Shown: one piece after another, positions 1 to 64,000 of the stretch | How positions within the stretch are numbered: the stretch's first letter is position 1 | Layout: each line of letters opens with the position of its first letter | Source of the DNA: a bacterium | Lineage (GTDB): Archaea; Thermoplasmatota; E2; JACPAO01; JAHFTW01 | DNA: 64,000 nucleotides | Direction of reading: 5' to 3' | NCBI GenBank assembly: GCA_040390065.1 | Contig: JAZJZE010000009.1 | Location: 346,930-410,929 of the forward strand | The notes under the pieces: model-generated | The model's input: only the letters and a program-made list of their open reading frames with translations | Databases searched by the model: none | What the model was told of the DNA's origin: nothing | Program-made: the position numbers and the translations under genes

Positions 1-77
1 ATATTTCAACCTGATTTTAGCGTCGCAAGGCGGGGGGCGACCGAAAAGCCCATCACGGGCGCCTCCGACTCGGCGGC

Positions 78-185
78 GTGGACAAGGAAGCCCGGCGCAC
101 CCTGCGCAACCGCATCATCCTCCTGGCCATCGTCGCCATCTTCGTCATCTCCGGCCTCGCCGTCGTCCTGACTTCGCAGAAGTGA
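78..185 (+). CDS. Small single-TM membrane protein (35 aa)
   Basis: GTG..TGA, MDKEARRTLRNRIILLAIVAIFVISGLAVVLTSQK; basic N-terminus plus hydrophobic helix; host-like codons. Confidence 0.55.
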   Translation: MDKEARRTLRNRIILLAIVAIFVISGLAVVLTSQK

Positions 186-186
186 T

Positions 187-582
187 TCAGGCGAAGACCG
201 ATTGCAGGGTGCCGGTCCAGACGGGGCCGATCTGGTGGTGGAACACGGGGTACCTCTCTTCGACGCGGCGCTCGAGTTCCTTGGCGGCGCGGTACAACGC
301 CTCCACGAATGGCCCGGGGTCCTCGACGGCCTCGACCACGAAGGCGCGCGGCAGGAAACCAATCTGCAGACCCTCGTAAGGGCCCAAGGCGTCCTCCAGC
401 ATGCCGGAGAGCGCGCGGCCCAGGTCACCCTGGAGCCACGCGGAGTACCGCACAGGCATGACGACTTTGGACGTCGCCGAGCGCGGAAGGCGCCGCGAGG
501 CGAGGCGGGCGTTGACGGTCGCGGAGGTCGAGGGGACAGAGGGCTGCGGTTGCAGGGGTTCGAGTTGTAGGGTCAAGCCCAT
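187..582 (-). CDS. Hypothetical protein (131 aa)
   Basis: 3' part of ORF 187..1026 from ATG 582; protein-like composition. Confidence 0.5.
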   Translation of the reverse strand: MGLTLQLEPLQPQPSVPSTSATVNARLASRRLPRSATSKVVMPVRYSAWLQGDLGRALSGMLEDALGPYEGLQIGFLPRAFVVEAVEDPGPFVEALYRAAKELERRVEERYPVFHHQIGPVWTGTLQSVFA

Positions 583-695
583 GCGACGACCATGGGCATG
601 CCAGGGACTTGACCATGCCCGGGGGCCGCGCGAAATCGGACAGACGCGGGTGTCGTGGCGGGATGGTCGGGTCGCCCGGCGACGGGGCCCGACGA

Positions 696-1562
696 CTACG
701 GATACGGGTCGATTGGAGCCTTGCATTGGTCGTCGTTGAAGCGGTACAGGTGGCCTTCGACTTCGGTGTCGTCGGTGAAGCCGTCGAACCCGCCGCGGCC
801 CCCAATGTAAGGGTCTCCCATTTTCGACTGGAGCATAGGGGGGCGCATATGGCCGGTGGCGGGTACTACGCCAGGCTGGGCGGTTTGACTTGCCGCCGTC
901 CAATCCAGGAGAGAAACGTGTCCGTGGGTTTCCCAGGCGACCCGCCGGATGATGCTTTCGGGGGAGTCGTAGGCGTGCAGTCGCTGATCTTGGACCTCGG
1001 AAACCTCTCCGCCTTCGGGTCTCCAACTGGCTGCCATCTTGTCGCCCTGGAAGGTCACGTTGATGGCCGTGTTCAAGGCGGGGAAGCCCAGTTCATCGCG
1101 CAGGAATCGGGTGACGTTCGCGTCGTCGACATAGATTGCATTCAGGATGTAGAAATTGTCGAACTGACCTCGGCGGCAGGCGGCAGGCGTGGTCATGTTG
1201 GTGTGCAACTCAAGGATGAACTGCAGCGGTCGCTCGTAGGGGCCCCACTGCACGCGCGCGCAATCGAAGAGTGCGACCCCGAGTTCGCTGCCAGGGCCCG
1301 AGGTTCCACTCCAGTTCGCAGGCGGTCCGCCCGGGTTTGTGGAGCCCGGCCAGGTCTCCGATGTCTCGAACATGCGGCAAGCGTTCCAAGTCGTGAAGAG
1401 AGGATCGGTGGCGTTTTCGAAACCGATCGGCACGGAGGGTGGCGTCGCGGTCGTCGCATCTGTCGATGGTGAAGAGGAAGACAGGATTGTTTTGGAAGTC
1501 GTCATGCACCCGGACGCAAGGAGCAGTAGAGTGAAACCAAGCGCCCGCAACGGTGGTTGCAT
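696..1562 (-). CDS. Lipoprotein, paralog family A (copy 1)
   Basis: Lipobox LLASGC; clear paralog of 7408..8295 (shared GP(Y/F)ERPLxFxLELHTN, RPPML, EGHLYRFNDDQCKxPIDPYP). Confidence 0.85.
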   Translation of the reverse strand: MQPPLRALGFTLLLLASGCMTTSKTILSSSSPSTDATTATPPSVPIGFENATDPLFTTWNACRMFETSETWPGSTNPGGPPANWSGTSGPGSELGVALFDCARVQWGPYERPLQFILELHTNMTTPAACRRGQFDNFYILNAIYVDDANVTRFLRDELGFPALNTAINVTFQGDKMAASWRPEGGEVSEVQDQRLHAYDSPESIIRRVAWETHGHVSLLDWTAASQTAQPGVVPATGHMRPPMLQSKMGDPYIGGRGGFDGFTDDTEVEGHLYRFNDDQCKAPIDPYP

Positions 1563-1564
1563 GG

Positions 1565-2092
1565 TCAACACTCCGTGCTATCGGGAGACGTGCCGAGGCC
1601 GAGCCGGTATTGGCCGGGGGTCGGCAACTTCGTAAGCGAGGGGGGTTCATCGTTCGGGCCTGCCGGAAAATGAACTAGGAACGGGTTGCCCTTCATCTGA
1701 CCGCCAGTGTGAATGGAAACAGGGAAGAAAGGGGAAAGACCCGGCAGGACGCCGCCCGTGTTGGCTTTGAATTGGAGGCACAACACGCCGACGCGTGGTG
1801 TGCACTTGGTCAGGTCGCCGACCGGATTGGCTGGCGTTGCGGGCAGGATTTCGGCCCAATTGCGGACCACGTCGCGCAGGCAGTCCCACGTCGCCGCCGC
1901 GTCGGCCGTCAAGCCGCACGCGTCGCCGGGTGGCGGGGCCGGCGGATTGCATGCGGTCGCGTTGATTGCGTTGATGGCAGCCGTGACGACGTCCACGACG
2001 GCCTGGTCAAGGGTCTCGGGGTCGTCCGCGACGGCGGCGGGCAGGACGAAGAGCATGATGGTGGCGGTTGCGGCGAGTCGGCTGGCATTCAT
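1565..2092 (-). CDS. Secreted Cys-containing protein, paralog family B (copy 1)
   Basis: Signal peptide ending AVA-D; similar Cys spacing and TGGxMxG, GxYRL, TxC-stop motifs shared with 6917..7414. Confidence 0.75.
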   Translation of the reverse strand: MNASRLAATATIMLFVLPAAVADDPETLDQAVVDVVTAAINAINATACNPPAPPPGDACGLTADAAATWDCLRDVVRNWAEILPATPANPVGDLTKCTPRVGVLCLQFKANTGGVLPGLSPFFPVSIHTGGQMKGNPFLVHFPAGPNDEPPSLTKLPTPGQYRLGLGTSPDSTEC

Positions 2093-2124
2093 GGCGGGCC
2101 CGGAGGTGAGATTGCTGCACCGTA

Positions 2125-2150
2125 CTTAGATGGCGTCGGACAACCATTGG
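2125..2150 (-). promoter_or_regulatory. Conserved promoter block upstream of family B copy 1
   Basis: Minus strand CCAATGGTTGTCCGACGCCATCTAAG; 21/26 identical to 6859..6884; CTAAG begins 37 nt before ATG in both. Confidence 0.7.
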
Positions 2151-2236
2151 TGTCGACTCCGCCAACAGGAGGCGCAGGCGGGGACCGACTTGCCTTGCAA
2201 CTACATGAAACCGATGGAAGGTTTCCGTCCCGCTGA

Positions 2237-2259
2237 TAGCGATTTTCCGGAAATCGCTA
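2237..2259. promoter_or_regulatory. Palindromic operator-like site TAGCGATTT-N5-AAATCGCTA
   Basis: Perfect 9-bp inverted arms; 19/23 match to 6751..6773 at the same distance from the paralog start. Confidence 0.6.
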
Positions 2260-2301
2260 GGCATGGCTCCCGGCGCTGGCCAAAGAGGGGTCAGCGAGGC
2301 T

Positions 2302-3795
2302 TCAACCCGCCACGGGCGTCCGGCGCAACATCGTTCCGCCCATCTGCACGCCGACCGCGCCGCGGCTCGTGATCGTGTCCTTCGCCGTGCCGGTCGGCGT
2401 GGCGCAGGTGTCGTTGCACAGGTCGACGAGGGACACCCACACTTGGCCCGTCTTGGGGTGGATCTGGATGTCGAAGAAGTCGAACATGCCGCTGCAACGG
2501 CCGGCACACGCGCCGCGCTTCAACGGATCCACGACGGGGTTGGCAGTGACCGAAGCGAAGACGGGGTCCGGCTTGTCGGCGTCGAGGCTGAAGCCCAGGT
2601 AGCCGTTCCACGTCGCATTGGCCAGCGCCGCGTCCTTGGCGGTGAATCCGCCCGGCACGGTGCTGCCGACGTAAAGGAAGGCGATGCGGCCGCCGTCGCC
2701 CGCCGTCACGGCCGGGAACTTGGCCGCCGTGACGCCGGGGGCGGTGACGTTCATGCTGGCCTCGAACGTCTGGCCGTCGTCGTGGCTCACGGCGAGGCGA
2801 GGGAAGCCTTGGCCGTCGAGCCAGAAGTAATAGACCGTGCCGTTGGCGTCCGCGGCGACGGAGCCGTCGTGGCCGGAAATGCCGGCCGTACCGTCGACCA
2901 CGACCTGCGTCCACGTCGTGCCCATGTCGGTGCTGCGCGCGACTTCGGGGAAGCCGCACTGGCCCTTGGGAAGGAACACGGTGCCCGTCTTCTGCGAAGC
3001 GTAGACGTGCCCCGACAGGCCGCCGCAGAAGTCGGGTTGGCCGCCTTCGCCCTGGCCGGAGGTCGCGCCGGGGTACGGCGGCGCGCCGGCAACCCAGTCG
3101 AGGCCGCCGTCGAGACTGCGCGAGCAACTCGTGGCCGCGATCTGGTTGACGCAGTAGTACAGGACACGAGGGTAGACCGGGTTGGGAACGGCGGGTGCCA
3201 CGACGGGACCGGCCGCGATGCTCTGGTGGTCGTCGACGGGGATGCCGCAGGCGATCGGGTTGGTGGTCCACGTGACACCGTCGTCGTCGGTGTAGCTGAG
3301 GTCTGCGCAGCCGACGTACAGGTCGATGGTGAACAGGCGGCCCGTTGCCGGGTCGGCGTAGACGAACGGGTCGAGGCTGACCGGGTTCCCGGCCACGGCG
3401 CCGGCGTTGCCGATGGTCGGCGTGCGGTCGGTCCAGGTCGTGCCGTTGTCGGTGGAGATGTAGATGAGCGTCCGAGGTGCTGCGCCGGGCATGGCGGCCA
3501 CGGCGTCGAACTCGATGCTGGGGTAGATGGCGGCGCCGCGTGCGTTGACGCCGATGGTCGGCTCGCCCGAACCGCGCTTGGCGACGTAGTGCTCGGCCAT
3601 GACCGGGATGTCGCCGGGGTATTGGCTGGCATCCACGATGACGCCATCGGCGCGGTGCACGACGGGGACCTGGCCCGGCGCAGGCAGCGGGGGCGTCGTG
3701 TCCGTGCTGGAAGTCGAGGTGTTGCCGTTGTTGCCGGAACAGCCGGCGACGACGAGGGCGGCGATGGAGAGGGCCGCAAACAGGATGGCGCGCAT
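2302..3795 (-). CDS. BNR/Asp-box sialidase-like beta-propeller lipoprotein
   Basis: Lipobox VAGC; repeated SxDxGxTW motifs (STDNGTTW, TDDDGVTW, SLDGGLDW, STDMGTTW, SHDDGQTF). Confidence 0.85.
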   Translation of the reverse strand: MRAILFAALSIAALVVAGCSGNNGNTSTSSTDTTPPLPAPGQVPVVHRADGVIVDASQYPGDIPVMAEHYVAKRGSGEPTIGVNARGAAIYPSIEFDAVAAMPGAAPRTLIYISTDNGTTWTDRTPTIGNAGAVAGNPVSLDPFVYADPATGRLFTIDLYVGCADLSYTDDDGVTWTTNPIACGIPVDDHQSIAAGPVVAPAVPNPVYPRVLYYCVNQIAATSCSRSLDGGLDWVAGAPPYPGATSGQGEGGQPDFCGGLSGHVYASQKTGTVFLPKGQCGFPEVARSTDMGTTWTQVVVDGTAGISGHDGSVAADANGTVYYFWLDGQGFPRLAVSHDDGQTFEASMNVTAPGVTAAKFPAVTAGDGGRIAFLYVGSTVPGGFTAKDAALANATWNGYLGFSLDADKPDPVFASVTANPVVDPLKRGACAGRCSGMFDFFDIQIHPKTGQVWVSLVDLCNDTCATPTGTAKDTITSRGAVGVQMGGTMLRRTPVAG

Positions 3796-3821
3796 CACAC
3801 GGCGACGAGGGGTGGGGGATT

Positions 3822-4511
3822 TCACGTTTGTTGCAGCCGCCGCTCCGTCGGCCTGTGCGGGTGCAACGCCACGGGGCGCTCCAGGACGGGCTCAGGCTCG
3901 GCGTAGTCGAGGAGTGTCGTGCGGTGGGCAAGCATCGGGTCGAGGGCCACGCCGATCTCGGGCGTGACGCGCCAGCGCCCTGCCGTCGCGGCGACGCTCC
4001 AGCGCACGTCGGCGGCGTCGTACGTAAGCTGTGCGAGGACGGGGTGCGACTTCCACCAGCGCGCCATGTCGAGGCCGAGCATGATGGGGATGCGGTGGCG
4101 GCGCGCAACGTTCCGGAGGTGCCGCACGGCGTAGCGCGTGTAGTCCTCGGCTTCCCAGTCGGCCAGTTCGTCCGTGGAGAACAGGCGGTCGAAGGGCACG
4201 ACGAGGGCGAGGCTGGCCTCCGTCTGGGCGAGTTTTTCCGGCAAGTGTTTCGTGAGCACGGTGTCCCATTGGAACGGCGTCATGCAGCGTTTGATGAGCA
4301 TGCGTTGGGCGCCGTCGTCGGCGGCAAGGCCTCGCGTCAGGTTCAGTTCGGCAAAATCGTAGGGGTCGAAGCCGTGGTCGCCGTCGCACCAGAGCACGTG
4401 GCCCGGATGCGTCCGCAGCGCGAAGTGGGCAAGTTCCTGGCTGAAGCCGCGCACGTCGCGGCCGGAGCCGTGCAGCAAGGCAAGGCCGGGCTGCAGGAGA
4501 GGGGCCCACAC
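3822..4511 (-). CDS. Inactive RecA/RadA-like protein (ImuA-like, PolB2-associated type)
   Basis: LxxLHG (degenerate Walker A), VLWCDGDHGFDPYDF, IKRCMTPFQ motifs typical of inactivated RecA-fold proteins; start uncertain. Confidence 0.65.
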   Translation of the reverse strand: MWAPLLQPGLALLHGSGRDVRGFSQELAHFALRTHPGHVLWCDGDHGFDPYDFAELNLTRGLAADDGAQRMLIKRCMTPFQWDTVLTKHLPEKLAQTEASLALVVPFDRLFSTDELADWEAEDYTRYAVRHLRNVARRHRIPIMLGLDMARWWKSHPVLAQLTYDAADVRWSVAATAGRWRVTPEIGVALDPMLAHRTTLLDYAEPEPVLERPVALHPHRPTERRLQQT

Positions 4512-4687
4512 ATGTCCAGGTACGAGGGCAACGAACGAAGGCTTGGTGATGAGGTAAGTGAAAGCCGCGCGCCCCTTGACAGGCCCAAACCCTTGTTGCA
4601 CATATCGGCCGGAAACTCTTTACGGACTCCAAGGGGATGGCCTGCCGTTCCAGCATGCGACGGGGCTCAGGCAGGTCGGCTCGCACC

Positions 4688-6676
4688 ATGGCGGCGTTCT
4701 CCGCATTGTGCGCCATGGCCATCCTGCTGCAGGCCGTGCCCGCCTCGGCGACCATCACGACATACTCCAGCAGCGTGGCCGGGGGCGCCCTCGCCGTCGC
4801 CACGGCCATGACGCGTGGCGAAGGCGCCAATGCCTTGGTCACAAGCGCCTCGTGGACAGTCTACCCGGCCCCTGGCGGCGTGCCGGCCGTCGGCTGCACC
4901 GCCGTCGCCGCCAACCCGACCCCGGCCGGCACCTCGGACGCCGCCATCACGACGGGCTTCGGGGTGCCAGACGGGGCCGCCTTCGGCCTGCTCACGACGG
5001 GCGACGCGGCCGACGCCAACACTCCCTCCGCCGGCGCCAACACTTGCAGCGGCACCACCGAGCGCGGCGCCAACGACGTGGTCGTGCAGCGCATCAACGT
5101 GCAGGTGCCCCCGGGCGACAACTGCCTGACGTTCACCTTCCAGTTCCTGAGCGAAGAGTTCCCAGAATACGTCAATTCGTAGTTCAACGACGCCTTCCTG
5201 GCGGAGGTCGACGCGGACACGTGGATCGTCTCGGGCGGCAGCATCAATGCCCCCGACAACTTCGCCTACGTCTCTCCCGGCGTGGCCGTCACGATCAACT
5301 CGCTGGGCTTCACGTACATGAGCGCCAGCAAGGCTGCCGGGACGCCGTACGGTGGCGGCTCCGACACCTTCTCCGCCAGCAAGGCCGTGACGCCGGGGCC
5401 GCATGCGCTCTTCCTCTCGATCTTCGACGCGAGCGACATGAAGCTGGACTCCGCCGTCTTCGTTGACGACATCCACACCCACGCCGTCGTGGACCCGGCC
5501 TCCAACTGCGCCTCCGGCATCCAGCCGAACCCGACGCAGCCGCCCAAGCCGCAGTACTCGTTCTCCGCCTCGCTCGTCGACAAGTCGTGCAACTCGGCGA
5601 CGTACCAATTCAGCGACACGAGCACACCGGCCAGCCCGTTCGTTTCCTGGGCCTGGGACTTCGGCGACGGGGGCACCGCCTCCGGATCGTCCGTCAGCCA
5701 CACCTACACGACGGAGGGTGCCAAGGTCGTGACCCTGGTGGCCAGCGACGGCAGCGGCGGGAGCTTCACGGTGACACAGCAGGTCATCGTGTCGTTCGTC
5801 TCCTGCCCGCCTACCATCGATGCCATCGCCCCTGGAACGGTGCTCCCCGGCGACGACGTCGAGGTGTGCGCCGTCGGCCACCCAGGCCTCGGCGGTGCGT
5901 TGTCGTACACCGTCGAGCGTCTCCCCGAGGGCGCCAGCTTCACGGGCCCTTGCTTCTCCTGGATCCCGACGGACTCGCAGCGCGGCACCTATCCGTGCAT
6001 CTCCATCACGGTGCACGAGGCGGGATCGACGCTGACGGCGACGACGTGCCTCAGCATCCGGGTGGCTGCGCCCTCGACCGAGCCTGCCCCCGACGCGGAC
6101 CTCGACGGCATCCCCGACTCGGCCGACAACTGCAGCGCCACGTCCAACCACGACCAAGCGGACACCGACCGGGACGGTGTCGGCGACGCGTGCGACCCAG
6201 AGTGCGGGCCTGACCCCGCCTGCCCGGCTACGCGCATCGCCGACGGTGCTCGCGGCCGCCGCACCTTCGCTCCCGACGGCGACCAGGACGGCACGCCTGA
6301 CACGACCGACGATTGCCCGACCGTCGCCAATCCGGACCAGTCGGACCGCGATCGCGACCAGATCGGTGACGCCTGCGACGCGGACATCGACGGCGACGGC
6401 ATCGCGGACGTCGGCGACGCGGGGGCGTTCCTGGACAACTGCCCGCTCAAGCCCAACGCGGACCAGAAGGACGCAGACGGCGACGGCGTCGGCGACGCCT
6501 GCCAGCCTGCGGCCGCAGGCCCGGCGTCGGCGACCACTGGAAGGATGGCCAGCCAAGCGCCTGTGCGCTCGACGTTCGAGGACCTTGGCATGACCCTCGT
6601 CATCGCGGCTGGTGTGGCGGCGGCCCTGACGGCAGGCCTCATCGCCATGGCGCTGCGCCGCGGCCGCCACGGTTAG
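4688..6676 (+). pseudogene. Surface protein (choice-of-anchor-L-like + PKD + Ig-like + TSP3 Ca-binding repeats + C-terminal TM) with in-frame TAG at 5180..5182
   Basis: ORFs 4637..5182 and 5282..6676 are in the same frame; FLSEEFPEYVNS*FNDAF; WAWDFGDG PKD motif; DxDGDGxGDACD repeats. Confidence 0.8.
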
Positions 6677-6750
6677 TTTCGCGCGAGGCGGCGTCGCGTC
6701 TGTTTGTAGCCGAGGCGCAAAGGATGCGCGAGGAGCGGGTGAAGCCAGTC

Positions 6751-6773
6751 TAGCGATTTCCCGCAAATCGGCA
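6751..6773. promoter_or_regulatory. Second copy of palindromic operator-like site
   Basis: TAGCGATTTCCCGCAAATCGGCA, 166 nt before ATG 6917 (167 nt in copy 1). Confidence 0.55.
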
Positions 6774-6858
6774 TCGGCAGACACGCCATGCCGCGCTAGC
6801 CTCAAGTACCGGCACGCCAAGCCGGATTCGCCCTTTCCTCCCGTTGCACGGGCCAAGG

Positions 6859-6884
6859 CCAACGCTTGTCCGACGCAGGCTAAG
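6859..6884 (+). promoter_or_regulatory. Conserved promoter block upstream of family B copy 2
   Basis: CCAACGCTTGTCCGACGCAGGCTAAG; matches reverse complement of 2125..2150. Confidence 0.7.
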
Positions 6885-6916
6885 AAGGAGCGCCAACTCG
6901 ACCATTACGTGAACCC

Positions 6917-7414
6917 ATGCGTTCCCTCGCCCTCCCCATCACCGCCTTCCTGCTCACCTTCGTGCCCATCGGGCCCGCCCACGCCGACCCCATCGCGACA
7001 CCAGCGGCTGATGACTTCGTCGACGCCATCATCACGATCACGGAACTCCTCGACGACGCCCCATGCCTCGCCCCGACCGTGCCGCAAGTCGGCGACTGCC
7101 CAGGGCAGACGGGCAACACGACGGTTGGCTGGCTTCTCGGAGTCGTCGACAAATGGGCCAGCCGCACACCAGGACCGGACGAGGCCCGCGAGGACGTGGC
7201 GAATTGTCTTGATGGGGTCTACTGCGTGGAGTTTTGGCTTGGGTCCAATGAACCCATCCAAGCCTGGGCCAGCCCGCTGATTGTTTCGACGGGCGGCGGG
7301 ATGCTCGGCAAGGACTTCATGGTAAGCAGTGACGGCCGTCACCGCCTCCCCGGGCTGGCGGGACTTGGCGCGTATCGGCTTCTGGAAGATTCCGGGGGCG
7401 GCACACATTGCTGA
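6917..7414 (+). CDS. Secreted Cys-containing protein, paralog family B (copy 2)
   Basis: Signal peptide AHA-D; homologous to 1565..2092. Confidence 0.75.
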   Translation: MRSLALPITAFLLTFVPIGPAHADPIATPAADDFVDAIITITELLDDAPCLAPTVPQVGDCPGQTGNTTVGWLLGVVDKWASRTPGPDEAREDVANCLDGVYCVEFWLGSNEPIQAWASPLIVSTGGGMLGKDFMVSSDGRHRLPGLAGLGAYRLLEDSGGGTHC

Positions 7415-8295
7415 CCCGCGCGGCCCGGCAGCTGACTGCCCTCTGTGTTGTGCTTGCAGCCGTCGTTGCCGGTTGTAGCCAACCGCATCCCACTTCATCA
7501 CAGTCTGAATCCGCCCCCCGTCCCGAACCCGAACCCGCGCCAGCGCCATCCCCGAACGCGACCTCGCCTACCTGGGACGACCTCAACTTCACGACGTGGA
7601 ACGGATGCCACCAACTGACCTCCGGCGTCACGTGGCCGGCGGATACGAACCCCGGGCGCCCACCCGCGAATTGGTCCAGTGCATCCAGCGGCCTCGGAAG
7701 TGACGTCCGAATGTCCTTCTTCTCGTGCCAGCGGTTCCACCTCGGACCTTTCGAACGCCCGCTCAACTTCGTCCTCGAACTGCATACCAACGCCACGCTG
7801 CCGGTCACTTGCAAAAAGGGAAGTTGGGAACTTTTCCAGTACGTGAACGGCCTATGGACCGATGATGCCGACGTCGTGACGTTCTTGGCTACCCAACTCG
7901 GGCTGCCTGCTCACATGGCGACCGTCGCTGTCGAAACTGGGGGCGTGGCAGGCGTGTCCTTCAACGCCACATGGACCTGGACGCCGGAAAGCGGTCAGAC
8001 GTCCGACGTCTCGACGGGCCAGATTCTCGCGAAGCAGGCCGGAAGCACGGACACGGAGCGGCTTGCATGGGTCACAGCAGGAAAGGTTTCGCTCCTCGAC
8101 CTCAAGATTACTCGAGCCAACTACCTGCCCCAGGAAATCGCGACCCCGGGCCACATTCGACCCCCCATGCTGGCATCGGCCCTGGGAGACCCATATCCGG
8201 GAATTGGGGGCATCGCGGGCTCCGGTGACGTCGAGGGCCACCTGTACCGTTTCAACGACGACCAATGCAAGCAGCCCATCGACCCTTACCCGTAG
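7408..8295 (+). CDS. Lipoprotein, paralog family A (copy 2)
   Basis: Lipobox VAGC; paralog of 696..1562; overlaps stop of upstream gene. Confidence 0.85.
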   Translation: MLTRAARQLTALCVVLAAVVAGCSQPHPTSSQSESAPRPEPEPAPAPSPNATSPTWDDLNFTTWNGCHQLTSGVTWPADTNPGRPPANWSSASSGLGSDVRMSFFSCQRFHLGPFERPLNFVLELHTNATLPVTCKKGSWELFQYVNGLWTDDADVVTFLATQLGLPAHMATVAVETGGVAGVSFNATWTWTPESGQTSDVSTGQILAKQAGSTDTERLAWVTAGKVSLLDLKITRANYLPQEIATPGHIRPPMLASALGDPYPGIGGIAGSGDVEGHLYRFNDDQCKQPIDPYP

Positions 8296-8304
8296 TCGCG
8301 TCTC

Positions 8305-9153
8305 TCAAGGGTTTGGCGCGTTGCCCATCCGTTTCCTCGTCTGGTCATAGCCAAGAGCGTACAGGCGTCGCGCATCCTCGGGGTCGAAGCGCAGGATGAG
8401 GCTCGACAGCGGCGGCTCCGGCGCGTGCACTTGCAACTCGAACGGTTCGATGTGCATCGGGTCTTCCGGGACGAGGCGGGTGCGTATCTGCAGGGCCTCC
8501 ATGGCGTGGGCCTGTTGGCTGTGCCACGTGACGTCGCTGGCCCGGCGGAGAAGGTCCACAAGGCCATGGGGGGCCGGCTCCGGATGGGGTTGCCACGGGT
8601 CGTGCAGGAGCGCGACGATGTGCCGGTGGCCGCGTTCGACGGCGTGGCGAAGCGGGAAAGCGTTCCAGTGCCCGCCGTCGGCATGGAGGCGGCCGGCAAC
8701 GCGTACCGGCGGCAGGCCCGGCATGAGTGCTGCGCTCGCAAGAAGGTGGTCCGGCGTGAGTTCGGTGTGCTTGAACTCGACTTCAGCGCCGGCTTCGACG
8801 TCGGTGGCCGTGACCAGGAGGGGAGTTGGCGCCTTGCGCAAGGCGGCGAAGTCGATGTTGCCCTCCAGCAGGCGCCGCAGCCGCGCCGCGTCGTGGAAGC
8901 CGAGCCATCCCCGCCACCGCCAGACATCGCGCCGTACGCGCATCAAGTCCTTGGTGCGCAGCTTCGTCCACCAGCGCTCCATCTCGGCGGGCGGCGTCTC
9001 GAGCACGATCATTGCAGCGTTGATGGCGCCAGCGCTCGTGCCCACGACGAGGCCCGGCTTGACTCCCGCTTCGTGCAACGCCTTCCAACAGCCGGCTTGG
9101 TATGCGCCCCGCGAACCGGCGCCGGAGAGGACCAGGGCGGGTTCGTTGGGCAC
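8305..9153 (-). CDS. Patatin-like phospholipase
   Basis: ALVLSGAGSRGAYQAG, GTSAG nucleophile elbow, DGG motif. Confidence 0.9.
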   Translation of the reverse strand: MPNEPALVLSGAGSRGAYQAGCWKALHEAGVKPGLVVGTSAGAINAAMIVLETPPAEMERWWTKLRTKDLMRVRRDVWRWRGWLGFHDAARLRRLLEGNIDFAALRKAPTPLLVTATDVEAGAEVEFKHTELTPDHLLASAALMPGLPPVRVAGRLHADGGHWNAFPLRHAVERGHRHIVALLHDPWQPHPEPAPHGLVDLLRRASDVTWHSQQAHAMEALQIRTRLVPEDPMHIEPFELQVHAPEPPLSSLILRFDPEDARRLYALGYDQTRKRMGNAPNP

Positions 9154-9202
9154 GCGGCGGCGAGGGGGTGGTCCTTCATTGCCTTGCGCTGCCCGCCGAC
9201 GG

Positions 9203-9269
9203 GTCAACAGACACCACAGATGCAACCGATGAATGACCTCTATCTGTTTCATCTGTTCCATCTGTTGAC
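9203..9269. repeat. 9-mer palindromic element (intergenic copy A)
   Basis: GTCAACAGAC-ACCACAGAT-GCAACCGAT-loop-ATCTGTTTC-ATCTGTTCC-ATCTGTTGAC. Confidence 0.85.
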
Positions 9270-9322
9270 AAGCGGCCGCAGTCGGGTCATTCGGCTCACG
9301 ACGACCGCAGACTCGGACACTC

Positions 9323-10846
9323 CTACGGCCCGGTGTACTGCAGGATGTAGAGGCCCGTCGCTTCGTCGCTCACGTACAGCAATCCCTGGTTCTGCACGAC
9401 GCCCCAGACATCCGGCTGCATGGTCGGCGACGCGGCCCGCGGCTTCGCGGTCATGTAGAAGCCGACCTCGACGGGATCCTTCATGTGTTCGGGGCTGGAC
9501 GCATCGATGACCCATACGCCGGCGTGGTAGTGCCCGAGGGCGACCTTGCCGTCCCACAAGTCGAAGTTGTGCGGGCTGAAGTTCAGGCCCGAGACGCCAA
9601 GCGGCGGGTTCTGCGGCGGCAGCGTCCAGTGCCCAACGGCGGACGGGTGGCTCGGGTCGGACGTGTCGATGAAGGTGATCTGGCCGGTCTCGTCGGGCGC
9701 CGAGATGATCTCCGGCTCGGCAACCGTGACTTGCGCCGTGTGCAAGCGGCCGTCGGGACTGGCGACTTGCATCGGCGTCGCAAACGCCTTGGCGAAGTGG
9801 ATGTTGTTGAAGGCGCTCGGCGCGAAGTCCGTGAAGGCGCCGACCTCGGCCAGCATGGGCAGCGCGTCGGGCGCGGCGGCGCTTGGTGGCGGCGGGTTGG
9901 AGAAGTCCAGGATGCGCAGCCCCTCGTCCCAGTACGCTAGGTCGATGAGCGTCCGGCCTTCCTGGAAGGGGTGGACCTGCACCGACGTGTCGTGCGGGAA
10001 ATACAGTTTGCCGGCCGGAGGCGACTGGACGATCTGGAACTGGGCCACGGGGAACAGGCCGACCTTGGGGACCGGGGCGCCTGGCACCGGCGACGGCGGA
10101 CTCGACTGGATGAGGTACACGATGAGGCGTTGCGTCACGGGGACGGCGCTCGCGATGCCGCCGGTCACGGGATCTGCAACCAGGTCGTATGTGCAGACGA
10201 GGAGGTAGTCGTTGCCGTTGGCGTGGCGGAAGAACGTGATGGTGTGCGGGCCGTTGTACGGCAGGGGAACGAACGAGTCGAGTTTCGGGGCGCCCTTGTC
10301 CGCGATGTCGACGACGTAGATGCCGCGACCGACGCCGGCCGCGGGCGTGCCTTGCGCGGCGAGGCCTCCGGCGAGTTGCTGCACGCTATTGCGCTGCGTG
10401 GACAGGAACGCGAGCGTCTCTTCGGGGTTGACCTCGACGTCGGCGCCGCCCTGCGCGGAGAAGTGCGACACGACGTGGGGCTGGCTCGGGTCCGTGTGGT
10501 CGATGATGCTGAAGCCGCCGTACGAGCCGTCCGACGATTGCGCCACGAGGTACGCGTACTGCTGCGTCACGGCAATCTCCGTGTACGTGGCGTGCGGCGG
10601 GATGCGATCGGGGTCGCCGGAGTCGTCGATGGCGTTCGAGTAGCCGACGAGGGCCATGTTGGCCGAGCCTTGATGCAGGTGCGCGTTTGTGTGGCCGGCG
10701 GGGTCGTCGTGGTCGACGCGCAGCACCGGCGCTGCGCTGGCATCGACGAAGCCCTTCACCGCAGTGTAGTCTGGACCGTTTTCGTCCTGCTGCAGGCAAC
10801 CAGCGGCAGCCAGCACCACAAACAATGTCGCCGCGACGGTCTTCAT
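9323..10846 (-). CDS. LVIVD-repeat beta-propeller lipoprotein
   Basis: Lipobox AAGC; GFSIIDHTDP, GIYVVDIAD, GLRILDFSNP, YHAGVWVID, GLYILQY repeats. Confidence 0.85.
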   Translation of the reverse strand: MKTVAATLFVVLAAAGCLQQDENGPDYTAVKGFVDASAAPVLRVDHDDPAGHTNAHLHQGSANMALVGYSNAIDDSGDPDRIPPHATYTEIAVTQQYAYLVAQSSDGSYGGFSIIDHTDPSQPHVVSHFSAQGGADVEVNPEETLAFLSTQRNSVQQLAGGLAAQGTPAAGVGRGIYVVDIADKGAPKLDSFVPLPYNGPHTITFFRHANGNDYLLVCTYDLVADPVTGGIASAVPVTQRLIVYLIQSSPPSPVPGAPVPKVGLFPVAQFQIVQSPPAGKLYFPHDTSVQVHPFQEGRTLIDLAYWDEGLRILDFSNPPPPSAAAPDALPMLAEVGAFTDFAPSAFNNIHFAKAFATPMQVASPDGRLHTAQVTVAEPEIISAPDETGQITFIDTSDPSHPSAVGHWTLPPQNPPLGVSGLNFSPHNFDLWDGKVALGHYHAGVWVIDASSPEHMKDPVEVGFYMTAKPRAASPTMQPDVWGVVQNQGLLYVSDEATGLYILQYTGP

Positions 10847-11484
10847 CGGTTGGGCGACCCGGACGGAGACTCAAAGGGGTTGTGGTCCCGCAGCCACGCC
10901 TCGTCGGGTGGGTCGCGCGTCGTGATGCCGTTGCGGCGCAGCAGGTCACGCGTGGCCGCGAGGGGGAGGCCGACGACGTTGCTCCACGGGCCAGCCTGGA
11001 TGCGGACGTAGGGCTGAAGCATCGTGTCCTGGATGCCGTAGCCGCCGGCCTTGCCCTGCCACAACCCGGAGTCGGCGTACGCGTCCACGACGGCGGCGGG
11101 CATGCGCTCCATCAAGACGGCTGTGACCGCATGCGATGCGTCGACGGCACGGCCATCCCACGCCAGAGCGAGTCCGGTCCACACTTGATGCGTCGTGCCC
11201 GAAAGGAACGCGAGCTTCTGCCGCATCTCCTCGGGCGTCACGGCCTTGTCCACGAGTTCATCGCGGCAGGCAACGACGGTGTCGGCGGCGAGCACGAAGG
11301 CGCCGCGGTCCTTCTCACTCGTCGCAAGCGCCTTCTTGCGCGCGATGACTGACACCGCTTCCGCGATGGAAAGCGCCCGCGGCGCGACCTCTTCGACCGG
11401 TGTGGGCGCCACCGCGAAGTCGTCGACCAGGAACTTGAGCAGGATGGAACGACGAGGCGACTGCGAAGCGAGGACGAGACGCAT
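10843..11484 (-). CDS. maf: Maf family nucleoside triphosphate pyrophosphatase
   Basis: LVLASQSPRR, AADTVV, GKAGGYGIQ, NVVGLP. Confidence 0.95.
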   Translation of the reverse strand: MRLVLASQSPRRSILLKFLVDDFAVAPTPVEEVAPRALSIAEAVSVIARKKALATSEKDRGAFVLAADTVVACRDELVDKAVTPEEMRQKLAFLSGTTHQVWTGLALAWDGRAVDASHAVTAVLMERMPAAVVDAYADSGLWQGKAGGYGIQDTMLQPYVRIQAGPWSNVVGLPLAATRDLLRRNGITTRDPPDEAWLRDHNPFESPSGSPNR

Positions 11485-11529
11485 CGGGGAAACAGCCGAA
11501 GGGGGACGGCGTCTTAGCCGTTGGCCGCG

Positions 11530-13053
11530 CTACTCCGCAGCGACGTACGCCACCGAGCGCCCCTGGCGTTCGCCGTGGACGAGGCCGCCCTTGGCCAAAC
11601 GGTTGAGGCGATGCTGCGCCGTCGTGCGCTTCCAGCCATGCTGCTCCACCATGACTTCGAGGATGTCCTTCTGGGTCAGCCCGGGGGAAGCGGCGACGAC
11701 GGAGTGCAGCAGGCTGAGTTCTGGCTCGCGAAGGTAGACCGTTCGCTCCCAACCCTGCTTCGCCGCCGCCTTGGGGAAGAACCTGCGGGTGGAACCGTGC
11801 AAGTGCTCCACGGCCATGCCGTTGCGCACCAGGATGCCGAGGTGGTGATTGGCTTGGCTCGGCGACGACTTCGTGATGCGCGCCACTTCGCGCAGCGTCG
11901 CCCCCGGATTCGCCGCCAGCACGGCCCAGATGGCATTGCGCACGGGATGGGAAAGTGGGTCGCGCAGGCGACGCGTGAAGAACCCAGCTAGGAGTCCCTT
12001 CACGACGAGGACGCCTGCGACGACGGCGCCCACGACGGCGACCGAGACAGAGGCGCCAAGAAGCAGCCCGGGGGCAATCGCGGCTTCATCGTACTTGGCG
12101 GTCCGAACGGTGCCCGAGAAGCCGGCGCTGGCCCGGCCAGACCCGGCTTGATGGATCCCGTCCAGACGCAGGGTGCCCGTCGCTTGCAGCGTTTGGTTCT
12201 CTGGCAACTCGCAGGTGTCGCAGTCGGTCGAACCCTTTGCGAGCGGGAGCCGGACCCAGCCGTCGACGTCCAGCGTCAGAGACGGGCCGCCGAGCAGGGC
12301 GAGGCCGACGACGCCGGCAGCGTGAAGCGAACCGCCGGTCGTTGCCAGTTCCTCGTAGTTGTACGAAAGAAGTTGCACCAGTTGGTCGGGTGGCAGCCGC
12401 ACGTCCTGCCTCTGCAGGCCGCCGCCATCGGGACAAGGCGACGCGTCGCAGGCAACGGTGGCGTTGAACCATTCCACGGTCCGGACTCCGGTCGCCTGCA
12501 CCTCATAGGCGAATCCCGTAGCTCCAAAGAAGTCGTAGCGGCCGACCACGTCACCGTCCTGCCCGGCGCGGCCACGGAAAAGGCGGTCGTAAGGGCCGCT
12601 TTCTGGTACAAGTTGCGAAAACGGCCGTCCCTTTGCCTTCGCGGCGAGTTCGGCGGCGCCGCCGGCCACGTGAATCGATATGGATTTCGCCTCCACGTAC
12701 AACGAGGACCGACCGCCGAGACGCAGAGTTTCGCCGGTGCCCGCCACCGTCAGGTTCGTGTCGCCACCCTGGCCCGGCAGGTCGACACCGCCCGATGTCG
12801 GACTGTAATACGAATTGATCTGGACGGTGTGGTTTGTCACGACGGCGCCGGCTGCTTGGTGGACGTCCACAACGGACGGCGCAGCCGCCGCGTCCGTGAA
12901 CAGCAGCAGGCGCGCACCGCCGGAAAGCGTCGCGTTGCCCGAAAAGGCCGCGGGAAGCGCGAAGTCAAGCGAGGCCTGCGGCTCCCCGGCGGCAAGAAGC
13001 GGCGCGGTGGCCAAGAGAATGGCGAGGACTACGGCGCAATGGGGTGCTTGCAT
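11530..13053 (-). CDS. Membrane-anchored transcription regulator: extracellular N-terminal domain + TM + tandem winged-HTH
   Basis: Signal peptide, TM near aa 335-360, FFTR..PLSHPVRNAI..NPGATLRE..HHLGIL, SPGLTQKDI (COG3398-like double wHTH). Confidence 0.8.
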   Translation of the reverse strand: MQAPHCAVVLAILLATAPLLAAGEPQASLDFALPAAFSGNATLSGGARLLLFTDAAAAPSVVDVHQAAGAVVTNHTVQINSYYSPTSGGVDLPGQGGDTNLTVAGTGETLRLGGRSSLYVEAKSISIHVAGGAAELAAKAKGRPFSQLVPESGPYDRLFRGRAGQDGDVVGRYDFFGATGFAYEVQATGVRTVEWFNATVACDASPCPDGGGLQRQDVRLPPDQLVQLLSYNYEELATTGGSLHAAGVVGLALLGGPSLTLDVDGWVRLPLAKGSTDCDTCELPENQTLQATGTLRLDGIHQAGSGRASAGFSGTVRTAKYDEAAIAPGLLLGASVSVAVVGAVVAGVLVVKGLLAGFFTRRLRDPLSHPVRNAIWAVLAANPGATLREVARITKSSPSQANHHLGILVRNGMAVEHLHGSTRRFFPKAAAKQGWERTVYLREPELSLLHSVVAASPGLTQKDILEVMVEQHGWKRTTAQHRLNRLAKGGLVHGERQGRSVAYVAAE

Positions 13054-13511
13054 TCGAGGTCACTGAATCTGTGGAACGTGCCGGTCAGGCGGTAGCTTGG
13101 CTGCACGAGTCCACGCCCTTCGTACGCGGTCTGGCCGAGCCGGCTGTACAGCATGGGCGGGTTCATTGTGCCCGTCACGACATAGGGTTGGAGCCCGAAG
13201 GTCGATTCTTCCCGAAGGTCGAGCAGCGTGACGTTCGTTCCGGCGATCCACACGACGCGGATGATGTCGTGGCTTGGCTTGGGGTTCAACTCCGGGTCGT
13301 CCGCACTCATGGAGGACTGCATGCCCGCCGGGGTCCGCCACGTGGCTGCCATGCGGGGGACCGGGGAGGCGGGAGTCCAGTCAAAACCGATGTCCGCCGG
13401 TCGGGCCGGGAACGCGTACGCGGTCGAGACCATCGCGGAGACGTTGCCATCGCTGACGTGCCACACTCCGGGATCCGGCAGGCCGTGATCAACCACAAGG
13501 CGACTGCTCAT
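13029..13511 (-). pseudogene. N-terminally truncated third copy of lipoprotein family A
   Basis: IIRVVW..VTLLDL..GTMNPPML..GTFHRFSDLECKHPIAP aligns to the family A C-terminal half; no signal peptide or lipobox. Confidence 0.65.
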
Positions 13512-13835
13512 ACCTGGGGCCGCCCAGCAACACCTGCGATACCCAGCTGCCCGCTCAACAGAAGCCAATTACCGCCGGAATCAGCGGACACGGCTACGAG
13601 GACCTGACCGATGGGGACGAAAATACAGCCCCCGAAACCGTCACCGCTCACCTCATCGATGGCTGGGCCTCGTGGGGGTTCAATGATCCTCTGACTGTCA
13701 TCGGGTCGCCTGCCGCGCGCCAAGGAGCCGACTATCCAGGTTCATCTGGAATCTCATGGAAGACCATCGACCCGCAGGGAGCGGTGTGCGCGGCGCCGGG
13801 CCTCGGCCTTGCCTGCGCCCTCTAGGAGCCGCCTC

Positions 13836-15293
13836 ATGGATGCCCTTTTCCCCTCTCTCCAACCTGCTGCGGCTGTGGCGAGGCCGGCACTAGCGCAGAT
13901 TGCGGTGCTCGTCTTCTGCGTGGTCGCCGGCTGCGCCGGCCCCGGGGGCTACGGAGGCGAGGACCATGGCTGCACCGCTTTCCCCGGAATCCCGTGCGAG
14001 GAAGGACTGGGACGAATCCGCCTCCATGACTTCGAGATCCACGGCCAGCCCGCCGATTCCGGTTTGACGCTCGGCCCCCAAGCGGCTATGATTGTCGTGG
14101 AGAACGCGTCGATTGTTGGTCTTCGCTGGGGAATTTGGATTCACATGACGGATTGCGACGCCTGCCATGTCGTGCTGCGAAACGTCAAAGTGGACACGGT
14201 CCTCCAAGGTATTGGCATCGATGCTGACTCCGGAACCATCGTTTTGGCGAATGTGACTGTTACGACGGCCGGCGGAAATCCGGAGATATTGGAACCTGAG
14301 GGGGACAGGTCAATTCATTTCGGCGGGACGGATGGCGTCCGCCTCTATTCGCCTCATGATTCGCCATTTGTCAGCGACGCCGACAAACCTAATCCATGCG
14401 CGACGGGCCCTGGGCTCGGCTTGCCTTCCTGTTGCCATGCCAACCCAAGGGCGACTATTGAAATTGCAAACCTTCGAATAACGAGCCACACGGCCAGCGA
14501 TGGAACGGGGCTAGGCGGAGGCATATGCCCCGAGTTGAAGCGCCTTGACCTGTCCGCCGTGTCAATCTCTTCCTACGCTTATGGAATTGAGGCCTGGCCC
14601 GAAAGCGGGACAATCGACCGCGTCAGCATCGATTGCCTCCGCGCCGGCATCATCCTGTGGGCTGGTCGCGGAGAATCGGCCCTAACCGCCAGCGGGACCA
14701 GGATATCGGGGTGCCGCGGGGACCGGCCAGGTGAAGGAATTGGATTTCTTGTCGGGCTTCCAGCCCGCATTTCGGACCTGGCGATTTCCGATTGCCGCAT
14801 CGGAATCCAAGACGATAGCCTGGACCTCGACCTCGACGATTTCTCCCTGTTGGACAACGGCATCGGCCTGAACTCCAGCCTGGTGGGAAGTGGGCGAAAG
14901 TCATTTTCGAACGGCGAGGTCATCAATTCCTCGTATGCCGGCCTTCGGGCTACCGGCCCCGTGGTCCGTATCAATCGTGTTGCCTTCATGCACAATGGTT
15001 TCATGGCGTCAAATCCCGCGACCCCCCCATCAACGGTTCCGGCCGTCGGAGGGCTAGTGTTTGGAGCCACCGGCGCCCTTGACCCGAACGCGGGGATTTC
15101 CCTTCGAAGCGTCCGTAACGCGTCCTTCGAAGGGAACGAACCGTTTGCAATAAGCGCCTCCGACCCGGTAGACGCGTCCTTGAATTGGTGGGGCAGTCCG
15201 CTCGGGCCTTCGCCTCTGGGTCGCGTTCCCGGGTTTGGCGACGTAGTCGCAGGGCCGGTACTGACCGAGCCACCACTGACGGCGCCGCCCTAG
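13836..15293 (+). CDS. Right-handed parallel beta-helix (NosD/pectin-lyase-like) lipoprotein
   Basis: VAGC lipobox, repeated GIxI/ISxCxxGI turns, C-terminal DASLNWWGSPLGP; atypical codon usage. Confidence 0.7.
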   Translation: MDALFPSLQPAAAVARPALAQIAVLVFCVVAGCAGPGGYGGEDHGCTAFPGIPCEEGLGRIRLHDFEIHGQPADSGLTLGPQAAMIVVENASIVGLRWGIWIHMTDCDACHVVLRNVKVDTVLQGIGIDADSGTIVLANVTVTTAGGNPEILEPEGDRSIHFGGTDGVRLYSPHDSPFVSDADKPNPCATGPGLGLPSCCHANPRATIEIANLRITSHTASDGTGLGGGICPELKRLDLSAVSISSYAYGIEAWPESGTIDRVSIDCLRAGIILWAGRGESALTASGTRISGCRGDRPGEGIGFLVGLPARISDLAISDCRIGIQDDSLDLDLDDFSLLDNGIGLNSSLVGSGRKSFSNGEVINSSYAGLRATGPVVRINRVAFMHNGFMASNPATPPSTVPAVGGLVFGATGALDPNAGISLRSVRNASFEGNEPFAISASDPVDASLNWWGSPLGPSPLGRVPGFGDVVAGPVLTEPPLTAPP

Positions 15294-15317
15294 CCGCGCC
15301 GTGGTCTCCGCTTCGGG

Positions 15318-17243
15318 CTAGTGCGCCACCTTCTCCAGCGCCGCCTTCAACCTCGCGGAGATCAACTGCCCGTCCGCCTTGCCGCGCAACTCGGCCATGA
15401 CGGGGCCCATGAGCGGACCGATGGCGGCCATTCCCTTTGCCTTCACGAAGTCGACGCGCTCGGCGATCACTTTGGCGATGACGGCGTCCACGGCGGCCGC
15501 GTCGAGCGATCCTGCTCCAGCCTTGGCCATGGCGGCATCGAGGCTCTTCTCCCCGGCGTCGAGGGCCTTGAGGATGTCCGGGATGGCTTCCTTGGCGAAC
15601 TTGCCTGCGCGAAGGGCGGCAAACATCCCCGGCAGATGCGCGAGCACCGCGTCGGGCGTCTTGAGTTCCGGAAGGTACTGCAGCAGGACGCGCGCCGCCA
15701 GAGGGCCCTCGGCTCCGGCTTGCACGAGTTCCTGGAATTCCGCCTCCATGCCGTCGGCCACGAGTTGCTGCGCGATGTCCTTGCTGACGCCGTTTGCCTT
15801 GACGAACAGGGCGACCTTTTCCTCGGGCTTCGGCGGGAGGCGGCCCTTCACGTCCTTCCACGTCGCCGCGGAGACGAGAATTGGTGGCACGTCCGTCTCC
15901 GGATACATGCGGGCCGCTCCCGGCATGGGCCGCATGAAGCGCGTCGAATCGTCCGGCTGCACCGCGCGGACTTCCTGCTGGAATGCACTCGCCGCCTGAA
16001 CGTACCTTGCGGCTGCGGCGGCCACTGCCATCCTGGCGATGGCAGGCTTCTCGACGCACAACGCGAACGCGTCGGCGGCACCGCACCCGAGAAGCTGGCG
16101 CACGGCGTCGACTTCGGCCTGGGTGATGCCGTAGCCTGGCAACTCGTCACTGTGGAAGATACCCTTGACGCCGGCCGAGACCTTGGCGTGGTCGGCCAGT
16201 TCGCGGCCGAGGCGGGGCCCGTCCTTCGTCGCCCCCTTGAGGAGTCCCGCGCCGTGCTGGAGGCGTACTCCCATGACCACGGCGCCGCGCTGCAACGACT
16301 CCCGCACGACCTTCGCCGTCGTCGCCGCCAGCGCGGCCGTGACATCGTGAGGCACGTCGGCCTTCGCGCCGCCGAGCCGCTTCAACTCCTCCCGCACGTG
16401 GTGCATCCACAATTGCCGACGGCACTCCGCCTCGATGATGCGGGGAATCGCGCGCAGGTCCTGGCAGCCCTTGATCTCGACGCGGGCACCGACGCCGACG
16501 GAGACGTTGAGGTCCTGCCGGATGGTGCCGAGGCCACGCTTGACGCGCCCCGTCGCCCGAAGCAGGGCACCGATGCGGGCCGCGGCCCGTTGCGCGTGCT
16601 GCGGGTCCACGATGTCCGGCGCCGTCGCCACTTCCAGAAGAGGAATGCCGAGGCGGTCGAGAGTGTACGTCACGACGTCGGCTTCGCCTTCCAGCTTGCG
16701 CGCCGAATCCTCCTCCAACGCCATCGTCCAGATGCCCACGTCACCACCCTCCACGTCGAGCTTGCCACCGGTCGCGATGAGGGCCGTGCGTTGGAAGCCC
16801 GACGTGTTGGAGCCGTCGATGACGGTCTTGCGCATGACGTGCACTTCGTCGACGGGTCGGCCGGCTACGAGGCCCGCGAAGGTGAGTGCCACGTCGAGAG
16901 CATCGGTCGACATTGGGTGAGGCGGCTCTTCGTCCAATTCGACAAGGCTCGACAGGCCGTCCATCACGAGGTAACGGAAGCGACGGTTGCGCCTCGCCTC
17001 GGCCGCTGCCGCTGCGTCGACTTCGCCCAGCTCGGAGCCGGTCGCGCGAAGCACCCGCTCCACGGTCGCAACGGTGCGCCTGGCAACGTCGTCGGGTTCG
17101 ACCACGTCACTGGGGCAGGGGCTGAACAGCTTGCGCGTCGCCAGCTGCTGATGGATCTCCAGGCCACATCGGAAGCCGATGGCCTTGTAATCGAGCTTCG
17201 CCGCCTGGCTCGCGCGTGCCGCGTCGTCTCCTAACGTCGTCAT
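15318..17243 (-). CDS. gatE: Glu-tRNA(Gln) amidotransferase subunit E
   Basis: LDYKAIGFRCGLEIHQQL, IDGSNTSGFQRT, RPMPGAARMYPETD, GPLMGPVMAELRGKADG. Confidence 0.98.
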   Translation of the reverse strand: MTTLGDDAARASQAAKLDYKAIGFRCGLEIHQQLATRKLFSPCPSDVVEPDDVARRTVATVERVLRATGSELGEVDAAAAAEARRNRRFRYLVMDGLSSLVELDEEPPHPMSTDALDVALTFAGLVAGRPVDEVHVMRKTVIDGSNTSGFQRTALIATGGKLDVEGGDVGIWTMALEEDSARKLEGEADVVTYTLDRLGIPLLEVATAPDIVDPQHAQRAAARIGALLRATGRVKRGLGTIRQDLNVSVGVGARVEIKGCQDLRAIPRIIEAECRRQLWMHHVREELKRLGGAKADVPHDVTAALAATTAKVVRESLQRGAVVMGVRLQHGAGLLKGATKDGPRLGRELADHAKVSAGVKGIFHSDELPGYGITQAEVDAVRQLLGCGAADAFALCVEKPAIARMAVAAAAARYVQAASAFQQEVRAVQPDDSTRFMRPMPGAARMYPETDVPPILVSAATWKDVKGRLPPKPEEKVALFVKANGVSKDIAQQLVADGMEAEFQELVQAGAEGPLAARVLLQYLPELKTPDAVLAHLPGMFAALRAGKFAKEAIPDILKALDAGEKSLDAAMAKAGAGSLDAAAVDAVIAKVIAERVDFVKAKGMAAIGPLMGPVMAELRGKADGQLISARLKAALEKVAH

Positions 17244-18538
17244 GCCTTGGCCCCTGGCGCCGCGTGCGCTTCACCGAAGGCCCGCACGTCGATAGGCGCA
17301 TCCATCTCGCCAGCAACTGGGGACAAGAAGCGACGCCGCACCTCGTCGCGCGACTTGGCCCACTCGGGGTGGCCGAGGATCCACATCATCTTGATGTACG
17401 CCACCTCGGGCAACATGTCCTGTGCCGGGATGACACCCATCTGCAACAGGTCACGGCCAGTCGAGTAGACGTTCATGTTCACGGCGCCGCTCACGCATTG
17501 ACTCGCCATGACGACGTGTGCCCCCCTGTCGATGACCGCCTTGATGCCGGGGAGGCAGCGCCGCGCGATGTGCCCAAGCCCCGTGCCGACGATGACGGTG
17601 GCGTCGATCACGACGTCCTCGATGTGCTGCGGCCACAACCCCGGATAACTCAGGATCATGCTCACCTTCTCGTCGAAGCGCGCATCGCATGACGTCGACC
17701 CCTTCCCTGCCTTGACGTAGGGCCGATCCAGCCGCACGGCGCCCGCCTCGACGCGGCCGATCGGGGGCACGTTGATGGATTGGAAAGCGTCGCGCCGACT
17801 CGTATGCATCTTGCGCACGCGCGTCGCCCGGTGGACGAGGCAGACATCGTCCGACGACGAACCGTGCAGCACCGCCACGACTTCGCCAAGGTCCGTGGTC
17901 GCTGCCACCCGCGCCGCAGCCAGGAGATTCATGGAGGCATCCGACGACGGCCGGTCGCTGGAACGCTGCGAGCCCACGAGGACCACGGGACCGGACAAAT
18001 CGCGCAAAGCGAAGGCCAGGGCTGCCGCCGTGTAGGCAAGCGTGTCGGTGCCATGCGGAATCACGACGCCACGCGCCCCGTGATTGAGGTGCCACGCCGC
18101 CCGCTCCGCAATCTTCGCCCAATGCTCCGGCTGCATGTCCTCCGAGAACATGTTGAAGACCACCTCGGCGCGGATGTTGCAGAAGCCGAACAACTCCGGC
18201 GCCGCAGCCGCCAACTCCTCCGGCCGCGTCGCCGGGTGAACACCGCCCGTCCGGTAGTCGATGAAAGACGCAATCGTGCCGCCCGTACCCAGGATTGCAA
18301 TCGTCGGCTTCGACGGGTCATCCACGACCGGCTTGCTCTCGACCTGCCGCGGCTTGCCCTTCTCCACCAACTCGACCTTTGCACCCGCACGCGCCAAGCC
18401 GACGTTGTAACCATTATCCAACTTGAGCGTCAAGATGCCCTCCCCACTGAACGAATGCCGCGGCATGAGAAGACCATCGAACGTCGCCCCATCCGCCGTC
18501 GTGATGCGAATGCGGTCCCCCGGCTGCGGCTCGGACAC
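17240..18538 (-). CDS. gatD: Glu-tRNA(Gln) amidotransferase subunit D
   Basis: KLDNGYNVG, GTGGTIAS, HGTDT, GSQRSSDRPSSD, RKMHTSRRDAF. Confidence 0.98.
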   Translation of the reverse strand: MSEPQPGDRIRITTADGATFDGLLMPRHSFSGEGILTLKLDNGYNVGLARAGAKVELVEKGKPRQVESKPVVDDPSKPTIAILGTGGTIASFIDYRTGGVHPATRPEELAAAAPELFGFCNIRAEVVFNMFSEDMQPEHWAKIAERAAWHLNHGARGVVIPHGTDTLAYTAAALAFALRDLSGPVVLVGSQRSSDRPSSDASMNLLAAARVAATTDLGEVVAVLHGSSSDDVCLVHRATRVRKMHTSRRDAFQSINVPPIGRVEAGAVRLDRPYVKAGKGSTSCDARFDEKVSMILSYPGLWPQHIEDVVIDATVIVGTGLGHIARRCLPGIKAVIDRGAHVVMASQCVSGAVNMNVYSTGRDLLQMGVIPAQDMLPEVAYIKMMWILGHPEWAKSRDEVRRRFLSPVAGEMDAPIDVRAFGEAHAAPGAKA

Positions 18539-18618
18539 GATGGGGCGACGGTGCGAGGGGTTATGGGTTGTGCTGGTGGCGTTTCACTTGCCCCTTCGAC
18601 GCGGACTTGGCCTTTCGC

Positions 18619-18660
18619 GGACGTCCATGGCCGGCCAAGCACGTCCACGGACGTCCAGGC
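18619..18660. repeat. Helically phased direct repeats ACGTCCA (18621, 18641, 18651; degenerate at 18631)
   Basis: Read directly; GGACGTCC palindromes at 18619 and 18649; immediately upstream of RHH gene. Confidence 0.65.
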
Positions 18661-18669
18661 GGAGCCCGC

Positions 18670-18843
18670 ATGCCCAACCGAATCGACTACGCCTCCATCG
18701 AAATCCCCCGCATCCTGCACGACCGCCTGCGCATGGCGAAGGAGCATCATCGGCAATCGTATTGGGAACTGGTCGAGGCGATGCTGGATTATTGGGAGGA
18801 TATGGGCGGGTGGGACTACGGGAGGAGGCCGCCCGTGCCATGA
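18670..18843 (+). CDS. Small ribbon-helix-helix-like protein (57 aa), paralog of 40981..41163
   Basis: SIEIPRILHDRL..HHRQSYWELVE..WEDMGGW; beta-strand-helix-helix pattern. Confidence 0.7.
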   Translation: MPNRIDYASIEIPRILHDRLRMAKEHHRQSYWELVEAMLDYWEDMGGWDYGRRPPVP

Positions 18844-18856
18844 TGCGGCCGGGCCG

Positions 18857-19543
18857 TCAAATGGCCGGCCCGCTGGCTTCGGTGGCGAGGCGTTCGAATT
18901 CCGTTCGGATTCCCGGGCCGAAATCGTGCCGGCCTGCGATGGCGGCGGCGACGACGTAGGCCGCCAGACTGGCTCCGACGACGAGGGCGACGCGCCCCCA
19001 TGCATGCATCATGTCAGCGACATCCCCCCACGCGTCGCACATCACCGGGCGCACGGCCGCGTTGGGACAGGCCTTCCCGTTGGAGCTCATGTTGAAGCCG
19101 CCGATGACGAGCAAGAACGCTGCGGCGCTGCCGAGGCTCCATGCGCCGATTGCCCGGGGCGAGGGGGCGCCTGGCAGCGCCTGCTTGAAGGCCATCCAGC
19201 GGGACTTCGTGATGCGCCCGTTTGCAAGCCAACCTGTCGCGGCGCGTTCCATGCCACGGCAGGTCCAGGCCCGTCGAAGGCGCCATGCGAGAAGGCCGAC
19301 GAGGCCTCCCAGCCATCCTGCAGCAAGCGTGGCCGGGATGGCCTTGACCAGGTTTAGCCAGCCTTCCCACCGTTCGCGTACCGCCCATTCGGTGTCGGTC
19401 TGACCGCCGGGTGCGAAGCGCTCCGCGAAGGTGTCGAGCGAGATGACGACGGCGACCGCGATGGCGGCGGCGACGACGACCAGACGCAGGCGCGGCCGGA
19501 CAAGCCGCCCGCCAACCCAGTCGACCGGGGCCGCCCAGTTCAC
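18857..19543 (-). CDS. Multi-pass membrane protein
   Basis: GTG overlapping upstream TGA; about four hydrophobic segments. Confidence 0.6.
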   Translation of the reverse strand: MNWAAPVDWVGGRLVRPRLRLVVVAAAIAVAVVISLDTFAERFAPGGQTDTEWAVRERWEGWLNLVKAIPATLAAGWLGGLVGLLAWRLRRAWTCRGMERAATGWLANGRITKSRWMAFKQALPGAPSPRAIGAWSLGSAAAFLLVIGGFNMSSNGKACPNAAVRPVMCDAWGDVADMMHAWGRVALVVGASLAAYVVAAAIAGRHDFGPGIRTEFERLATEASGPAI

Positions 19544-19941
19544 GGTTTCAGCCCCTTCACCAACTCCAGCAGCTTGCCTTCGAGCATGTCGGATTTCTCC
19601 AACTTGTAGTCGTAGGCGACTTGCACGGTCTTGCCAGTGGCGTAGATGATGGAGGTTTTCTTGTCTTTGATCTCGTAGTCGAAGTCCCAGCTCTTGCCGC
19701 CAATGCGGCTGGTCCACATCTTGACTTGGGGTTGGGCGTTCATCTTCATGGGGTTCTTGTAGTCCAGGGCGGCGTGGGCGAGGATGAAGGGGAAGTCGCG
19801 TTCCGAGGTGGAGCCGGCGATTTCGGTGAAGAAGCGCATGCGGCAGTGTTCGAGGTAGGTGAGGAAGAGGGCGTTGTTGACGTGGCCCATGCCGTCGACG
19901 TCGTTGAAGCGCACGTCGACCGTGCAGCTGAAGGCGGCCAT
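19540..19941 (-). CDS. Acyl-CoA thioesterase (4HBT/YbgC family)
   Basis: VRFNDVDGMGHVNNALFLTYLE. Confidence 0.9.
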   Translation of the reverse strand: MAAFSCTVDVRFNDVDGMGHVNNALFLTYLEHCRMRFFTEIAGSTSERDFPFILAHAALDYKNPMKMNAQPQVKMWTSRIGGKSWDFDYEIKDKKTSIIYATGKTVQVAYDYKLEKSDMLEGKLLELVKGLKP

Positions 19942-20372
19942 CAGTTGCCTCCGACGATGCGTTGGACTTTGATGGCGAGGTCGTGCAGGTCTTCGGAGGC
20001 GGCGGTGGTGGTGCCCTTGAATGCGGCGTGGATGGGGCCGCCGCCGTCGCCCTTCGTGCGCGGGACGATGTGCATGTGCAGGTGCTGGACTTCTTGGCCG
20101 GCGGCGGGGCCGTTGTGGATGGCGAGTGTCGCGTCGGTGGCTCCAGTCGCTTTGCCCAGGGCTTTGGTGAGTCTGCGTGCGGCTGCAATCAGTGCGGCTG
20201 CGTCCTCGGGGCTGGCGTCTTCGAGTTTGGCGGTGTGCCGCTTGGGGACGAGGAGGGTGTGACCTGGCCGTAGCGGGTGGATGTCGAGGAAGGCGAAGAC
20301 GCGTTCGTCTTGGTAGAGTTCGGCGCTGGGGAGGTTGCCGGCGGCGATGCGGCAGAAGAGGCAGTCATCCAT
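19941..20372 (-). CDS. HIT family hydrolase
   Basis: CLFCRI, FLDIHP..GHTLLVPK, GQEVQHLHMHIVPR. Confidence 0.95.
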   Translation of the reverse strand: MDDCLFCRIAAGNLPSAELYQDERVFAFLDIHPLRPGHTLLVPKRHTAKLEDASPEDAAALIAAARRLTKALGKATGATDATLAIHNGPAAGQEVQHLHMHIVPRTKGDGGGPIHAAFKGTTTAASEDLHDLAIKVQRIVGGN

Positions 20373-20421
20373 CTTGCGTCGCGCAGGCTGGTGTCGGGCT
20401 TTAGCGATGCCGCCAGGGGGG

Positions 20422-20949
20422 TTACGCCTTGGCGGGCAGCGGCTCGAGGCTGCGCACGGTCACGGACTTGACGCCGCGTACGCGCTGCAGGGTCGGGATG
20501 AGGGTGCCGGGAATTGCCGTCGCGGTGACGACGAAGAGGACGGGCTCGTCGGTGAAGTCGGGGTCCTCGACGATGGCTTGCTTGATGCTGAGGCCGGCTT
20601 CGGCGATGGCGTGGCTGACGGCGGCGAGGATGCCGGGTTGGTTGGCGTCGGAGGCGACAATCTGCAGCACGCCGGCTCCCATGATTGGCCCGACGTCCTT
20701 GAGGTGGAGTGTGGGGGCGAAGCGGCTGAAGACGCGTGACAACTGCGGGTTGGCTGCGATGGTCTCGACGGTGGAGCGCACGATGCGGCGGTCGACGCCG
20801 GCTGCGCGGGCGAGCGCGGTGTCGGTGACTTCGATGGTGCCTGCAAGGACGCGGTCGCCGTCGATGCGCAGGCCGTTTTGGATCATGAGCCGGACGACTT
20901 TTTCCTGGGCTGGGAAGCGCCGGAAATGGTCGATGAGGACTTGCCACAT
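20422..20949 (-). CDS. Archaeal ACT-domain regulator of amino acid metabolism (COG2150-like)
   Basis: MW..F.RFPAQEKV, ALARAAGVDRRIV, PGILA..I...SIKQAI; divergent from aro operon. Confidence 0.85.
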   Translation of the reverse strand: MWQVLIDHFRRFPAQEKVVRLMIQNGLRIDGDRVLAGTIEVTDTALARAAGVDRRIVRSTVETIAANPQLSRVFSRFAPTLHLKDVGPIMGAGVLQIVASDANQPGILAAVSHAIAEAGLSIKQAIVEDPDFTDEPVLFVVTATAIPGTLIPTLQRVRGVKSVTVRSLEPLPAKA

Positions 20950-21081
20950 GTGGTGACCATTGCTCAAAAATGCACTTAACCGTTTGTTCGCGAGCATCTT
21001 GTGCCGAGTCGGGCACCCAGGCCCGGTGGCCCGGCGGAGGCGCGGCAAATCCAGATATAAGATGCCCCGCTGGGCGGCCGC

Positions 21082-21816
21082 GTGGCGGGACGTACGCTTC
21101 GCATGGGCCGCTTGACGACGCCGTCGGGCGCCTGGCTCATGGTGGCCCTCGACCACGGCGTCTCCATGGGCCCCATCGCGGGCCTCGTGAATCCCGGCAA
21201 GGCGGTCGCGGCCGCCGCAAAGGGAGGCGCTTCGTGCGCGACGATGCACAAGGGCCTCATCCCGCTCGCCGAACCCTTTGCCGACCGCCTTGGCATCCTC
21301 CTGCACCTCTCGGCGAGCACGGCATGGGCGCCTGACCCCGACGACAAACGCCTCGTGGCACGTGTCGAGGAGGCGGTGCGCCTCGGCTGCGACGGTGTGT
21401 CGATCCACGTCAACGTCGGCAGCGCCACGGAGGCGAGGCAGTTGCAGGATGCCGGGTCGGTGAGCGGCGCCTGCGCGGAGTGGGGCATGCCGCTCGTCGC
21501 GATGATGTACCCGCGCGGCCCAAATGTCCAGCAGCCACCGTCGCCCGCGCTGGTCGCCCACGCGGCGCGCCTTGGCGCGGAGCTTGGGGCCGACGCCGTG
21601 AAGGTGCCCCTCTGCCCGGATTTCGCCGACGTCGTGGCGGGCTGCCCCGTGCCCGTCCTCGTGGCCGGCGGCGCGCAACGCCCCATGCCGGGCCTCCTGT
21701 CCGACCTGCGCGCGGCGCGCAAGGCCGGGGCCCGCGGCGTATCCATCGGGCGCAACGCCTTCCAGCAGAAGGACCCGGCGGCTGCGGTGGCCGCCATCGC
21801 GAAGGTGTTCGCCTGA
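21082..21816 (+). CDS. aroA': 2-amino-3,7-dideoxy-D-threo-hept-6-ulosonate synthase (AroA', class I aldolase)
   Basis: VALDHGVSMGP, MHKG, HLSAST, AMMYPRG, AELGADAVK, IGRNAFQ; first gene of aro operon. Confidence 0.9.
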   Translation: MAGRTLRMGRLTTPSGAWLMVALDHGVSMGPIAGLVNPGKAVAAAAKGGASCATMHKGLIPLAEPFADRLGILLHLSASTAWAPDPDDKRLVARVEEAVRLGCDGVSIHVNVGSATEARQLQDAGSVSGACAEWGMPLVAMMYPRGPNVQQPPSPALVAHAARLGAELGADAVKVPLCPDFADVVAGCPVPVLVAGGAQRPMPGLLSDLRAARKAGARGVSIGRNAFQQKDPAAAVAAIAKVFA

Positions 21817-22931
21817 GTCGCATCCCCCTCTGGATCGACCTGCGCGACGTGCCCCTCAACAAGCGGCTGCCGTACTTGCACGCCATCCGCGACGTCGGCG
21901 CCGAACGCGTCCTGTTGGCCAAGGACGATGCGCACCACGAACGCGCAGGCCTGGCAACGTTCGCCGTGGACGGCAAGAACCGGCTCCTCGACGGCAAGCG
22001 GCAGGTCGGCCGCATTGCCAACGTGAGCGACGCAAAGACGCAGGCGAAGGCGGCCACGGCTCCCGGCGTCATCGTCGTCGACGAAGGGCCCGACCGCATC
22101 ATCCCACTCGAGAACCTGATCGCGGCGCGCCAGGACCGGCCCGGGACGCTGTTTGCCCGCACCCGGTCGGCGCGAGACGCCGCGTTGTGCGCCGTCGTGC
22201 TGGAGCGCGGCGTGCACGGCATCGTCCTCGTCCCGTCCTCGCCGCAGGAAGTGCTCGCGACGGACCTTCTGCTGCGCGAAGCGCGGGCCAGCCAAGCACC
22301 GACCCCCGCCCCGCAACCCCGCGAACGCGAACCATCTCCTGCAAGCCCTGCCTCCGCACCTGCCCCCCAGGGCTCACCCACCCTGACGTCAGGACTCGCG
22401 GCGGCGCGCATCTCCAAGGTCGACGATGGCGGCGTCGGCGACCGGGTCTGCGTCGATACGACGAGCCTCCTGCAGGAAGGCGAAGGGCTCCTTGTCGGGT
22501 CGACCGCGCGCAGCTTCGCCTTGGTGCATGCCGAGACCGCCACCAACGGCCTCATCGCCGCCCGGCCGTTTCGGGTCAACGCCGGCGCCGTGCATAGCTA
22601 CCTCCTCGGCCCTGACGGCACCACACGCTACCTGTCGGAACTCGCCGCCGGCCAGACCGTTCTCGCCGTGCACCGCAACGGCACGAGCCGCCAGGTCACC
22701 GTGGGCCGCGTCAAGATCGAGCGCCGCCCGCACCTCATCGTGCACTGGGACACGCCCGGCGGCCCCGCAAGTGTCGCCCTGCAGAATGCTGAGACCGTGT
22801 GCCTGGTTCGCCCGGACGGAACGACCTTGCCGGTCACGCGCGTCCAGCCAGGCGATGCAATCCTCGTGCAAGCCGGTGCCCCCGCCCGCCACGCCGGAAT
22901 CGCCGTCGACGAGAACGTGGAGGAGCGTTGA
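21813..22931 (+). CDS. aroB': 3-dehydroquinate synthase II (archaeal)
   Basis: IIPLENLIA, GDRVCVDT, RPFRVNAGAVHSY, GRVKIERRP, LQNAETV; probable CTG start. Confidence 0.93.
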   Translation: MSRIPLWIDLRDVPLNKRLPYLHAIRDVGAERVLLAKDDAHHERAGLATFAVDGKNRLLDGKRQVGRIANVSDAKTQAKAATAPGVIVVDEGPDRIIPLENLIAARQDRPGTLFARTRSARDAALCAVVLERGVHGIVLVPSSPQEVLATDLLLREARASQAPTPAPQPREREPSPASPASAPAPQGSPTLTSGLAAARISKVDDGGVGDRVCVDTTSLLQEGEGLLVGSTARSFALVHAETATNGLIAARPFRVNAGAVHSYLLGPDGTTRYLSELAAGQTVLAVHRNGTSRQVTVGRVKIERRPHLIVHWDTPGGPASVALQNAETVCLVRPDGTTLPVTRVQPGDAILVQAGAPARHAGIAVDENVEER

Positions 22932-24469
22932 TGCACCGCCTCGTGGCCTCGATCGCGACCCCACTCCTGGACGACGCCGTGCGGGCCCTGCGACGCCTAC
23001 CGGCTTGCGTCGACGCGGCCGAGATCCGGCTCGACGCCCTCTGGCCTGGGCCTCCCGATGCCGACGCGGCCACCGACGCCCTCCTCGCCTTGACCGAGGC
23101 CGCGACAGTCCCCCTCGTTGCGACCCTCCGACCCCTGCGCCAAGGCGGCGCGTTCTCGGGCGACGAACAAGTGCGCGTGGGACTGCTCGCCTCGGCGTTG
23201 GCTGCCGGCTTTGCGCATGCCGACATCGAGGCGGACGTGGCAACGCCGCCGCTGTCTGCCGAACTCGCGCGGACCGGGGGCTCCATCATCGTGAGTTCGC
23301 ACGTGGTCGGCCCAACGCCCTGCCGGGACGACGGCCTCAAGGCACTCACTGCAGCCCAGGACGCAGGCGGCATCCTCGACAAGTTCGCCTTCGCGGGCCA
23401 CAGCTACACCGACACGCTGCGCGCCCTCGAACTGGCAAGCGGCCACGCGGCCCGCGGCGGTCACCCGATCGTCTCGACCACGGGCCACGGCGGCGCACCG
23501 CTGCGAGCCCTTCTCGCCATCGTCGGCAACCAGGCAACGTACGGCCACGCTCCAGACAGCCCGCCCGCGGCACAGGGCCAACCCGACGTCCGCGATGTTG
23601 CGGCCCTCTGGGACGACTGGGGCCTCACGAAGCCGGACCTGGACCCGACGGGCGGGCCGCGCTCCTGGCTTGCCGTCCTCGGCCACCCCATCGACGGCAG
23701 CCTCAGCCCGCGCATCCACAACGCCGCGCTGCGCGCCGCGGGGCGCCCGGAGCGGTTCGGCGCCCTGGATGTCCCAGCAAGCCCCGGCGCCTTGCTGCTG
23801 ACGCTGCACGCCGCTACCCGCATCGGCCTGTGCGCCGCGTCGATCACGATGCCGCACAAGGCGGATGCTGCGCGGGCCGCGGCGCCCGACTCCGTAGCGC
23901 AAGCCGTCGGCGCCGCGAACTGCGTCCGCATGACGCCGCAGGGGGCGCAGTCGACGAACAGCGATGCAACGGCGCTGCGGCGCCTCCTCGAGCCGCACGT
24001 CGACGCGGGTGCGCCGGCCGTCGTGTTGGGTGCCGGCGGTTTTGCGAGCGCGGCGGCGTGGGCCCTGCGCGACCTCGGCGCGGCCGTCCGGTTTGCCAGC
24101 CGCGATGCGACGCGGGCCGCCGCCATGGCGAAGCGGTACGGCGCAAAGTGGACCGCCTGGGAGCAGCGCCATGAGCTGCGTGCGCCCGTGTGGATCCAGG
24201 CCACTCCCATCGGCCGCGTCGTGCGCGAGGAGAGCCCGGTTCCGGCGGCGCAACTCCGGGGCGCCACTTTGGCCATTGAGGCGAACTACACCGCCGGCCC
24301 GACGGCGTTCCAACGCCATGCCGCCGCCGCGGGCGCCACCGTCGTCGATGGGCGCACCGTCCTCCTGGAACAGGGCGTCGACGCCTTCCGCTTCTGGTTC
24401 GGCAAGGAGCCGGACCGCGCTGCCATGGCGGAGGCTCTGCGTCCGCGCACGCTGGAGGCCGTGGCGTGA
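22931..24469 (+). CDS. aroDE: Fused type I 3-dehydroquinate dehydratase / shikimate dehydrogenase
   Basis: AEIRLD, ATLR..QGG.F, VSSH, AQGQP; then GHPIDGSLSPRIHN, SITMPHK, NSD, LGAGG. Confidence 0.9.
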   Translation: MHRLVASIATPLLDDAVRALRRLPACVDAAEIRLDALWPGPPDADAATDALLALTEAATVPLVATLRPLRQGGAFSGDEQVRVGLLASALAAGFAHADIEADVATPPLSAELARTGGSIIVSSHVVGPTPCRDDGLKALTAAQDAGGILDKFAFAGHSYTDTLRALELASGHAARGGHPIVSTTGHGGAPLRALLAIVGNQATYGHAPDSPPAAQGQPDVRDVAALWDDWGLTKPDLDPTGGPRSWLAVLGHPIDGSLSPRIHNAALRAAGRPERFGALDVPASPGALLLTLHAATRIGLCAASITMPHKADAARAAAPDSVAQAVGAANCVRMTPQGAQSTNSDATALRRLLEPHVDAGAPAVVLGAGGFASAAAWALRDLGAAVRFASRDATRAAAMAKRYGAKWTAWEQRHELRAPVWIQATPIGRVVREESPVPAAQLRGATLAIEANYTAGPTAFQRHAAAAGATVVDGRTVLLEQGVDAFRFWFGKEPDRAAMAEALRPRTLEAVA

Positions 24470-25302
24470 ACCTGGCCGTGCACCGCTTGGGCCATGCGCG
24501 CGTCTTCGGCGCCGTCTCGGTCCTGAACGCGACCGCGACGGGCATCGGTTGCTCGCTGGGCATCGATGCCATGACCGAGGCCGAGTGGGCCGCCGGCCCG
24601 TCCCCCCCGCTTGGCATCGACGCGCGCCTCGTGCAGGCCGTCGAGGCCCAAATGAACCGCGTGCCGGGATGGCCCACGGGCCTCGCCCCGCGCATCCGGG
24701 CGGCGTTTCCTCCGGCGCGGGGACTCAAGACCTCGTCCAGCGTTGCCGCGGCGTTGCTGCAATCGGCACACGAGGCGCTCGGCCAGCCCTTGCCAGACGG
24801 CGAGCTCGAGCACGCCGCGGTGGATGCATGCCTGGCCGCCGGCGTGACCATCACGGGTGCGTACGATGACCAGGTCGCAGTCGTGCGCGGCGGCGCCCAC
24901 ATCACGGACAATGCCCGGCGCTTGGTCCTGCGCAGCCTGAGCATCCGCCCCTGGCACGTCGCCGTCTGGGTACCCGACGCCGCGTTGCCGAAGGCGGCAC
25001 TGGCAGGCGCCGCCGCCACCACGCTCGCCTCGCAATTGCAGGACGCCGTCGCCTTGGCCGCGGCAGGGGACATCCCCGGCGCGATGACGGAGAACGGCAA
25101 CGTCTTCACTGCCTTCTACCAGCGCCTCGGCCTCCCCGTGGACCGCCGACCCGCGCAGGCGGCGCTACGCCATGGCGCTCTCGGCGCCGGGCTGTCCGGC
25201 ACTGGTCCCGCGGTCGCAGCCCTGTTCGACGCGCCGACCAGCCTCCCCGAGGTGCCGGGCGGAACCTGGCGTTGGGCGCGCGCGGTGGAGGCCGACGCGT
25301 GA
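24466..25302 (+). CDS. aroK: Archaeal shikimate kinase (GHMP family)
   Basis: GAVSVLNATATGIG, PPARGLKTSSS, TITGAYDD, GLSGTGPA. Confidence 0.93.
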   Translation: MNLAVHRLGHARVFGAVSVLNATATGIGCSLGIDAMTEAEWAAGPSPPLGIDARLVQAVEAQMNRVPGWPTGLAPRIRAAFPPARGLKTSSSVAAALLQSAHEALGQPLPDGELEHAAVDACLAAGVTITGAYDDQVAVVRGGAHITDNARRLVLRSLSIRPWHVAVWVPDAALPKAALAGAAATTLASQLQDAVALAAAGDIPGAMTENGNVFTAFYQRLGLPVDRRPAQAALRHGALGAGLSGTGPAVAALFDAPTSLPEVPGGTWRWARAVEADA

Positions 25303-26600
25303 ACCCTCCGACGGACGCCGTGCAAGTCCTGCCAGGCCGTGTCGATGGCCGGCTGCCCGCCCCGCCCAGCAAGTCGGTGACCCACCGTGCCTTCCTCTTG
25401 GCGGCGCAGGCCCGCGATGGTTGCACGGTGACGACGCCTCTTCTGTCGCACGACACGATGGCCACCCTGCACGGCCTGGAAGCCCTGGGACTCCGGCCGT
25501 CCTTCGAGGGCAGCGTGGTGCGCTTCTTGCCCGCGACGCTGCGGCCTTCCCGAGCCGCAATCGACTGCGGCAATTCCGGCACGACCCTGCGCCTGCTTGC
25601 TGCGACGGCGGCGCGCCTGCCTTTCGCGACGACGCTGACTGGGGACACGTCACTGCGCCGCCGACCTAACGACGCCCTCGTCGACGCCTTGCACCAAGCA
25701 GGCGCCACCTGTCGAAGCGACGCCGGCCGCGCGCCCCTCGTGGTGACCGGACCTCTGCGGCCCGGGCCGCTGCGCATCGACGGCGCGGCAGGCTCCCAGG
25801 CCGTCTCGGCGATGCTCCTTGCCACGCCCTTCCTGCAAGGGCCGTCGCGCATCGCTGTGACGGCGCCGGTGGCGTCGCGGCCGTACCTCGACCTGACCAT
25901 CGACGTCGCGCGCCAAGCGGGCCTGGCCTTCCGGCAAGACGCGGCGGGCCTACCGACGTACGACGTCCCCGGCGGGCAGGAGGTTCGCGCCACGAACCTG
26001 AAGGTTCCAGGCGACTGGTCGAGCGCTGCCTTTGTCCTCGCCGCCGCGGCCATCACCGGCGGGACCGTGACGGTGCACGGACTCGACGCGCAGAGCCGGC
26101 AAGGCGACCGGCGCATCGTCGACCATCTGCGGTCCTTTGGGGCCCACGTGACGACGGCGGCGGATGCCACGACGTGCCATGGGGGGCCGCTTTCCAGCCC
26201 GGGCGCCATGGACGTGCGCGAGACGCCGGACCTGTTCCCCGTCCTGGCGGTGCTTGCGGCGTGCGCGCGGGGGACCACGACGCTGGCTGGCGCCGCCCAT
26301 CTGCGGGGCAAGGAATCCGACCGCATCGAGGCGATGACCTTGGGTCTTCGAGCAATGGGCGCAAGGGCAACCGCGCAGCCGGACGGCCTCGTCGTCACCG
26401 GCGGCGCGCTGCACGGCGCCGTCGTCGACGCCGCGGGCGACCACCGCATCCACATGGCCTTCGCGATCGCAGCCTTGGCCGCCAATGGCGCGAGCTGGAT
26501 TGGCGGCGCCGCGACGGCGGCAGTCAGTTTCCCCGCATTCCACGACGCCCTACGCGCCCTGGGGGCCCGCGTCGCCGCGGGCGTCGAGGTGCCGGCATGA
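25299..26600 (+). CDS. aroA: 3-phosphoshikimate 1-carboxyvinyltransferase
   Basis: PPSKSVTHR, CGNSGTTLR, PGDWSSA, LRGKESDRI, DHRIHM. Confidence 0.96.
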   Translation: MNPPTDAVQVLPGRVDGRLPAPPSKSVTHRAFLLAAQARDGCTVTTPLLSHDTMATLHGLEALGLRPSFEGSVVRFLPATLRPSRAAIDCGNSGTTLRLLAATAARLPFATTLTGDTSLRRRPNDALVDALHQAGATCRSDAGRAPLVVTGPLRPGPLRIDGAAGSQAVSAMLLATPFLQGPSRIAVTAPVASRPYLDLTIDVARQAGLAFRQDAAGLPTYDVPGGQEVRATNLKVPGDWSSAAFVLAAAAITGGTVTVHGLDAQSRQGDRRIVDHLRSFGAHVTTAADATTCHGGPLSSPGAMDVRETPDLFPVLAVLAACARGTTTLAGAAHLRGKESDRIEAMTLGLRAMGARATAQPDGLVVTGGALHGAVVDAAGDHRIHMAFAIAALAANGASWIGGAATAAVSFPAFHDALRALGARVAAGVEVPA

Positions 26601-27721
26601 ACTCCTTCGGCAAACGCCTGCGCCTCACGATCTTCGGGGAATCGCACGGCCCAGGCGTCGGCGTCGTGCTGGACGGCGTCCCCCCCGGCCTCGCCATCGA
26701 TGCCCCAGCCCTGCAGCGCGACCTCGACCTGCGCCGCCCAGGCAAGCCCTTGACCAGTGCCCGGCGTGAACGCGACATCCCGGAGATCTTGTCGGGAACG
26801 TTCAACGGGCACACGACTGGCGCCCCGCTTTGCATCTTCATCCGCAACGAGGACGCCGACTCGCGGCCGTACGAGGCGACGGCGCGGATGCCCCGCCCAG
26901 GCCACGCCGACTATACGGCGCACGTGGCGGCGCGCGGCCATAACGATCCACGCGGCGGCGGCCACACCTCGGGACGACTGACGGCGCCCTTGGTCGCTGC
27001 AGGGACGATTGCTTCCCAGATCCTGGCCCCGCATGGCATCCGCTGCGCCGCCCACCTGCAGCAAGTGCATGACCTTGCAGGACCGGCCGGAACAACGAAC
27101 GTCACGACCATGCTGAAGCGGGTCCCGCGCTCGACCGTCATGACGGCGCACACGGACCTGGAGGACGCGTTCGCCGCGCGCATCCGGGAGGCCCGCAAGG
27201 CAGGCGATTCACTGGGCGGCGCCGTCGAGTTCGCAGCCGACGACCTGCCAGCGGGGCTTGGGGAGCCGTTCTTCGACTCCATCGAGTCCCACCTGGCCCA
27301 TCTCCTCTTTGCCGTTCCAGCCGTCAAGGGCGTGGAGTTCGGCGCCGGATTTGCGGCTGCGGCCATGCGTGGCAGTGAGCACAACGACCCCTTCCTCGCC
27401 GTGGCGGGAAAGGTCGCGACCGCGACGAACCACGCAGGCGGCATCCTCGGCGGCCGCAGTTCAGGGATGCCAATCTGGGGCCGCGTCGCCATCAAGCCCA
27501 CCAGCACCCTGCCCGGCCGCGACCAGGCGACGGTCGACCTCGAGACCATGGAAGGCGCGACGTTGCGTGCAACCGGGCGGCACGATCCCTGCATCGCCGT
27601 GCGAGCCGTGCCGGTCGTGCAAGCGTGTCTGCGCATCGCGCTGGCGGAGTTCGCCCTGGGAGCCGAAGAAGCAGGCCTTCTCCCCCGGCGACCGCAAGCC
27701 ACCTCTAGGCCTTCCCGCTAA
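26597..27721 (+). CDS. aroC: Chorismate synthase
   Basis: FGESHG, PRPGHADY, GGGHTSGRLT, NHAGGILGG, GRHDPCI. Confidence 0.97.
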   Translation: MNSFGKRLRLTIFGESHGPGVGVVLDGVPPGLAIDAPALQRDLDLRRPGKPLTSARRERDIPEILSGTFNGHTTGAPLCIFIRNEDADSRPYEATARMPRPGHADYTAHVAARGHNDPRGGGHTSGRLTAPLVAAGTIASQILAPHGIRCAAHLQQVHDLAGPAGTTNVTTMLKRVPRSTVMTAHTDLEDAFAARIREARKAGDSLGGAVEFAADDLPAGLGEPFFDSIESHLAHLLFAVPAVKGVEFGAGFAAAAMRGSEHNDPFLAVAGKVATATNHAGGILGGRSSGMPIWGRVAIKPTSTLPGRDQATVDLETMEGATLRATGRHDPCIAVRAVPVVQACLRIALAEFALGAEEAGLLPRRPQATSRPSR

Positions 27722-27729
27722 CCAGGTCC

Positions 27730-28524
27730 GTGAGCGGCAAGATGGTTCTGTACCCGGCCATCGACCTGCGGCACGGCCACGTCGTGCAACTGGAGGGCGG
27801 CGACCCGCACCGCGTCGCCCTGGAGCGCCCAAGCCCCGAGGCGCAGGCACGTGCCTTCGAGGAGGCAGGGTCGCGTTGGCTGCACGTCGTCGACCTCGAC
27901 GCGGCCCTTGGTGAACGCAACCAGTGGGGCCACCTCGGCAAGCTCTTGTCGGACCGCCGCAGTCGCGTGCAGTTCGGGGGCGGCATCCGGCACATGACCG
28001 ACGTCCAGCAGCTCCTCGACCTCGGCGTCGAGCGCGTCATCGTCGGCACGCAGGCGGTGCGCAACCCGCTGTGGCTGCGCGAACTTGCCCGCATCTTCCC
28101 CAAGCGCATCGTCCTCGCCCTCGACGCGCGGGCCGGCCACCTCGTCGTCGACGGTTGGACGACGGATACCGGAATCGAGGCCGTCACCTTCGCCGCGGGG
28201 CTCGACGACGCCGGACTGGCGGCCGTCATCTTCACGCCGGTCGGCGGCAAGGCCGACGACGGCATCCTGGCTGGCCTGCGCAGCGCCCTCAAAGTGACGC
28301 CGCTCGTCGTGGCCGCCCCTGACGCCTCGCTGGCTGACCTAGACATGATGGCTGCCGCCGGCATCGATGGCGCCGTCCTCGGCCTCAGCGTCTACGAGGG
28401 CCGCCTCGATCTGGAGGAGGCGCTGGCCCGTTACCCGTCACCTCCGCGTTGGCCCGTCCTTCTGGCCGCGGCCGCAGACGAGGGTCTGCCCGAGCCAGGC
28501 TTCGGAGCCGACCCGGACGAGTGA
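27730..28524 (+). CDS. hisA: HisA/HisF-family TIM barrel (HisA-like, C-terminal motifs degenerate)
   Basis: YPAIDLRHGHVVQL, LHVVDLDAA, QFGGGIR, LALDAR. Confidence 0.75.
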   Translation: MSGKMVLYPAIDLRHGHVVQLEGGDPHRVALERPSPEAQARAFEEAGSRWLHVVDLDAALGERNQWGHLGKLLSDRRSRVQFGGGIRHMTDVQQLLDLGVERVIVGTQAVRNPLWLRELARIFPKRIVLALDARAGHLVVDGWTTDTGIEAVTFAAGLDDAGLAAVIFTPVGGKADDGILAGLRSALKVTPLVVAAPDASLADLDMMAAAGIDGAVLGLSVYEGRLDLEEALARYPSPPRWPVLLAAAADEGLPEPGFGADPDE

Positions 28525-28581
28525 ATCGAAGGGGAACCCTCTAAGACCGAGCACGGCTCATCCAGGCGCCGGGGTGAAGAT

Positions 28582-29739
28582 GTGACGAAGCGGCGGGTGA
28601 AGGCGAAAGCGAAGGGCCGCAGCCCCAAGGCCCCCGCCATCCACAAGTTCGCAGGCAAGCGCAAGCTGCGACCGGAACCCCGCGAAGAGCCGCTCGAGCC
28701 CAGGCGCGCGGCCGTCCACAAGTTCGCCGGGCGGAAAGCCGACGGCGCACCGGCGGCAAGCGCGCCGCCCGATGCCAAGCCCATGAACGCGCGACTCGCC
28801 GCCATGGCCGCAGCGAGCGCCGAAGTATCCGACGAGCCGGAGGTCAAGTCCAAGACGTCCCCGTCGGCCGCAAAGGGCGGCGTCGACTGGAAGGACCTGG
28901 AGGACGATGCCCCGGCCGCCAAGCCGCTGCAGAAGACGCTGCCGGTGGACGATGGCGAGCCCGTTCTCGTCAAGCCCAAGGCGGTGCAGACGGCGGAGGT
29001 CGACCCAGGCGTCCAGGTCGTGGCCAAGGGCGCAAGCAAGTTCAGCGCCGCCGACCTCGAGATGCTGCGCGCCAGCATCAAGGTGAAGGGCTCCGGGGCC
29101 GTCATCGAGGGCGTCAACCTCGACGAACTGAAATGGGATGGCGAAGGCCTGCTGCCCGTCGTCGCCCAGGACCGCCGCACGGGTGCCGTGCTGACGCTGG
29201 GCCACACGAACCGCGAGACGCTCGAGGCGACACTGCGCTCCAAGCAGATGACGTACTGGAACCGCAACACGGGCAAGCCCGTGACGCAAGGCCAGGAGTC
29301 GGGCCATCCCCAGCGCCTCGTCAAGCTCATGGTCGACTGCGACAAGGATTCCGTCCTGGCCCTCGTCGAACAGGACGGCCCCGCATGCCACCGCGACACG
29401 GGGACCTGCTGGACCGACGACCGCGCCGTGCCTCCCGCTGGCTTCCTCGGCGAGCTCGACCGCATCGTGAAGGAGCGTGCCAAGACGCCCGAAAAGGGCA
29501 GCAAGACGTCGGCGCTCCTGGCCGAACCCATCGAGGCGTTGCGGGCCTTCGTCGAGCAGGCAAACGAGCTCACGAAGATCGTGCAAGGCAAGTCCAAGGG
29601 CAGCATCGAGACCGGCGCGGCCGACCTCCTCTACAACCTGCTCGTGACGCTGCGCACGAAGGGCGTCGGCCTCGGCGAGGTGCTGACGGAACTGCAGGCG
29701 CAGCACATGGCATTGGAACTCAAGAAGCAGAAGGAATAG
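28582..29739 (+). CDS. hisIE: HisI phosphoribosyl-AMP cyclohydrolase + degenerate HisE domain, with ~175-aa low-complexity N-terminal extension
   Basis: GLLPVVAQD, GQESGHPQ, DCDKDS, GPACHRDTGTCW; AADLLYNLLV. Confidence 0.8.
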   Translation: MTKRRVKAKAKGRSPKAPAIHKFAGKRKLRPEPREEPLEPRRAAVHKFAGRKADGAPAASAPPDAKPMNARLAAMAAASAEVSDEPEVKSKTSPSAAKGGVDWKDLEDDAPAAKPLQKTLPVDDGEPVLVKPKAVQTAEVDPGVQVVAKGASKFSAADLEMLRASIKVKGSGAVIEGVNLDELKWDGEGLLPVVAQDRRTGAVLTLGHTNRETLEATLRSKQMTYWNRNTGKPVTQGQESGHPQRLVKLMVDCDKDSVLALVEQDGPACHRDTGTCWTDDRAVPPAGFLGELDRIVKERAKTPEKGSKTSALLAEPIEALRAFVEQANELTKIVQGKSKGSIETGAADLLYNLLVTLRTKGVGLGEVLTELQAQHMALELKKQKE

Positions 29740-29811
29740 GCGGGCGCAACGCAGGCGAGAACCTTCACCCCGCAAGGGCCGTTTCATAAGAGAGGGCGGA
29801 CTCGCCGACGC

Positions 29812-31941
29812 GTGGCTGCGTACTGCCCTCGCTGCAAAGGCCTCATGCGGCCACAGCAGGGCGCTCTCGTCTGCATCCGCTGCAGCGCGCAGGCACGCGC
29901 GCAGGCGGGTGGTCAGTCCACGCTCGCAGAAGGCGCTGGACTCGGCGGCCAGGCGCAGCGTGCCAGCCGCTTCGACCCGCCGATGACGCCGCAGGCAAGT
30001 TCGTGGACGCCGCACACCACCGGCCAGATGCATCCCCAGCTCGGCTTGTTCCCGCACGACGCCATCCGCGACTCGCAGTTGCGCCTGACGCGTGACGTCG
30101 CCTTGGCCGTGCAAGGGGGGCGTCACTTGGTCGCACAGGCGCCGACGGGGATCGGCAAGACCGCCGCCAGCCTCGCCCCCGCAATCCAGGAAGCCATCGC
30201 GGCCAAGAAGACGGTGCTTTTCCTGACAAGCCGGCAGAGCCAACACCGCATCGCCGTTGAGACGGTTCGCCTGATTCGCGACCGGCGCGGCGCAGCACTC
30301 AGCCTCGTCGACCTCGTCGCCAAACGCGACATGTGCCTGCGCCCTGAAGCCCGCGACATGCATCCCGGACGGTTCCCCGACTTCTGCGGCGCGGAGACGC
30401 GCAACAAGTCGTGCTCGTACCTCGGCGAGGTCGGCGATGACGTGCTGCGGCGTGTGCGCGACGGCGTCCTGCATGTCGAGGAACTCATGCACGTCTCCAA
30501 GCAGGCGCACCTCTGCCCCCACCTCGTCGCCCTGGAAGCCGCCAAGACCGCCCACGTCGTCGTCGCCGACTACAACCATTTGTTCTCCGACATCCGCGAA
30601 CAGTCCCTGCAGCGCCTTGGCTTGAAGCTGTCCGATTGCGTCGTCATCGTCGACGAGGCGCACAACCTCCCCGACCGCATCCGCCAAGGCCATAGCCACC
30701 GCGTGTCGCCGTTCCTGCTCGACCAGGTCGCTTCCGAGGCGCGCGACCAGAAAGCCCGCGACGTGGAGCGCGACATCGACGCCCTGCGGGAAGGACTCGC
30801 CGACCTTGCCGCACGAGCCGTGGCCGCCGGCACTGACGAGGCCGCCAAGCTCGGCTCCGACGAGCGCCGCGTCGCCCGCCTCGAGGTGGCGCAGTTGGGT
30901 GCGGCCTTCGAGGCGGCGCGCGGTCGCGGCCTACTCTCGACGCAGCGCGCCCTTGCCGACATGGCCACGGACCTTGGGCGGCTAGCGGCGAAGGTGCGCA
31001 AGGGAACCGATTCCGTGGTGCACGCCGAGGAATTGCAGGAGGCCCTAGAGGACTGGGCTCGCTTTGGCGGCGGCGCGTTGCGCTTCGTCGAATGGGATGG
31101 GGGCGGGCCGCCCACGCTGCAGCTGCGTCTGCTGGATCCAGGCATCCCCGCCCGCATGGTCTTCCAAGGCGTGCACTCGGCGATCCTGATGAGCGGCACG
31201 CTACGGCCACCAGAGATGGTGCGCGACCTGTTGGGCCTCGACGCGGCCCGCACGACCGTGCGTTCGTATGCAAGCCCGTTCCCGCCAGAGCACCGCCTCG
31301 TCGTCGTGGCGCAGGGCGTCACCACACGCTTTGCCGACCGCGGGCCGGACCTGTGGCGGCGCATCGGCGACATGATCGCGCAAACGGCGCAGGCCGCGCG
31401 CGGCAACCTTGCGGTCTTCTGCCCGAGCTACGCGGTGCTGCGCGACGTGCGTGACGCCGTGGATGCCGTCGGCACCGACAAGGAGGCAGTCGTGGAGGAC
31501 CCCGACTGGGGCAAGGGCGACCGCGACCGCGTCCTCGATACGCTAGAGGGGGCCCGGCGCCGCAAGGGCGCCATCCTCTTCGGCGTGCTTGGCGGTTCAC
31601 TTGCCGAGGGCATCGACTTCCGCGACAACCTGCTGTCCGCCGTCGTCGTGGTGGGGCTGCCCCTGGCACCGCCCGACCTCGAGGTCGATGCTACAATCCG
31701 GTACTTGGAGGGCCGCTTCCCGGGCCGCGGCCGAGCCTACGGCTACACCTATCCGGCCGTGAACAAGGTCCTGCAGGCGATGGGGCGCCCCATCCGCAGC
31801 GCCACGGACAAGTGCGCCGTCCTGCTGCTCGACGAGCGCTTCCTCGGGCCGCCCTACCGCGACTTGTTGCCCGACGGCATCGTTGCGACGGCCAATCCGG
31901 CGGGGACCGTCAAACCGTTCCTTGCGGCCCACGGCCTCTGA
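29812..31941 (+). CDS. xpd: XPD/Rad3-family Fe-S DNA helicase with N-terminal Zn ribbon
   Basis: QAPTGIGKT, four Fe-S Cys, DYNH, DEAHN, MSGTL, EGIDF, QAMGRPIRS. Confidence 0.93.
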   Translation: MAAYCPRCKGLMRPQQGALVCIRCSAQARAQAGGQSTLAEGAGLGGQAQRASRFDPPMTPQASSWTPHTTGQMHPQLGLFPHDAIRDSQLRLTRDVALAVQGGRHLVAQAPTGIGKTAASLAPAIQEAIAAKKTVLFLTSRQSQHRIAVETVRLIRDRRGAALSLVDLVAKRDMCLRPEARDMHPGRFPDFCGAETRNKSCSYLGEVGDDVLRRVRDGVLHVEELMHVSKQAHLCPHLVALEAAKTAHVVVADYNHLFSDIREQSLQRLGLKLSDCVVIVDEAHNLPDRIRQGHSHRVSPFLLDQVASEARDQKARDVERDIDALREGLADLAARAVAAGTDEAAKLGSDERRVARLEVAQLGAAFEAARGRGLLSTQRALADMATDLGRLAAKVRKGTDSVVHAEELQEALEDWARFGGGALRFVEWDGGGPPTLQLRLLDPGIPARMVFQGVHSAILMSGTLRPPEMVRDLLGLDAARTTVRSYASPFPPEHRLVVVAQGVTTRFADRGPDLWRRIGDMIAQTAQAARGNLAVFCPSYAVLRDVRDAVDAVGTDKEAVVEDPDWGKGDRDRVLDTLEGARRRKGAILFGVLGGSLAEGIDFRDNLLSAVVVVGLPLAPPDLEVDATIRYLEGRFPGRGRAYGYTYPAVNKVLQAMGRPIRSATDKCAVLLLDERFLGPPYRDLLPDGIVATANPAGTVKPFLAAHGL

Positions 31942-32611
31942 GCGGACGGCACAGGACAAGCCAGGCCACGGCGGCAACGAGCATGAGCGCGACGGACTCG
32001 ACCTTCAGCAAGGCGTCGCCGCCCCAATGCACGACGTCGTCCGCGCGGGCATCGACGAATGGTGCCGGATGCCAGTGCGGGCCCCAGTAGTCGATGGCGA
32101 CGAAGAGCGCAAGCAGCGCCAGCACGCCCGCGACACCGGCGGGGCTCCACTTGTCGCGCCGCATGTCTTGCGTCAGGATCAGTGACTGCAACGGCATGCC
32201 CATGTGCGTGACGAACAGCAACGTGTTGGCGCCGCCGGCATACGTGCCCATGGTCGACGAGTACGACAAGAAGAGCGCGGTCGTCCACAAGCCGACGTAG
32301 ATGTTGAGCGTGAAGGCGGCGGCGTCCAGGGCCTTGCTGCGCCACCCGGCGAAGCGGTACAGAAGCAGGGCTGCGAAGATGACCAGGACCGCATTCGGCG
32401 AGTCGGCCACGAGGGGCCACGCCCAGAACGGCGTGCAGTACTGCTCGGCACCGGCGCCGCACAGCGGATGCGCCAAGTCGAACTGGCCGACGTCCGCGTA
32501 GTAGTACCAGCCGCCCACGATGCCGGCGACGTCCGCCAAGGCGATGAGCAGCAGGAGCCGGCCGTCGAGCTTGAAGCGGTTGGCCCACGCGAAGAAGGAT
32601 TCGAGGCCCAT
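31910..32611 (-). CDS. DUF1405-family membrane protein
   Basis: GWYYY, WPLVADSPNA, GLWT, DYW. Confidence 0.75.
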   Translation of the reverse strand: MGLESFFAWANRFKLDGRLLLLIALADVAGIVGGWYYYADVGQFDLAHPLCGAGAEQYCTPFWAWPLVADSPNAVLVIFAALLLYRFAGWRSKALDAAAFTLNIYVGLWTTALFLSYSSTMGTYAGGANTLLFVTHMGMPLQSLILTQDMRRDKWSPAGVAGVLALLALFVAIDYWGPHWHPAPFVDARADDVVHWGGDALLKVESVALMLVAAVAWLVLCRPLRGRGPQGTV

Positions 32612-32651
32612 GGTCGGGCCACGACGGCGCCGAGGAAAACCGTTGGGGCAA

Positions 32652-32966
32652 TCAGACGCTGTACGGATGGCTGCCCGTGCATTCGACCTTGGTCAGGTCG
32701 CACGTGTCGTACCAGCCAGAAGGCGGCAGGCACGGCGCCATGGGGCAGAGCGGGACTTCCTGGCAGACCGCCTGCGAGGGATCGCCTGCGAAGACGCACT
32801 CCTGGTGCGTCGTGGTCCCGTCCGAGCATGTGGCGCTCGGGGCGACACAGTAGCCGACGCAAGTGTCGGTGGACAGGCAGTCGGATGCCGATGCAACGGG
32901 TGCGACGGCGGCGGCGAGACTCGCGGCGGCGAGGGCCAGGGGCAAGAGGTGGCGTGTGAGGCGCAT
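32652..32966 (-). CDS. Small secreted Cys-rich protein (10 Cys)
   Basis: Signal peptide MRLTRHLLPLALAAASLAAAVAPVASA then ~77-aa mature region with 10 Cys. Confidence 0.7.
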   Translation of the reverse strand: MRLTRHLLPLALAAASLAAAVAPVASASDCLSTDTCVGYCVAPSATCSDGTTTHQECVFAGDPSQAVCQEVPLCPMAPCLPPSGWYDTCDLTKVECTGSHPYSV

Positions 32967-33139
32967 GGATGCACTGACTCCGCGGCATGATCGGCCTGGA
33001 CGCCTAAGCCCTTGTGGGCCGATTCCTACGCGCCGCCACCCGTGGGCCGCCCCGCGTCGCCGTGCGAAACCGTTTAGACCCCGTGCGCCCGCTAGCCGCC
33101 GTGGACGGACCCTCCCCGGAACGCACTGCGCTGACGCCG

Positions 33140-33406
33140 ATGCTGGAGGAGCTTCGCCTGAGCCGCAACCGGCTCTGGTTGGCCTTTGCCGCCATGGTGG
33201 CCGTCTGCGTGGCCTCCTTCGTCGTCGCCAGCGCCGTCTTCCACTGCGAGTACCACTTGCCGTGCACGACGGCGCAGGACGCCTGGGATGGTGGCCTGTC
33301 ACTGGTCGCTCTGATCACGTTGGCACTTGCACCCATCCTCCTGGTCTTTGCCGTTCGCGCCCAGGCGCGTTTCCAGAAGATCTTCAACGAGCAGGCGGCG
33401 CGCTGA
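33140..33406 (+). CDS. Small two-TM membrane protein
   Basis: Two hydrophobic helices with CEYHLPC loop. Confidence 0.6.
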   Translation: MLEELRLSRNRLWLAFAAMVAVCVASFVVASAVFHCEYHLPCTTAQDAWDGGLSLVALITLALAPILLVFAVRAQARFQKIFNEQAAR

Positions 33407-33435
33407 GCCAACCGACAGCAGACGCCGGGGCAAAG

Positions 33436-33519
33436 TGCGGGGGCCCGGATTTGAACCGAGGAATCACGAAGAGCCCGATCTTAAGTCGGGTGCCGTTGGC
33501 CGAGCTTGGCTACCCCCGC
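33436..33519 (-). tRNA. tRNA-Leu (TAA)
   Basis: GCGGGGGTAGCCAAGC..CCCGA-CTTAAGA-TCGGG..long variable arm..GGTTCAAATCC..CCCCCGCA. Confidence 0.93.
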
Positions 33520-33677
33520 AGGACGCCTATGCAAAGGCCGGTAAGCGGGGGGAAGGCACACGTGGCCATGGGGTTCGGCCATCCAAAAGGGTTGCCATCG
33601 CGTTTCGGCCCGTTCGCAGGGTTTATCCGAGAGGCCTAAGTCGGCCGCGCCTGGGCCCCTTCGGGGTTCCGCATCAT

Positions 33678-33750
33678 GCCGCCTTAGCTTAGCTGGTGGA
33701 GCATCAGACTGTTAATCTGAGGGTCGTTGGTTCGAATCCGACAGGCGGCG
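33678..33750 (+). tRNA. tRNA-Asn (GTT)
   Basis: GCCGCCTTAGCTTAGCTGG..TCAGA-CTGTTAA-TCTGA..GGTTCGAATCC..AGGCGGCG; no encoded CCA. Confidence 0.96.
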
Positions 33751-33767
33751 TCGACACGGATGGGGGC

Positions 33768-34079
33768 TTACGCCTCGACCGCGAAGTGTTCGAGCACGGG
33801 GAAGACCGGCCGGATGGATCCGAGCTGATCGCGTTCGGCCAGGAAGTCTGCGAGGAACTGGGCTGCAGCGCGCAGTCCGGCCCCGTCGTCGTCCCATGAG
33901 GCAAGCGCGGCGGCGAGCACGGCCTCGGGCCCGCTTCTCGCATGCGCTCCGAGACGAGCCGCCGTGTCCTCGGCGTGGGCGAGGAAGCGGGGGCTTGCCC
34001 GCAGCGCCATGCCGCCGCGGCCGCGGCCGTATTCGAGCACGCCGGCGTGGGCGAGGCCAGAGAGAAGGTGGGAGCGCAT
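33768..34079 (-). CDS. Hypothetical protein
   Basis: Fills intergenic gap; CCTTAAGG TATA-like box ~25 nt upstream. Confidence 0.55.
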   Translation of the reverse strand: MRSHLLSGLAHAGVLEYGRGRGGMALRASPRFLAHAEDTAARLGAHARSGPEAVLAAALASWDDDGAGLRAAAQFLADFLAERDQLGSIRPVFPVLEHFAVEA

Positions 34080-34203
34080 GCTTGCATCAAACCCTGGGCA
34101 ACCTTAAGGAGCGTCGGCCAGAGGTTGGTGAAAGGACTCTCTGGCCTGCTCCTGATTCGCCCCCGCCGCCCCCCTTTTATCGCCCCCGGCTCTCGACGGT
34201 CCC

Positions 34204-35343
34204 GTGCAGGCCGAGGGCTGGAGCAAGTCGAAGGTCATGCGCGAGCTCAGACGCGCACGAAAAGAGGACGCGACCTTCGCCGACGGCAGCATCATGGGCT
34301 CGATGTGCACGGCGCCCCACGAGGTCGCTGGCGCCGCCCACGCCTTGTATTCCGAGGTCAACCTGGGCGACCCCGCGCACTTCCCCGGCTCGGCCCGGCT
34401 GGAACGCGAAGCCCTCGCGGACATGCTGCAGCTCTTCAACGCGCCGCGTGGGGCAGAAGCCCGCTTCACGTCAGGCGGAACCGAGGCCAACATCCTAGCC
34501 TGCTGGATTGCCCGCGAGAAGACCAAGCGGCGCCAAGTCATCGTGCCGGCATCGGCGCACTTCAGCTTCGAGAAAGCGGCCCGCCTCCTCGAGATGCAAC
34601 TCGTCACCGTCCCGACGGATGCCGCCGGCCACGCCGACCCCGCCGCCATGGCGAAGGCCGTCGGCCCCGACACGGCCCTCATGCTGGTCATCGCGGGCAC
34701 GACGGAACTCGGCCTCGTCGACCCGGTCGAGGAGATTGCCAAATGGTGCGCCCGCAACGAGGTCCTGCTGCATGTCGATGCGGCCTACGGTGGCTACCTC
34801 CTGCCCTTCATGGAGGAGGCCGGCCGCAAACCCGCGCGCTTCGACCTGGGACTCGCGGGCGTCTGGAGCCTCGCGGTCGACCCGCACAAGGGCGCCATGG
34901 CCACGATTCCGGCTGGCGTCCTGATGCTGCGCGACGGCCGCGACTGGGCGCGGACGGCCGTCAAGTCGCCGTACGTCTCCACGGACACCCAGTCGACGCT
35001 CTCTGGCACGCGCCCCGGCTCCGCGGCGGCGGCGACCTGGGCCGTCCACCGCCACCTGGGCCGCGCGGGCTTGGCCGGCCTTGCCGAAACCTGCCTGGAC
35101 AACGCCGCATACCTGGCTGCGCGGCTACCCGAACTCGGCTGCGAGTTGGTGGCCTCCCCCGAATTGGCCGTCGTCACCTTCCGCGCTGCTGACCCCGCGG
35201 GTCTCGCCGCCGAACTTGCAACCCGGGGCTTCCGCCTCAACGTGATTCCCCGCTTCTCCGCGCTGCGCATCGTCGTGCAGCCCCACGTGACGCGCAAGAC
35301 CATCGACGCGTTCCTGGTCGAGTTGGAGGCGTGCCTGCCGTGA
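34204..35343 (+). CDS. mfnA: PLP-dependent tyrosine/aspartate decarboxylase
   Basis: IMGSMCTAPH, NLGDP..FPG, TSGGTEAN, HVDAAYGG, DPHK, GTRPG. Confidence 0.92.
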   Translation: MQAEGWSKSKVMRELRRARKEDATFADGSIMGSMCTAPHEVAGAAHALYSEVNLGDPAHFPGSARLEREALADMLQLFNAPRGAEARFTSGGTEANILACWIAREKTKRRQVIVPASAHFSFEKAARLLEMQLVTVPTDAAGHADPAAMAKAVGPDTALMLVIAGTTELGLVDPVEEIAKWCARNEVLLHVDAAYGGYLLPFMEEAGRKPARFDLGLAGVWSLAVDPHKGAMATIPAGVLMLRDGRDWARTAVKSPYVSTDTQSTLSGTRPGSAAAATWAVHRHLGRAGLAGLAETCLDNAAYLAARLPELGCELVASPELAVVTFRAADPAGLAAELATRGFRLNVIPRFSALRIVVQPHVTRKTIDAFLVELEACLP

Positions 35344-35996
35344 AGGCCCGCCGCCCGGCGCGCACGAAATCCAAGCCCCAGGCCAAGGCCAAGCCACGTT
35401 CCAAGCCGGCCTCGCCTGCAAAGCGGACGGCCCGCCCGTCGGACGTCGTCGACCGCAGCCTCCTCGAGGCCGAAGTCATGAAGCGCAAGGGCTACCCCTA
35501 CGTCATCCACCCGCTGATGGACGGCGTGCCGCGCGTCCAGCCGGAACTCCTGCGGACATGGGTGACATGGGCCGCCCAGCAACGCGACATCCTGGCCGGC
35601 GCGACCCTCCTTCTTGCCCCCGAAGCGATGGGATTGCCGTTGGCTGCCGGCCTCTCCCTCGAGACCGGCATCCCGTACGCCGTCATCCGCAAGCGGCGCT
35701 ACGACCTTCCAGGCGAGGAAGTCGCCTTCGCGGAGACGGGCTACGGCGAAGCCGCCCTGCACATCAACGACGCCTGGCCCGACGACCGCGTCGTCATCGT
35801 CGACGACGTGGTCAGCACCGGCGGAACCCTCCGCGGCATCCTCACGACGCTCGAAGCCATGGGCATCAAGGCGCTGGGCGTCCTCGTCTTCGTGGACAAA
35901 ACAGGCAAGGCGGCCTCCGTCGCCAAGCAGCACGCGCTCCCGGTCCGGGCGATGCGGGCCATCCGCGTCGACGGCGACAAAGTGGCCCTGCGCTAA
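35340..35996 (+). CDS. hpt: Archaeal hypoxanthine/guanine phosphoribosyltransferase
   Basis: YPYVIHPLMDGVP, EAMGLP, IRKRRYDLPGE, TGYG, VDDVVSTGGT. Confidence 0.9.
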   Translation: MKARRPARTKSKPQAKAKPRSKPASPAKRTARPSDVVDRSLLEAEVMKRKGYPYVIHPLMDGVPRVQPELLRTWVTWAAQQRDILAGATLLLAPEAMGLPLAAGLSLETGIPYAVIRKRRYDLPGEEVAFAETGYGEAALHINDAWPDDRVVIVDDVVSTGGTLRGILTTLEAMGIKALGVLVFVDKTGKAASVAKQHALPVRAMRAIRVDGDKVALR

Positions 35997-36373
35997 CGCG
36001 TCGACTGCACGAGGCCGAGCGTGTTGCCCTCGGGGTCTCGGAAGTACGCCGTGAAGCCAACGCCAGGCACGGACTCCTTGCCGCGCACGACCTTTCCGCC
36101 ATTCGCTTCCACCTCGCGCAGTGACTTGCCGATGTCGGCGACCTGGATGGTCACAATCGGCGCTTGCACGAAGGCCTGCCGCTGCATCATCCCGCCGTTG
36201 ATGTTCCCCGGCGTGCCGACCATGCCCTGCGCGTCAGTCGGCGTCGTGTGAAAGAGGGTGTAGGCCATGCCGGGCACGGAGTTGACCTTCCAGCCGAAGG
36301 CCTTGCTGTAGAAGCGCTGGGCGCGCTCGACGTTGTCGGCGGGCAACTCGAAGTGGACGACTGGGTCAGCCAT
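35993..36373 (-). CDS. VOC/glyoxalase family protein
   Basis: VVHFELPADNVERAQRFY, INGG, YFRDPEGN. Confidence 0.92.
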   Translation of the reverse strand: MADPVVHFELPADNVERAQRFYSKAFGWKVNSVPGMAYTLFHTTPTDAQGMVGTPGNINGGMMQRQAFVQAPIVTIQVADIGKSLREVEANGGKVVRGKESVPGVGFTAYFRDPEGNTLGLVQSTR

Positions 36374-36478
36374 AGGACACCATGGCGGTCAAGGGCTTGG
36401 GGTTCGTAAACGCGCGGGCCGGTACGGCCGTCGCCGCGATGCGCACGTAGAAAAACCGGCCAACACGACACACAAGCG

Positions 36479-36853
36479 ATGCTTCGCACATTCGCACCCA
36501 CCTTGGCCCTCGTGGCCCTTGCCGGCTGCGTTTTCGGGGGCGGTGACTCCGGCGGCGCCGCAGACGTCTCCTACGACGGCACTGACAACGGCACGCACTC
36601 GGAAACCGCGCGCTGCAACTCGGACGGCACGCTCACCGGCTCAGGCAAGATCGACAACGGCCAGGTGCGCATCACCGTGACCGACGGCAGCGGCAACCAG
36701 ATGTTCAGCAACACCTACTCGTCCTCCTTCGACGCCGGCGCCGAGTCGATGCACGGCGCCTCCGGCGGCTGGACCGTGCAAGCGGTGCGCAGCGGCTCCG
36801 GCCTCGTCGGAACCCCCTTCAGCGGAAACTACCACTTCCACCTCGCCTGCTAG
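36479..36853 (+). CDS. Small lipoprotein
   Basis: LAGC lipobox; beta-rich domain. Confidence 0.75.
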   Translation: MLRTFAPTLALVALAGCVFGGGDSGGAADVSYDGTDNGTHSETARCNSDGTLTGSGKIDNGQVRITVTDGSGNQMFSNTYSSSFDAGAESMHGASGGWTVQAVRSGSGLVGTPFSGNYHFHLAC

Positions 36854-36921
36854 ACCCCCTCACCGCGGACACGACCTCCAAATAGTTCTCCGGGTTCCGT
36901 AGGACGCGGATAGGTGACCCG

Positions 36922-37389
36922 TTGAGCCCCAAGACGAGCAAAGGCAGCGCCGCCTTCGCGGCCGAGATGGCGGCGATCAAGGCCGAGAAGCGGGCCGCCT
37001 GGGACCTCGGCCGCCTCGAACGCGTCCGCCGCATCTGCATGGAGTACCCCGGCGTCGTCGAGGTCGAACAATTCGGCGAACCCTGGTGGAAGGTCGGCAA
37101 GAAGCCCTTCGCCTCGTACGGCGCGGAGAACGTGCGCGACGGCATGGCCTTCAACGTCACCCTCATGGACCAGAGCCAACTCCTCGAGGATCCGCGCTTC
37201 GAGCGCACGCACTACATCGGCCAACACGGCTGGACGACCATGGTCTTCGGCAAGAAGGTCGACTGGGCCGAAGTCGAAGAACTGGTCGACATCGCGTACC
37301 GCAAGGTGGCGCCCAAGCGGCTGACAGCGACCTTGGATCTCCGGCCACCCGAGGAACGCGCCACTGTGGACACCGTTGCGCGCCGCTGA
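36922..37389 (+). CDS. MmcQ/YjbR family DNA-binding protein
   Basis: FGEPWWKVGKKPFA, HYIGQHGW, VDWAEVEELVDIAYRKVAPK. Confidence 0.88.
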   Translation: MSPKTSKGSAAFAAEMAAIKAEKRAAWDLGRLERVRRICMEYPGVVEVEQFGEPWWKVGKKPFASYGAENVRDGMAFNVTLMDQSQLLEDPRFERTHYIGQHGWTTMVFGKKVDWAEVEELVDIAYRKVAPKRLTATLDLRPPEERATVDTVARR

Positions 37390-37401
37390 CGGTCGGCCGC
37401 G

Positions 37402-38820
37402 TCACCAGGCGTTGCCGCGAACGACGGACTCGTCCATCTCAGCAACGTGGAACGCGCCGAGAAGGTCCGTGTAGTACACGTATTTCCCCCTCGGGATGGC
37501 ATCGTACACGACCGGGTCCGTCGTGTAGCCCAGGTAGGGGATTGCCGTCCGGCCGTGCGGTTGCACGAAGCCCAACATGACAGGCTGCTGTGCCTTCGCC
37601 AAGGTCGACACATCGAGAACGATGAGGCCGGCGTGCATGTGCGGCACGAAGAGTGTGCCATTGCGGATCTCGGTGCGGTCCGTGGAGAACATGTACGTGC
37701 CCCCCTCCGCCGGGTGTAATCCCGGAAGCTGCCACGTCCCGATGAGCTTGGGCGCCACGAAATCGGTTGCATCGACGATCCACAGGATGCCCTGCCGCGG
37801 ATAGCTCGTCGGATATTCGGGGGCAACCACGGCGATGCGGTGGCCTTCGATGGCCGTGAACTCCACGTTGTGCACGTTGCCCGGCATGACGACGGTGAAG
37901 GCGTCCCATTTGCCGAGGAACTTGGGGTTGGCTGGGTCGGAGACATCGACGAAGTGCGCGCCTCCCCGCCAATGGGCGACGGCCATGAGGGGCTTGCCGC
38001 TGAGCGGGTCCGGGTCGACGGTGACGTCGTGGATGTTGTAGGAGGAGAAGCCGTCCTGGCGATTGAGGGCGGCCTGCATGCCTTCCGGACTCTGGTACGT
38101 CGCGACAGGCGTCACGTGCGGCGCGGGCGTCGCGTCGAACCGCACGATGTCAATCTGCGCAAGCGCATTGTTCGTGCCAAAAATGTACGTTGCACCCCCG
38201 ATGACCTCGATATCGAGACGATGCCAACCGTTTCCACCTGGCACACCCTGCACCGTGGAGCCAGGCGAGCGCCAGAACGTCGCCAGCGTCGGGTGGGACA
38301 AGTCCGCCAAGTCGACGACCTGGAGGCCGCCGTCGCCGATGTACGGCAAGCCGCCGCCGGCCGCGTCGTTCTCCGCCGTGACGAGAGGCATCGTCGGCAC
38401 GAAGGCCCAGCGACCGTCGGCACTGACCTCCACGTCATTCGTGTCCGCCGTGCCCGCATCGAAACGGCCGACCTCGCGAGGCAGCGCCGCATCGGCGATG
38501 TCCAAGATGACGAAGCCCGCCGACGGGTGGAACAACGACACGAATGCATAGTGGCTCCAGATCGTGAACTCCGACGGCGGCGACGTCGACCCCGAGCCGT
38601 TCATGGGGAGCGTGGACTCGAAGACGTCATGCATGTGCCACGACGCGCCAGGATGCGCGGCCGGGTCCGAGTGGTCGTGGTCGTTGACGAGGTTGGCCTC
38701 GAGGAACGCCAGGCCGGCGGCTTCGTCGTCGGCAGGGGGGGACGGCGGGGCTGGTGTCGTGCAGCCGGCAAGGACACAGAGCAGGAGCAGGATGGCGGCG
38801 ACGACGTGTTGGATGCCCAC
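37402..38820 (-). CDS. LVIVD-repeat beta-propeller lipoprotein
   Basis: LAGC lipobox; GFVILDIAD, GLQVVDLAD, FVDVSDPANP, HAGLIVLDVS; distant paralog of 9323..10846. Confidence 0.85.
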   Translation of the reverse strand: MGIQHVVAAILLLLCVLAGCTTPAPPSPPADDEAAGLAFLEANLVNDHDHSDPAAHPGASWHMHDVFESTLPMNGSGSTSPPSEFTIWSHYAFVSLFHPSAGFVILDIADAALPREVGRFDAGTADTNDVEVSADGRWAFVPTMPLVTAENDAAGGGLPYIGDGGLQVVDLADLSHPTLATFWRSPGSTVQGVPGGNGWHRLDIEVIGGATYIFGTNNALAQIDIVRFDATPAPHVTPVATYQSPEGMQAALNRQDGFSSYNIHDVTVDPDPLSGKPLMAVAHWRGGAHFVDVSDPANPKFLGKWDAFTVVMPGNVHNVEFTAIEGHRIAVVAPEYPTSYPRQGILWIVDATDFVAPKLIGTWQLPGLHPAEGGTYMFSTDRTEIRNGTLFVPHMHAGLIVLDVSTLAKAQQPVMLGFVQPHGRTAIPYLGYTTDPVVYDAIPRGKYVYYTDLLGAFHVAEMDESVVRGNAW

Positions 38821-38863
38821 GGCCGCCGGAGGCGAGGCGGGTGTCTTGAAGGAATCGCGCGCC

Positions 38864-39739
38864 CTAATTCCCCTTGAAGTTCGCGACCCTCTTCTCGACG
38901 TACGCGGCGATGCCTTCCTTGGCATCCTTGGATCCAAAGAGTTCAGCCTGCAATTCGCGCTCCAAGGCCAAGCCGTACTCCAACGGAATCTCGGCACCGG
39001 ACTGCACGGCGCGCTTGATGCGGCCGGCCGCCATGGCCGCCTTGTTCGGGGTACTGAACTGGCCCGCGTAGTCGAGGATTGCCTGGCGGAAATCCGCAGC
39101 ACTTCCCGGGTAGATGTCCGTCACGATGCCGAGGTTCTTCGCATCCTCGAAACTGATGTTGTTGCCCGTCACCATGAGCTCGATGGCCTTGGGCTTGCCA
39201 ACGAGGCGAGCCAGGCGCTGCGTGCCCCCGGTACCGGCCAGCACACCCAAGTTGATCTCCGGCAGCCCGACCTTGCCCGCATCCTTGCGCGCGATTCGCA
39301 AATCCGCCGCCATGGCAATCTCCAAACCACCGCCGACTGCGTGGCCATTCAAGGCCGCGATGACCAACTTCGGCGTCTGCTCGAGGCGGCTCAACGTCTC
39401 GTTCGCATGCAAACAGAAGAAATACTTGTAGCCAGGAGTGACCTTGTTCAACATCTGGATGCTGGCCCCCGCCGAGAAGAACTTCTCGCCGTGCCCAATG
39501 AGGACGATGACGTGCACATTGTCATCGAAGCGCGCCTTCAGCACAGCCTCGTCGATGTCCCGCATCATCTCATGCGTGTACGTGTTCGGCCCCGACGCGC
39601 CCTCCTTGAGCGGCGCACCAGCCGAGTCGCTTGCCAACTCGATGACCGCGATGCCATTCGGCGTCACGCCATAGTTCACCAAACGGTTCGCCATCGGCGA
39701 GAGCTTCAAGGCAGTCTGGGCGGGCGCATTCTGGGCCAT
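38864..39739 (-). CDS. Enoyl-CoA hydratase/crotonase family
   Basis: FFSAGA, ALNGHAVGGGLEIAMAADLR, GLPEINLGVLAGTGGTQRL. Confidence 0.93.
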   Translation of the reverse strand: MAQNAPAQTALKLSPMANRLVNYGVTPNGIAVIELASDSAGAPLKEGASGPNTYTHEMMRDIDEAVLKARFDDNVHVIVLIGHGEKFFSAGASIQMLNKVTPGYKYFFCLHANETLSRLEQTPKLVIAALNGHAVGGGLEIAMAADLRIARKDAGKVGLPEINLGVLAGTGGTQRLARLVGKPKAIELMVTGNNISFEDAKNLGIVTDIYPGSAADFRQAILDYAGQFSTPNKAAMAAGRIKRAVQSGAEIPLEYGLALERELQAELFGSKDAKEGIAAYVEKRVANFKGN

Positions 39740-39839
39740 ACCACGCCCAGGAACGCCCCGTTCTTCAAGCCTTGGCCATGAGCCCCACTCCCACGAACAA
39801 GCCGGCGCACCCTTTATACGCCAAGGCAAGTCGGCCACA

Positions 39840-40169
39840 ATGACCGGCAACGGCTGGCACGCAGCCCTCCCCCTGACGGACGTGCCCAACGGCCGACCGC
39901 ACGAAGCCACCATCGCCGGCGTCAGCGTCCTCATCATCCGCCAAGGCAACGACGTCTACGCGACCACCCTCCACTGCCCCCACAAATTCGGCAACCTCGC
40001 CGAAGGCACCCTCGCCGGCCGTCTGCTGACCTGCCCCCAACACACGGCCACCTTCGACCTCGCCACCGGCCGACCCCGCCCGGGCGAAGAATGGGCCGGC
40101 AACCTCACCACATACGCATGCCGCGTCCGCGAAGGCCTCGTCGAAGTCCAACTCCCAGCCCTCGCCTGA
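39840..40169 (+). CDS. Rieske [2Fe-2S] ferredoxin
   Basis: CPH...CPQH..FDLATG. Confidence 0.92.
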   Translation: MTGNGWHAALPLTDVPNGRPHEATIAGVSVLIIRQGNDVYATTLHCPHKFGNLAEGTLAGRLLTCPQHTATFDLATGRPRPGEEWAGNLTTYACRVREGLVEVQLPALA

Positions 40170-40175
40170 ACCAGC

Positions 40176-40958
40176 CTAAATCGAATTCAGACGCCCGCCA
40201 TCCACCGGCATCACGATACCACGTACGAACGACGCAGCCGGCGAACAAAGGAACGCTACCGCGGCACCAATCTCCTCCGGGCGCCCCAACCGACCCTCGG
40301 GCTGCGCATCGATCCAACCCTGCCGCACCTGCGCCACCGACTTCCCCGTCCGCTTCGACGTCGCGTCACTCAGCTCGCTCAAACGCTCCGTGTCGGTGTA
40401 CCCCGGCAGAATGCAATTCACCGTGATCCCCGGCGGCAACTCCTTACTGAGCGTCTTCGACCAAGACGCCATGCTCGCCCGCATCGCATTGCCAATGCCA
40501 AGACCGACAATCGGCTCCCGCACCGACGTCGACAAAATGCTCACGATACGACCATACCCCGCCGCCTTCATCCCCGGCACACAAATCTGCGCCAACAGAT
40601 GACTCGCCAACTGGATACGCCCATACGCCTTCAACAAATCCGCCTCCGACACCTCCAACAACGGCAACGACGGCGGCCCCCCCTGATTGTTCACGAGGAT
40701 GTGCACCGGATGCTGCCGCACATGCGCCTCCACCTTGACACGCAACCCCACCCGGTCCTCCAAATCACAGGGCAAGACATGCACATGGCTGGCCCCAGCA
40801 GCCAACACCTCCTTCGCCGCATCGCGCAACTCGCCCTCGCGCCGCGCCAGCAACGTCACAATCGCACCGAGACGCCCCAGCTCGACCGCCGCGGCACGCC
40901 CAAGCCCCGCCGACGCCCCGCAAACAAGCGCATGCCGACCCTTCAAAGAAAGATCCAC
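40176..40958 (-). CDS. SDR oxidoreductase (atypical FabG-like)
   Basis: CGASAGLG, ILVNNQGGPP, TVNCILPGYTDTER, GRLGRPEE, VDGG. Confidence 0.92.
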   Translation of the reverse strand: MDLSLKGRHALVCGASAGLGRAAAVELGRLGAIVTLLARREGELRDAAKEVLAAGASHVHVLPCDLEDRVGLRVKVEAHVRQHPVHILVNNQGGPPSLPLLEVSEADLLKAYGRIQLASHLLAQICVPGMKAAGYGRIVSILSTSVREPIVGLGIGNAMRASMASWSKTLSKELPPGITVNCILPGYTDTERLSELSDATSKRTGKSVAQVRQGWIDAQPEGRLGRPEEIGAAVAFLCSPAASFVRGIVMPVDGGRLNSI

Positions 40959-40980
40959 GCCGCCCCCACGCCGCGGCCAC

Positions 40981-41163
40981 CTAAGACGCTTGGCCCGACC
41001 AAGGACCCGGCAAACCCACCCACCCCCCACGCTCCTCCCAGAACAAGAACGCCTCCTCGACCACCTCATGCAACGCCTGACGCGGATGCAAACGATGGCG
41101 CGCGATGAGATCACGAAGATAGGCGGGAATTTCGATGGTGGTGGAATCCGTGGTGCGGACCAT
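40981..41163 (-). CDS. Small ribbon-helix-helix-like protein (60 aa), paralog of 18670..18843
   Basis: TTIEIPAYLRDLI..LHPRQALHEVVE..FWEERGGW. Confidence 0.7.
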   Translation of the reverse strand: MVRTTDSTTIEIPAYLRDLIARHRLHPRQALHEVVEEAFLFWEERGGWVGLPGPWSGQAS

Positions 41164-41179
41164 GGCATAGGCACCGCGC

Positions 41180-41195
41180 GGTTCCTATAGGAGCC
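41180..41195. promoter_or_regulatory. Near-palindrome GGTTCCTATAGGAGCC over the probable TATA box of the RHH gene
   Basis: Perfect core TCCTATAGGA ~20-28 nt upstream of ATG 41163. Confidence 0.45.
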
Positions 41196-41249
41196 TCGCG
41201 GCGGGGGAACCGAAATCGCACAGCGGTTGGTGGCGCGGCCAGGCGCCGG

Positions 41250-41975
41250 CTATGGGATAAGCACGGCCCGCACCGGGCTGGCGTCGGCGCCTTCCAGCCG
41301 TAGGGGCAAGGCGATCAGGGTGTATGTTCCGGGCTTGACGTGGGCCAGGACGAGGCCTTCGAGGTTGACCATGCCGCGGGCGAAGAGGCGTTTGTGGGCT
41401 TCGAGGCCCTTGGAGGCGAAGAGGTCGGTGGAGGGTGTGTCCAACCCTACCAGGATGCAGCCGGCGTCGGCGAGGTGGTCGATGAGTTTTGGGTCGGGGG
41501 CGGCGAAGTCTTCGTTCCATTCGGTGGGGTCGGGGAATGTGCCGGTTTTGAGGAGGACGCGTGGCGTCGTGATGGGGGATGTGAGGTGAGCCGGGAGGAT
41601 GCGCTTGCCCCTTGCAGTCGTGGTCTCGATGACTTGGCAGGGTCCATAGTATGCCGTCAGGGGCATGGTGGCTGCGTCCGGGCCGTCGGTGGCGTAGTGG
41701 CGGTGGGCGTCGGTGTGGGCTCCGACGTGGAAGGAGGTGTGCATGCTGCCGATGTCGATGCCGTCTTTGTGCACGTCGGATGACTTCTCCATCTTGTAGG
41801 GGATGTCGCCGGGCCAGTTCTTGATTGCGTCGTTGATGGGGGGGGAGATGTCGATGAAGCGGACGAGCTCCTCTTTGGGCATGCCTGGCAGTCCCTTGTC
41901 GGCGGCGGCGCGGTCGGCGGCTCGGTCCGCGGCGCGGGCGGCGCTTTGGACGTCGCGCCAGGAGCCGGACTTCAT
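41250..41975 (-). CDS. kynB: Cyclase family / kynurenine formamidase
   Basis: IDISPP..WPGD, HVGAHTDAHRH, GLDTPSTD, NLEGL, GADASPVRAVL. Confidence 0.85.
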   Translation of the reverse strand: MKSGSWRDVQSAARAADRAADRAAADKGLPGMPKEELVRFIDISPPINDAIKNWPGDIPYKMEKSSDVHKDGIDIGSMHTSFHVGAHTDAHRHYATDGPDAATMPLTAYYGPCQVIETTTARGKRILPAHLTSPITTPRVLLKTGTFPDPTEWNEDFAAPDPKLIDHLADAGCILVGLDTPSTDLFASKGLEAHKRLFARGMVNLEGLVLAHVKPGTYTLIALPLRLEGADASPVRAVLIP

Positions 41976-43684
41976 GGGTGCGCCTTGGTTGGCATCTTGG
42001 CGACGACTTTGAGTTCCACGGCGATGGGGCCAGGGAGGGCTTGCACTTCAACTGTCGTGCGCGCTGGCTGGATGTTGCCGAAGTACTCATTGTAGACGGT
42101 GTTGAAGTCGGCGAAGTCGCGTTTCATGTCGATGAGGAAGGCGCTGACGTCGAAGACGTCTTCGAGGCTGGCTCCGGATTCTTGGAGGATGGTCTTGATG
42201 TTCTCGATGCATTGGCGGGTCTGCGCCTTGACGTCGTAGGCGAGGCGTTTGCCGTGTGCGTCGTGGACGGGGCCGCCGGTCGTCGCATTGGTTTTCGGGT
42301 GGCGGGGACCGATGCCGGCCAGGTACAGGAGGTCGCCGACGCGGCGGGCGTGGGCGTAGGCGGCGTAGGGTTTGGGGGCTTTGCTCGTCGCCACGACGCC
42401 TGACTTGTCAACAGATGGAACAGATGCACTAGATGACGAAATCTGTTTCTTCTCTTTCATCTGTTGACCCGTAGGGCGGGCAGCGGCCGTTTCCTGCAGC
42501 AAGGGCGAGCCGCCCCGCGGCCCTTCCGTCTTCGATGGCATGCGGCCTTCCCACTTGTCGCCCTCCTCCATGGTGAGGACGTTGAGTTGCGTTGCGCCGC
42601 CCGCGGAGCCGGAGGAGAGGACGTTGCGGTCGCCGCCGAAGTATTCGGCGTCGTCTTCGTCGAACTCCTTGTCGGCCGTGGCCTTCAAAGTCGGAGTGAG
42701 ACCGACGACGGCTGCGCCCGTCCCGTAGATGGGCTCGTAGGCGAACACGTTGCCGTCGTAGTGGTTGCTGGCGCCCATCACGGCGGACAGCCACCAGATG
42801 GCCTTCATCTTCTGGTCGCCGTTGGCTTGACCGGAGAATTCGCGGGCGAGTTGGCTCGCGTCCTCGAGGCGACCCTTGCCGAGGAATTCCAGGTACTTGC
42901 GGTTCCACTCGTCGTCCTTGAGGCTATGGATGCGGTCCTTCGCGAAGGGAATGATATCCGTGTGCATGCGGTTGCTGAGGGCCGTTACCGCAATTGCCAC
43001 GACGCGCTTGCCGGATGCTTGGACGGCGTCGCGGGCGGCCTTGCCGAGGACAATTGTCTCGGCGCGGTCGGCGTACATGTTGCACGACACGATCGAGGCC
43101 GCAATTTCATTCTTTGGCGACAATAGTTTGAGGGCCACGACGGAGCCGGTGTCGATGGGAAAACCGTGGTAGTCCACGGTGCGCATCTCCAGGCCGCGCT
43201 TCTCGCCGTGCTCGACGTACGACTTGCCAAAGGCTGGGTCCATGCGGAGCTTGTACGGAATGGAGCCGAGTTCATGCCATTCGGGGTCGACGTGGTTCCA
43301 CTCCGGCGCCGGCCGCGCTTGGACTTGGTGGCCGATGACCGAGAGCCACTGCGTCGAGTACAGCAAGAGGAGGTCGGGCTTGAGGCGCTTGATCTCGGCG
43401 CGCACGGACTCATAGGCGTCGCGGACGCGTTGGTACGCCGGATTCGCTTCGGGGATGAGGTAGGGGTGCGGAAGGCCAGGGACGATGAAGGCGGCGATGA
43501 GGCCTGGGCGCCCGTTCACCGACTGCGCCGCGGATGGCGCTGAGACCGCGGCGGCGTTCGGTTTCATCTGTTTCACGGGTTGACTCGACGAGCCACGGGC
43601 CGAACGAACCAAGGAACGCACAGACCCCGCTGAACGCGTGTTCTGTGGTTTCTGTAAAGTCTGCGGTTTGGTTTTGCGGGTCAT
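41972..43684 (-). CDS. amnA-amnD: 2-aminophenol 1,6-dioxygenase alpha subunit fused to RidA-family 2-aminomuconate deaminase
   Basis: AFIVPGLP, LYSTQWL, HVDPEW, GFPIDTG, DDEWNR, YGTGAAV (AmnA-like); YAHARRVGDLLYLAGIGPR..PARTTVEV..LPGPIAVELK (RidA). Confidence 0.85.
   Translation of the reverse strand: MTRKTKPQTLQKPQNTRSAGSVRSLVRSARGSSSQPVKQMKPNAAAVSAPSAAQSVNGRPGLIAAFIVPGLPHPYLIPEANPAYQRVRDAYESVRAEIKRLKPDLLLLYSTQWLSVIGHQVQARPAPEWNHVDPEWHELGSIPYKLRMDPAFGKSYVEHGEKRGLEMRTVDYHGFPIDTGSVVALKLLSPKNEIAASIVSCNMYADRAETIVLGKAARDAVQASGKRVVAIAVTALSNRMHTDIIPFAKDRIHSLKDDEWNRKYLEFLGKGRLEDASQLAREFSGQANGDQKMKAIWWLSAVMGASNHYDGNVFAYEPIYGTGAAVVGLTPTLKATADKEFDEDDAEYFGGDRNVLSSGSAGGATQLNVLTMEEGDKWEGRMPSKTEGPRGGSPLLQETAAARPTGQQMKEKKQISSSSASVPSVDKSGVVATSKAPKPYAAYAHARRVGDLLYLAGIGPRHPKTNATTGGPVHDAHGKRLAYDVKAQTRQCIENIKTILQESGASLEDVFDVSAFLIDMKRDFADFNTVYNEYFGNIQPARTTVEVQALPGPIAVELKVVAKMPTKAHP
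42407..42468. repeat. 9-mer palindromic element (copy B) in the AmnA-RidA linker
   Basis: GTCAACAGAT-GGAACAGAT-GCACTAGAT-GACGAA-ATCTGTTTC-TTCTCTTTC-ATCTGTTGAC. Confidence 0.88.
43514..43584. repeat. Degenerate 9-mer palindromic element (copy E)
   Basis: Right arm TTCGGTTTC-ATCTGTTTC-ACGGGTTGAC; left arm eroded. Confidence 0.5.
43599..43684 (-). repeat. N-terminal hairpin cassette (copy F)
   Basis: Homologous to 50987..51069; includes the start codon of amnA. Confidence 0.8.
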
Positions 43685-43939
43685 TTACGCTTCCCCCCGG
43701 CGAGGTGAGCGCGCAGCGATGGCAACCAGGCAACCCGCGGCCGCGCCCGCCACGAGTGCCGTGAGTACGGCCAGCAACGTCCCGCCACCGCCCTCGTACC
43801 AGCCTGCGGAGCGGCCACTGACTTCGCGTGCCACCGACCAAGCGAAGAGAGCCCCGTAGCTTGCGACGCCAACCACGATTCCAGCCACGATTGCACGTCT
43901 TGCAGCCCGGTTCGTTCGCGAGGCGGCTGGGACGCCCAT
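43685..43939 (-). CDS. Small two-TM membrane protein inside operon
   Basis: Abuts both neighbours with 0-nt gaps; two hydrophobic helices. Confidence 0.6.
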   Translation of the reverse strand: MGVPAASRTNRAARRAIVAGIVVGVASYGALFAWSVAREVSGRSAGWYEGGGGTLLAVLTALVAGAAAGCLVAIAARSPRRGEA

Positions 43940-44914
43940 CTACGTCCGCCCCCTCGGCGTGACTCGCCGCGTCTCCGGATTAGGGTCCCACTCCACGACG
44001 GCGTTGCCGGTGCCGATGACGGTGCCGTAGCCGTGCAGTTCCGCCGGGTACTTTGGGTACGAAAGTGCGGAAAGTAACCAGGACAGGCAACCGGCGTCGG
44101 CCTCGCTCGTCGCGTCGTCGATGAGGTCCGGCATCTCGTCGAACAGCTGCGCCGCGCGTCCTTCGCGCATGAGGCGGATGGCGTGCATGTCCCACAGGTA
44201 TTGTCCGTGGTGGTAGATGCGTTCCTGGCTCATGTCTTCGGGGAGGGCGCCTTCGCGCGTGAAGTGCCGATGGCTGATGGAATTGCTCGCGAGGAGGAGG
44301 GCGCGGCGTCCCGACTTCTCCACGGCGCGGCGCGTCGCTTCGCCGAGGGCCTTCTGCTGGGCTTGTCCGACGTCGTTGCTGTAATATTTATACGAACCAT
44401 TGGATGAAATGCCGACGATGGGTTTGTCCCACTTGGGATTCACCATGTGGCACGCCGCGATGGTGCCGTAGTCGACGCGGTATGCCGGGTTGCGCATCAT
44501 CTTCGTGACGAGGCCGGCGCCGCGGGCTTCCTTCTCGATGACCTCGGCGAGCTCGACGTCGACGTCGATGTCGCACTTGAAGCGGAAGAGGTTCGGGAAG
44601 ATCGGGTCGACGCTCAGGTTCGAGAAGTGCTTCACGCCGAGGAAGTGGTGGCCGACTTGGGTTCTCCAATGCGGCGAGTGCACGATGATGACATCGTATT
44701 CGCGCATCTTGCGGTCGAGGCTTGCCCGCAGCCGTTCGTAGCCCCACCGAACCGGCTCCCAGCCGCACTCGGCCGTCGCCTCGTTCTCTGGCGGGTTGTC
44801 GGCGTAGACGAGGTGGGGCGGATGCGGCGAGAGGCAACCGGCCACGATGCGGCCTTGCTGCGCCGTCGGCTGGGGGCGATTTTGGGCTTTGCCACGCGGG
44901 GCTTGCCGTGCCAT
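43940..44914 (-). CDS. amnB: 2-aminophenol 1,6-dioxygenase beta (catalytic) subunit
   Basis: SPHPPHLVYADNPPENE, VHSPHW, SVDPIFPNLFR, MMRNPAYRVDYGT, GYGTVIGTGNAVVEW, close to the recalled AmnB sequence. Confidence 0.9.
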   Translation of the reverse strand: MARQAPRGKAQNRPQPTAQQGRIVAGCLSPHPPHLVYADNPPENEATAECGWEPVRWGYERLRASLDRKMREYDVIIVHSPHWRTQVGHHFLGVKHFSNLSVDPIFPNLFRFKCDIDVDVELAEVIEKEARGAGLVTKMMRNPAYRVDYGTIAACHMVNPKWDKPIVGISSNGSYKYYSNDVGQAQQKALGEATRRAVEKSGRRALLLASNSISHRHFTREGALPEDMSQERIYHHGQYLWDMHAIRLMREGRAAQLFDEMPDLIDDATSEADAGCLSWLLSALSYPKYPAELHGYGTVIGTGNAVVEWDPNPETRRVTPRGRT

Positions 44915-44990
44915 CGCCGAAGACGACCGCCGCTTGCCGTATCACTGTTTTGGACCCGGCCTGGCCCACGCTTACGTGGCCGGCTGGCGC

Positions 44991-45203
44991 CTACACGACG
45001 TGCAGGGCTTCGTTGGCATCCGCTTGACCGATGGCGCCCATCGACGGGGCATGCCGGCAGCGCGGGCACGGCACGCCGACGCTCTGCGTCTTCGCCCAAG
45101 CGACGAACACGCCGGTCCCGTGGCACGTTGGACACCCATGCGGTGGCTCGAAGATGATGCCAAGGGCGGTATCCCCGATACGCCAACTCCTTTGGGGTTC
45201 CAT
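44991..45203 (-). CDS. Small DnaJ-type Zn-finger protein
   Basis: CPTCHGTGVF..CPRC; paralog of 55042..55233. Confidence 0.6.
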   Translation of the reverse strand: MEPQRSWRIGDTALGIIFEPPHGCPTCHGTGVFVAWAKTQSVGVPCPRCRHAPSMGAIGQADANEALHVV

Positions 45204-45304
45204 GGCCCCACCTTCCGAGGCGCGCGCCCATAAGGCGTGGGTTTGCCAACGCCGCCCACACCCGCCAGGTCCCAGGAGGCAACCTTGAAGGGGGAGCCCC
45301 ATGC

Positions 45305-45613
45305 GTGGCCGTGGACGAAGCCGGGTTGGCGGAGGCCCAAGCCGACTTGGTGGCCTGGGGTCTCCTCGACGACGGCGTCCCCGTCCAGGTGTCACGCCGT
45401 GGCCGAGCCGCCCTGGCACGTGCCGCCGCCTTTCTTCGCGAAGAAGAAGTCCAGGGCCGACCGCGCGAAGGGCATCCGCTCTTGCTGACCGCCGAGATCG
45501 CAATCGCGGCGGCCTTGCCCGAGGGGGCATCCGCGACCGTGGAGCACCACCGCCTGCTGGCCGCCGTGGAGCTCGCGTCCCTTCCAGAGGGTGTGCGCGG
45601 GATGTTCACCTAG
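45305..45613 (+). CDS. Hypothetical protein
   Basis: Fills gap; convergent stop overlap with AhpD gene. Confidence 0.5.
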   Translation: MAVDEAGLAEAQADLVAWGLLDDGVPVQVSRRGRAALARAAAFLREEEVQGRPREGHPLLLTAEIAIAAALPEGASATVEHHRLLAAVELASLPEGVRGMFT

Positions 45614-46104
45614 CGGCTCTTGGCCGTGACGACGGGGCGCCCCGCCGTCGGCGTCGGGGGCGCCTGAGCCTTCAGGTAGGCGACGATCTGGTTCAGTTCC
45701 TTGTCGAATGTCGCCTGCGGCATTGCCGTCCCGTTGAGGATGGTCGAGCCTTGACGCGTCAGGCTGGCCATGAAGACGGCTTCCTGGATCTCCTGCTCGG
45801 TTGCGCCGTTGAGGCGAGCCGCTTCGGTGTGGAAGAGCACGCAGTAGTGGCACGGGATCTGGGCGGAGACGCCGAGGCCGATTAGTTCCTTGACCTTCCC
45901 GGAGAGCGCCGTCTTGTCCGACAGCTGGAAGTCGCGCAGGCCGGCCCACCAGAGCCGGAATTCGTTGGGCTGCAGGACGTTGGCAAAGGATGGCACCATG
46001 CCGAAGGTCTTCGTCAGTTCCGTCTTGAGGTCATTGGGCAGGCTTGTCGGAGGGTTGGATGTGGGCATGTTGGGCACCCGACCAGGGGCATTCCCGTCAC
46101 CCAT
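45610..46104 (-). CDS. Carboxymuconolactone decarboxylase/AhpD family
   Basis: KELIGLGVSAQIPCHYCVLFHTEAARLNGATEQEI. Confidence 0.9.
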   Translation of the reverse strand: MGDGNAPGRVPNMPTSNPPTSLPNDLKTELTKTFGMVPSFANVLQPNEFRLWWAGLRDFQLSDKTALSGKVKELIGLGVSAQIPCHYCVLFHTEAARLNGATEQEIQEAVFMASLTRQGSTILNGTAMPQATFDKELNQIVAYLKAQAPPTPTAGRPVVTAKSR

Positions 46105-46227
46105 ATGAGGGGGAGGGCCGAGGCAGGCACCGCCGACCCGGTTGCTTGCTCCTGGACCAGGATCATCGCCGGTTCCTTGCAGCTCACGCGTGGCCCGCGC
46201 CTGGAATCGCCCGCCAGCTCTCGCCGG

Positions 46228-47430
46228 TCACGCCTCTTCTGCCTTCGAGCGGCGCGCTCTTGCGCCCAGGCCTGCCAAGAGCACGGCTGCGACGGCCGCG
46301 GGGATTGGCAACGCGGGCGTCCCATTCGAAGCGGCCGGCGCCACCTGCGCTGCTGCCGTGCCGTCCGGGGCCCACGTCAGGTTGTGCAACAGCAACGTCG
46401 TCGCCCCGCCGATGGCCACGGGTTGGCCGTGCGCGTCGGCGTCGATGTCGAGGAACATCCTGTCGTGCCATTTCATGGCGCCCGCCGGACCGGACAGGTG
46501 CACCGCGCACGACGCGGGCAACGTGGAGTACGCGCACGTGGCGTCGCCTGGGATGCCGCGCCCACTCACGTACAAGGTGACGCGCAGGTCGACTGAACCC
46601 GCGGTCGGCTGCGTCGCATTGCCGACACTTGCCAGGCCGATGACGAGGTCTGCCGTTCCGCCGACATGCAAGTCACGCGGCGCATCCCAGTAGTCGCTCA
46701 GGACCTTGCTGGCAAACACTGGAGCCGGCCCGACGGGACACGAAGCGGAGGGCAGCGCAGTGAGGGCGATGGCCAGGCAGCGCTGGGAGCCCTGTCCGAC
46801 GTGGAATTCGATGTCCCCCGATGGGGGCAAAAGCGAGAGCGCGGAGGCCGTCACGTTGGCGCGCACGACAGGGAGCCCCCAGGTGCCGGCCAGTTCGATG
46901 CGCGATGGGTCTGAGCCGCCAAACACCATGGAAGGCGTGAACACGGCGGCGATCGTGGGGAACCGAACGGCGACCGAGGTCTCGAGGAAGGGCACCGCAG
47001 CGCCCGGACCGGCCAAGGCGACGTCGCAGATGTCCGCGACATCGCACAACCGTTTCCCCGTCGCGACGAGGGTCTGGCCATGCGTGACGTCGACCTGGAC
47101 CTCGAAGACGCCGGGATGAAGGAGCGGGGAGAAGCGCAGGAACGCCGTCCCTTGGCCGGTGGCGTTCAGGATGAGGTCCGTGCCGTTGCCATTGAACATG
47201 TGGGGGGGCGCCCCTCCCTGCCCGGCGGCTGCCACGGCGAATCCCTGGCCGCACGAGCCGGAGTCCGCCGCCGGCTCCGCGATAAGGTTGTAGGGGCCGC
47301 AGGCGAAGTTCGCTTGGTCGCCCCGGTCCATGTAGAGCACCAGTTTGTCGCCTTGGGTGACGGCGCCGGCCTGCGGCGTCACGGTTGCCCCGAGAACCAG
47401 GAAGGCCATGACGACCGCCAGCCGCATCAT
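46228..47430 (-). CDS. Secreted surface protein with PGF-CTERM-like anchor
   Basis: Signal peptide AGA; C-terminal TPALPIPAAVAAVLLAGLGARARR. Confidence 0.7.
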   Translation of the reverse strand: MMRLAVVMAFLVLGATVTPQAGAVTQGDKLVLYMDRGDQANFACGPYNLIAEPAADSGSCGQGFAVAAAGQGGAPPHMFNGNGTDLILNATGQGTAFLRFSPLLHPGVFEVQVDVTHGQTLVATGKRLCDVADICDVALAGPGAAVPFLETSVAVRFPTIAAVFTPSMVFGGSDPSRIELAGTWGLPVVRANVTASALSLLPPSGDIEFHVGQGSQRCLAIALTALPSASCPVGPAPVFASKVLSDYWDAPRDLHVGGTADLVIGLASVGNATQPTAGSVDLRVTLYVSGRGIPGDATCAYSTLPASCAVHLSGPAGAMKWHDRMFLDIDADAHGQPVAIGGATTLLLHNLTWAPDGTAAAQVAPAASNGTPALPIPAAVAAVLLAGLGARARRSKAEEA

Positions 47431-49046
47431 GGCGCACCGCCCTTCACGCAGATGTTGCGCGGTTCCGAGAAGAAGTCCAGTGAGTGGCGGCCGCCTTCGC
47501 GCCCGACGCCCGATTCCTTCATGCCCCCAAAGGGCACCCGCAAGTCGCGCACAAGCCAACAGTTGACCCAGACCATGCCGGTGTCGAGAGCCTCGGCAAC
47601 TCGTTTGGCTTTTGCGGCGTCGGTCGTCCAGACGCTGGCGGCTAGACCATACCGCACGTCGTTGGCGAGCCGGACGGCCTCGGCCTCGTCCGCGAAGGCC
47701 TGGATCGTGACGACGGGTCCGAAGATTTCCTCCTGCACGCAGCGCGACGACTGCGCCAGACCGGTCACGATCGTCGGTTCCAGAAACGCCCCGTCCGAGA
47801 ACGGCGTCGGCAACTTGGGGCGGGATCCACCGAGCGGGATTCGTCCGCCGTCTGCCTTTGCGATCGTGATGTAGGCCTCGACCTTGGCGCGGTGCTCCTT
47901 GCTCACAAGGCTGCCGAGGTCCGTCGCCGGGTCCGCCGGGTCGCCGACCTTCATCTGCTGGGTTCGGGCGACGAGGCGCTTCGTGAACTCCTTCTCGGCC
48001 TTCGCCTCGACGAGGATACGCGAGCCGCACAAGCAGATTTGCCCGGTGTTCGTAAACGCGGAACGCACGACGCCTTCGACGGTTGCGTCCATGTCGCAGT
48101 CGGCAAAGACGATGGTCGGATTCTTGCCGCCGAGTTCGAGGCTGACCTTCTTGAGGTGGGGCGCCGCCGATTGCGCGACGCGGCGACCCGTCGCCGTTCC
48201 ACCGGTGAAGGAGATGGCCCGCACCTCAGGATGCTCGACAAGCGCTTGGCCGGCTTCGGGGCCGAGACCGTGGACGACGTTGAAGACGCCGGGCGGCAGA
48301 CCGGCTTCCAGCAGGACCTTGCCGAGAGCGTCGGCCGACAGCGGCGTCAATTCCGAGGGCTTGGCCACGACCGTGTTGCCCATGGCAAGGGCCGGTGCCG
48401 CCTTCCAGGACAGGAGATAGATGGGCAGGTTCCACGGCGTGATGAGCCCAACGACGCCGACGGGGGCGCGCACCGTGTAGTTGAGATGGCCCGGCATCGG
48501 ATGCTCGATGCGGCCTTCAGCGACCGCGAACTCGGCGAAGAAACGCAGATTCGAAATGGCACGCGGAACGTCGAGGCTGCGCGCGAGCTTGACGGGCTTG
48601 CCGGTGTCCCGCGATTCGAGCGACGCGAACTCGTCCATGCGCGACTCGATGAGGTCGGCGGCCTTCGTCAAAATGGCGCAGCGCTTGGCGAGTGGCGTCG
48701 CGGACCAAGCGGGGAGTGCGGTTTTCGCGGCAGCAACGGCTGCGGCGACGTCGGACGTGCCACTGCGAGGGATGGTGGCGATTTCCTTGCTCGTGGCGGG
48801 ATTGATGACGGAGATTGTGCGGCCGTCGGCTGCGGGTCTTGATGTGCCGGCGATGAGGTTGCCGACGTCGACGACCGCCCCATCAACAGATGCAGCAGGT
48901 GCCGACCGGAACGAAGCGGTGGAATCGGTTGTATCCGTTGCATCGGTTGACCGTTGGGCGTCGCGCCTGGCGAACCCGTACGCGCGCGCCAAGTCCCTCT
49001 GGGCGACCTTGCGGTCCTTCTCGAGCCAATCGAAGCCGTCGGTCAT
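47427..49046 (-). CDS. amnC: Aldehyde dehydrogenase (2-aminomuconate 6-semialdehyde dehydrogenase-like)
   Basis: ITPWNLPIYLLSWK, FTGGTATG, LELGGKNP, GQICLCGSR, EEIFGPV, WVNCWLVRDLRVPFGG. Confidence 0.88.
   Translation of the reverse strand: MTDGFDWLEKDRKVAQRDLARAYGFARRDAQRSTDATDTTDSTASFRSAPAASVDGAVVDVGNLIAGTSRPAADGRTISVINPATSKEIATIPRSGTSDVAAAVAAAKTALPAWSATPLAKRCAILTKAADLIESRMDEFASLESRDTGKPVKLARSLDVPRAISNLRFFAEFAVAEGRIEHPMPGHLNYTVRAPVGVVGLITPWNLPIYLLSWKAAPALAMGNTVVAKPSELTPLSADALGKVLLEAGLPPGVFNVVHGLGPEAGQALVEHPEVRAISFTGGTATGRRVAQSAAPHLKKVSLELGGKNPTIVFADCDMDATVEGVVRSAFTNTGQICLCGSRILVEAKAEKEFTKRLVARTQQMKVGDPADPATDLGSLVSKEHRAKVEAYITIAKADGGRIPLGGSRPKLPTPFSDGAFLEPTIVTGLAQSSRCVQEEIFGPVVTIQAFADEAEAVRLANDVRYGLAASVWTTDAAKAKRVAEALDTGMVWVNCWLVRDLRVPFGGMKESGVGREGGRHSLDFFSEPRNICVKGGAP
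48883..48951. repeat. 9-mer palindromic element (copy D) in ALDH N-terminal extension
   Basis: TCAACAGAT-GCAGCAGGT-..-ATCGGTTGT-ATCCGTTGC-ATCGGTTGAC. Confidence 0.75.
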
Positions 49047-49819
49047 GTGGGGCCTGCCGCAGGAGCCGAGCCAGCAGGGAAACTGAGGAAGAACTCGGCG
49101 AAGAAAATGAGGACGGCAAGACCGCCGGCGACGAGAGCAATCCAGTTTCGCGCGTGGTAGGAACCACCCTGCAGGCGCATTGTTGCCTCGGCGACGCCCC
49201 ACACGCCGCCGAAGGCCGACAGGAGCCAGGCGATGGCAACCGGTACGACCAACCAGGTGGGCGGGGCGTTTGGCAAGGCCGGCGCAAGAGCCGCCAGCAC
49301 GGTGGTGGCAAGGGCCGCAAAGGCAACGCCCACAAGCCACGCTGCCACGGGCTCCGGCACGGGCGCCGTCACGGATGGGGCTGGCCTCCGCCGGCGGGCG
49401 CGACCTCCCGACCACCAAAGTACCGCGGCCCCTGCGCCGAACCCCAGGCCGAAGGCGACGGGGAATTCCACGGCGTCCGCCCTGGGCCGGCCACGTGCGG
49501 CAACGACGATGAGGACCGTGAAGAGCAGGCCGACGCAAGCGACGACGATGGCCGCAATCTGTAGGCCATGAAGGGGGCCGGTGCCCTTGGGCAGTGGGGG
49601 CGACCGCTCGACCATTACGCGGTTGACGACGGGCCGAGGTTTGGCCGTTGCCGCAAGACGCCAACACACTGCGGCGAGGCCGAGGAAAATGACCTCCATG
49701 GCGAGGGCGTCGAGCCAACGGTTCGTGGCGGTCGGGCGGACAAGAGCCTCATACGCGGCCAGTTGAGCCAGGGCGACGAAGGCGACGGCCACGATTCTCC
49801 AGGTTCTTGCCGGCGACAT
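49043..49819 (-). CDS. Multi-pass membrane protein inside operon
   Basis: About seven hydrophobic segments; coupled start/stop with both neighbours. Confidence 0.65.
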   Translation of the reverse strand: MSPARTWRIVAVAFVALAQLAAYEALVRPTATNRWLDALAMEVIFLGLAAVCWRLAATAKPRPVVNRVMVERSPPLPKGTGPLHGLQIAAIVVACVGLLFTVLIVVAARGRPRADAVEFPVAFGLGFGAGAAVLWWSGGRARRRRPAPSVTAPVPEPVAAWLVGVAFAALATTVLAALAPALPNAPPTWLVVPVAIAWLLSAFGGVWGVAEATMRLQGGSYHARNWIALVAGGLAVLIFFAEFFLSFPAGSAPAAGPT

Positions 49820-51069
49820 CACGGCCCCCACCCCGGCGCCGGCCATTCGGGTGCCCACTCGTTCCAGTCGTAGTACCAGCGGTCGTCGTTGGGGTCCCAG
49901 TCGTCCCACGTCGGAATCGCTTCCAACTTCTTGGCGTACTTGGTCGGCACGATGCCGGGGACGAGGAACGCCTTCTGCCGGTTCAATTTATAGGGATTCC
50001 TCAATTCAAATCCGAGGACGCCGAGGATGGCCCGTGCGACGTACCAAGTGGCCCTCGGGTTCCAGCCGTGCGCGATCTTGACGACGACGCCGAGGCCGTC
50101 GGGGTAATCGGGGTGCACGATGGACAATCCGAGGAGGCCGTCCGCGCCTTCCTTCGCGATGACCTTGCCCTTGCAGGCCTTCAGAATCGTGGAGTCGAGG
50201 CGGTTGAAGCCGCCGACGAGGTCGGGATTCTTCGTCATGGCCTCCCAGATCCAGTCCTCGTCGCGTTCCTGGGCGAGGCGGGCATAGAGGAGGGCGAGTT
50301 CGTTGACCGTGTTCGACGCGGTCGGCAATCCGCAGCCGTCGCGGGCGACGCGGGCTGGCTGCCAATCCTTGCCGAGGAAGCGGCGCACTTCGTCGAGGTA
50401 GGCCTGGAACCACGGGTGCTGCGGCAGGAGGTAGCCGATGCGCGGCCAGCCCTTCTCTTTGCAACCCCGAATCAATGCGGCGTGCTCGCCGGAACACGTG
50501 TGATACCAACGCCGGGGCCGGCGAACCTGTCGTCCGAACTGGACGAGCGGGACATCCAGGGGGGCTTGCATGAGGCCCCACTCCGTCGGCATGAGGATGC
50601 TCTGCGCCGCCGCGACGTGCTCGGTGTCGCCGTTGTGGCTGCTGCACGAGATGGCCTTCTGCTCCCACGACAGCCCCGCGAGTTCCTTGGCGAAGACCTT
50701 CATGACGAGCGGCTTCATCATCGAGCGCCCATAGCACAGGACGTTGCCGCCGAAGGAATGGATGATTTTTCCCGGTTTTCCGTCCTTGCCCCCAACGGCC
50801 CACGCCACGGCGCCGTGGATTGTTGTTTCCGACACGCCGTATCTTCGGTAGTCGACGAGCGGCTCCCATTCCACGTCTCTGCCGGTTGGGATGCCTTTGA
50901 CTTGTTCTCCCAGCGGCGACGTCGGATACATTTCGCGGCCGGGGCCGGTTTGGAGATGGGACTTTTGGGGCTGGCCGTTTTTCGGCGCCGAACGAACCAC
51001 TGAACGCACTGAACGTCGCGTCTGGTTCAGTGAGCTCAGTGGCTTCAGTGGCTTGGTTTGGCGGGTCAT
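49819..51069 (-). CDS. L-asparaginase II (Rhizobium AnsA-type) family amidohydrolase, variant
   Basis: RSMMKP, SSHNG, TCSGEH, DGCGLP, AKEGADG. Confidence 0.8.
   Translation of the reverse strand: MTRQTKPLKPLSSLNQTRRSVRSVVRSAPKNGQPQKSHLQTGPGREMYPTSPLGEQVKGIPTGRDVEWEPLVDYRRYGVSETTIHGAVAWAVGGKDGKPGKIIHSFGGNVLCYGRSMMKPLVMKVFAKELAGLSWEQKAISCSSHNGDTEHVAAAQSILMPTEWGLMQAPLDVPLVQFGRQVRRPRRWYHTCSGEHAALIRGCKEKGWPRIGYLLPQHPWFQAYLDEVRRFLGKDWQPARVARDGCGLPTASNTVNELALLYARLAQERDEDWIWEAMTKNPDLVGGFNRLDSTILKACKGKVIAKEGADGLLGLSIVHPDYPDGLGVVVKIAHGWNPRATWYVARAILGVLGFELRNPYKLNRQKAFLVPGIVPTKYAKKLEAIPTWDDWDPNDDRWYYDWNEWAPEWPAPGWGP
50987..51069 (-). repeat. N-terminal hairpin cassette (copy G)
   Basis: Tandem CACTGA 9-mers versus TTCAGTG 9-mers; includes the start codon. 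Confidence 0.8.
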
Positions 51070-52382
51070 GCCGGCTCCGTCCTTGCTGCCACTGTCGGCC
51101 GCACCTTCTCCATGAACGCCTCCATGTTCCGTACAACCCGCGCGGAATCATGGTTGAAGAAATCGAACCACAGCATCAACCGGTCCTCAGGATGATACCG
51201 TGCGCGAATCTGCTCGGCGACCTGCGCCGCCGTCCCAATCACGGCGTTGTCGGCAGCCGTCTCCGTCTTCTTCGGGTCCAGCGTTCCCTCCAAAGCGGTC
51301 CAGTACGCATGCAGCGCCTTCTTCGCCTCCGTCTGCGCCGCCGCTGTCCGCCGCGCCGGAGTCAAGCCGGGCTCCTCGTTGATGAAAACGAGCACCGTGC
51401 GCGGCATGTAGCTGCGCTTCCATTTGCCGCCATCCTTGTGGAACGCCTTGGCCATGCGTTCGTGCGTCGCGTCGATGACGGGTGTTGGCGTGATGCTCAG
51501 GTTCGCGACGTGCGCGGGCAGGAAACGGTTCACGAGTTCGTGCACGGCGGGGTCGTGGCTGCCGACGACGAGCTGCAGAAGGTCGCGGCGGAATTCCTGG
51601 GGGACAATCTTGAGGTGCTCGAAGACGAAGCGCTTCGGCAGAGTGATTTCGGGGTTCGCCGACGCTGGCTTTTCAACAGATGAAACAGAAACAACAGATG
51701 AAGTGCCTGACATCTGTTCCATCTGTTCAATCTGTTGACCCGTCGTCTGGGCGGCGGCCAGGGCCTTCTGCCAATCCTCCTCGGACCGGAAATCCTTCCG
51801 CGTCACCTTGCGAAGGGGAATGTCCGCGCCGCAAATCGTTTCGCCCGCAAGCAGTCGAGCGAAGATCTCGGCCGCTTCGTCGAAGACCTTGCCTTTCCAC
51901 AGCCCAAACGGCAACGCCTTCTCGAGTGGCGTTTGCGGGTCGATGCCGTAGGCGCGGTTCTGGAAGTCGAAGCGGCCTGCGCTGAAGCCGACGTGCAGAC
52001 GGCGGCGTTCGTTCGGGTCCAACCCGTGCAGGCTGAGGAAGTAGGCAATGCGCTCGGCGTGGGCGACGGGGCCACCAGACTGCAGGAGGTTGAGGACCGC
52101 GGAGCCGACGTCGATGCGTTTGGTGCGCCGAAAGACTTCGTGCGCGGTCTGCATGATGTCGACGTTGAGCCCGACTTCGCCCTGCCAATGCGGCACGACG
52201 GGCTTGCGGTTGCGCTTCTGCACTTCCGTGGAAAGGTGCGCCTCGGCGACCCAGGCGACGCCGAAGCCCAAGCGGTCGGCGGCCTCGACTTGTTGGAAGA
52301 AGTGCGCAAGCATGGTGCGCTCGTCCGGCGTCACGCCGTCGACGGGCGTTTGCGAGATGGAGAAGAAGACGTCGAACTCCAT
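51066..52382 (-). CDS. LLM-class flavin-dependent oxidoreductase
   Basis: EAADRLGFGVAWVAEAHLS, IDVGSAV, ERIA, RLHVGFSAG, FMEKVRP. Confidence 0.9.
   Translation of the reverse strand: MEFDVFFSISQTPVDGVTPDERTMLAHFFQQVEAADRLGFGVAWVAEAHLSTEVQKRNRKPVVPHWQGEVGLNVDIMQTAHEVFRRTKRIDVGSAVLNLLQSGGPVAHAERIAYFLSLHGLDPNERRRLHVGFSAGRFDFQNRAYGIDPQTPLEKALPFGLWKGKVFDEAAEIFARLLAGETICGADIPLRKVTRKDFRSEEDWQKALAAAQTTGQQIEQMEQMSGTSSVVSVSSVEKPASANPEITLPKRFVFEHLKIVPQEFRRDLLQLVVGSHDPAVHELVNRFLPAHVANLSITPTPVIDATHERMAKAFHKDGGKWKRSYMPRTVLVFINEEPGLTPARRTAAAQTEAKKALHAYWTALEGTLDPKKTETAADNAVIGTAAQVAEQIRARYHPEDRLMLWFDFFNHDSARVVRNMEAFMEKVRPTVAARTEPA
51673..51739. repeat. 9-mer palindromic element (copy C) inside LLM gene
   Basis: TCAACAGAT-GAAACAGAA-ACAACAGAT-12 nt-ATCTGTTCC-ATCTGTTCA-ATCTGTTGAC. 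Confidence 0.9.
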
Positions 52383-52482
52383 GGCGCGGCGCCTTCCCAT
52401 TCCGGCCGTTATCTCAAGGTTTCCCCCCGGGCCTTGCCGCGACGGGGCCCCTTGAGTAGGGCAACGGCGCAGAGATGGACCC

Positions 52483-53196
52483 ATGACGCTTGAGGATGCC
52501 CAGGCCACGGAAGCCAAGGCCAACCAGCCGACCTCGGGCAAGCCAGCGCCCGCCAAGCCCGCCGCTCCGGCAGGCAGCCAACCTACTGCCGCTCCCGCGC
52601 CAGACACACCGGCCGAACAGCCCGCCACCGCCGTTCGGCCGACGCCGCCGACAGCGCCAGCCGCAGCGCCGCCAGCCGCCTCGGCTCGACCACCCCGACC
52701 CCCCGCAGCAGGCCGTAGCCGACCGCCCGGCGAGGTGGGAGGCCACACAGTGCAGCCGTGGGAGCAAGGGGACGCCAACCCCGCCCCGGCAAGCGGCACA
52801 AGCCGCGCGACCCCGCCCCCGAGCCCAGGCGCGCCCGAAGCGGCCGCCACCCAACCACAACCGACGCCCGCCACGCCCGCCGCACCTGCAGTCAAACCGG
52901 TCGCCAAGGCATCGACGACGCCGAAGCCGGCCCCTAACGCCTCACCAGCAACGGTAACTCCTGACAAGGCCCAACTCATCGAGGCCCTGACAAAGACGTT
53001 GGCCGACATGCTCGCGCGGGCGCTGCGCCAAAGCATCAGCGACGCCGTCGATGCCGCAGCGGCCGCGCCGGCCGCCCCTGCCAGGTCTACCGCCGCGGCG
53101 CCCGCCCCCGCAAAACCTGCGCCCGTCGCCGCGCCGAAGCCAACCCCGCCCGCAGACGAAGGACAAGGCGCTCCATCGCCCCCTCCAGCCGCTTGA
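52483..53196 (+). CDS. Pro/Ala-rich low-complexity protein
   Basis: Disordered P/A/T-rich sequence with one amphipathic helix (QLIEALTKTLADMLARALRQSI). Confidence 0.6.
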   Translation: MTLEDAQATEAKANQPTSGKPAPAKPAAPAGSQPTAAPAPDTPAEQPATAVRPTPPTAPAAAPPAASARPPRPPAAGRSRPPGEVGGHTVQPWEQGDANPAPASGTSRATPPPSPGAPEAAATQPQPTPATPAAPAVKPVAKASTTPKPAPNASPATVTPDKAQLIEALTKTLADMLARALRQSISDAVDAAAAAPAAPARSTAAAPAPAKPAPVAAPKPTPPADEGQGAPSPPPAA

Positions 53197-53240
53197 CCCG
53201 GTCGTAAAACCCCTTAAGCGGGCCCCCCGTCGCCAGCAGC

Positions 53241-54560
53241 ATGACCGGGATGACGCTCCCGCAGAAGATCCTGGCCCTCAAGTCCGGCAACATGGCCGTG
53301 ACGGTCGGCGAGGTCGTCGACTGCAAGGTCGACGTCGCCATGGCGCACGAGGCCCTCGCACAACTCGTGAAGCCGTTCAAGGAGATGGGCGCCACCAAGG
53401 TCTGGGACCCGAACCGCATCGTCGTCCCCATCGACCACTGGATCCCCGCCTCCTCCGAATCGTCGGCGAAGATGCACCAGAGCATCCGCAAGTTCGTCGA
53501 CGAGTACAAGCTGCCGCACCTGTATGACATCGGCCGCCAGGGCATCTGTCACCAGATCCTCGCCGAGGAGGGCTTCTGCCTGCCGGGCGACCTCGTCGTC
53601 GGGACCGACTCGCACACGAACATGGCCGGCGCCCTCGGCTGCTTCGCCAGCGGCATCGGGCCGACCGAGATGGCCGCCGTCTTCGCCACGGGCGAACTCT
53701 GGATGCGCGTGCCGCCCACCATCAAGATCGAACTCACCGGCGAACTCACCGAGCCCGTCGCAAGCAAGGACGTCGTGCTCAGCCTCATCGGCAAGATGGG
53801 CGACGACGGCGCCCGCTACCAAGCGGTACAGTTCCAGGGCCCCGCCATCGACGCGATGCCCATGTACCAGCGCCTCACACTCACCAACATGACGACGGAG
53901 ATGGGCGCCAAGGCCGGCGTCATCGCCTGCGACGACGAGACGCTCGACTACCTGGACGCGACGCCCATGGCCAGCGGCCGCCGCAGAGAAATCCGCAACC
54001 ACTCCGGCCTACGCGCCGACAAGGACGCCACGTACGCCAAGACCTACACCTTGGATTGCGGCACGCTCGAACCCGTCGTCGCCTGCCCGCAAAGCCCGGA
54101 GAACGTCAAGCCCGTCCGCGACGTCAACGTCCCCAAGGTGGACCAAGTCTTCATCGGCTCCTGCACCAACGCCCGCTACGAAGACCTCGAAACGGTCGCC
54201 GCCATCCTCAAGGGCAACCACGTCAAACGCGGAACACGCCTCGTCGTCTTCCCCGCCAGCACCAGCATCTACCTCCGAGCCCTTGAATCCGGAATCATCA
54301 AGACCATCACGGAAGCCGGCGGCATCTTCAACCCCAGCTCCTGCGGCGCCTGCTTCGGCGGCATGGGCGGCGTCCTGGCCGAGAAAGAAGTCTGCGTCTC
54401 CACCTCGAACAGAAATTACAAGGGACGCATGGGACACCCCGAATCCATGTCGTACCTCGTGAGCCCCGCGACGGCCGCAGTGACCGCGCTCGAAGGCAAA
54501 CTCACAGACCCGCGCGAGTACTATTCCGACGGAGAATTGAGGAAGAAGGTCGCAGCGTGA
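53241..54560 (+). CDS. leuC: 3-isopropylmalate dehydratase/homoaconitase large subunit
   Basis: DHW, GICHQ, GTDSHT, FIGSCTNAR, CGACFG, STSNRNYKGRMG. Confidence 0.93.
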   Translation: MTGMTLPQKILALKSGNMAVTVGEVVDCKVDVAMAHEALAQLVKPFKEMGATKVWDPNRIVVPIDHWIPASSESSAKMHQSIRKFVDEYKLPHLYDIGRQGICHQILAEEGFCLPGDLVVGTDSHTNMAGALGCFASGIGPTEMAAVFATGELWMRVPPTIKIELTGELTEPVASKDVVLSLIGKMGDDGARYQAVQFQGPAIDAMPMYQRLTLTNMTTEMGAKAGVIACDDETLDYLDATPMASGRRREIRNHSGLRADKDATYAKTYTLDCGTLEPVVACPQSPENVKPVRDVNVPKVDQVFIGSCTNARYEDLETVAAILKGNHVKRGTRLVVFPASTSIYLRALESGIIKTITEAGGIFNPSSCGACFGGMGGVLAEKEVCVSTSNRNYKGRMGHPESMSYLVSPATAAVTALEGKLTDPREYYSDGELRKKVAA

Positions 54561-55048
54561 AACGCCAGGACCCGGGCGAAGCCCGCGCGCCGGCCACCAG
54601 GGGACCCGCCGAGAAACACCTGCGCAAGACCACATCCGCGCTTGCCCTTGGAGCGATCTTGACCGCCCTTGGGACCTTTCTTGGCGTGTTCATCGCCCAC
54701 AATGCGTACACCTATTCCCTTGAGACTCACGAACTTGAAGGCATCGCCGCCGTGATACTCTTCACCGCAATCGGCGCCATCGCGGCCTTCCTGCTGCTGG
54801 CCGGCGTTCTCATGCTGGCCTTTGCGGGGGCTCGCCAAAGGTCGCGCCCCGAACGCCGCACCGCTGAAGCACTCGTGGCGGCCTCGGGTTGCACCTGGAC
54901 GTGGTGCGGGGCCACGCCCTGGCCCTACCACATCCCATCGACCATCGGCCTGGCGGTGGGCGTCGCACTGATGGTCGCGGCGGCCGCGATGTTCGTCGTT
55001 GCGGAACCGGCCGTTTTGACGGCACGGCTGGGAACACGCCCTCAATAA
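54557..55048 (+). CDS. Membrane protein
   Basis: Three hydrophobic helices; GTGA-coupled to leuC. Confidence 0.6.
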   Translation: MKRQDPGEARAPATRGPAEKHLRKTTSALALGAILTALGTFLGVFIAHNAYTYSLETHELEGIAAVILFTAIGAIAAFLLLAGVLMLAFAGARQRSRPERRTAEALVAASGCTWTWCGATPWPYHIPSTIGLAVGVALMVAAAAMFVVAEPAVLTARLGTRPQ

Positions 55049-55233
55049 TCCAACTTGACCACGTGCACACTCTGCGAACCCTGGCACCGCGGACAACGCA
55101 ACGGCACAACCACCGCCTTCCCCGCCGGCAAGAACACGCCAGTCCCACGACACGTCGAGCAGCGCGGATTAGGCGACCGCACCCGCGTCGGCCGAGGCGG
55201 ACGACCGTTGACGCGCATCTCGGCCAAAGGCAT
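55042..55233 (-). CDS. Small DnaJ-type Zn-finger protein
   Basis: CSTCRGTGVF..CPRCQGS; paralog of 44991..45203. Confidence 0.6.
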   Translation of the reverse strand: MPLAEMRVNGRPPRPTRVRSPNPRCSTCRGTGVFLPAGKAVVVPLRCPRCQGSQSVHVVKLDY

Positions 55234-55290
55234 GGCGTTGGGTTCAACGCCGGAGGGCTAAAGTCAGGCCAGATAGCGGCGGGTTTCCTT

Positions 55291-55322
55291 CCTGAAGGCA
55301 AGGTTCCTTCAGGCGCCTGAAG
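55291..55322. promoter_or_regulatory. Three alternating CCTGAAG(G) sites forming overlapping inverted repeats
   Basis: CCTGAAGG-N7-CCTTCAGG plus perfect palindrome CTTCAGGCGCCTGAAG (55307..55322) in a divergent promoter region. Confidence 0.5.
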
Positions 55323-55391
55323 TATCGTCCAGGAAAGGTTTCGCGCCCCCCTGGAAAGCCTCCATGGACCTTTGCTACGTGTCAGCGAACC

Positions 55392-56408
55392 ATGGTGACG
55401 ATTCCCGGCTACCGAAACGACGAGGTGCATCCGACGCTGTCGCGGGCGCGCCCGTTGTCGCAGTTGCGTCTCGGCCAGGACGTCCTCGACCGACCGGCCT
55501 ACGGCGCCTGCGATGTCCTCGAGTCCGCGGGTGCCGGCGGTTTGAACGATTTCACGTTTGGTGGGTCGACGACGGGGGAGGCGTGGTCTGTGAATCCCTA
55601 TTCGGGGTGCATGCATGCGTGTACGTACTGCTACGTGCCGGACACGATCAAGGCGGAGCGGCGGCGTTGGGGCTCGTACGCAATCGTGAAGCGTGACTTG
55701 CCGACGCGGCTTGCCCGGGCGATGCAGGGCGCGAAGAAGATGACAGTGTACCTGTCGACGGCAACGGATCCGTACCAGCCGTTGGAGGCGGGGCACGAGA
55801 TCACGCGGCGGTGCCTCGAGGTACTCGTCCGCAGGGATTGGCCGGTTGAGGTGTTGACGCGCAGCCCTCTCGTCCTGCGCGATTTGGACCTCCTTTCGCA
55901 GTTGAGCCAGGTTCGCGTCGGCATGAGTGTGCCGACGTTGGATGACGCGGTACGGCGGGCCATCGAGCCGAAGGCGCCCGCCATTGCATCCCGGATGCGG
56001 ACGCTGAAGCGCCTGTCGGACGCAGGGATTGTGACGTTTGCGAACTACACGCCGGCGTGTCCGCCCACGACGCATGACGCGCAGGCCGTGGCGAAGGCAT
56101 TCCTCGATGCGGGCGTGCATTGGGTGAACTCGCGGGGATTCCAGCGCAAGGAGACCGCCTTGGTTCCCTTGTTCGACCGGCTCGTCGGGACGCCGTGGGA
56201 GGACCTGACGCGGTTCTTTGCCAGTGTGTTACGGCAGGACGAGTGGCAGCAGGCGTTGGGCCAGGCGTTTCGGCAGCTTGGCCTTCCCCTGTCGACGCCG
56301 TTCTTCAATCCGCCTTTCGAACATCTCGTTGCGCCGTTGCCATCGAGCTTCGGCCAATCGCGGCTCGACCAGATCTTGCTGCCCGCCCTGGCGTCGGCGC
56401 GCCGCTAG
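55392..56408 (+). CDS. Radical SAM protein, spore-photoproduct-lyase-like (Rv2578c type)
   Basis: VNPYSGCMHACTYCY, STATDPYQPLE, LTRSPLVLRDLDLL, IEPKAP. Confidence 0.9.
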   Translation: MVTIPGYRNDEVHPTLSRARPLSQLRLGQDVLDRPAYGACDVLESAGAGGLNDFTFGGSTTGEAWSVNPYSGCMHACTYCYVPDTIKAERRRWGSYAIVKRDLPTRLARAMQGAKKMTVYLSTATDPYQPLEAGHEITRRCLEVLVRRDWPVEVLTRSPLVLRDLDLLSQLSQVRVGMSVPTLDDAVRRAIEPKAPAIASRMRTLKRLSDAGIVTFANYTPACPPTTHDAQAVAKAFLDAGVHWVNSRGFQRKETALVPLFDRLVGTPWEDLTRFFASVLRQDEWQQALGQAFRQLGLPLSTPFFNPPFEHLVAPLPSSFGQSRLDQILLPALASARR

Positions 56409-56749
56409 CGGGCCTTGCGCTGGTGGCCGGGCGCTGGGGCCTTCCTGCGGCGGGTAGGCCGTTGGCGCTTGGCTGCCGAGGCGGGGCGGACGAGGGGGCC
56501 GAACCGTTCGTCGGCTTCGGCCACGGCGGCCGCACGGTCCAAGCCCGCCGCCAGGCGTCTTTGGATGAAGAGGGCCCTCTCCAAGGCGGGGTTGGCCCCA
56601 AGGTTGGGGAACCTCGACGGATCGAAGACTTCGGAGCGCCCCCGGTACGGCCGCTTCGCTTTGTCGGCGGCCAGCGGCGTGAGACGCGGCAGGGGCGCAA
56701 CGGGGGGCGGGGCCTTGCCGCGTTGCGTCATGGTTGCCCTCTTTGCCAT
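56405..56749 (-). CDS. Basic hypothetical protein
   Basis: Fills gap; Arg/Lys-rich. Confidence 0.45.
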   Translation of the reverse strand: MAKRATMTQRGKAPPPVAPLPRLTPLAADKAKRPYRGRSEVFDPSRFPNLGANPALERALFIQRRLAAGLDRAAAVAEADERFGPLVRPASAAKRQRPTRRRKAPAPGHQRKAR

Positions 56750-56851
56750 CCTGTCAACCTCGGTGTTCCAGGAGATAACCAGAAGGGGCAACATTCGTAT
56801 AGGGGAGGCCGACCGCACAACCCATATCCCGCATCCGGGTGGGCCCGCCTG

Positions 56852-57430
56852 ATGAGCCAGATGCATTTCAAGACCCAGTTCTCCGGGCGGGCCTGGGCGT
56901 TGCCCGATTCCGTCGACACGGACATGATCACGCCCGGAAAGTACCTCACCATCATCGACCCGAAGGGTCTGTCGGAGCACATCCTCGAGGGCTGGCGACA
57001 GGATTTCCCCAAGCAGGTCAAGGCTGGCGACATCCTCGTCGCGGGCGACAACCTTGGCTGCGGGAGTTCACGCGAGCACGCGCCCCTGTCGATGCTCGGC
57101 GCAGGCATTCCCGTCGTCATCGCCCGCAGTTTCGCGCGCATCTTCTATCGCAACGCCATCAACGTGGGCTTGCCGGTCATGGAGTGCCCCGACATGCCGA
57201 AGGACTTCGTGAAGGACGGGGACTCCGTCGCGGTCGACCTCCAGCTCGGCGTCGTGCGCAACGAGACGAGCGGCAAGCAGACGAAGGGCATCCCGCTCTC
57301 GGCGAAGGCCATCGAGATCCTGGACGCGGGGGGCCTCGTCAACATCGTGCGCCACAAGCTCGCCAAACGCGGCGACGTGGTTCACAAGGCGGCAGGCAAC
57401 CCGCCCGAGGCGGACTTCAAGCAGGACTAG
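56852..57430 (+). CDS. leuD: 3-isopropylmalate dehydratase/homoaconitase small subunit
   Basis: VDTDMITPGKYL, NLGCGSSREHAP, SFARIFYRNAINVGLP. Confidence 0.93.
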   Translation: MSQMHFKTQFSGRAWALPDSVDTDMITPGKYLTIIDPKGLSEHILEGWRQDFPKQVKAGDILVAGDNLGCGSSREHAPLSMLGAGIPVVIARSFARIFYRNAINVGLPVMECPDMPKDFVKDGDSVAVDLQLGVVRNETSGKQTKGIPLSAKAIEILDAGGLVNIVRHKLAKRGDVVHKAAGNPPEADFKQD

Positions 57431-57702
57431 AGGCTGTTTCATAACTTCCAGGAGGCCTGCGCGCGCCGGTTTGCAAGGAGCGCTAGGAGGATTCGCCGAC
57501 TGCGTGGCAGCGCCACGCCGAGGCGGATCCGACGACGCGGTCCGCCGCAAAGCGGCGCGCCCTTGCGGGTCGTTTTCCGGCCACACATTCTTGGCGGCGC
57601 CGGCCGTGGCGGGCTGCCGGCCCGCCGGTGGCCAGCGCCGCCACGACTGCGAAGGCCGGAAAACGACGCAGGCCACCCTGGCAGTTATGAAACAGCCTCT
57701 AG
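57427..57702. mobile_element. MITE (non-autonomous), ~276 bp
   Basis: Perfect 20-bp terminal inverted repeat CTAGAGGCTGTTTCATAACT / AGTTATGAAACAGCCTCTAG; internal IR GTCGTTTTCCGGCC / GGCCGGAAAACGAC; no ORF. Confidence 0.85.
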
Positions 57703-57709
57703 AGGTCGC

Positions 57710-57979
57710 TCACGCTGGCGGCGCAGCAGGCGCTGGGTCCGGCGCCGCGGGCGTGACGAGGTCGTCGGCCTTGAGCGTGCTGCGTTTGGCGCCAGCGGCA
57801 TTGCGGGCTGCCGTTTCGCCGAGCTTGCGCAGGTACTCTTCCGTCATTGTCTTGGCGGCAGCGATGGCTTCGGGGGCCACTCGCCAATCGGCGCCGCTGG
57901 GGGGCGTGCCGGTCCGGTCGGTTCCTTCCTTGAGCAGGGCCTTGACGTGCGAGTCGGCAAGCGTCATGCCACCCGCCAT
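57710..57979 (-). CDS. Archaeal histone-fold protein with loop insertion and Pro/Ala C-terminal tail
   Basis: LADSHVKALLK..RVAPEAI..EEYL..AA..A.GAKRSTLKADD (RV and RxT.xxxD histone signatures). Confidence 0.8.
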   Translation of the reverse strand: MAGGMTLADSHVKALLKEGTDRTGTPPSGADWRVAPEAIAAAKTMTEEYLRKLGETAARNAAGAKRSTLKADDLVTPAAPDPAPAAPPA

Positions 57980-58056
57980 GCCGTGGCCCCTTATTGCTGC
58001 CACGGGCGCCGAAGGTGGCCGCAAACCTGAGAAGACGCGAGGGTCTCTTGGCGGCC

Positions 58057-58455
58057 GTGCCCCACGTGCAGTCCATGGCCATCCGGTTCCGCGACATCGA
58101 TGCGCTGGACCACGTCAACCACGCCGTCATCCTCACCTACGCCGAGACCGTGCGCTGCGACTGGTTCGCCGCGAAGGGCTGGACGAGCATGGCCAACCTC
58201 CCGTTCATCATCGCCTCGGCGCACGTCGACTACAAGGCGCCCATCCCGAAGACGGCGGACCTGGAAGTGCGCATGTGGGTGAGTCGGTTCGGCAGCAAGT
58301 CCTGGGATTTCGACTACGAGGTGCGCGACCGGGCGTCGGGCACGCTGTTTGCGTTGGTCAAGACGGTCCAGGTCGGCTACGATTACGCGGCGCGGGCCTC
58401 GATGACAATCCCACCCAAGTTGCGGACCCTGCTTGAAGAGCTTGGCTCTGCGTGA
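58057..58455 (+). CDS. Acyl-CoA thioesterase
   Basis: IRFRDIDALDHVNHAV; paralog of 19540..19941 (SWDFDYE, TVQVxYDY). Confidence 0.9.
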   Translation: MPHVQSMAIRFRDIDALDHVNHAVILTYAETVRCDWFAAKGWTSMANLPFIIASAHVDYKAPIPKTADLEVRMWVSRFGSKSWDFDYEVRDRASGTLFALVKTVQVGYDYAARASMTIPPKLRTLLEELGSA

Positions 58456-58510
58456 TTCCACCAACAGTCGATTTTAACTCCAGGCCCTACAAATGCGGTA
58501 CTCGAAGCCC

Positions 58511-59065
58511 ATGGCACTCGAATGGCTCTGGATCGGACTCGTCGTCCTCGTCGTCATCCTCATTCTGTACTTCTTCAGCGCCGTCAACCGCTTCACGCGG
58601 TACGGAAACGCCATCGACAACGCCTGGGCGCAAATCGACGTGCAGCTGCAGCGCAGGGGCGACTTGATCCCCAACCTCATCGAGACCGTGAAGGGTTACG
58701 CTGCCCACGAGAAGGGCGTCTTCACCGCCGTCTCCAACGCACGCGCCGCAATGATCGGGGCCAAGAGTCCGCAAGAGAAGATGGCCGCCTCCGGCATCCT
58801 CGACCAGGCCCTCGGCAAACTGTTCGCCATCAGTGAGGCCTACCCGGAACTGAAGGCCAACACGAACTTCCTGCAACTGCAGGACGAACTGTCGCACACG
58901 GAGAACACCATCGCGTTCTCGCGCCAGAACTACAACGACTCGGTGCTGCGCTACAACAACGCCATCCAGACGTACCCGGGCAAGTGGTTCGCAGGCTCGC
59001 GCACGACGCGCCAGATGCTGGCCGTCCCCGAGGCGTCCAAGGCCGTCCCCAAGGTCGCGTTCTGA
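58511..59065 (+). CDS. lemA: LemA family protein
   Basis: NAWAQIDVQLQRRGDLIPNLIETVKGYAAHE, EAYPELKANTNF. Confidence 0.96.
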   Translation: MALEWLWIGLVVLVVILILYFFSAVNRFTRYGNAIDNAWAQIDVQLQRRGDLIPNLIETVKGYAAHEKGVFTAVSNARAAMIGAKSPQEKMAASGILDQALGKLFAISEAYPELKANTNFLQLQDELSHTENTIAFSRQNYNDSVLRYNNAIQTYPGKWFAGSRTTRQMLAVPEASKAVPKVAF

Positions 59066-59071
59066 GTCCGC

Positions 59072-59980
59072 ATGGCCATGATGCTCGATGAGCAGATCCG
59101 CCACAACAAGGTGGCGACGGTCAGGCTCTTTGTCTTGGTCTTCCTGATTCTGGCCGGCATGGTCTTCGCCGTCGGCATCCTGCTGCACACGCCGCCCATC
59201 ATCACGGGCATCTTCGCCCTCGTCTTCGGCCTGCTGTACCTGGCGATCGCAAGCGCATCGTCCGTGCCCGCCATCCTGGCCGCTGCCAGGGCGCGGCCGG
59301 CAAATCCCGCCGTCCGGGAAGAGAAACTCCTCATCTACGCCGTGGAGGAGATGAGCATCGCGGCCGGCATCCGACCGGTCCCCAAGGTGTACGTGCAGGA
59401 GGATGACGACATCAACGCGTTTGCCACCGGCCGCAACCCGAAAGAGGCCATCGTCTGCGCCACGACCGGAGCCCTCAAGCGGCTCAACCAGGAGGAGCTG
59501 CAGGGCGTCATCGGGCACGAGCTGTCGCACATCCGCAACCAGGACATCAAGGTCACGACGTACGCCATCGCGCTCATCGGCCTCATCGCCATGATTGGCG
59601 AGATCGCGGTGCGCTCCCTGTTCTTCGGCGGCGGGCGGCGGGGCGGTCGCGAAGGCGGTGGCGGCGCGCAGATTCTCATCTTCCTCGCGGCCATCGCCTT
59701 CGTCATCCTCGGCGTCGTGCTGTCGCGCATGGTGTACTTCGCCATCAGCCGCCGCCGCGAGTACCTGGCCGACGCGTCGGGCGCGGAACTCACGCGCAAC
59801 CCCGAAGGCCTCGCGTCGGCGCTGGAGAAGATCGCTGCCAGCCAGCCGACGCCCAACCGCGGCGACCGCACCGTGGCCAGCCTCTATCTGGACAACCCAT
59901 TCCGCCGCCTGAATGCGAATTCCGTCTGGTCCACGCACCCGCCAATCGACCAGCGCATTGCCCGCCTGCGTGGCCGCTAG
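59072..59980 (+). CDS. htpX: M48 zinc metalloprotease HtpX
   Basis: INAFATGRNP, GVIGHELSH, SRRREYLADA, LASALEKI, STHPP. Confidence 0.95.
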   Translation: MAMMLDEQIRHNKVATVRLFVLVFLILAGMVFAVGILLHTPPIITGIFALVFGLLYLAIASASSVPAILAAARARPANPAVREEKLLIYAVEEMSIAAGIRPVPKVYVQEDDDINAFATGRNPKEAIVCATTGALKRLNQEELQGVIGHELSHIRNQDIKVTTYAIALIGLIAMIGEIAVRSLFFGGGRRGGREGGGGAQILIFLAAIAFVILGVVLSRMVYFAISRRREYLADASGAELTRNPEGLASALEKIAASQPTPNRGDRTVASLYLDNPFRRLNANSVWSTHPPIDQRIARLRGR

Positions 59981-60043
59981 CCTGCCCGGGCGGCAAGCCG
60001 GCCATCCACAACCCTTTTTCACGTCCACGTCTGGCCTTTGGTC

Positions 60044-61711
60044 ATGAAGATGGCGCTCGCCCTTGCGGCCCTGTTCGCCCTCACGGCGTTCGCGGGCTGC
60101 TCCGGCACGGACTCGACCGATTCGACCCCCACCGCCAAGGTGGTCCCGGACCTGTCCATCCTGTCCAAGGCGCAGTACGCCGTGAAGGCGCCGCAGGAGG
60201 TCTGGGTCTCCTCGTCCGTGGACGGCAAGCGCCTGGATAATGCCGTGTACCTCCCCGACGTCGCGGACGGAACCAAGGTCCCCGTCTTCATCAACTTCAG
60301 CCCCTACTGGGGCGACTCGGCGATGAACAAGGGTGACCACTTCGCGCAATACATGATCAGCGAATACGTGCCGCGTGGCTACGCCGTCGTCTTGTCCGCG
60401 GTCCGCGGCACCGGCCACAGCGAGGGCTGCTTCCAGATCGGCGGTGACCAGGAATTGAAGGACGCCTACGACGTCGTCGACTACTTTTCCAAGCAGCCGT
60501 GGTCCAACGGCAACGTCGGCGCAGGCGGAAAGTCCTACGACTCCACGACGCAGAATGGCCTCATCGCAAAGTTCCCGCACCCGGCCCTGAAGACGTTGTT
60601 CCACGTGTCCGGCATCACGGACATGTACCGCTACAACGCCAAGGCCGGCGTCGTGTACAACAATGGCCTCACCTTCAACACGATGTACGGCGCAGGCCAG
60701 GGGCTGGACGAGTACGGTCTGCCCGGTCTTGGCACACACTCGGACGGCACGAGCAACGCCGACGAGGACCAGGACAGCTTGGCCCGCGTCATCGACGACG
60801 CGGCGTGTGTCGAATTGCCAAAGGAGAACGCCTCCGGCGCCGGCACCGCGGCCGACGGCATGAAGGACGCCTACTGGCAGGAACGCGACTGGGTCAAGTT
60901 CCTGCCCCAAAGCACGTGGAACGGCTCCATCTTCTTCGTGCACGGTCTGCAGGACTGGAACGTCAAGCCGGACAACATCGACCCGTGGGTCGAGGAATTG
61001 CAGGCCAAGCACATCCAAGTGAAGGGCTGGCTTCACCAGGAGACCGACAACCTCGGCCACCTGTACCCGATGCGCACGGACTGGAACATCACGATGCTGC
61101 GCTGGCTCGACTGGTACCTCAAGGGCATCGACACGGGCATCCAGAACGAACTCGGCTTCGACGTGATGGGGAGCGACAAGGTTTGGCGGCATGACGATAC
61201 GTGGCCGCCGGCGGGGCGAGACTTGTCCATCCCCTCCATCTCGCCGGTCCCGGCCGACGGATACACGATTGCGGGGCTGGGAAACGGTACCCGCATCGCC
61301 GGGGTCCCCTACGTGAGTATTGGTGCATCGACCACCGGCCCGGACCCAGTCCTCCTCGCGGCGCTCTACGACGTAGGTGAAGGCAAGACGACCTGGCTCA
61401 ACGACGCCGTTGGACGGCCGGCTCTCAGGGCCGACCTGTCCGGCCCGAGCGGCTACGTTCCCGGCCCGGTGGCCGTGTTCAACCTGACGTTCTACCCGAT
61501 GGACTACGAGTTGAAGGCAGGCCATTCGCTCAAGCTGGTCGTTGGGCTAGATCCGACGCGGCAGGAGACGCAAGACATGGCGGATTTCGAGTACACGCCA
61601 TCGCAGGCGGCCGGCACGACGTACAGCATGGCAGTCCTGCACTTGCCCATCATCTCTAGCGGCGCGGTCCTTTCGCCCCAGCCCATCCACATGAAGTGCT
61701 TCGCCTGCTAG
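60044..61711 (+). CDS. CocE/NonD (S15) hydrolase lipoprotein
   Basis: FAGC lipobox, SPYW, VRGTGHSEGC, WSNGNVGAGGKSY, HGLQDWNVKP. Confidence 0.9.
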   Translation: MKMALALAALFALTAFAGCSGTDSTDSTPTAKVVPDLSILSKAQYAVKAPQEVWVSSSVDGKRLDNAVYLPDVADGTKVPVFINFSPYWGDSAMNKGDHFAQYMISEYVPRGYAVVLSAVRGTGHSEGCFQIGGDQELKDAYDVVDYFSKQPWSNGNVGAGGKSYDSTTQNGLIAKFPHPALKTLFHVSGITDMYRYNAKAGVVYNNGLTFNTMYGAGQGLDEYGLPGLGTHSDGTSNADEDQDSLARVIDDAACVELPKENASGAGTAADGMKDAYWQERDWVKFLPQSTWNGSIFFVHGLQDWNVKPDNIDPWVEELQAKHIQVKGWLHQETDNLGHLYPMRTDWNITMLRWLDWYLKGIDTGIQNELGFDVMGSDKVWRHDDTWPPAGRDLSIPSISPVPADGYTIAGLGNGTRIAGVPYVSIGASTTGPDPVLLAALYDVGEGKTTWLNDAVGRPALRADLSGPSGYVPGPVAVFNLTFYPMDYELKAGHSLKLVVGLDPTRQETQDMADFEYTPSQAAGTTYSMAVLHLPIISSGAVLSPQPIHMKCFAC

Positions 61712-62628
61712 CAGTAGTCGCTTTGCTTGCCGCTCTCTTGCGAGCCGCCAGGGAGGTCCCGCGCCTTGGCGGAATCCGTCGGGCCGAACCAATCGAGCCA
61801 GCAGACGGCATGCGTGTCGAAGCCGTCGCTGTACTGTGACCACTCTGGCCGCAGGGTCTTGCCGTTCGTGTGGCGCAGGTCGAGCACGCCGAAATCGACG
61901 AAGACGTTGAGGTTGGCCTCGAAGCCGACCGCGGTGGCAAGAAGGTCGCCTGCGTGGACATGGACGGGCGGATCGACATCGTAGTACTGGGTCTTGTTGA
62001 AGCCGATGATGAGCGGCAGGGCGTCCGCAATGGCGCGGAATTCCGGAGACAAGCGACGCAGGTGGCCGAACGTGTACATGATGCCGCATGGGGCGATGAA
62101 CTCGAATCCGTCCTGCTCTTCGAGGCCATAGGGGGCGCCGATGTCGGTGCCGTTGCGCATGGCGTGCGTGCCCCGGACGACGTAGGCGTCGAACGGCAAA
62201 CGGACGGTCACGTTGTTGTCCGTGTTGTTGTCGAAGCGGAAGCCGCCGTGCAGCTTGAAGGCGTTGCCGCGCACCTGGCCAGGATACAGGATGGCCGTCG
62301 CCACGCCGAGGTCAACTGGTGTGGCCAGCACGAGCGGGTCTGGGCACGGCGGCGGTGTGCCACTCGGGATCCAGTCCCCGCTTGCGCCAAGGTGCCAAGT
62401 GACCTCCCGACCCGGACCGGGGGTCGTGGCGTTCGCAGCGGGCGGTGGCATCAAGGGATCCACGGGAGGCGCCGTCGTTTGTGCTAGCGACGTGGAGGGC
62501 TGCGTGCTCGTCCCTGAGGTTGCGACGTTGGCTGGCGCCGTGCAGCCCGCCAGGACAAGAATGGCAATGGCCATCACGACGCGGGGCACCGGCCTGGATG
62601 GCCGTTCGGGGGCCATAAGCAGGAGCAT
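61708..62628 (-). CDS. Lipoprotein with M23-like fold motifs
   Basis: LAGC lipobox; KLHGGFRF, YTFGHL, VHAGDLLAT, DFGVLD. Confidence 0.65.
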   Translation of the reverse strand: MLLLMAPERPSRPVPRVVMAIAILVLAGCTAPANVATSGTSTQPSTSLAQTTAPPVDPLMPPPAANATTPGPGREVTWHLGASGDWIPSGTPPPCPDPLVLATPVDLGVATAILYPGQVRGNAFKLHGGFRFDNNTDNNVTVRLPFDAYVVRGTHAMRNGTDIGAPYGLEEQDGFEFIAPCGIMYTFGHLRRLSPEFRAIADALPLIIGFNKTQYYDVDPPVHVHAGDLLATAVGFEANLNVFVDFGVLDLRHTNGKTLRPEWSQYSDGFDTHAVCWLDWFGPTDSAKARDLPGGSQESGKQSDYC

Positions 62629-62671
62629 TCGGGGGCCGCCAGGTTAAAGGTCGCCCTTCGGTCCCGCAACC

Positions 62672-63823
62672 GTGGCCAACGCCAAGATCGTCTCCGCCCC
62701 CGGCGACGGCGTCGGGAAGGAAGTCATCGCGGCGGCACACGACGTGCTTGCGGCCGTGCAGGAAAAGCACGGTTTCCACCTCGACATCCAACACGTGGAA
62801 TGCGGCGCTCAGTACTACTCCAAGACCGGCCACGAATGGCAGGAAGGCGGACTTGCGGCCTGCGGTGAGGCGGACGCGGTCCTGCTCGGCGCCGTGGGTT
62901 GGCCCGGCGTGTCGCTGCCGGATGGCAACATCGCGGGTTGGAACGTCATCTTCGGCCTCCGTCTCGGCCTGGACCTCTACGCCAACGTCCGGCCGTGCAA
63001 ACTGTTCCCCGGCGTGCCGCACAAGGTCTCGGAGAAGTTCATGCAGGTCTGGGAGCCCAAGAACGTCGAGATGATCCTGTTCCGCGAGAACACCGAGGGT
63101 TCGTACACGCCGACGCGAGGCGCCTTGAAACGCGCGGGAATCGAGGAGGTCGCCGTCGACGCCCGCGTCATCACGCGCAAGGGCGCAACGCGCATCGCAG
63201 AGCGAGCCTTCGAAGCCGCCCAAGCACGCCGCGCCGAACGCAAGGCCGCTGGATTGTCCCACCCGTCCACACCGGGCAACACGGATGCGGCCAAGGTGAC
63301 GTGCGTCGACAAGTCGAACGTGCGCGCCGGCTGCCGCCTGTTCCGCGCCTGCTACGACGAGGTCGGCGTCAAGCATCCGGCAATCACGCGGGACTACGCG
63401 TACGTCGACGCATTCACGCAGAGCCTCGTCCGCAATCCGGAGTGGTACGACGTCGTCGTGGCGCCAAACATGCTGGGTGACATCGTGACCGACCTCGCCG
63501 CCGTCTTGCAGGGCGGCATGGGAATGGCTGCGTCGGGCAACATTGGGGACCACCACGCCATGTTCGAGCCCGTGCACGGCAGCGCGCCCAAGCACGCCGG
63601 CAAGGACCAGATCAACCCATACGCTTCCATCCTGACGGCCGGCATGATGCTGCAGCACGTCGGCACAAAGAAGGGCGACAAGCGCATGTTGGCGGGAGCG
63701 GCCGCGGTCGAAGCAGCCGTGGCCTCCTGCCTGAAGCGCGGCGTCTTCACGTACGACCTCGGCGGCGCGTACAAGTGCTCGGCCGTCGGCAAGGAAGTCG
63801 CGACGACCATCAAGGGGTCGTAG
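62672..63823 (+). CDS. leuB: Isocitrate/isopropylmalate dehydrogenase family
   Basis: PGDGVGKEV, LDLYANVRP, RENTEG, VDKSNV, NMLGDIVTD, FEPVHGSAP. Confidence 0.88.
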   Translation: MANAKIVSAPGDGVGKEVIAAAHDVLAAVQEKHGFHLDIQHVECGAQYYSKTGHEWQEGGLAACGEADAVLLGAVGWPGVSLPDGNIAGWNVIFGLRLGLDLYANVRPCKLFPGVPHKVSEKFMQVWEPKNVEMILFRENTEGSYTPTRGALKRAGIEEVAVDARVITRKGATRIAERAFEAAQARRAERKAAGLSHPSTPGNTDAAKVTCVDKSNVRAGCRLFRACYDEVGVKHPAITRDYAYVDAFTQSLVRNPEWYDVVVAPNMLGDIVTDLAAVLQGGMGMAASGNIGDHHAMFEPVHGSAPKHAGKDQINPYASILTAGMMLQHVGTKKGDKRMLAGAAAVEAAVASCLKRGVFTYDLGGAYKCSAVGKEVATTIKGS

Positions 63824-64000
63824 CCGAAGCCAACGGGAGCCGGATCCAGAACACCGATCCTTTGCCGGGCCCGTCGCTGCGGCAGCCAATGGCTCCGCCC
63901 TGGTGCTCGACGATGCCCTTGCTGATGTACAGTCCAAGCCCGCTGCCGCCGACGGTGGTCGCGCCCAAGTCATGCACCTGAACGAACGGGGAGAACAAGC
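63810..64000 (-). CDS. Sensor histidine kinase, C-terminal HATPase (partial)
   Basis: LFSPFVQ..GGSGLGLYISKGIVEHQGG..G.GSVFWIRLP. Confidence 0.9.
   Translation of the reverse strand, partial: LFSPFVQVHDLGATTVGGSGLGLYISKGIVEHQGGAIGCRSDGPGKGSVFWIRLPLASATTP

What the first reader, a model, noticed from the sequence alone, without database searches (positions are those of the whole stretch)
9203..51739. Family of 9-mer-array palindromes inserted in-frame inside enzyme genes
Seen: at least five copies of TCAACAGAT-(nnAACAGAT)2-loop-(ATCTGTTnn)2-ATCTGTTGAC at 9203, 42407, 43514 (degenerate), 48883 and 51673. Each is an AT-rich hairpin of about 27+loop+27 nt in a GC-rich genome. Copy A (reverse complement) and copy B share CTTGTCAACAGATGGAACAGATG and the flank CTGTTGACCCGT..GGCGGGCAGCG, so they are homologous, and they lie in opposite orientations relative to transcription. 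Copies B (60 nt) and C (66 nt) are multiples of 3 and are translated: GQQMKEKKQISSSSASVPSVD in the AmnA-RidA linker, GQQIEQMEQMSGTSSVVSVSSVE inside the LLM enzyme. Intergenic copy A is 65 nt. Copy D gives RSTDATDTTDS..AASVD in the ALDH N-terminal extension. Established: Rickettsia RPEs are the classic precedent for coding palindromes. Inference: an undescribed archaeal coding palindromic element, or an RNA processing/excision or ribosome-pausing signal, strongly enriched in one operon. From memory, similar 9-nt-periodic palindromes occur near GxxExxY and four-helix-bundle genes in bacteria; this is unverified.
Basis: partly seen in the sequence, partly recalled or inferred. Interest (0 to 1): 0.88.

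Follow-up and report, generated by a model that had tools for sequence, protein, structure and literature searches.

The report
Nuclease-linked hairpin repeats inside archaeal genes
The AT-rich hairpins are gene-less copies of a small selfish DNA element whose full-length form carries a tiny nuclease gene, and a few copies sit in frame inside working enzyme genes, including the cell's only seryl-tRNA synthetase, without breaking them.

Summary
The copy at 48883 has decayed and 43514 is a single arm. The family is genome-wide: 77 arms of tandem 9-mers (GTCAAC-AGATG-NAACAGATG-NAACCGATG) against 4 in a control. One full-length copy elsewhere in the genome has the same arms around an intact GxxExxY (PD-(D/E)XK, PF13366) nuclease gene. 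Ortholog comparisons show true in-frame insertions in a luciferase-like monooxygenase, a conserved LigB-RidA fusion, an aldehyde dehydrogenase N-terminal extension and, outside the window, seryl-tRNA synthetase. No copy was found splitting a gene out of frame. In sister species the same sites are empty or hold hairpins built from different 9-mer units, which in three of four genomes at the monooxygenase site match the arms of a nuclease gene in that genome. Copy number tracks the presence of the cognate nuclease gene. The nuclease is in 13 of 13 genomes of this genus and 1 of 28 relatives outside it. Nuclease genes in many bacterial phyla have the same arm design (33 of 41). I read these as non-autonomous copies of a nuclease-driven element, functionally like REPIN/RAYT and Rickettsia RPEs but with a different enzyme. 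I found no published description. This scan noted the nuclease link before, in this genome and others. Translation and the mobility mechanism are inferred.

The parts
9187..9279 (+). Copy A. Intergenic gene-less element with core GTCAAC...GTTGAC at 9203-9269, the outer left flank CGCTGCCCGCCGACGG and the right flank AAG. It is antisense to both neighbouring genes.
   Evidence: z -3.24; I7. The orthologous spacer in sister genome G004 is 44 nt against 168 nt here and has no element.
42404..42485 (-). Copy B. In-frame element in the linker of the LigB-RidA fusion protein, read as T-G-Q-Q-M-K-E-K-K-Q-I-S-S-S-S-A-S-V-P-S-V-D-K.
   Evidence: z -3.67; I1. The fusion is in one frame in 12 of 12 genomes of the genus. 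The linker has no insert in G005, G006 and G007, and has other unit families at the same site elsewhere.
43556..43585 (-). Solitary arm (CAACCCGTG-AAACAGATG-AAACCGAAC) near the 5' end of the LigB-RidA ORF. It has no partner arm.
   Evidence: (z -0.12).
43599..43684 (-). Palindromic element of another unit family (C[GA]CAGA units), directly after the stop codon of the upstream LigB gene. It starts ATGACCCGCAAAACCAAACC and ends GGTTCGTTCGGC.
   Evidence: It has the same end framework as the element at 50988-51069.
48882..48955 (-). Copy D. Decayed in-frame element in the conserved N-terminal extension of the aldehyde dehydrogenase, read as RSTDATDTTDSTASFRSAPAASVD.
   Evidence: (z -1.17). Unit-array inserts at the same site occur in 3 of 13 genomes of the genus: G000, G004 (CACCGAT units, intact) and G010 (CGCCGAA units).
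50988..51069 (-). Palindromic element of another unit family (CCACTGAAG-CCACTGAGC-TCACTGAAC), between the monooxygenase stop codon (51066, ATGA overlap) and the probable Asparaginase_II start (about 50931).
   Evidence: (I24, 89% complementary).
51669..51747 (-). Copy C. In-frame element inside the luciferase-like monooxygenase, read as T-G-Q-Q-I-E-Q-M-E-Q-M-S-G-T-S-S-V-V-S-V-S-S-V-E-K.
   Evidence: z -5.25; I4; 0 of 500 recodings fold as well. Of 22 orthologs, 14 have no or almost no insert and 5 have unit-array hairpins at this site, each with different units.
41972..43684 (-). Host ORF: LigB-type dioxygenase subunit fused to a RidA/YjgF domain. The true start is uncertain.
   Evidence: Pfam LigB at aa 80-326 and Ribonuc_L-PSP at aa 434-563.
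47427..49046 (-). Host gene: aldehyde dehydrogenase with a conserved N-terminal extension (start MTDGFDWLEKDRK at 49046).
   Evidence: Pfam Aldedh, 588 bits. The extension is conserved in the genus.
51066..52382 (-). Host gene: luciferase-like monooxygenase (start MEFDVFFS).
   Evidence: Pfam Bac_luciferase. Orthologs are found in 21 other genomes.

Best explanation
The hairpins are non-autonomous, gene-less copies of a small selfish element. Its full-length form is two inverted arms, each made of three tandem 9-mers plus a short GC-rich outer part, around a roughly 115-residue core GxxExxY nuclease gene (PD-(D/E)XK fold, PF13366/TIGR04256). In this family the nuclease ORF starts at an ATG inside the 5' arm. 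I infer that the nuclease recognises the 9-mer units of its own arms, and that copies spread or are renewed through nuclease-made breaks repaired by host recombination. That would be homing or gene-conversion-like, not cut-and-paste with target duplications. Most insertions land between genes. The arms lack stop codons in two of three frames and encode hydrophilic peptides (QQM.., ..SVD), so the rare insertions into tolerant loops or linkers that keep the frame survive and are translated as extra loop residues. Shown here: the family, its full-length member, the arm-nuclease pairing within and across phyla, insertion polarity from orthologs, frame retention, reuse of the same sites by different families, and copy number tracking the cognate nuclease. 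Inferred: nuclease activity and specificity, the repair-based route, and translation of the inserts.
For: Family: 51 arm matches at E <= 0.02 by nhmmer, and 77 arms by a unit regex against 4 in the reversed-sequence control.

Full-length copy (G000 C17:28698-29146): it has the same arms around a PF13366 gene (121.7 bits; TIGR04256 130.9 bits). The arms are read as QQMKQMQQM and SSVSSVPSVE, the same frames as in copies B and C.

Nuclease conservation: 15 nucleases of the genus keep the G..E..Y motif, E71 and K73 invariant and D61 in at least 90% (14 of 15; one row has Y). The model has pLDDT 96.

Arm-gene pairing: each of the other nuclease genes with recognisable arms in this genome and in 5 sister genomes has its own arm units. 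Of 41 relatives from many bacterial phyla and one Methanophagales archaeon, 33 have flanking inverted repeats above the maximum of 30 shuffles, made of tandem units such as CCACAGATG, CACGAAG and CACCGAG. Nuclease pairs sharing an arm 6-mer are 58.4% identical against 49.2% for other pairs, and 0 of 2000 permutations reach this (34 of 56 loci were usable).

Copy number against cognate nuclease: the CACCGAT pattern occurs 2, 56, 1, 34 and 140 times in G000, G004, G002, G003 and G008, and CACCGAT-armed nuclease genes occur only in G004, G003 and G008. The AACMGAT pattern occurs 73, 74, 0, 1 and 0 times, with its nuclease intact in G000 and internally deleted in G004. Reversed-pattern controls are 0. 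PF13366 is in 13 of 13 genomes of the genus and 1 of 28 relatives outside it.

Insertions:
- Seryl-tRNA synthetase residues 224-261 are matched by none of 23 relatives, and in 21 of them the two halves abut. The insert is extra relative to solved 2dq0.
- Monooxygenase: 14 of 22 orthologs are empty or nearly so.
- LigB-RidA linker: empty in 3 of 12 genomes.
- Aldehyde dehydrogenase: insert in 3 of 13 genomes.
- Copy A site: empty in G004.

Site reuse: 5 filled monooxygenase sites hold 5 different unit families and are scattered on the gene tree, each beside an empty sister.

No copy was found splitting a gene out of frame. The three candidates sit just after stop codons.

No target duplication was seen. 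At the seryl-tRNA synthetase site, 28 host nt are replaced by 133 nt, of which only about 83 nt are repeated elsewhere.
Against: No experiment or RNA or protein data bear on activity, specificity or translation. Only DNA runs were listed.

PD-(D/E)XK nucleases cannot join DNA by themselves, so the insertion step is unexplained.

Only one full-length copy with these arms was found in an 89% complete genome, and the cognate nuclease of sister G004 is internally deleted although that genome has as many copies.

The arm-nuclease correlation could reflect simple linkage and shared descent rather than recognition (one search keeps no phylogenetic control).

Structural neighbours are weak: the best is Cas4 SSO0001 at E 1e-3 and TM about 0.5-0.6.

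Nucleases with the same arm unit (CACCGAT: L029, L030, L032) are not each other's closest relatives (52-57% identity).

For G003's monooxygenase insert, no nuclease gene with matching arms was seen in that 66% complete genome.
Confidence: 0.78

Rival explanations
1. The arms are the mobile unit and are moved by some other, unidentified enzyme acting in trans. On this view the GxxExxY gene is a passenger that lodged in the hairpin loop, or an addiction or defence gene that uses the hairpin as its vehicle.
For: PD-(D/E)XK nucleases lack strand-transfer chemistry. G004 keeps 74 pattern matches with only an internally deleted cognate nuclease. Nucleases with the same arm unit are not always each other's closest relatives.
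Against: No Y1/RAYT-type transposase was found in the genome (PF01797: 0 matches). The only gene ever seen between arms is the nuclease, both in this genus and across phyla (33 of 41). Copy number follows the cognate nuclease in 10 of 10 genome-by-family cells. The nuclease start codon lies inside the arm.
Confidence: 0.14
2. The hairpins are host signals acting in RNA: processing or excision sites, mRNA stabilisers, or ribosome-pausing elements selected in this operon.
For: The hairpins are strong in either strand. Many copies sit in operon spacers directly after stop codons. They cluster in one operon.
Against: The same sites are empty in close relatives with conserved genes. The hairpin decays where it stays in frame (copy D z -1.17; 303 of 500 recodings fold as well). 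The frame is kept and no stop occurs in 4 of 4 intragenic copies, which excision would not require. The fold has symmetric internal loops, not a bulge-helix-bulge. Rfam has no match. Copies occur in both orientations relative to transcription.
Confidence: 0.05
3. The same-site hairpins in different species descend from one old insertion whose arms were overwritten by gene conversion from whichever family is active in each genome. They are not independent insertions. This is a sub-question of the main explanation.
For: Insert boundaries agree within about one codon between G000 and G004 in the monooxygenase. G000 and G004 share the family at the LigB-RidA site, and G012, G001 and G009 share another. 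Units of different families differ at the same one or two positions in every repeat of both arms.
Against: On the monooxygenase tree each filled genome has an empty sister, with supports 100/97, 85/88 and 96/93. One old insertion would therefore need six or more clean losses. The seryl-tRNA synthetase and copy A insertions are clearly recent and unique.
Confidence: 0.3

Closest known systems
REPIN-RAYT systems (REP doublets with REP-associated tyrosine transposases; Bertels and Rainey 2011, PMC3116915, abstract read)
   Same: Short hairpin-forming inverted repeats are dispersed mostly between genes. Gene-less copies far outnumber a single-copy enzyme gene that is itself flanked by the same repeats. 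Several repeat groups each pair with their own enzyme gene.
   Different: The enzyme here is a minimal PD-(D/E)XK nuclease (PF13366), not an HUH/Y1 transposase, and PF01797 has 0 matches in this genome. The arms are arrays of three tandem 9-mers. Copies also sit in frame inside genes. The nuclease ORF begins inside the arm.
Rickettsia palindromic elements (RPEs), as summarised in the MITE review PMC10969869 (passages read)
   Same: Palindromic repeats are inserted in frame into unrelated metabolic and housekeeping genes and add a peptide segment without destroying the host protein.
   Different: RPEs are about 150 bp. The passages I read name no associated enzyme gene, and from memory RPEs are confined to Rickettsia. 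Here the elements are about 85-95 bp, only 4 confirmed of 53 loci are intragenic, a cognate nuclease gene is identified, and the design spans bacteria and archaea.
[quoted passage not shown]
   Same: They are short, gene-less, have terminal inverted repeats, occur in multiple copies and relate to a longer gene-bearing form.
   Different: No target-site duplication was seen at the two datable insertions. The gene-bearing form encodes no known transposase. At the seryl-tRNA synthetase site, insertion replaced host sequence.
23S rRNA intervening sequences that carry small ORFs (four-helix-bundle PF05635 family). That GxxExxY genes also occur there is recalled from the TIGRFAM text and was not checked in any call.
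   Same: A small ORF is enclosed by long inverted repeats and inserted into an essential gene without loss of function.
   Different: These copies lie in protein-coding genes and spacers, not in rRNA. No PF05635 gene is in this genome. Tolerance here comes from keeping the reading frame, not from RNase III excision.
Homing endonuclease genes, and TnpB-type nucleases that keep transposons in place by cutting vacant sites (PMC10690162, abstract seen in the listing)
   Same: This is the proposed logic: a nuclease makes breaks and host recombination copies the element.
   Different: There is no intron or intein context and no guide RNA. Many dispersed gene-less copies exist rather than one allele-specific site. 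Cleavage has not been shown.

Membership tests
GxxExxY-nuclease palindromic elements (no published name; defined operationally here) | Two inverted arms, each built of tandem 7-10 nt units | tested here: met
   There are three 9-mers per arm in copies A, B and C.
GxxExxY-nuclease palindromic elements (no published name; defined operationally here) | A full-length member in the same genome with the same arms around a PF13366/TIGR04256 gene | tested here: met
   G000 C17:28698-29146.
GxxExxY-nuclease palindromic elements (no published name; defined operationally here) | The arm-plus-gene design recurs in unrelated genomes | tested here: met
   Seen in sister genomes and in 33 of 41 loci from bacterial phyla and one other archaeon.
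REPIN-RAYT | An associated HUH/Y1 transposase (RAYT, PF01797) flanked by the repeats | tested here: not met
   PF01797 has 0 matches in the own genome (89% complete), while the control rang in 6 of 14 known genomes.
REPIN-RAYT | Inverted REP doublets that form hairpins and are mostly extragenic | tested here: met
   24 arm pairs were found and the three intact window copies were folded. 48 of 53 loci were not flagged as intragenic.
MITE | Target-site duplication at the insertion | tested here: not met
   Filled-versus-empty comparisons at the seryl-tRNA synthetase site and the copy A site show no duplication. Host sequence is replaced at the synthetase site.
MITE | A parent IS element encoding a recognised transposase with the same terminal repeats | tested here: not met
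   The only gene between such arms is a roughly 115-residue PD-(D/E)XK nuclease.
Rickettsia palindromic elements | Sequence membership in one of the RPE families | not tested
   No RPE sequences or models were available. The window has no Rfam match except a tRNA.
Rickettsia palindromic elements | In-frame insertion into functional genes | tested here: met
   Four host genes carry inserts, with orthologs that lack them.
Archaeal bulge-helix-bulge introns | Two 3-nt bulges on opposite strands separated by a 4-bp helix at the excision borders | tested here: not met
   The predicted folds show symmetric 2x2 and 3x3 internal loops between 6-9 bp helices. The definition of the motif is recalled.
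23S rRNA intervening sequences | Location in a 23S rRNA helix | tested here: not met
   All window copies lie in protein genes or spacers. Rfam finds no rRNA in the window.

The most novel reading that the evidence does not exclude
A domain-spanning class of selfish elements that has not been described. In it, a minimal PD-(D/E)XK nuclease reads a short tandem-repeat 'address' in its own hairpin arms, and families diversify by changing one or two positions of the 9-mer. The elements repeatedly strike, or overwrite, the very same positions in host genes. They therefore act as a recurrent source of new loops, linkers, N-terminal extensions and perhaps start codons in proteins, including essential ones such as seryl-tRNA synthetase.
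Probability: 0.35. Interest if true: 0.85.

Novelty: new variant of a known kind. Interest (0 to 1): 0.72.

Why it matters
Hairpin repeats in prokaryotic genomes are common and mostly unexplained. Only the REP/RAYT pairing links such repeats to an enzyme. Here a second, unrelated enzyme family of unknown function is tied to a repeat design found in an archaeal genus and in many bacterial phyla. That enzyme is PF13366, listed as 'Unknown' in the 2012 PD-(D/E)XK survey (PMC3424549). This gives GxxExxY proteins a testable role. It explains AT-rich oddities inside GC-rich genes that annotation pipelines may misread. It offers a natural experiment on how proteins tolerate inserted loops, because the same positions in three enzymes are hit repeatedly by different families. 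The 9-mer unit variation with matched nucleases could reveal a simple protein-DNA recognition code.

Tried and rejected
RNA evidence: the run search listed no RNA holder. Laying four DNA contig runs gave the source contig plus pieces of other copies. It showed no empty allele and no joint at the element. This says nothing on expression.

Structure of the monooxygenase with its insert: the job on alignment A2 had not finished, so I have no model showing that the insert lies in a surface loop. The PDB has no sequence relative of this protein.

Other negative searches:
- PDB sequence search with the nuclease gave 0 matches.
- Foldseek gave only weak PD-(D/E)XK neighbours.
- Rfam matched only a tRNA in the window.
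The single protein was used instead, so only nearer relatives were sampled.
- The scan's sequence look-up found no look-alike stretch.

Ideas dropped:
- Replication origin or iteron arrays: rejected because there are 50 or more dispersed copies, some inside genes.
- Peptide-driven palindromy: rejected by the recoding control.
- A GACGG target motif: seen next to several copies and in some empty sites, but the motif is common in this GC-rich genome and absent at other families' junctions, so I left it as unexplained.
- The 3n-length test: in-ORF copies all fall in one length class (62, 68 and 77 nt by one boundary rule) while intergenic pairs are spread over all three classes. With n = 3 this proves nothing beyond what orthologs show.

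Not followed: the fifth locus flagged as open in one frame (C17:17242, two units only).

Literature: searches for GxxExxY, PDDEXK_3, intervening sequence protein / four helix bundle, in-frame palindromic elements in archaea, PDDEXK with inverted and tandem repeats, and 23S IVS with endonuclease and inverted repeat found no description of this pairing. Subscription journals and supplements were not searched.
Full report
**The observation.** The window lies in a 2.68-Mb, 50-contig genome of 66.8% GC. The genome encodes an eRF1-type release factor. Earlier notes of this scan call it an uncultured Thermoplasmatota archaeon, and I did not verify the phylum. All five reported places carry the motif. 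AACAGATG occurs 12 times in the window against 0.78 expected, and 0 of 100 shuffles reach 12. Three copies are intact hairpins: 9203-9269, 42407-42468 and 51673-51739. Their DNA fold z-scores are -3.24, -3.67 and -5.25, and they rank I7, I1 and I4 among the 62 inverted repeats reported in the window. The copy at 48882-48955 has decayed (z -1.17). The place at 43514 is a single arm (43556-43585) without a partner (z -0.12).

**A genome-wide family.** A profile built from 33 arms finds 51 arms at E <= 0.02. A looser rule of at least two 9-spaced AACNGA[ACT] units finds 77 arms against 4 in the reversed-sequence control. These arms make 53 loci, 24 of them arm pairs. The arm consensus is GTCAACAGATG-NAACAGATG-NAACCGATG. 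The two ends differ...CGCTGCCCGCCNNACGG|GTCAAC on one side and GTTGAC|AAG on the other.

**The full-length member.** At G000 C17:28698-29146 the same arms enclose a 149-codon ORF. It matches PF13366 (PDDEXK_3, 121.7 bits) and TIGR04256 'GxxExxY protein' (130.9 bits).
- Its start codons are the ATGs of the 5' arm units (QQMKQMQQM...), and its last codons run through the 3' arm (...SSVSSVPSVE).
- It lies between an eRF1 gene and an amino-acid-kinase gene that point away from each other.
- The genome has a second intact PF13366 gene, a frameshifted one, a degenerate one and a remnant. Three of them have recognisable arms of their own kind, and none were noted at the degenerate copy.
- Fifteen nucleases of the genus keep the G..E..Y motif, E71 and K73 invariant and D61 in 14 of 15.
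- The model is confident (pLDDT 96). Its nearest solved folds are only weak matches: Cas4 SSO0001 at E 1e-3, RecB-type nuclease domains, Hjc, the R2 endonuclease and I-Bth0305I. The PDB has no sequence relative.

**Are the intragenic copies real insertions?** A codon-usage score on 150-nt flanks flags 5 of 53 loci as coding in one open frame on both sides. I examined four. The fifth, C17:17242, has only two units and was not followed.

1. *Monooxygenase (51066-52382).* Of 22 orthologs, 14 have no or almost no extra residues at the site. Five have hairpins of tandem units: G000, G004, G008, G002 and G003. Three genomes of other genera have a longer insert without evident unit arrays.
2. *LigB-RidA.* The two domains are in one frame in 12 of 12 genomes of the genus, so the fusion is native. 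The linker carries unit-array hairpins in 9 of 12 and none in G005, G006 and G007.
3. *Aldehyde dehydrogenase.* A conserved N-terminal extension (M[TS][DE]GFGWL.KDR..AQRDLARAYG) precedes the catalytic domain. A unit-array insert follows it in G000, G004 and G010 only, which is 3 of 13. Two of the other ten genomes were judged from translation alone.
4. *Seryl-tRNA synthetase (C17:43038-44456).* This was the only match in the genome. Residues 224-261 are matched by none of 23 relatives, and in 21 of them the two halves abut. The segment is extra relative to the solved Pyrococcus enzyme, between YKVE and DLYLI.

Copy A's spacer is 168 nt here against 44 nt in sister G004, which has no element there. 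Three loci with coding flanks in different frames turned out to lie just after stop codons. No gene was therefore found split out of frame.

**Palindromy is a DNA property.** Of 500 synonymous recodings with the genome's codon usage, none folds as well as copy C or the synthetase copy. For copy B 28 do, and for decayed copy D 303 do. The inserts use rare AT-rich codons (GC 0.42-0.57). All four intragenic copies are oriented with the ACGG end first in the host's reading direction, and three are read as T-G-Q-Q-M ... S-V-D-K, the frames of the nuclease ORF. Two of three frames of each arm lack stops, as read directly from the consensus.

**The same sites hold different families.**
- At the monooxygenase site the units are AACAGAT (G000), CACCGAT (G004), C.CAGAG (G008), CACGGAG (G002) and GCGCAGAG (G003).
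- At the LigB-RidA linker they are AAC[AC]GATG (G000, G004), CGCCGAAGA (G010), CGCGGAT (G012, G001, G009), C[AC]CAGAT (G002) and CACTGAA (G008). There are also second-site copies with CACCGATG (G008) and CACGGAA (G011).
- At the aldehyde dehydrogenase site they are AACCGAT, CACCGAT and CGCCGAA.
- In G004, G002 and G008 the units at the monooxygenase site match the arms of a nuclease gene in the same genome: L030, L033 and L036.
- On a tree of the monooxygenase with the insert masked, the five filled genomes are scattered and each has an empty sister. The supports are G003/G011 100/97, G002/G001 85/88 and G004 with (G000, G010) 96/93.

Several independent hits on one position are the simpler reading. 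Overwriting of an old copy is not excluded, and I treat it as a rival.

**The link between nuclease and repeats.**
- The two-unit pattern CACCGATNNCACCGA occurs 2, 56, 1, 34 and 140 times in G000, G004, G002, G003 and G008. AACMGATNNAACMGA occurs 73, 74, 0, 1 and 0 times. Reversed-pattern controls are 0 throughout.
- CACCGAT-armed nuclease genes occur in G004, G003 and G008 only. The AACAGAT-armed gene is in G000. G004 has an internally deleted nuclease gene behind a GTCAACCGATG arm.
- PF13366 is found in 13 of 13 genomes of the genus and 1 of 28 relatives outside it. The unit-array inserts were likewise seen only within the genus.
- Beyond the genus, 44 loci encoding relatives (33-58% identity) come from Flavobacteriales, Acidobacteriota, Chloroflexota, Verrucomicrobiota, Planctomycetota, Ignavibacteria and others, plus one Methanophagales archaeon.
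- Of the 41 loci tested, 33 have a flanking inverted repeat above the maximum of 30 shuffles, built of units such as CCACAGATG, CACGAAG, CGCGAATGG, CACCGAG and AACGGATT.
- Pairs of nucleases that share an arm 6-mer are more alike (58.4% against 49.2%; 0 of 2000 permutations). Only 34 of 56 loci were usable, and shared descent is not controlled.

**Mechanism.** Shown: the architecture, the pairing, the polarity of insertion and the frame retention. Inferred: that the nuclease recognises its arm units, and that spread depends on its breaks and host repair. Three points favour a repair route over transposition. There is no target duplication. At the synthetase site, 28 host nt are replaced by 133 nt, of which only the central 83 nt or so are repeated elsewhere. 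No recognised transposase is present, and PF01797 has 0 matches. Points against or left open:
- A PD-(D/E)XK enzyme cannot join DNA.
- G004 keeps many copies with a broken cognate gene.
- Nothing is known of expression, since only DNA runs were listed and laying them added nothing.

The RNA-signal reading is disfavoured. Decayed copies keep the frame, close relatives have empty sites, copies lie in both orientations relative to transcription, and the fold has no bulge-helix-bulge shape.

**What is known.** The behaviour matches REPIN-RAYT systems (PMC3116915, abstract) and Rickettsia RPEs (review PMC10969869, passages). The enzyme is different, and PF13366 is listed with function 'Unknown' in the PD-(D/E)XK survey (PMC3424549, passage). 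Six literature searches found no description of the pairing. That GxxExxY genes occur in 23S rRNA intervening sequences is my recollection of the TIGRFAM text and was not checked. This scan had already noted the nuclease link: in this genome at the priL/priS hairpin (e1-2785271) and in other genomes (for example e1-5072437, e1-3632364 and e1-4118817). I re-derived the link here from the sequence. This window adds four things: the ortholog-proven in-frame insertions, the repeated use of identical sites by different families, the copy-number association, and the restriction to the genus.

**Verdict.** The feature is real. It is a new variant of a known kind: an enzyme-linked hairpin repeat that also behaves like an RPE. 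The enzymology is untested.

Noticed in passing
window 50988-51069 and 43599-43684 (- strand): Two further palindromic elements of other unit families lie in the same operon (CACTGAA units and C[GA]CAGA units). Both begin ATGACCCGCMAAACCAARCC and end GGTTCGTTCGGC, and each sits directly at the stop codon of the upstream gene. As a result two unrelated ORFs open with near-identical peptides (MTRQTKPLKPL... and MTRKTKPQTLQ...).
   Followed up: partly
window 41972-43684 (-): A LigB-type dioxygenase subunit is fused to a RidA/YjgF domain in 12 of 12 genomes of the genus. It sits next to a second LigB gene (43940-44914) and an aldehyde dehydrogenase. This looks like an aminophenol/aminomuconate-type meta-cleavage operon with the deaminase fused on.
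   Followed up: partly
window 48956-49046 (-): The aldehyde dehydrogenase has a roughly 30-residue N-terminal extension (M[TS][DE]GFGWL.KDR..AQRDLARAYG..KR). It is conserved across most of the genus and its function is unknown. Three genomes have a different extension (MDA..YDRELREVAKRDRAREAAFLQ).
   Followed up: partly
window 51066-51069: The monooxygenase stop codon overlaps an ATG (ATGA). However, the Asparaginase_II domain starts 75 codons later and a better start lies at about 50931, so the annotated start of that gene may be an artefact of the element.
   Followed up: partly
G000 C6:79714-79772 and window 43556-43585: Where an element lies just upstream of a gene, the downstream ORF is open through the arm and the arm's in-frame ATGs are the first start codons (for example GQQMEPMPPMS... 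before a membrane protein). The arms may supply start codons and N-terminal extensions.
   Followed up: no
G000 C8:17815-18000, C9:85190-85363, C9:71256-71420 and others (outside the window): Solitary GCAAC-type arms are followed by a second repeat containing CCCGGTCGGGGC (16 copies in the genome) and a GGGATTC...GAATCCC hairpin. This is possibly a longer composite element that uses one arm of this family.
   Followed up: partly
L016, L018, L021 (monooxygenase orthologs of other genera): At the same loop, three genomes outside the genus carry a 30-35 residue insert with no evident unit arrays and no PF13366 gene in the genome. It may be an old, fully decayed insertion or an unrelated loop expansion.
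   Followed up: no
G000 C17:41538-45956 (L121): Around the synthetase copy, the non-repeated flanks of the insert are themselves partly inverted (CTCGGGGCCGCC... and ...GGCGGGCCCGAG). This hints at nesting in an older palindrome.
   Followed up: no
window 40594-40601: One isolated AACAGATG lies outside any array. It was not examined.
   Followed up: no

Follow-up and report, generated by a model that had tools for sequence, protein, structure and literature searches.

The locus and its features

The window analysed, a 64,000-nucleotide stretch of the 2.68-Mb genome of an uncultured archaeon (labelled G000 in the genus comparison below), contains three sites at which strand composition changes sign. 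At the site considered here, gatE and gatD on the left and a membrane-protein, a thioesterase, a HIT and an ACT gene on the right flank a small RHH gene and the repeat array preceding it (Table 1).

Table 1. Coordinates of the features at the locus and at the other flips in the window.
Feature	Position	Strand	Basis and remarks
gatE	15318..17243	-	Pfam GatB_N 3.9e-49; distal left arm
gatD	17240..18538	-	Pfam Asparaginase 4.8e-63, GatD_N 2.1e-16; left arm
GTTTCAC-N3-CCCC box	18581..18594	+	Upstream of array; read from sequence
10-bp phased repeat array (class B), flip centre	18619..18658	.	TRF period 10, 4.0 copies
RHH protein gene, 57 aa	18670..18843	+	Family HMM E 5e-32
Predicted membrane protein gene, 228 aa	18857..19543	-	Without Pfam match
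4HBT thioesterase	19540..19941	-	Pfam 4HBT_2 8.7e-17; right arm begins
HIT-family hydrolase	19941..20372	-	Pfam HIT 1.7e-27; right-arm core
ACT-domain protein	20422..20949	-	Pfam ACT 9.6e-5, under curated cut-off; right arm ends
Sister flip, strongest in genome (F3 1.09)	38864..43576	.	Skew scan
Sister-flip centre, RHH gene	40981..41163	-	
Sister-flip centre, array	41170..41195		
Third flip (F3 0.67)	53241..56408	.	Skew scan

The RHH protein belongs to a small, genus-centred family, and its matches to the Pfam RHH families are weak, with none at cut-off. As noted in the preliminary description, it is paralogous to the RHH protein of the sister flip (39.6% identity over 48 aa, E = 3e-6). Its AF2 model (pLDDT 79) has two helices, and in the homodimer model the N-terminal strands form an antiparallel ribbon in which residues 8-12 pair across the dimer. 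The dimer model scored 0.50 and the best of three controls 0.00 (20 of 30 proteins whose solved structures are one-chain pairs attain 0.50, as does one of 23 solved as single chains), with contact agreement of at least 96% and partner pLDDT of at least 73 across the runs. Because RHH dimers are already solved structures, this pass is to be read as likeness to RHH dimers, and the RHH proteins are predicted to be small dimeric DNA binders.

The array (consensus CGGACGTCCA; units GGACGTCC, GGCCGGCC, GCACGTCC and again GGACGTCC) lies immediately 5' of the RHH start codon, 80 bp from the gatD start, and is kept at the orthologous locus of the related genome G004. Each family RHH gene is preceded by its own array of three to eight 10-bp phased repeats, from which it reads outward, and the repeat sequence covaries with the N-terminal strand of the RHH protein; the 10-bp arrays are likely to represent RHH operators. 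A (G/A)TTTCAC-then-CCCC box found 40-115 nt 5' of most family RHH genes (21 upstream regions), here GTTTCAC-N3-CCCC, may be the RHH promoter; TTTCAC as such is no common promoter element, 6 of 853 upstream regions containing it.

Strand composition on either side of the array

Composition was expressed as keto skew, (G+T-C-A)/1000 per 1-kb window (10,413 genome windows, SD 0.076, 99.9th percentile 0.238), and as k3, the keto (G/T) excess at third codon positions of the coding strand (genome median -0.183, robust SD 0.096). F denotes the raw skew flip, F3 the third-position flip with gene orientation controlled (median 0.09 and 90th percentile 0.22 at random positions), and D the excess on the plus strand.

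The skew flip previously described beside the RHH gene was confirmed, with a raw F of 0.26 (3.7 SD) and an F3 of 0.60 (5 SD above the mean, quantile 0.998) peaking at C9:365650, window position 18721; its centre, placed earlier at 18.6-19.5 kb, is instead the array in the gatD-RHH intergenic region. To the left, the reported drift of 5' gatD to G/T-ending codons holds, k3 declining away from the centre from +0.42 to about zero (sextiles 5' to 3': +0.42, +0.33, +0.19, +0.06, -0.08, +0.12; point-biserial P = 0.002), a gradient statistic at the 98.6th percentile among 583 long genes. Over the whole gene k3 is +0.17 (z = +3.7), the third positions of the coding (minus) strand being G/T-enriched, and raw skew is just ~1 SD (-0.08). 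The third-position profile proposed for gatD and gatE is thus graded in the former, with a weak leftover skew in the latter (k3 -0.06, D -0.13).

To the right, the thioesterase, HIT and ACT genes turn the plus strand G/T-rich, as had also been claimed, to the 99.9th percentile of 1-kb windows (at 19572-20571, keto skew +0.25, GC skew +0.25 and AT skew -0.25). Values of k3 are -0.46 for the thioesterase (3' half -0.25, 5' half -0.67), -0.69 for HIT (z = -5.3) and -0.56 for ACT (z = -3.9), at whose start codon the skew ends. The membrane-protein gene, between the centre and this island, has normal silent sites (k3 -0.24). The lack of skew in this centre-adjacent gene, with the maximum of the right arm 1.1-2.3 kb from the centre, counts against a footprint anchored at the array and calls for the added assumption of a recent insertion; the gene has probably entered a variable slot not long ago. 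In G004 another gene occupies the slot, and 70 bp from the 3' end of the thioesterase gene are duplicated at its flank.

At the sister flip, D is -0.32 for ECH (-), -0.58 for Rieske (+) and -0.85 for SDR (-) on the left, and +0.41 for the cyclase (-) and +0.14 for LigB-RidA (-) on the right, with k3 of +0.67 (z +8.9) in SDR and -0.76 (z -6.0) in Rieske. The three left-hand genes all leave the plus strand C/A-rich, so the bias tracks the DNA strand and not gene direction. The third flip separates an aconitase-family gene (+; D -0.25) from a radical-SAM gene (+; D +0.48); it is without an RHH gene and contains a GGTTCC/TGAAGG repeat-like stretch at ~55271-55341.

Flips across the genome and their markers

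Some nine comparable local flips were found across the genome, and strong flips have uniform polarity, the plus strand being C/A-rich, then G/T-rich: F exceeded 0.3 at 70 positions (4 loci) and fell below -0.3 at none, and F3 exceeded 0.6 at 73 positions and fell below -0.6 at none. The skew, which extends 1-3 kb to either side of the arrays, decays over 2-3 kb with a sign independent of gene direction, mean outward excess per 300 bp at eight centres being 0.49, 0.39, 0.33, 0.28, 0.26, 0.26, 0.16, 0.25, 0.13 and 0.00 in right arms and 0.36, 0.56, 0.42, 0.47, 0.32, 0.27, 0.22, 0.19, 0.21, 0.21 and 0.14 in left arms. At two-fold sites the outward strand has T/(C+T) of 0.27 vs 0.12 in the rest of the genome and A/(A+G) of 0.13 vs 0.23, and the inward strand 0.06 and 0.44, respectively, a transition signature. 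Genome-wide, k3 of neighbouring genes correlates at r = -0.13 on opposite strands (n = 638) and r = +0.20 on the same strand (n = 1402). At five other flips the flanks consist of housekeeping genes (Trm1, AspRS-type, PurN, FolC-like, TopA, nuoABC, DEAD helicase), and genes of mobile elements are absent.

Four of the five RHH family copies lie within 1 kb of one of the top eight flips (F3 at least 0.57), whose neighbourhoods make up 0.76% of the genome (analytic P = 1.6e-8), and in the permutation of this co-location that had been suggested none of 200,000 permutations matched it. The fifth copy is of a separate subfamily, an RHH-nucleotidyltransferase fusion. In five other species of the genus, right-minus-left values are above zero at 21 of 23 RHH sites, with a mean of +0.164 vs -0.013 at 130 control boundaries (Mann-Whitney P = 1e-6). 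Both counts show that RHH loci mark the flip sites, as proposed earlier; they may also specify them, which is a separate, causal claim. Five genome matches to the class A pattern, (GGNNCC-N4)x3, are all intergenic and all at flips (F3 0.53-1.09), and five to the class B pattern are all intergenic with F3 of 0.24-0.60, all above the 90th percentile of random positions. Arrays without a neighbouring RHH gene are likewise found at flips, and the 10-bp array is the better flip marker. A tRNA-Gly with fragment repeats lies 150 bp from the RHH gene at C9:117k.

Origin of the skew

gatD is syntenic through the genus (protein identity 73-86%), and skew at its silent sites is confined to G000 (about +0.17 to +0.18) and G004 (+0.14), both with an adjoining RHH gene; in all 16 cases without one, from 10 genomes of the genus and 6 metagenome contigs, silent-site composition is normal (-0.18 to -0.38). 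The gatD skew is a derived state, and its tie to the adjoining RHH gene (2/2 with, 0/16 without) argues against horizontal transfer and points toward a local mutational process. The preliminary description's view that this is not simple horizontal transfer agrees with such synteny, with skew just beside an RHH gene and with the gradient inside gatD. Orthologues in relatives are normal for the thioesterase (k3 -0.08 to -0.35) and HIT (-0.24 to -0.40). G004 has a class C array, with no RHH gene, ahead of ACT, and ACT is skewed there in the opposite sense to G000 (D +0.40), as the right arm of such an array should be. Relatives show the effect less strongly, and no F3 of at least 0.5 was found in the 400 kb of G004 scanned, which holds just two RHH-family matches (a weak one at E 4.7e-5 and another at a contig edge, with no score).

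Proposed mechanism and alternatives

No chromosome-scale skew change occurs at the centres, so a normal replication origin there is rejected and a short-range process must be postulated. Both orc1/cdc6 genes (C11:201.6-202.9 kb and C5:165.5-166.7 kb) lie away from the centres and are without a flip, and no initiator, nickase or nuclease genes were found at flip centres. The reading preferred here, with a probability of about 0.45, is that outward DNA synthesis or unwinding from RHH-bound arrays leaves a strand-specific mutational footprint, anchored at this locus on the array before the RHH gene. Each predicted dimeric RHH binder is encoded behind its own array, and the array with bound RHH protein would therefore be the physical anchor. 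Synthesis or unwinding would begin there repeatedly and proceed outward for a few kilobases, and might start by origin-like initiation, by nick-primed strand displacement or, where a break forms at the array, by fill-in synthesis. The strand running 5' to 3' away from the array on either side would gain G and T and lose C and A at silent sites, most strongly beside the array and fading over 2-3 kb whatever the gene orientation. The outward strand could be displaced and, while single-stranded, undergo deamination (C to T, A to G), or be re-made by an error-prone polymerase favouring G.T mispairs. Either route would yield the observed sign; a break at the centre would do so only with polymerase error dominant, deamination of resected overhangs giving the opposite.

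Polarity by itself is compatible with outward DNA synthesis and outward transcription alike. An unlikely alternative is divergent transcription with R-loops, in which strong outward transcripts from array promoters, sense for outward genes and antisense for inward genes, would expose the non-template (outward) strand to deamination, G-rich RNA stabilising the R-loops and so reinforcing the cycle, as at CpG-island promoters with GC skew; R-loop-linked GC skew at promoters has been published (PMC3787257). The promoter-region position of the arrays, the outward reading of all RHH genes and the nearby gatD start would suit it, as would outward transcription of both neighbours at several centres (C9:592k, C3:82.5k), a T5 run on the outward strand at the ACT start, and a slight genome-wide keto enrichment of the first 72 codons (-0.161 vs -0.21). 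However, half of the skewed genes face the centre (23 of 40 within 2 kb), so that kilobase-long antisense transcripts would be required across HIT/ACT, cyclase/LigB, Rieske, PurN and NTPase, and T5 runs do not match skew drops over 16 arms. Divergent promoters of the ordinary kind are without a flip (311 gene pairs, mean right-minus-left +0.016, above 0.5 in 1.3%), autorepressed RHH promoters are unlikely to be the strongest in the cell, and the sign change at 41 kb falls ~70 nt within the RHH coding region, not at the RHH promoter.

Tightly bound repressor arrays are known to block replication forks, and the centres are putative protein-binding arrays. It is conceivable, if improbable, that the RHH-array complex stalls arriving replication forks (or RNA polymerases) and that processing, with loss of the nascent leading strand 3' to 5' and then re-synthesis, scars each side strand-specifically. 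Signs of rearrangement at some centres (the inserted gene and duplication in G004, the tRNA-Gly fragment repeats at C9:117k) would fit, but forks reach a fixed site mostly from one side whereas every strong centre has about equal arms on both sides, and in its simplest form, with the lagging-strand template exposed behind the stalled fork, the model would give the reverse polarity. Selection (expression level) or foreign donor codon usage, with RHH genes as bystander regulators, is very improbable, since the independence of the sign from orientation and the comparison of orthologues largely refute it: the right island coincides with one operon and highly expressed-looking operons (C10:42-55 kb) favour C-ending codons (k3 down to -0.52), but AT3 skew in the latter is near 0 against +/-0.6-0.9 in the arms, adjacent opposite-strand genes have opposite coding-strand bias, gatD carries a gradient within a single gene, GC3 is at genome level (0.81-0.90), 16 relatives have normal orthologues in conserved synteny, and all strong flips share a single polarity.

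Comparison with known systems

Autoregulated RHH repressors and RHH centromere-binding proteins with tandem iterons include CopG, Arc/MetJ, ParR/ParG and omega. The proteins described here resemble them in size (~45-60 aa), in the beta-strand followed by two helices, in the predicted antiparallel-ribbon dimer and in the helically phased tandem repeats directly 5' of their own genes; unlike them, they match no Pfam RHH family at cut-off. No ParA/ParM partner was found among flank genes scanned at four RHH loci of this genome, and literature searches returned no report of a strand-composition footprint left by known RHH systems.

Strand asymmetry linked to replication is seen in the skew switch at bacterial oriC, the upward skew jumps at mammalian origins and the gradient of vertebrate mtDNA. 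The flips share with origins the top-strand polarity and a similar coupling of C to T with A to G, and with mtDNA a gradient scaling with a distance. They differ in range (2-3 kb vs a replichore), in number (~nine sites per 2.7 Mb), in having no nearby orc1/cdc6 or chromosome-scale trend, and in a local amplitude (third-position excess up to 0.9) above that of usual replication skews (for asymmetry at origins, see PMC3269012 and PMC10030826). GC skew with R-loops at CpG-island promoters (Ginno et al., 2013; PMC3787257) similarly starts at a promoter-like site, is outward co-oriented and spans a kilobase but is eukaryotic and linked to sense transcription, whereas half of the affected genes here read toward the centre.

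The closest published phenomenon is that of GRINS (PNAS, 2021; PMC8256042), which are defined as duplicated regions of > 500 bp and > 80% identity with intense correlated GC and TA skews of unknown cause, described in bacteria, mainly in Streptomyces PKS genes; skewed regions in single copy are also mentioned. Common to both are same-sign GC/TA skew (G+T vs C+A) strongest at third codon positions, location within functional genes and an abrupt G+T-rich/C+A-rich switch within 1 kb, and the right island reaches the skew level set for GRINS (mean absolute GC skew 0.26 and TA skew 0.22 over 1.35 kb). Unlike GRINS, the tracts here are single-copy (longest non-self match 243 bp at 67%), lie in archaeal housekeeping genes and are mirror-symmetric about putative RHH operator arrays, decaying with distance, whereas GRINS were described without an anchor site, fixed polarity or associated protein. 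The RHH/array anchor is the new part of the finding: for intense local strand bias a fixed anchor, the 10-bp arrays before small RHH genes, is now available.

Compositional skew at the gatD-RHH locus

The source assembly (2.68 Mb in 50 contigs, 67% G+C) is that of an archaeon, judging from the presence of GatD/GatE and Orc1/Cdc6 genes. On the + strand between positions 19572 and 20571, GC, AT and keto skews reach +0.25, -0.25 and +0.25, respectively (1-kb windows), and the keto value exceeds the 99.9th percentile (0.238) of the 10,413 1-kb windows of the genome (SD 0.076), in keeping with the preliminary description of a G/T-rich + strand over the thioesterase, HIT and ACT genes. The third-position keto excess of the coding strand (k3; G+T minus C+A), computed on the calls of a gene caller made insensitive to G versus C and A versus T at third codon positions, has a genome-wide median of -0.183 (robust SD 0.096) and is -0.46, -0.69 and -0.56 in these three genes. 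In gatD, k3 is +0.17 (z +3.7) and declines from the 5′ end (+0.42, +0.33, +0.19, +0.06, -0.08, +0.12; P = 0.002), so that the drift of its 5′ part to G/T-ending codons, noticed previously by inspection, is recovered as a gradient at the 98.6th percentile among 583 long genes, which generally have a small 5′ effect. The left side is modest in raw skew (∼1 SD), the raw "flip" here being chiefly the right-hand island. Since the mean keto skew of coding strands is -0.055, a raw flip of ∼+0.11 is to be expected from convergent genes by themselves, and flips were therefore scored on third positions with correction for gene strand (F3; value of the 1.5 kb to the right less that of the 1.5 kb to the left, SD 0.119).

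No known RNA family was detected between 17000 and 21500 at E ≤ 0.1, and scans with sigma-70 and intrinsic-terminator models, which are bacterial and ill-suited to an archaeon, returned nothing. Across 853 upstream regions genome-wide, A+T content peaks 26-35 nt before start codons, with enrichment of the words CTTTAT, CTTATC and CCTTAA after AAACCC, which suggests that mRNAs are mostly leaderless and that a BRE/TATA consensus lies near AAACCCTTAT(C). To the left of gatE, G+C dips to 0.588 at 14001-15000 (0.65-0.73 in the rest of the window), and almost no genes are called from 13466 to 15318.

Features of the gatD-RHH locus, skew flips in the source genome and other sites discussed in the text. 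Positions without a prefix are those of the window; C, contig; L, the same site in the fetched locus; G004, nearest relative; G007, congener lacking RHH genes.
Feature	Position	Strand	F3	Remark
Long ORF, 494 aa	13809-15293	+		sole long ORF of the G+C dip; no Pfam match
gatE	15318-17243	-
gatD	17240-18538	-
Repeat array	18619-18658			TRF: 18618-18657, period 10, 4.0 copies
RHH gene, 57 aa	18670-18843	+
Membrane-protein gene, 228 aa	18857-19543	-		no Pfam match
4HBT thioesterase	19540-19941	-
HIT hydrolase	19941-20372	-
ACT-domain protein	20422-20949	-
DeoC	21103-21816	+
SDR	40176-40859	-		most skewed gene
Flip	C9:387800		1.09	window 41 kb
Flip	C5:23800		1.03
Flip	C9:592150		0.95
Flip	C48:1500		0.89
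Flip	C9:401800		0.67	window 55 kb
Flip	C5:248750		0.62
Flip	C9:365650		0.60	gatD-RHH locus; maximum at window 18721
Flip	C9:116650		0.57
Flip	C3:82400		0.53
RHH-nucleotidyltransferase-like fusion gene	C1:207437-207874 (L051:6437-6874)			no flip
tRNA-Gly(TCC) region	C9:116640-117040 (L046:6640-7040)
One-sided skewed gene	C5:202815-204290			k3 -0.80, z -6.4
Insert in nearest relative	G004:C15:48604-49209 (L054:7605-8210)			∼460 bp
Raw flip in RHH-free congener	G007:C3:236362-237099 (L121:16362-17099)			raw flip 0.33

Skew flips across the genome

Raw flips exceed 0.3 at 70 scan positions, which fall into four loci, and are below -0.3 at none; likewise, F3 exceeds 0.6 at 73 positions and is nowhere below -0.6. 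All of the top flips share one polarity, the top strand being C/A-rich to the left and G/T-rich to the right, and the negative F3 peaks are the outer borders of the same skew islands. At the 41-kb flip, where every gene strand assignment is Pfam-backed, the third-position excess on the + strand (D) is -0.32 in ECH(-), -0.58 in Rieske(+) and -0.85 in SDR(-) to the left, and +0.41 in cyclase(-) and +0.14 in LigB-RidA(-) to the right. The bias at the flips is tied to the DNA strand: G/T enrichment lies on the outward strand, which leaves the center 5′ to 3′, and is mirror-symmetric, distance-decaying and independent of gene orientation. As a mean of eight centers, the outward excess falls from ∼0.5 to 0 across 2.5-3.5 kb on both sides.

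Silent changes at two-fold sites are transitions only. At such sites T/(C+T) and A/(A+G) are 0.27 and 0.13 on the outward strand, 0.06 and 0.44 on the inward strand, and 0.12 and 0.23 in the remainder of the genome, while four-fold sites have a G share of 0.48 (up from 0.34) and a C share of 0.38 (down from 0.54). At the level of genes, extreme values are found for both GC3 skew and AT3 skew, with codon positions 1 and 2 near normal and GC3 unchanged from the genome level. Unlike the flip arms, a likely highly expressed operon on contig C10 favors C-ending codons with an AT3 skew of ∼0.

Around 55 kb (53241-56408), a flip of the same polarity lies between an aconitase-family gene (+), which is C/A-rich, and a G/T-rich radical-SAM gene (+; k3 +0.30); a GGTTCC/TGAAGG repeat-like stretch is found between them at ∼55271-55341, with no RHH gene there. 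The gene with the strongest C/A bias in the genome, on contig C5, forms a one-sided island (D -0.61) for which neither a partner arm nor an array was found. In the RHH-free congener, 800 kb scanned gave six loci with F3 ≥ 0.5 and three with F3 ≤ -0.5 in a noisier background (SD 0.15-0.17). Its sole raw flip is marginal, occupies the 3′ end of a beta-propeller surface-protein gene adjoining tRNA genes, has no repeat array, and probably has another cause, namely the codon bias of a single gene. Contigs C1 and C2 of the nearest relative (400 kb) contain no F3 ≥ 0.5, a span that holds two of the 10 RHH matches of that genome, of which one is weak and the other adjoins a contig edge.

Repeat arrays at flip centers

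In nearly every RHH gene (21 upstream regions), 10-bp phased repeats end a few bases 5′ of the start codon; the arrays, which immediately precede the gene in most of these 21 cases, are candidate RHH operators. The repeats fall into classes that co-vary with the N-terminal strand of the RHH protein: GGTTCC/GGAGCC (41 kb, C5 and six relatives), GGACGTCC/GGCCGGCC (the gatD-RHH locus, its orthologue in the nearest relative, and others), GCACGTGC, and CTGTGGTA/CCACAG. The (GGNNCC-N4)x3 pattern (class A) has five matches in the genome, all intergenic and all at flips (F3 0.53-1.09); as the pattern was derived from flip centers, the informative part of this result is the absence of matches elsewhere. 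The pattern of the gatD-RHH array (class B) also has five matches, again confined to intergenic DNA, where local F3 is 0.24, 0.31, 0.33, 0.35 and 0.60, the median at random positions being 0.09 and the 90th percentile 0.22. A spacer variant of class A, CCTATAGG, occurs six times in the genome: of the four strongest flips, three have one copy each, two copies precede the fusion gene on contig C1, and one lies elsewhere; the two copies just 5′ of the fusion gene are palindromes. Arrays or array-like repeats are also present at the flips lacking an RHH gene (C9:592k, C48, C3:82.5k and window 55 kb).

At the C9:117k flip, a tRNA-Gly(TCC) gene is located 150 bp from the RHH gene and flip center, and is preceded by two ∼100-bp tandem repeats, each starting with a copy of the 3′ part of the tRNA.

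The RHH family and its association with flips

The RHH genes at 18.7 and 41.1 kb are paralogues, as the preliminary description had proposed and sequence comparison has borne out. A family profile search detected five copies in the genome, four of which are short, stand-alone genes, each less than 1 kb from a top-eight flip. The genome share within 1 kb of F3 ≥ 0.57 is 0.76%, which gives a chance P of ∼1.6e-8 for four of five copies, and none of 200,000 permutations reached this number. The suggestion that RHH loci co-locate with skew flips thus holds for these four copies but not for the fifth, on contig C1, which carries a nucleotidyltransferase-like (MNT-type) tail and has no flip. Fusions of this kind, of 140-150 aa, are also seen among distant database matches. 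The RHH family is a small one, with 121 representatives in 1.84 billion proteins at E ≤ 1e-3, and is genus-centered, being present in nine of 12 other genomes of the genus (up to 10 copies) and in five of 28 more distant genomes searched. At 23 RHH sites with genes called in five congeners, the right-minus-left difference is positive at 21 (mean +0.164) versus a mean of -0.013 (SD 0.134) at 130 control gene boundaries of the same loci, a difference for which the Mann-Whitney P of 1e-6 overstates the evidence as related genomes are non-independent. No link of RHH proteins, or of transcription-factor or operator arrays, to local skew was found in the literature outside subscription journals.

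None of the curated Pfam RHH profiles matched any of 20 family members at cut-off, the best matches below it being RHH_1 (E 0.031, one member), RHH_10 (E 0.11) and DUF7557 (E 0.006, five members), and a PDB profile search with the family gave AmrZ at E 0.81. AF2 (20 sequences) predicts helices at residues 14-23 and 31-44 (pLDDT 79). A two-copy model scored 0.50 versus 0.00 for the best of three controls, passing a dimer-score mark reached by 20 of 30 solved one-chain pairs and one of 23 solved single chains; contacts agree to at least 96% between runs, with a partner pLDDT of no less than 73. The modeled contacts (8-12, 9-11, 10-10, and helix B to helix B) give a predicted homodimer in which residues 8-12 pair antiparallel, the hallmark of RHH proteins, with the expected N-terminal strand and two helices, although, RHH dimers being among solved structures, the score may reflect likeness to these.

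gatD in related genomes

The order of gatD followed by thioesterase-HIT is kept in all 12 genomes of the genus, whereas an RHH gene and array beside gatD are found only in the source genome and its nearest relative (gatD k3 +0.18 and +0.14). Across the remaining 10 genomes and six metagenome contigs of the genus, gatD has k3 of -0.18 to -0.38 with no 5′ rise, and the thioesterase and HIT genes are normal (-0.08 to -0.40) in every relative that has them. Since gatD is skewed only with the RHH module and the three genes are otherwise normal, the skew is a local condition, derived within genes of vertical descent, and arrived with the module. The ACT gene of the nearest relative is skewed in the direction opposite to that of the source genome (D +0.40), and directly 5′ of it is a GCACGTGC-type array of 10-bp repeats with no RHH gene, as expected if every array is a center. 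Same-species strains from which to polarize a SNP spectrum were not found, the best metagenome gatD relative being 78% identical.

The membrane-protein gene between the center and the right-hand island is unskewed, and its slot is variable, being occupied by another gene in the nearest relative. There, an insert with a small membrane/PH-like ORF lies between the thioesterase and RHH genes, with the 3′ end of the thioesterase gene (∼70 bp) repeated on each side; such re-copying of a gene end suggests a hot spot of integration next to the array. Given this variable slot and duplication, the unskewed membrane gene is probably a recent arrival.

Origin of the skew

The reading preferred here is an array-anchored, strand-specific mutational bias, to which a probability of roughly 0.85 is assigned. 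As to the underlying process, outward DNA synthesis or unwinding from an RHH-bound array is given a little under an even chance. Deamination of single-stranded C and A is the classical driver of strand bias. With this driver, processes started at the center and running outward would fit the sign, be they outward transcription, loading of a helicase that moves outward, displacement synthesis primed at nicks, or a bubble resembling replication. Outward synthesis would also fit the driver proposed for GRINS, in which G.T mispairs enrich the nascent strand in keto bases, and fill-in synthesis after a break at the array would count as such. A break followed by deamination of 3′ overhangs was rejected, as by reasoning it predicts the opposite polarity.

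Divergent transcription with R-loops, outward from the arrays, shares this direction, and T5+ runs fit as arm ends at the gatD-RHH locus though not at most others. It is nevertheless unlikely, since 23 of 40 arm genes point inward, 311 ordinary divergent promoter pairs have no flip (mean +0.016), and the sign change at 41 kb lies ∼70 nt within the RHH coding region. Roadblock processing at the arrays is more doubtful still, because inward-running processes such as fork stalling, with exposure of the lagging template, predict by reasoning the opposite sign and should also be one-sided. As for selection or HGT, the earlier argument that a gradient within vertically inherited gatD speaks against simple HGT is upheld by synteny and by normal k3 in relatives lacking the RHH gene, and such causes are considered very improbable. 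A cause outside these four readings takes the remaining probability.

As a tentative extension of the array-anchored reading, less probable than outward synthesis or unwinding as such, RHH-bound arrays might be loading or start sites of an undescribed short-range bidirectional DNA transaction, a protein-addressed local mutator of archaeal chromosomes; abortive origin-like unwinding, nick-primed displacement synthesis and programmed break repair would be candidates. The question is made tractable here by an invariant polarity, a length scale of decay, a sharply located center (40-80 bp of phased repeats) and an associated DNA-binding protein family, and the core gene gatD offers a natural gain-of-site experiment, so that a compositional oddity is now testable. 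Should a protein address strand-specific mutation, this would bear on mutation-rate variation along prokaryotic genomes, on skew-based origin calling in MAGs and on HGT detection from codon usage, in which skewed genes look "foreign," and might represent natural targeted mutagenesis.

Comparison with known systems

A canonical archaeal oriC was ruled out, as there is no orc1/cdc6 beside the centers and no chromosome-scale change. The Cdc6_C matches (C11:201686-201976 and C5:166405-166665) have maximum F3 of 0.15 and 0.25 with no flip near, and no chromosome-scale V at the centers was seen in 20-kb bins of orientation-corrected excess, which stays within ∼±0.05 save in bins with skew islands (to -0.12). 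The elements of the TTTCAC...CCCC box probably stand in the reverse of their order in the ORB consensus, and inspection of 18539-18669 showed no AT-rich stretch. Nor does the organization match a plasmid-type partition locus (RHH centromere-binding protein, iterons and ParA/ParM), ParA and ParM being absent by Pfam among the neighbors of the four RHH genes of the source genome, which comprise GatD, membrane protein, SDR, cyclase, Trm1, THEP1-type NTPase_1 and TopA. A mobile island is ruled out by the genes flanking five other centers (Trm1, class II aaRS, PurN, FolC-like ligase, PabAB, TopA, nuoABC and DEAD-box helicase).

The closest counterpart is GRINS, intense local G+T/C+A skews in functional genes published without a mechanism or anchor (PMC8256042); the paper also mentions single-copy skewed regions, leaves the mechanism open, and describes the same kind of skew as the archaeal flips. 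GRINS are defined there by mean absolute GC and TA skews >0.15 over >500 bp (150-nt windows, step 30) and by duplication at >80% DNA identity over >500 bp within the genome or cluster (PMC8256042). The 1.35 kb at 19600-20950 exceeds the skew values (mean |GC| 0.260, mean |TA| 0.219; 41 windows), gatD alone stays below them (0.111/0.108), and the gatD-to-ACT tract as a whole gives 0.153/0.152. As in GRINS, GC and TA skews are most pronounced at third codon positions and are correlated, with Pearson r of 0.54 over the whole tract and 0.73 for the left arm at 41 kb, although r within single arms is low or negative. In blastn searches of the assembly (89% complete), 17240-20950 gave six non-self matches, the longest 243 bp at 67%, and 38860-43570 a longest non-self match of 101 bp, so that GRINS by definition is ruled out, the tracts not being duplicated. 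If the tentative proposal of a protein-addressed local transaction is correct, GRINS-type intense skews would be traces of a process of this class, and small RHH proteins its first identifiable address label.

Follow-up and report, generated by a model that had tools for sequence, protein, structure and literature searches.

Small regulatory cassettes at the centres of bipolar skew domains in a high-GC genome of the Thermoplasmatota

The strand-composition flip at 41.2 kb

Near position 41,200 of the window, the 64,000-nt stretch of archaeal DNA that we analysed, the composition of the + strand turns sharply from C/A-rich to G/T-rich. We asked whether this flip is genuine, what lies at its centre and what kind of process could have produced it. 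The genes and elements in the two arms of the flip, and between them, are these:

38864-39739, - strand: enoyl-CoA hydratase gene (Pfam ECH_1, 8e-48); outer, weaker left arm
39840-40169, + strand: Rieske [2Fe-2S] gene (Pfam Rieske, 3.5e-14); left arm, antisense to the outward direction
40176-40952, - strand: short-chain dehydrogenase (SDR) gene (Pfam adh_short_C2, 1.8e-33); left-arm core, transcribed outward
40981-41163, - strand: small gene of ribbon-helix-helix (RHH) type by likeness, 60 aa; member of a multi-copy family
41090-41310, no strand: neutral zone between the arms, with a flat cumulative keto walk
41169-41196, - strand: three 8-bp units, AGGCTCCT, AGGAACCG and CGGTGCCT, phased at 10 bp in an operator-like array
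41203-41217, - strand: conserved box upstream of the array, GATTTCGGTTCCCCC when read in the direction of the small gene
41250-41975, - strand: kynB-like cyclase gene (Pfam Cyclase, 8e-13); right-arm core, antisense to the outward direction
41972-42410, - strand: RidA (L-PSP) part of the ORF at 41972-43684 (Pfam Ribonuc_L-PSP, 8.6e-27); right arm
42393-42488, no strand: hairpin repeat element, inverted repeat I1 with 38-nt arms

In 400-bp windows, GC skew lies between -0.24 and -0.34 and AT skew between +0.19 and +0.35 across 39600-41199, and the values become +0.22 to +0.33 and -0.09 to -0.40, respectively, across 41200-42399. The seat of the skew is codon position 3, as seen in the Rieske gene (C3 0.73, A3 0.15, G3 0.11, T3 0.01), the SDR gene (G3 0.61, T3 0.22, C3 0.15, A3 0.01) and the kynB-like cyclase gene (C3 0.67, A3 0.13, G3 0.19, T3 0.02). 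Counted as + strand letters, the fourfold-degenerate sites comprise 24 A, 145 C, 26 G and 3 T on the left (39840-41100) and 6 A, 34 C, 153 G and 26 T on the right (41250-42400; Fisher 8e-39 for G/C and 6e-8 for T/A). Strand-corrected skew in 500-bp windows changes sign accordingly: z reaches -5.1 and -5.0 in the left arm, and in the right arm it reaches +2.2 to +2.6. The flip described by the original prediction is thus borne out. The same prediction had the effect fading within about 1.5 kb. In our profile the left arm ends in the enoyl-CoA hydratase gene (strand-corrected profile -0.49 to -0.13), about 2.3 kb out, and the right arm is strong to about 1.2 kb and weak to about 1.9 kb. The right arm falls from about +0.45 to about +0.2 at the hairpin at 42393-42488, with a dip in the profile at +1250. 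Further copies of this hairpin repeat occur elsewhere in the genome.

We found nothing in favour of an assembly chimera or palindromic assembly artefact at about 41.2 kb and assign it a negligible probability. A separately assembled 18,280-nt contig, likely from the source sample, covers 38000-44000 with 0 differences (it derives from the same reads and is therefore not a fully independent check). A search for a long inverted repeat spanning the flip centre found none, the reading frames at the locus are intact, and gene order around the centre is the same in genome G010.

Recurrence in the genome and in relatives

We expressed the coding-strand keto skew at codon position 3 as k3 = (G3+T3-C3-A3)/n and took the genome norm from 2191 genes of at least 100 codons, called with a crude, purpose-made gene caller (C3 0.52, G3 0.34; k3 mean -0.174, sd 0.126). 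Among these genes the Rieske gene has the 2nd lowest k3, the kynB-like gene the 6th lowest and the SDR gene the 2nd highest; the GC4 skew of the Rieske gene (-0.72) is the 3rd lowest among 2389 genes. We also scanned 2,589,085 positions for D, obtained by subtracting the keto skew of the 1 kb on the left from the value for the 1 kb on the right. Genome-wide, D has an sd of 0.074, a minimum of -0.322 and a maximum of +0.566, and this maximum, the largest left-to-right G+T jump in the 2.68-Mb genome, is the 41.2-kb locus (window ~41096).

All five of the top upward jumps have the exact 16-mer GGCTCCTATAGGAACC and/or a member of the small-gene family no more than 600 bp away; the five downward D peaks are ordinary divergent gene pairs. 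The 16-mer has exactly three copies in the genome, one at each of the three sharpest flips. This high-GC Thermoplasmatota genome holds at least five bipolar "skew domains", of which the 41.2-kb locus is one. They reach 1-4 kb and share one polarity, from C/A-rich to G/T-rich, and the sign of the skew is set by position, not by gene strand. Chromosome-scale skew is absent from the genome. One-sided arms also occur, for example at a phosphorylase-like gene provisionally named deoA, which has the genome's most extreme k3 (-0.80) and no array beside it.

Relatives provided natural experiments. The SDR gene is skewed in both genomes with the regulatory cassette (k3 +0.67 in G000 and +0.26 in G004) and in none of the 10 without it (-0.03 to -0.41). 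Likewise, folC is skewed in the two genomes with an array between purN and folC (+0.50 and +0.36), as against none of the 11 without (-0.07 to -0.31), and a LigB paralogue found downstream of the small gene in G012 has a k3 of +0.39 there, versus -0.21 to -0.45 in 10 relatives. The remaining arm genes compare as follows with their orthologues: Rieske, -0.76 and -0.06 to -0.18; kynB-like, -0.60 and 0.00 to -0.30 in cassette-free orthologues; the RidA part, -0.59 and a mean of -0.18 in 13 relatives; enoyl-CoA hydratase, +0.13 versus -0.35, -0.37, -0.35 and -0.12 in four orthologues. We also took D at the start of the small gene for 18 strong loci of the family in relatives; it averages +0.125, exceeds the G000 99th percentile in 7 and is below 0 in 1. 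In the orthologue comparisons, then, skew goes with the cassette and is missing without it.

The original prediction had allowed for foreign codon usage as well as for a chimera. Gene-specific foreign usage brought in by horizontal transfer, or selection on codons for translation, would make the arm genes the codon-usage outliers that they are. The orthologues contradict both, and we consider either very unlikely: in 10-13 relatives these genes keep their synteny and carry no such skew, its sign here ignores gene strand, and A3 or T3 is raised in the arms, whereas likely highly expressed genes have very low A3 and T3.

The cassette and its mutation spectrum

Every strong skew domain has a small regulatory cassette at its centre. 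At the 41.2-kb locus, the array of 8-bp palindromes (AGGNNCCT) at 10-bp spacing lies just upstream of the 60-aa RHH-like gene and includes the 16-mer at 41180-41195. Relatives have the same architecture upstream of their small-gene family members, and arrays contain 3-8 units at 10-bp phase. The array is usually directly upstream of a ~60-aa RHH-like gene and sometimes stands alone before another gene. Strict two-unit arrays at this phase number four on the + strand plus the 41.2-kb locus; D exceeds 0.2 in four of the five and there is no flip in one. Unit spacings other than 10 bp have 0-1 occurrences. The three strongest sites share a symmetric core, ...CTCC-TATA-GGA(A/G)C..., and the array cores in relatives are non-TATA (TTAA, CTAG, TCGA), with flips that are weaker but present.

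The neutral zone of 220 bp is centred on the motif at 41180-41195. Comparable zones lie at C9:591875-592125 and C48:1100-1400, giving neutral cores of 220-300 bp with arms of 1.2-3.6 kb per side beyond them. By third-position reading, the left arm begins at about codon 15 of the small gene. The original prediction, which had placed the centre on a small RHH gene, was right about the neighbourhood; the centre itself is the motif, and the RHH matches of the gene are weak. The family has five matches in its own genome and 37 in ten relatives (11 of 32 genomes matched), and a large protein search returned 117 homologues, own copies included. Pfam DUF7557 is matched by 5 of 12 members, and weak matches are to RHH_10, VapB, AmrZ, TraY (1 of 12, E 0.13) and BfmA (relaxosome RHH protein BfmA/BtgA; 1 of 12, E 1.3e-4); solved RHH proteins gave no significant match, the best being AmrZ at E 0.81. 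The neighbours of family members vary (SDR, Trm1-like gene, others), with no partner gene conserved beside them. The small gene looks like an RHH regulator, with predicted DNA binding. The conserved box at 41203-41217, which has G(A/T)TTCAC...CCCC-like counterparts upstream of most family members and at C48, is possibly the cassette promoter. The recurrence of the flips, the motif and the link to a binding-site array are all beyond the account that the original prediction gave.

We polarised synonymous substitutions against relatives and wrote them on the outward strand, that is, 5' to 3' away from the cassette. At twofold-degenerate sites C goes to T (96 of 210 ancestral C, versus 4 of 240 for G to A). 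At fourfold sites C goes mostly to G: 89 of 314 ancestral C are still C, 167 are now G, 45 T and 13 A, and 229 of 278 ancestral G are retained. Overall, the outward strand exceeds its partner at least 20-fold in the loss of C and A. Fourfold sites leave room for the genome's strong preference for G/C at third positions. Amino-acid composition has moved in the same direction as the skew with reading frames intact, and this requires gradual change under selection and not one burst. Because codons and part of the amino acids have been recoded in intact genes of any orientation, the process is a long-acting, local, strand-asymmetric mutation pressure nucleated by the cassette. A process of this kind had been proposed originally, and the strand-independent synonymous skew, its absence from cassette-free orthologues and the polarised loss of C and A agree with it. 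The results suggest that a DNA-bound protein site is able to establish a local one-strand mutation process.

Candidate mechanisms and related systems

As the most likely mechanism we predict, tentatively and at somewhat less than an even chance, divergent outward transcription with R-loops. The cassette would be a promoter plus operator that launches transcription outward both ways, leaving the non-template strand of the outward units single-stranded unusually often, probably in R-loops. C and A would deaminate on the exposed strand, and its enrichment in G would make R-loops more stable, so that the process could reinforce itself. The TATA centre of the array lies about 24 nt before the ATG of the small gene, and upstream regions genome-wide carry an A/T bump at -35 to -26. 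At C9:591887, C9:592132 and C48:1412 an arm begins where an outward-facing gene has its start codon, and two of these genes have a TTTAT(C) box at -26. The skew of arms drops in steps, one at a gene boundary and one at a T-rich hairpin, and arms can be one-sided. One symmetric TATA has been shown to initiate bidirectionally in an archaeon (PMC6640164), and GC skew predisposes human promoters to R-loops (PMC3787257). However, ordinary intergenic TATA boxes (mean D -0.02 to -0.09) and the 31 remaining intergenic palindromes whose core is A/T, TATA ones included (D -0.23 to +0.18), show no effect, so the array or a bound protein must add something specific. Genome-wide, k3 in the first 50 codons of genes exceeds that of the rest by just 0.07, and genes bearing the codon signature of high expression have a C-rich coding strand, opposite to G/T-rich (a candidate highly expressed gene at C10:48691-49863 has k3 -0.52 and A3 0.02). 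RHH autoregulators are usually repressors, and strong transcription from the cassette is thus not expected. Long antisense RNAs would be needed over intact kynB/RidA, purN and deoA, the last and most extreme gene being on an antisense arm without an adjoining array; the array with two CCTATAGG cores at C1:207414 has no flip; and the ATG of the small gene is not where the left arm sets in, which happens about 45 nt further into the gene. Sense and antisense arms have equal outward-strand G/T shares at third positions (0.80-0.90), which a DNA-level process fits at least as well.

The main rival, possible but less probable than transcription, is a DNA-synthesis start or fragile site at the protein-bound palindromic array: origin-like initiation, a fork barrier with recombination restart, or a recurrent nick or break with 1-3 kb of outward re-synthesis per side. 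The outward strand would be either the new strand, in which wobble errors (G:T and T:G) raise the share of G and T, or a displaced strand left single-stranded. The polarity would fit any outward synthesis; the arms are symmetric in absolute composition in any gene orientation, those at C9:592k running through convergent genes and a tRNA gene; the arrays resemble iterons; the family has its weak matches to relaxosome RHH proteins; and synteny breaks at centres, with the SDR and kynB genes of G004 apart and inverted and array remnants on either side, and synteny ending directly after deoA. Recombination-dependent replication is known in archaea (PMC12999951), and in bacterial GRINS a skew of this kind is linked with gene conversion (PMC8256042). 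Against such a start, the contig has no Orc1/Cdc6 match (none had been noted nearby in the original prediction either), the genome's two Cdc6 loci have no flip and no arms, the repeats next to the Cdc6 gene on C11 look unlike the array, the centre has a GC of 0.66 and no AT-rich unwinding region, and no PF03432 relaxase or PF01797 Y1 nuclease was found in the 89%-complete genome. The intergenic DNA that flanks the arrays, about 100 nt per side, carries no skew, though expected to be re-synthesised most often; functional constraint may explain part of this. In break repair, classical 5'-to-3' resection from the centre would expose the opposite strands. The replication start whose polarity the original prediction invoked, and with it a canonical Orc1/Cdc6 origin, is not supported, given the flip-free Cdc6 loci, the lack of chromosome-scale skew and at least five centres that reach only 1-4 kb. 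The polarity then taken as established is a bacterial rule, and a mapped origin of Haloferax volcanii, at a local maximum of third-position cumulative GC skew, has the reverse sign (PMC12999951). An improbable third possibility is that the small protein or a recruited partner spreads outward from the palindromes as a directional filament or translocating machine, leaving one strand more prone to base loss or hidden from repair, in mirror image on each side. This would suit the symmetric neutral core centred on the array, the inert ordinary promoters and palindromes, and the skew that follows the array even without the small gene (C48, C9:592k and, in G004, purN-folC); yet no conserved partner gene accompanies the family, arrayless one-sided arms exist, as at deoA, and the idea is purely inferential.

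At bacterial oriC, too, one strand turns upward from C/A-rich to G/T-rich, an effect ascribed to deamination of whichever strand is more often single-stranded. Origin skews are weak and extend over replichores of hundreds of kilobases, whereas the arms here are extreme, 1-4 kb long and found at several sites per genome, without Orc1/Cdc6, an AT-rich region or chromosome-scale skew. GRINS, described in 2021, are intense correlated GC/TA skews of hundreds of bp to kilobases inside working genes, and share with our locus an abruptly changing skew that is strongest at third positions and an accompanying shift of Gly/Val/Cys/Trp versus Pro/Thr/His/Gln (PMC8256042). They are, however, duplicated regions (>80% identity) of bacterial and some eukaryotic polyketide synthase clusters, tied to gene conversion, and the word "archaea" is absent from the main text of that paper (PMC8256042). 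The arms at our loci are single-copy stretches of ordinary archaeal metabolic genes; they always come as a C/A-to-G/T pair, with a defined binding-site array at the centre.

At human CpG-island R-loop promoters, skew begins at transcription starts and the non-template strand is G-rich (PMC3787257); divergent pairs of such promoters would yield a sign flip like ours. Our locus differs in its far greater amplitude, in the loss of both C and A, and in that the genome's own ordinary promoters are unaffected, and our literature search on skew found no comparable prokaryotic case of promoter-type skew. The BRE-TATA-BRE promoters of Pyrococcus furiosus likewise have a symmetric TATA element, with sterile antisense RNA possible over the upstream gene (PMC6640164). 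Unlike in those promoters, the flanks here are not known BRE sequences, transcription is predicted, and the TTAA, CTAG and TCGA cores of relatives still give flips. The RHH proteins MetJ, omega and ParG bind arrays of short repeats, and the tandem phased units at our locus would suit cooperative binding of RHH dimers in the same manner. We know of no flanking skew reported for these systems or for aCcr1 and CdrS, and the fold and DNA binding of our small protein are predicted. The small archaeal RHH proteins aCcr1 and CdrS match it in length (~58-60 aa) and in having a palindromic box between the promoter TATA region and the start codon (PMC9976878).

Strand-composition flip at 41.2 kb and elsewhere in the genome

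Over 39600-41199 the plus strand had a GC skew of -0.24 to -0.34 and an AT skew of +0.19 to +0.35, and over 41200-42399 both signs reversed, with a GC skew of +0.22 to +0.33 and an AT skew of -0.09 to -0.40 (400-bp windows). Within the 64-kb window, comparable skew was found in no other 1-kb window except 20001-21000. The change falls among the following genes, and the skew is located at codon position 3, for which base frequencies are given for three of them:

38864-39739, minus strand: enoyl-CoA hydratase gene (Pfam)
39840-40169, plus strand: Rieske gene (Pfam); C3 0.73, A3 0.15, G3 0.11, T3 0.01
40176-40952, minus strand: short-chain dehydrogenase (SDR) gene (Pfam); C3 0.15, A3 0.01, G3 0.61, T3 0.22
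40981-41163, minus strand: small ORF, RHH-like, with no Pfam match of its own
41250-41975, minus strand: kynB-type cyclase gene (Pfam); C3 0.67, A3 0.13, G3 0.19, T3 0.02
41972-43684, minus strand: long ORF joining RidA and LigB domains (Pfam)

We expressed the third-position bias of a gene as k3, its coding-strand keto skew, (G3+T3-C3-A3)/n. Per-gene figures come from a crude gene caller (2530 calls, 86% coding, start codons approximate). Over all 2191 genes with 100 codons or more in the genome under study (G000), mean C3 was 0.52, mean G3 0.34 and k3 -0.174 (sd 0.126); in this set the Rieske gene (-0.76) ranked second lowest, the cyclase gene (-0.60) sixth lowest and the SDR gene (+0.67) second highest. 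Fourfold-degenerate sites, read in plus-strand letters, gave A24 C145 G26 T3 on the left (39840-41100) and A6 C34 G153 T26 on the right (41250-42400). The original prediction had called a C/A to G/T flip at ~41.2 kb centred on the small gene; the Pfam matches agree with the three genes it named (Rieske, SDR, kynB-type cyclase), and the strand-corrected sign change at fourfold sites is present and significant (Fisher, 8e-39 for G/C and 6e-8 for T/A).

To place the locus in its genome (2.68 Mb, 50 contigs, 67% GC, 89% complete), we scanned 2,589,085 positions for D, obtained by subtracting the keto skew of the 1 kb to the left from that of the 1 kb to the right. D had an sd of 0.074, a minimum of -0.322 and a maximum of +0.566, the maximum being the 41.2-kb locus. 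There were eight upward peaks above 0.3 and five downward peaks below -0.3, the latter all at ordinary divergent gene pairs. Other strong upward flips lay at C9:591.9k, C48:1.3k, C5:23.8k and C9:117.2k (C numbers denote contigs; the window lies on C9). One-sided arms, that is, skewed stretches on a single side, occurred at C5:202.8-204.3k and elsewhere. At every flip the plus strand, read from left to right, went from C/A-rich to G/T-rich regardless of gene strand, and the genes at the other flips were ordinary (Trm1-like tRNA methyltransferase, NTPase, purN-type formyltransferase, folC/Mur-ligase-type gene, amidohydrolase, cupin). The observation is confirmed and generalises beyond a single locus. 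The lowest k3 in the genome, -0.80, belongs to a 491-codon gene at C5:202815-204290 that by eye resembles AMP or thymidine phosphorylase (deoA-like); its one-sided arm ends at the stop codon, where synteny with relatives also stops, and no adjoining array was found.

At 41.2 kb a cumulative keto walk fell steeply to ~41090, was flat to ~41310 and then rose, leaving a 220-bp neutral zone with a palindrome array at its centre; its equivalents are the zones of C9:592k (250 bp) and C48 (300 bp). Strand-corrected third-position skew in the left arm held a plateau of about -0.8 over the SDR gene and -0.6 to -0.7 over the Rieske gene, stepped to values between -0.5 and -0.15 across the hydratase gene, and was noise beyond -2.4 kb. 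The right arm stayed at ~+0.45 for 1.1 kb, dipped at a hairpin (42393-42488), continued at ~+0.2 as far out as +1.9 kb and then vanished. On the outward strand, the one running 5' to 3' away from the centre, G and T made up 80-90% of third positions in sense and antisense genes alike (SDR 0.83, Rieske 0.88, cyclase 0.80, RidA 0.80).

The hairpin element, with which the drop of the right arm coincides, has 38-nt arms of CATCNGTTG-type 9-mers and, within ORF 41972-43684, separates the RidA part from the LigB part without breaking the frame. Matching copies occur at C17:43673, C9:398589, C9:356116, C5:285464, C1:210875 and C5:95490.

Palindrome arrays and the small-gene family

The 16-mer GGCTCCTATAGGAACC has exactly three copies in the genome under study, at its three sharpest flips:

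41180-41195, minus strand: exact match
C9:591973: exact match
C48:1290: exact match

It belongs to a run of 8-bp palindromes, AGGNNCCT, at 10-bp spacing, the 41.2-kb array having three units and the one at C9:591943-592030 roughly eight. A strict search for two units so spaced gave five arrays genome-wide, the 41.2-kb locus included, and all are intergenic; four of the five have D above 0.2, and one (C9:471217) has no flip. Two-unit arrays at other spacings occur zero to one times. Only 5 nt separate the 41.2-kb array from the small ORF's ATG, the array's TATA centre being ~24 nt upstream of that ATG, and TCCTATAGGA with near-symmetric, TATA-centred flanks is present at all three strongest sites, a symmetric element of the kind found in the BRE-TATA-BRE bidirectional archaeal promoter. 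Among 12 relatives, the pattern GGCTCCTNNAGGAACC had nine matches in six genomes, versus three for the reversed control, and at six of the nine a member of the small-gene family starts 16-18 nt downstream. A third array-like site was seen at 55301-55318 (AGGTTCCTTCAGGCGCCT, with an adjoining GGTTTCGCGCCCCCC box); the gene downstream (55392-56408) has a k3 of +0.30 and the gene on the left of the site -0.44.

An array and, usually, a downstream small gene of ~60 codons make up what we call the cassette. The genome under study holds five copies of the small gene, three of which besides that at 41.2 kb lie at flips: C5:23898, C9:117245 and, weakly, C9:365599 (window position 18670). Nine of 12 same-genus genomes contain matches to the small-gene family, as does 1 of 19 further genomes from the same taxonomic family; one genome has as many as 10 copies. 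A large protein collection contained 117 homologues, the genome's own copies among them; those with a named source carry the label Thermoplasmatota archaeon and are called hypothetical, "predicted DNA-binding protein" or "transcriptional regulator".

The signs that the small protein, a putative RHH protein, adopts this fold are weak but consistent. Pfam DUF7557 matched 5 of 12 family members (best 1.5e-5), RHH_10 one of 12 (E 0.11) and VapB one of 12 (E 0.31); the BfmA N-terminal region matched one of 12 (E 1.3e-4), TraY gave E 0.13, and the solved RHH structure AmrZ matched weakly (E 0.81). An Atlas cluster lead (score 0.91) has RHH_1 in 26% of its members, comparison with PHROGs likewise yielded no more than leads, and the family alignment suggests by eye a strand-helix-helix pattern. 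In size and operator position the protein is like aCcr1 and CdrS, small archaeal RHH regulators (PMC9976878). Most members have phased palindromic units 3-35 nt upstream of the start codon, which are putative operators, and the palindromes differ between paralogues.

The paralogue at 18670-18843 (plus strand) shares 40% identity and is preceded by a different putative palindromic operator, GGACGTCC, present twice. Around it, over 17240-20739, is a weaker flip of the same polarity (residual -0.35 for the gene on the left, +0.28 and +0.52 for those on the right). One paralogue, a 145-aa family member at C1:207414-207883, is fused to an MNT-like nucleotidyltransferase domain; two CCTATAGG cores 10 bp apart precede it, and no skew flip was found there.

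Comparison with relatives and substitution pattern

We compared k3 of orthologous genes with and without the cassette. With the small gene directly upstream, SDR k3 was +0.67 in the genome under study and +0.26 in its closest relative, G004, versus -0.03 to -0.41 in 10 relatives in which cyclase and SDR genes are neighbours with no small gene between them. An array lacking the small gene lies between purN and folC in the same two genomes, where folC k3 was +0.50 and +0.36, versus -0.07 to -0.31 in 11 relatives in which purN and folC abut. For a LigB paralogue k3 was +0.39 in G012, which has a family member upstream of it, versus -0.21 to -0.45 in ten relatives. From these contrasts the skew therefore follows the cassette and, at two loci, the array alone. 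Two further genes of the genome under study depart from their orthologues: the amidohydrolase (-0.63 vs -0.15 to -0.30 in 12 relatives) and the deoA-like gene, identified by eye (-0.80 vs -0.20, -0.36 and -0.28 in three orthologues). At 18 strong family loci in relatives, mean D at the gene start was +0.125, with 7/18 above the 99th percentile of G000 and 1/18 negative; we attach no p-value, since related genomes are not independent. Seven weaker family matches in relatives showed no D trend.

In G004 (L030, C17; ~4150 and 17348), the cyclase and SDR genes lie 13 kb apart and inverted, with array-like sequences and a weak upward flip at both breakpoints; the cassette marks a rearrangement breakpoint in this genome. 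In three relatives without the cassette (G008, G012 and the further relative G019) the cyclase-SDR spacer holds other short-repeat arrays, of GGAATCC type in G012 (locus piece L023, 4640-4932) and of 9-mer hairpin units in G019 (L033, 1305-1570) and G008 (L022, 5593-5735). Intergenic spacers of the genus gather several kinds of small repeats.

Substitutions were polarised by taking the majority third base of cassette-free relatives as ancestral.

Third-position states in G000 by ancestral base (outward-strand letters; eight genes, three loci pooled)
Twofold sites, ancestral C (210): T 96
Twofold sites, ancestral G (240): A 4
Twofold sites, ancestral A (9): G 7
Fourfold sites, ancestral C (314): C 89, G 167, T 45, A 13
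Fourfold sites, ancestral G (278): G 229

The loss of C and A has therefore fallen on the outward strand, which shows at least 20 times as much of it as the partner strand. The G excess at fourfold sites would fit a balance of this loss against a strong genomic preference for G/C at third positions. Codon positions 1 and 2 (k12) and amino-acid composition were shifted in the same direction.

Skew at codon positions 1+2 (k12)
folC: G000 +0.231; relatives +0.054 ± 0.018 (10 relatives)
SDR: G000 +0.112; relatives 0.000 ± 0.039
Rieske: G000 -0.073; relatives +0.105 ± 0.052

Reading frames are intact and synonymous change is saturated, and the pressure has therefore been gradual and long-acting, not a single burst. 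Together with the link between cassette and skew, this supports the local, long-acting, strand-asymmetric mutational process put forward in the original prediction.

Candidate causes and related systems

An assembly chimera was rejected: an 18,280-nt contig separately assembled from the likely source sample covers 38000-44000 with 0 differences, though it was built from the same reads and so is not fully independent. No long inverted repeat or large inverted duplication spans the centre, and no long direct or inverted repeats lie within 38500-44000, the sole genome self-matches being those of the hairpin element. Foreign codon usage and translational selection were rejected because as many as 13 same-family relatives keep the domain genes in synteny, and there the orthologues have ordinary, unskewed codon usage. 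Both alternatives that had been named at the outset, chimera and foreign codon usage, are excluded on these grounds. No known RNA gene lies at the flip centres, the sole matches being a tRNA at 33678-33750 and a tRNA-Arg ~1.6 kb to the right of the C9:592k centre. The context of a TC-type enzymatic deaminase was not seen: C loss was lowest after a 5' T (0.50) and highest after a 5' C (0.80), figures that are confounded with codon degeneracy. Repair-gene content was uninformative as a reason for this genome having the strongest flips; a UDG-family gene is present in all 13 genus genomes (G000-G012), and Endonuclease V (PF04493) was found in none of them, while G000 encodes RNase HI as well as RNase HII.

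The original prediction noted that the switch has the polarity expected at a bidirectional replication start, and the reading of the site as such a start is not supported. A canonical Orc1/Cdc6 origin was rejected, as the 41.2-kb site has neither an adjacent initiator gene, nor AT-rich and repeat elements, nor a chromosome-scale switch. The prediction was right that no orc1/cdc6 gene is adjacent: Cdc6_C matches in the genome occur only at C11:201686 and C5:166405, with none on C9, and there is no DnaA match in the genome. GC content is 0.66 at 41000-41399, with no AT-rich unwinding element, and the only repeats at 41.2 kb are the 10-bp-phased AGGNNCCT units, which do not resemble those next to the Cdc6 gene on C11. 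Cumulative strand-corrected third-position skew showed no chromosome-scale trend on C9, C5, C1 or C11, and neither Cdc6 locus has a flip. The polarity rule that had been taken as established is unsafe to carry over to archaea (PMC12999951). Three ~52-nt direct repeats just past the 3' end of the Orc1/Cdc6 gene on C11 (C11:201425-201587; L001:1240-1402) are candidate origin repeats, and there is no local skew flip at them.

Composition, recurrence and signature fit any process that leaves the outward strand single-stranded or repeatedly re-made. One such process, to which we give somewhat less than an even chance, would be divergent transcription with R-loops from the cassette. The array sits at promoter position (an A/T bump occurs at -35 to -26 upstream of genes in this genome), the core of each of the three strongest sites is a symmetric TATA element, and Pyrococcus offers a documented case of initiation in both directions from a single TATA (PMC6640164). 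Arms begin at the start codons of outward-facing genes (C9:591887, C9:592132, C48:1412), step down at a gene boundary and at the T-rich hairpin, leave ~100 nt of intergenic DNA beside the arrays unskewed, and are in some cases one-sided. A G-rich displaced strand would stabilise R-loops (PMC3787257), and the resulting positive feedback could explain the extreme values. A symmetric TATA palindrome or TATA box was rejected as a sufficient cause: ordinary TATA boxes have a mean D of -0.02 to -0.09 and 31 other intergenic A/T-core palindromes a D of -0.23 to +0.18, with no such flip. The transcriptional reading is further weakened by the lack of a flip at the TATA-containing array at C1:207414, by a tiny genome-wide 5' gradient in k3, by the C-rich coding strands of likely highly expressed genes, by equally strong arms in sense and antisense genes, and by several arms that would need long antisense RNAs, including that of the most extreme gene, which has no adjoining array.

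Its main rival, possible but rather unlikely in our view, is outward DNA synthesis from an origin-like site, from fork-barrier restart or from recurrent nick or break repair. This would suit the symmetry of the arms, the iteron-like arrays and the breaks in synteny located right at the centres, among them the inversion in G004, which has remnants of an array on either side; GRINS, too, have been linked to gene conversion (PMC8256042). It sits poorly with the unskewed Cdc6 loci and with the failure to find an initiator gene, an AT-rich element or a nicking enzyme; neither a relaxase nor a Y1 transposase match is present in the genome (89% complete). A polar nucleoprotein effect seems improbable.

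In composition the closest known likeness is to GRINS, which share correlated GC and TA skews strongest at third positions, an amino-acid shift and abrupt changes (PMC8256042). Each arm is at least 1.2 kb long with |GC skew| ~0.3 and |AT skew| 0.1-0.4, within the GRINS threshold (>500 bp, mean absolute GC and TA skews >0.15, positively correlated). The duplication that defines GRINS (>80% identity within the same cluster) is absent at 41.2 kb, and bipolar geometry around a binding-site array does not figure in the account of GRINS. Searches of the skew literature turned up no report of bipolar skew domains on the kb scale around an archaeal binding-site array, a point on which the GRINS supplementary tables (taxa, single-copy skewed regions) may bear. 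What is new is the cassette at the centre, with presence/absence evidence from genome comparison that it probably nucleates the skew. This offers a way into intense local skews, a puzzle since the first account of GRINS in 2021: a motif and a candidate protein mark the centre, and sister genomes with and without the cassette can be compared.

As a rule, the rate and spectrum of mutation at a locus are put down to its replication, its level of expression or the sequence around it. In this genome a defined, movable element appears to govern both in its neighbourhood, overriding codon preference and shifting protein composition. We suggest, as a tentative and doubtful proposal, that the tiny RHH-like protein and its phased palindromes might form a portable nucleation point of a strand-specific local mutator, whose landing would drive a few kb on each side to ~80-90% G/T at synonymous positions of the outward strand, leaving neighbouring enzymes recoded and faster-evolving, and that the same process might underlie bacterial GRINS skews. 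If R-loops or repair synthesis are the cause, the loci would serve as natural reporters of these processes in uncultured archaea. Such domains mislead skew-based prediction of archaeal origins and codon-usage detection of horizontal transfer, distort dN/dS estimates, and mislead gene callers; the SDR gene, for example, was at first missed by our crude caller.
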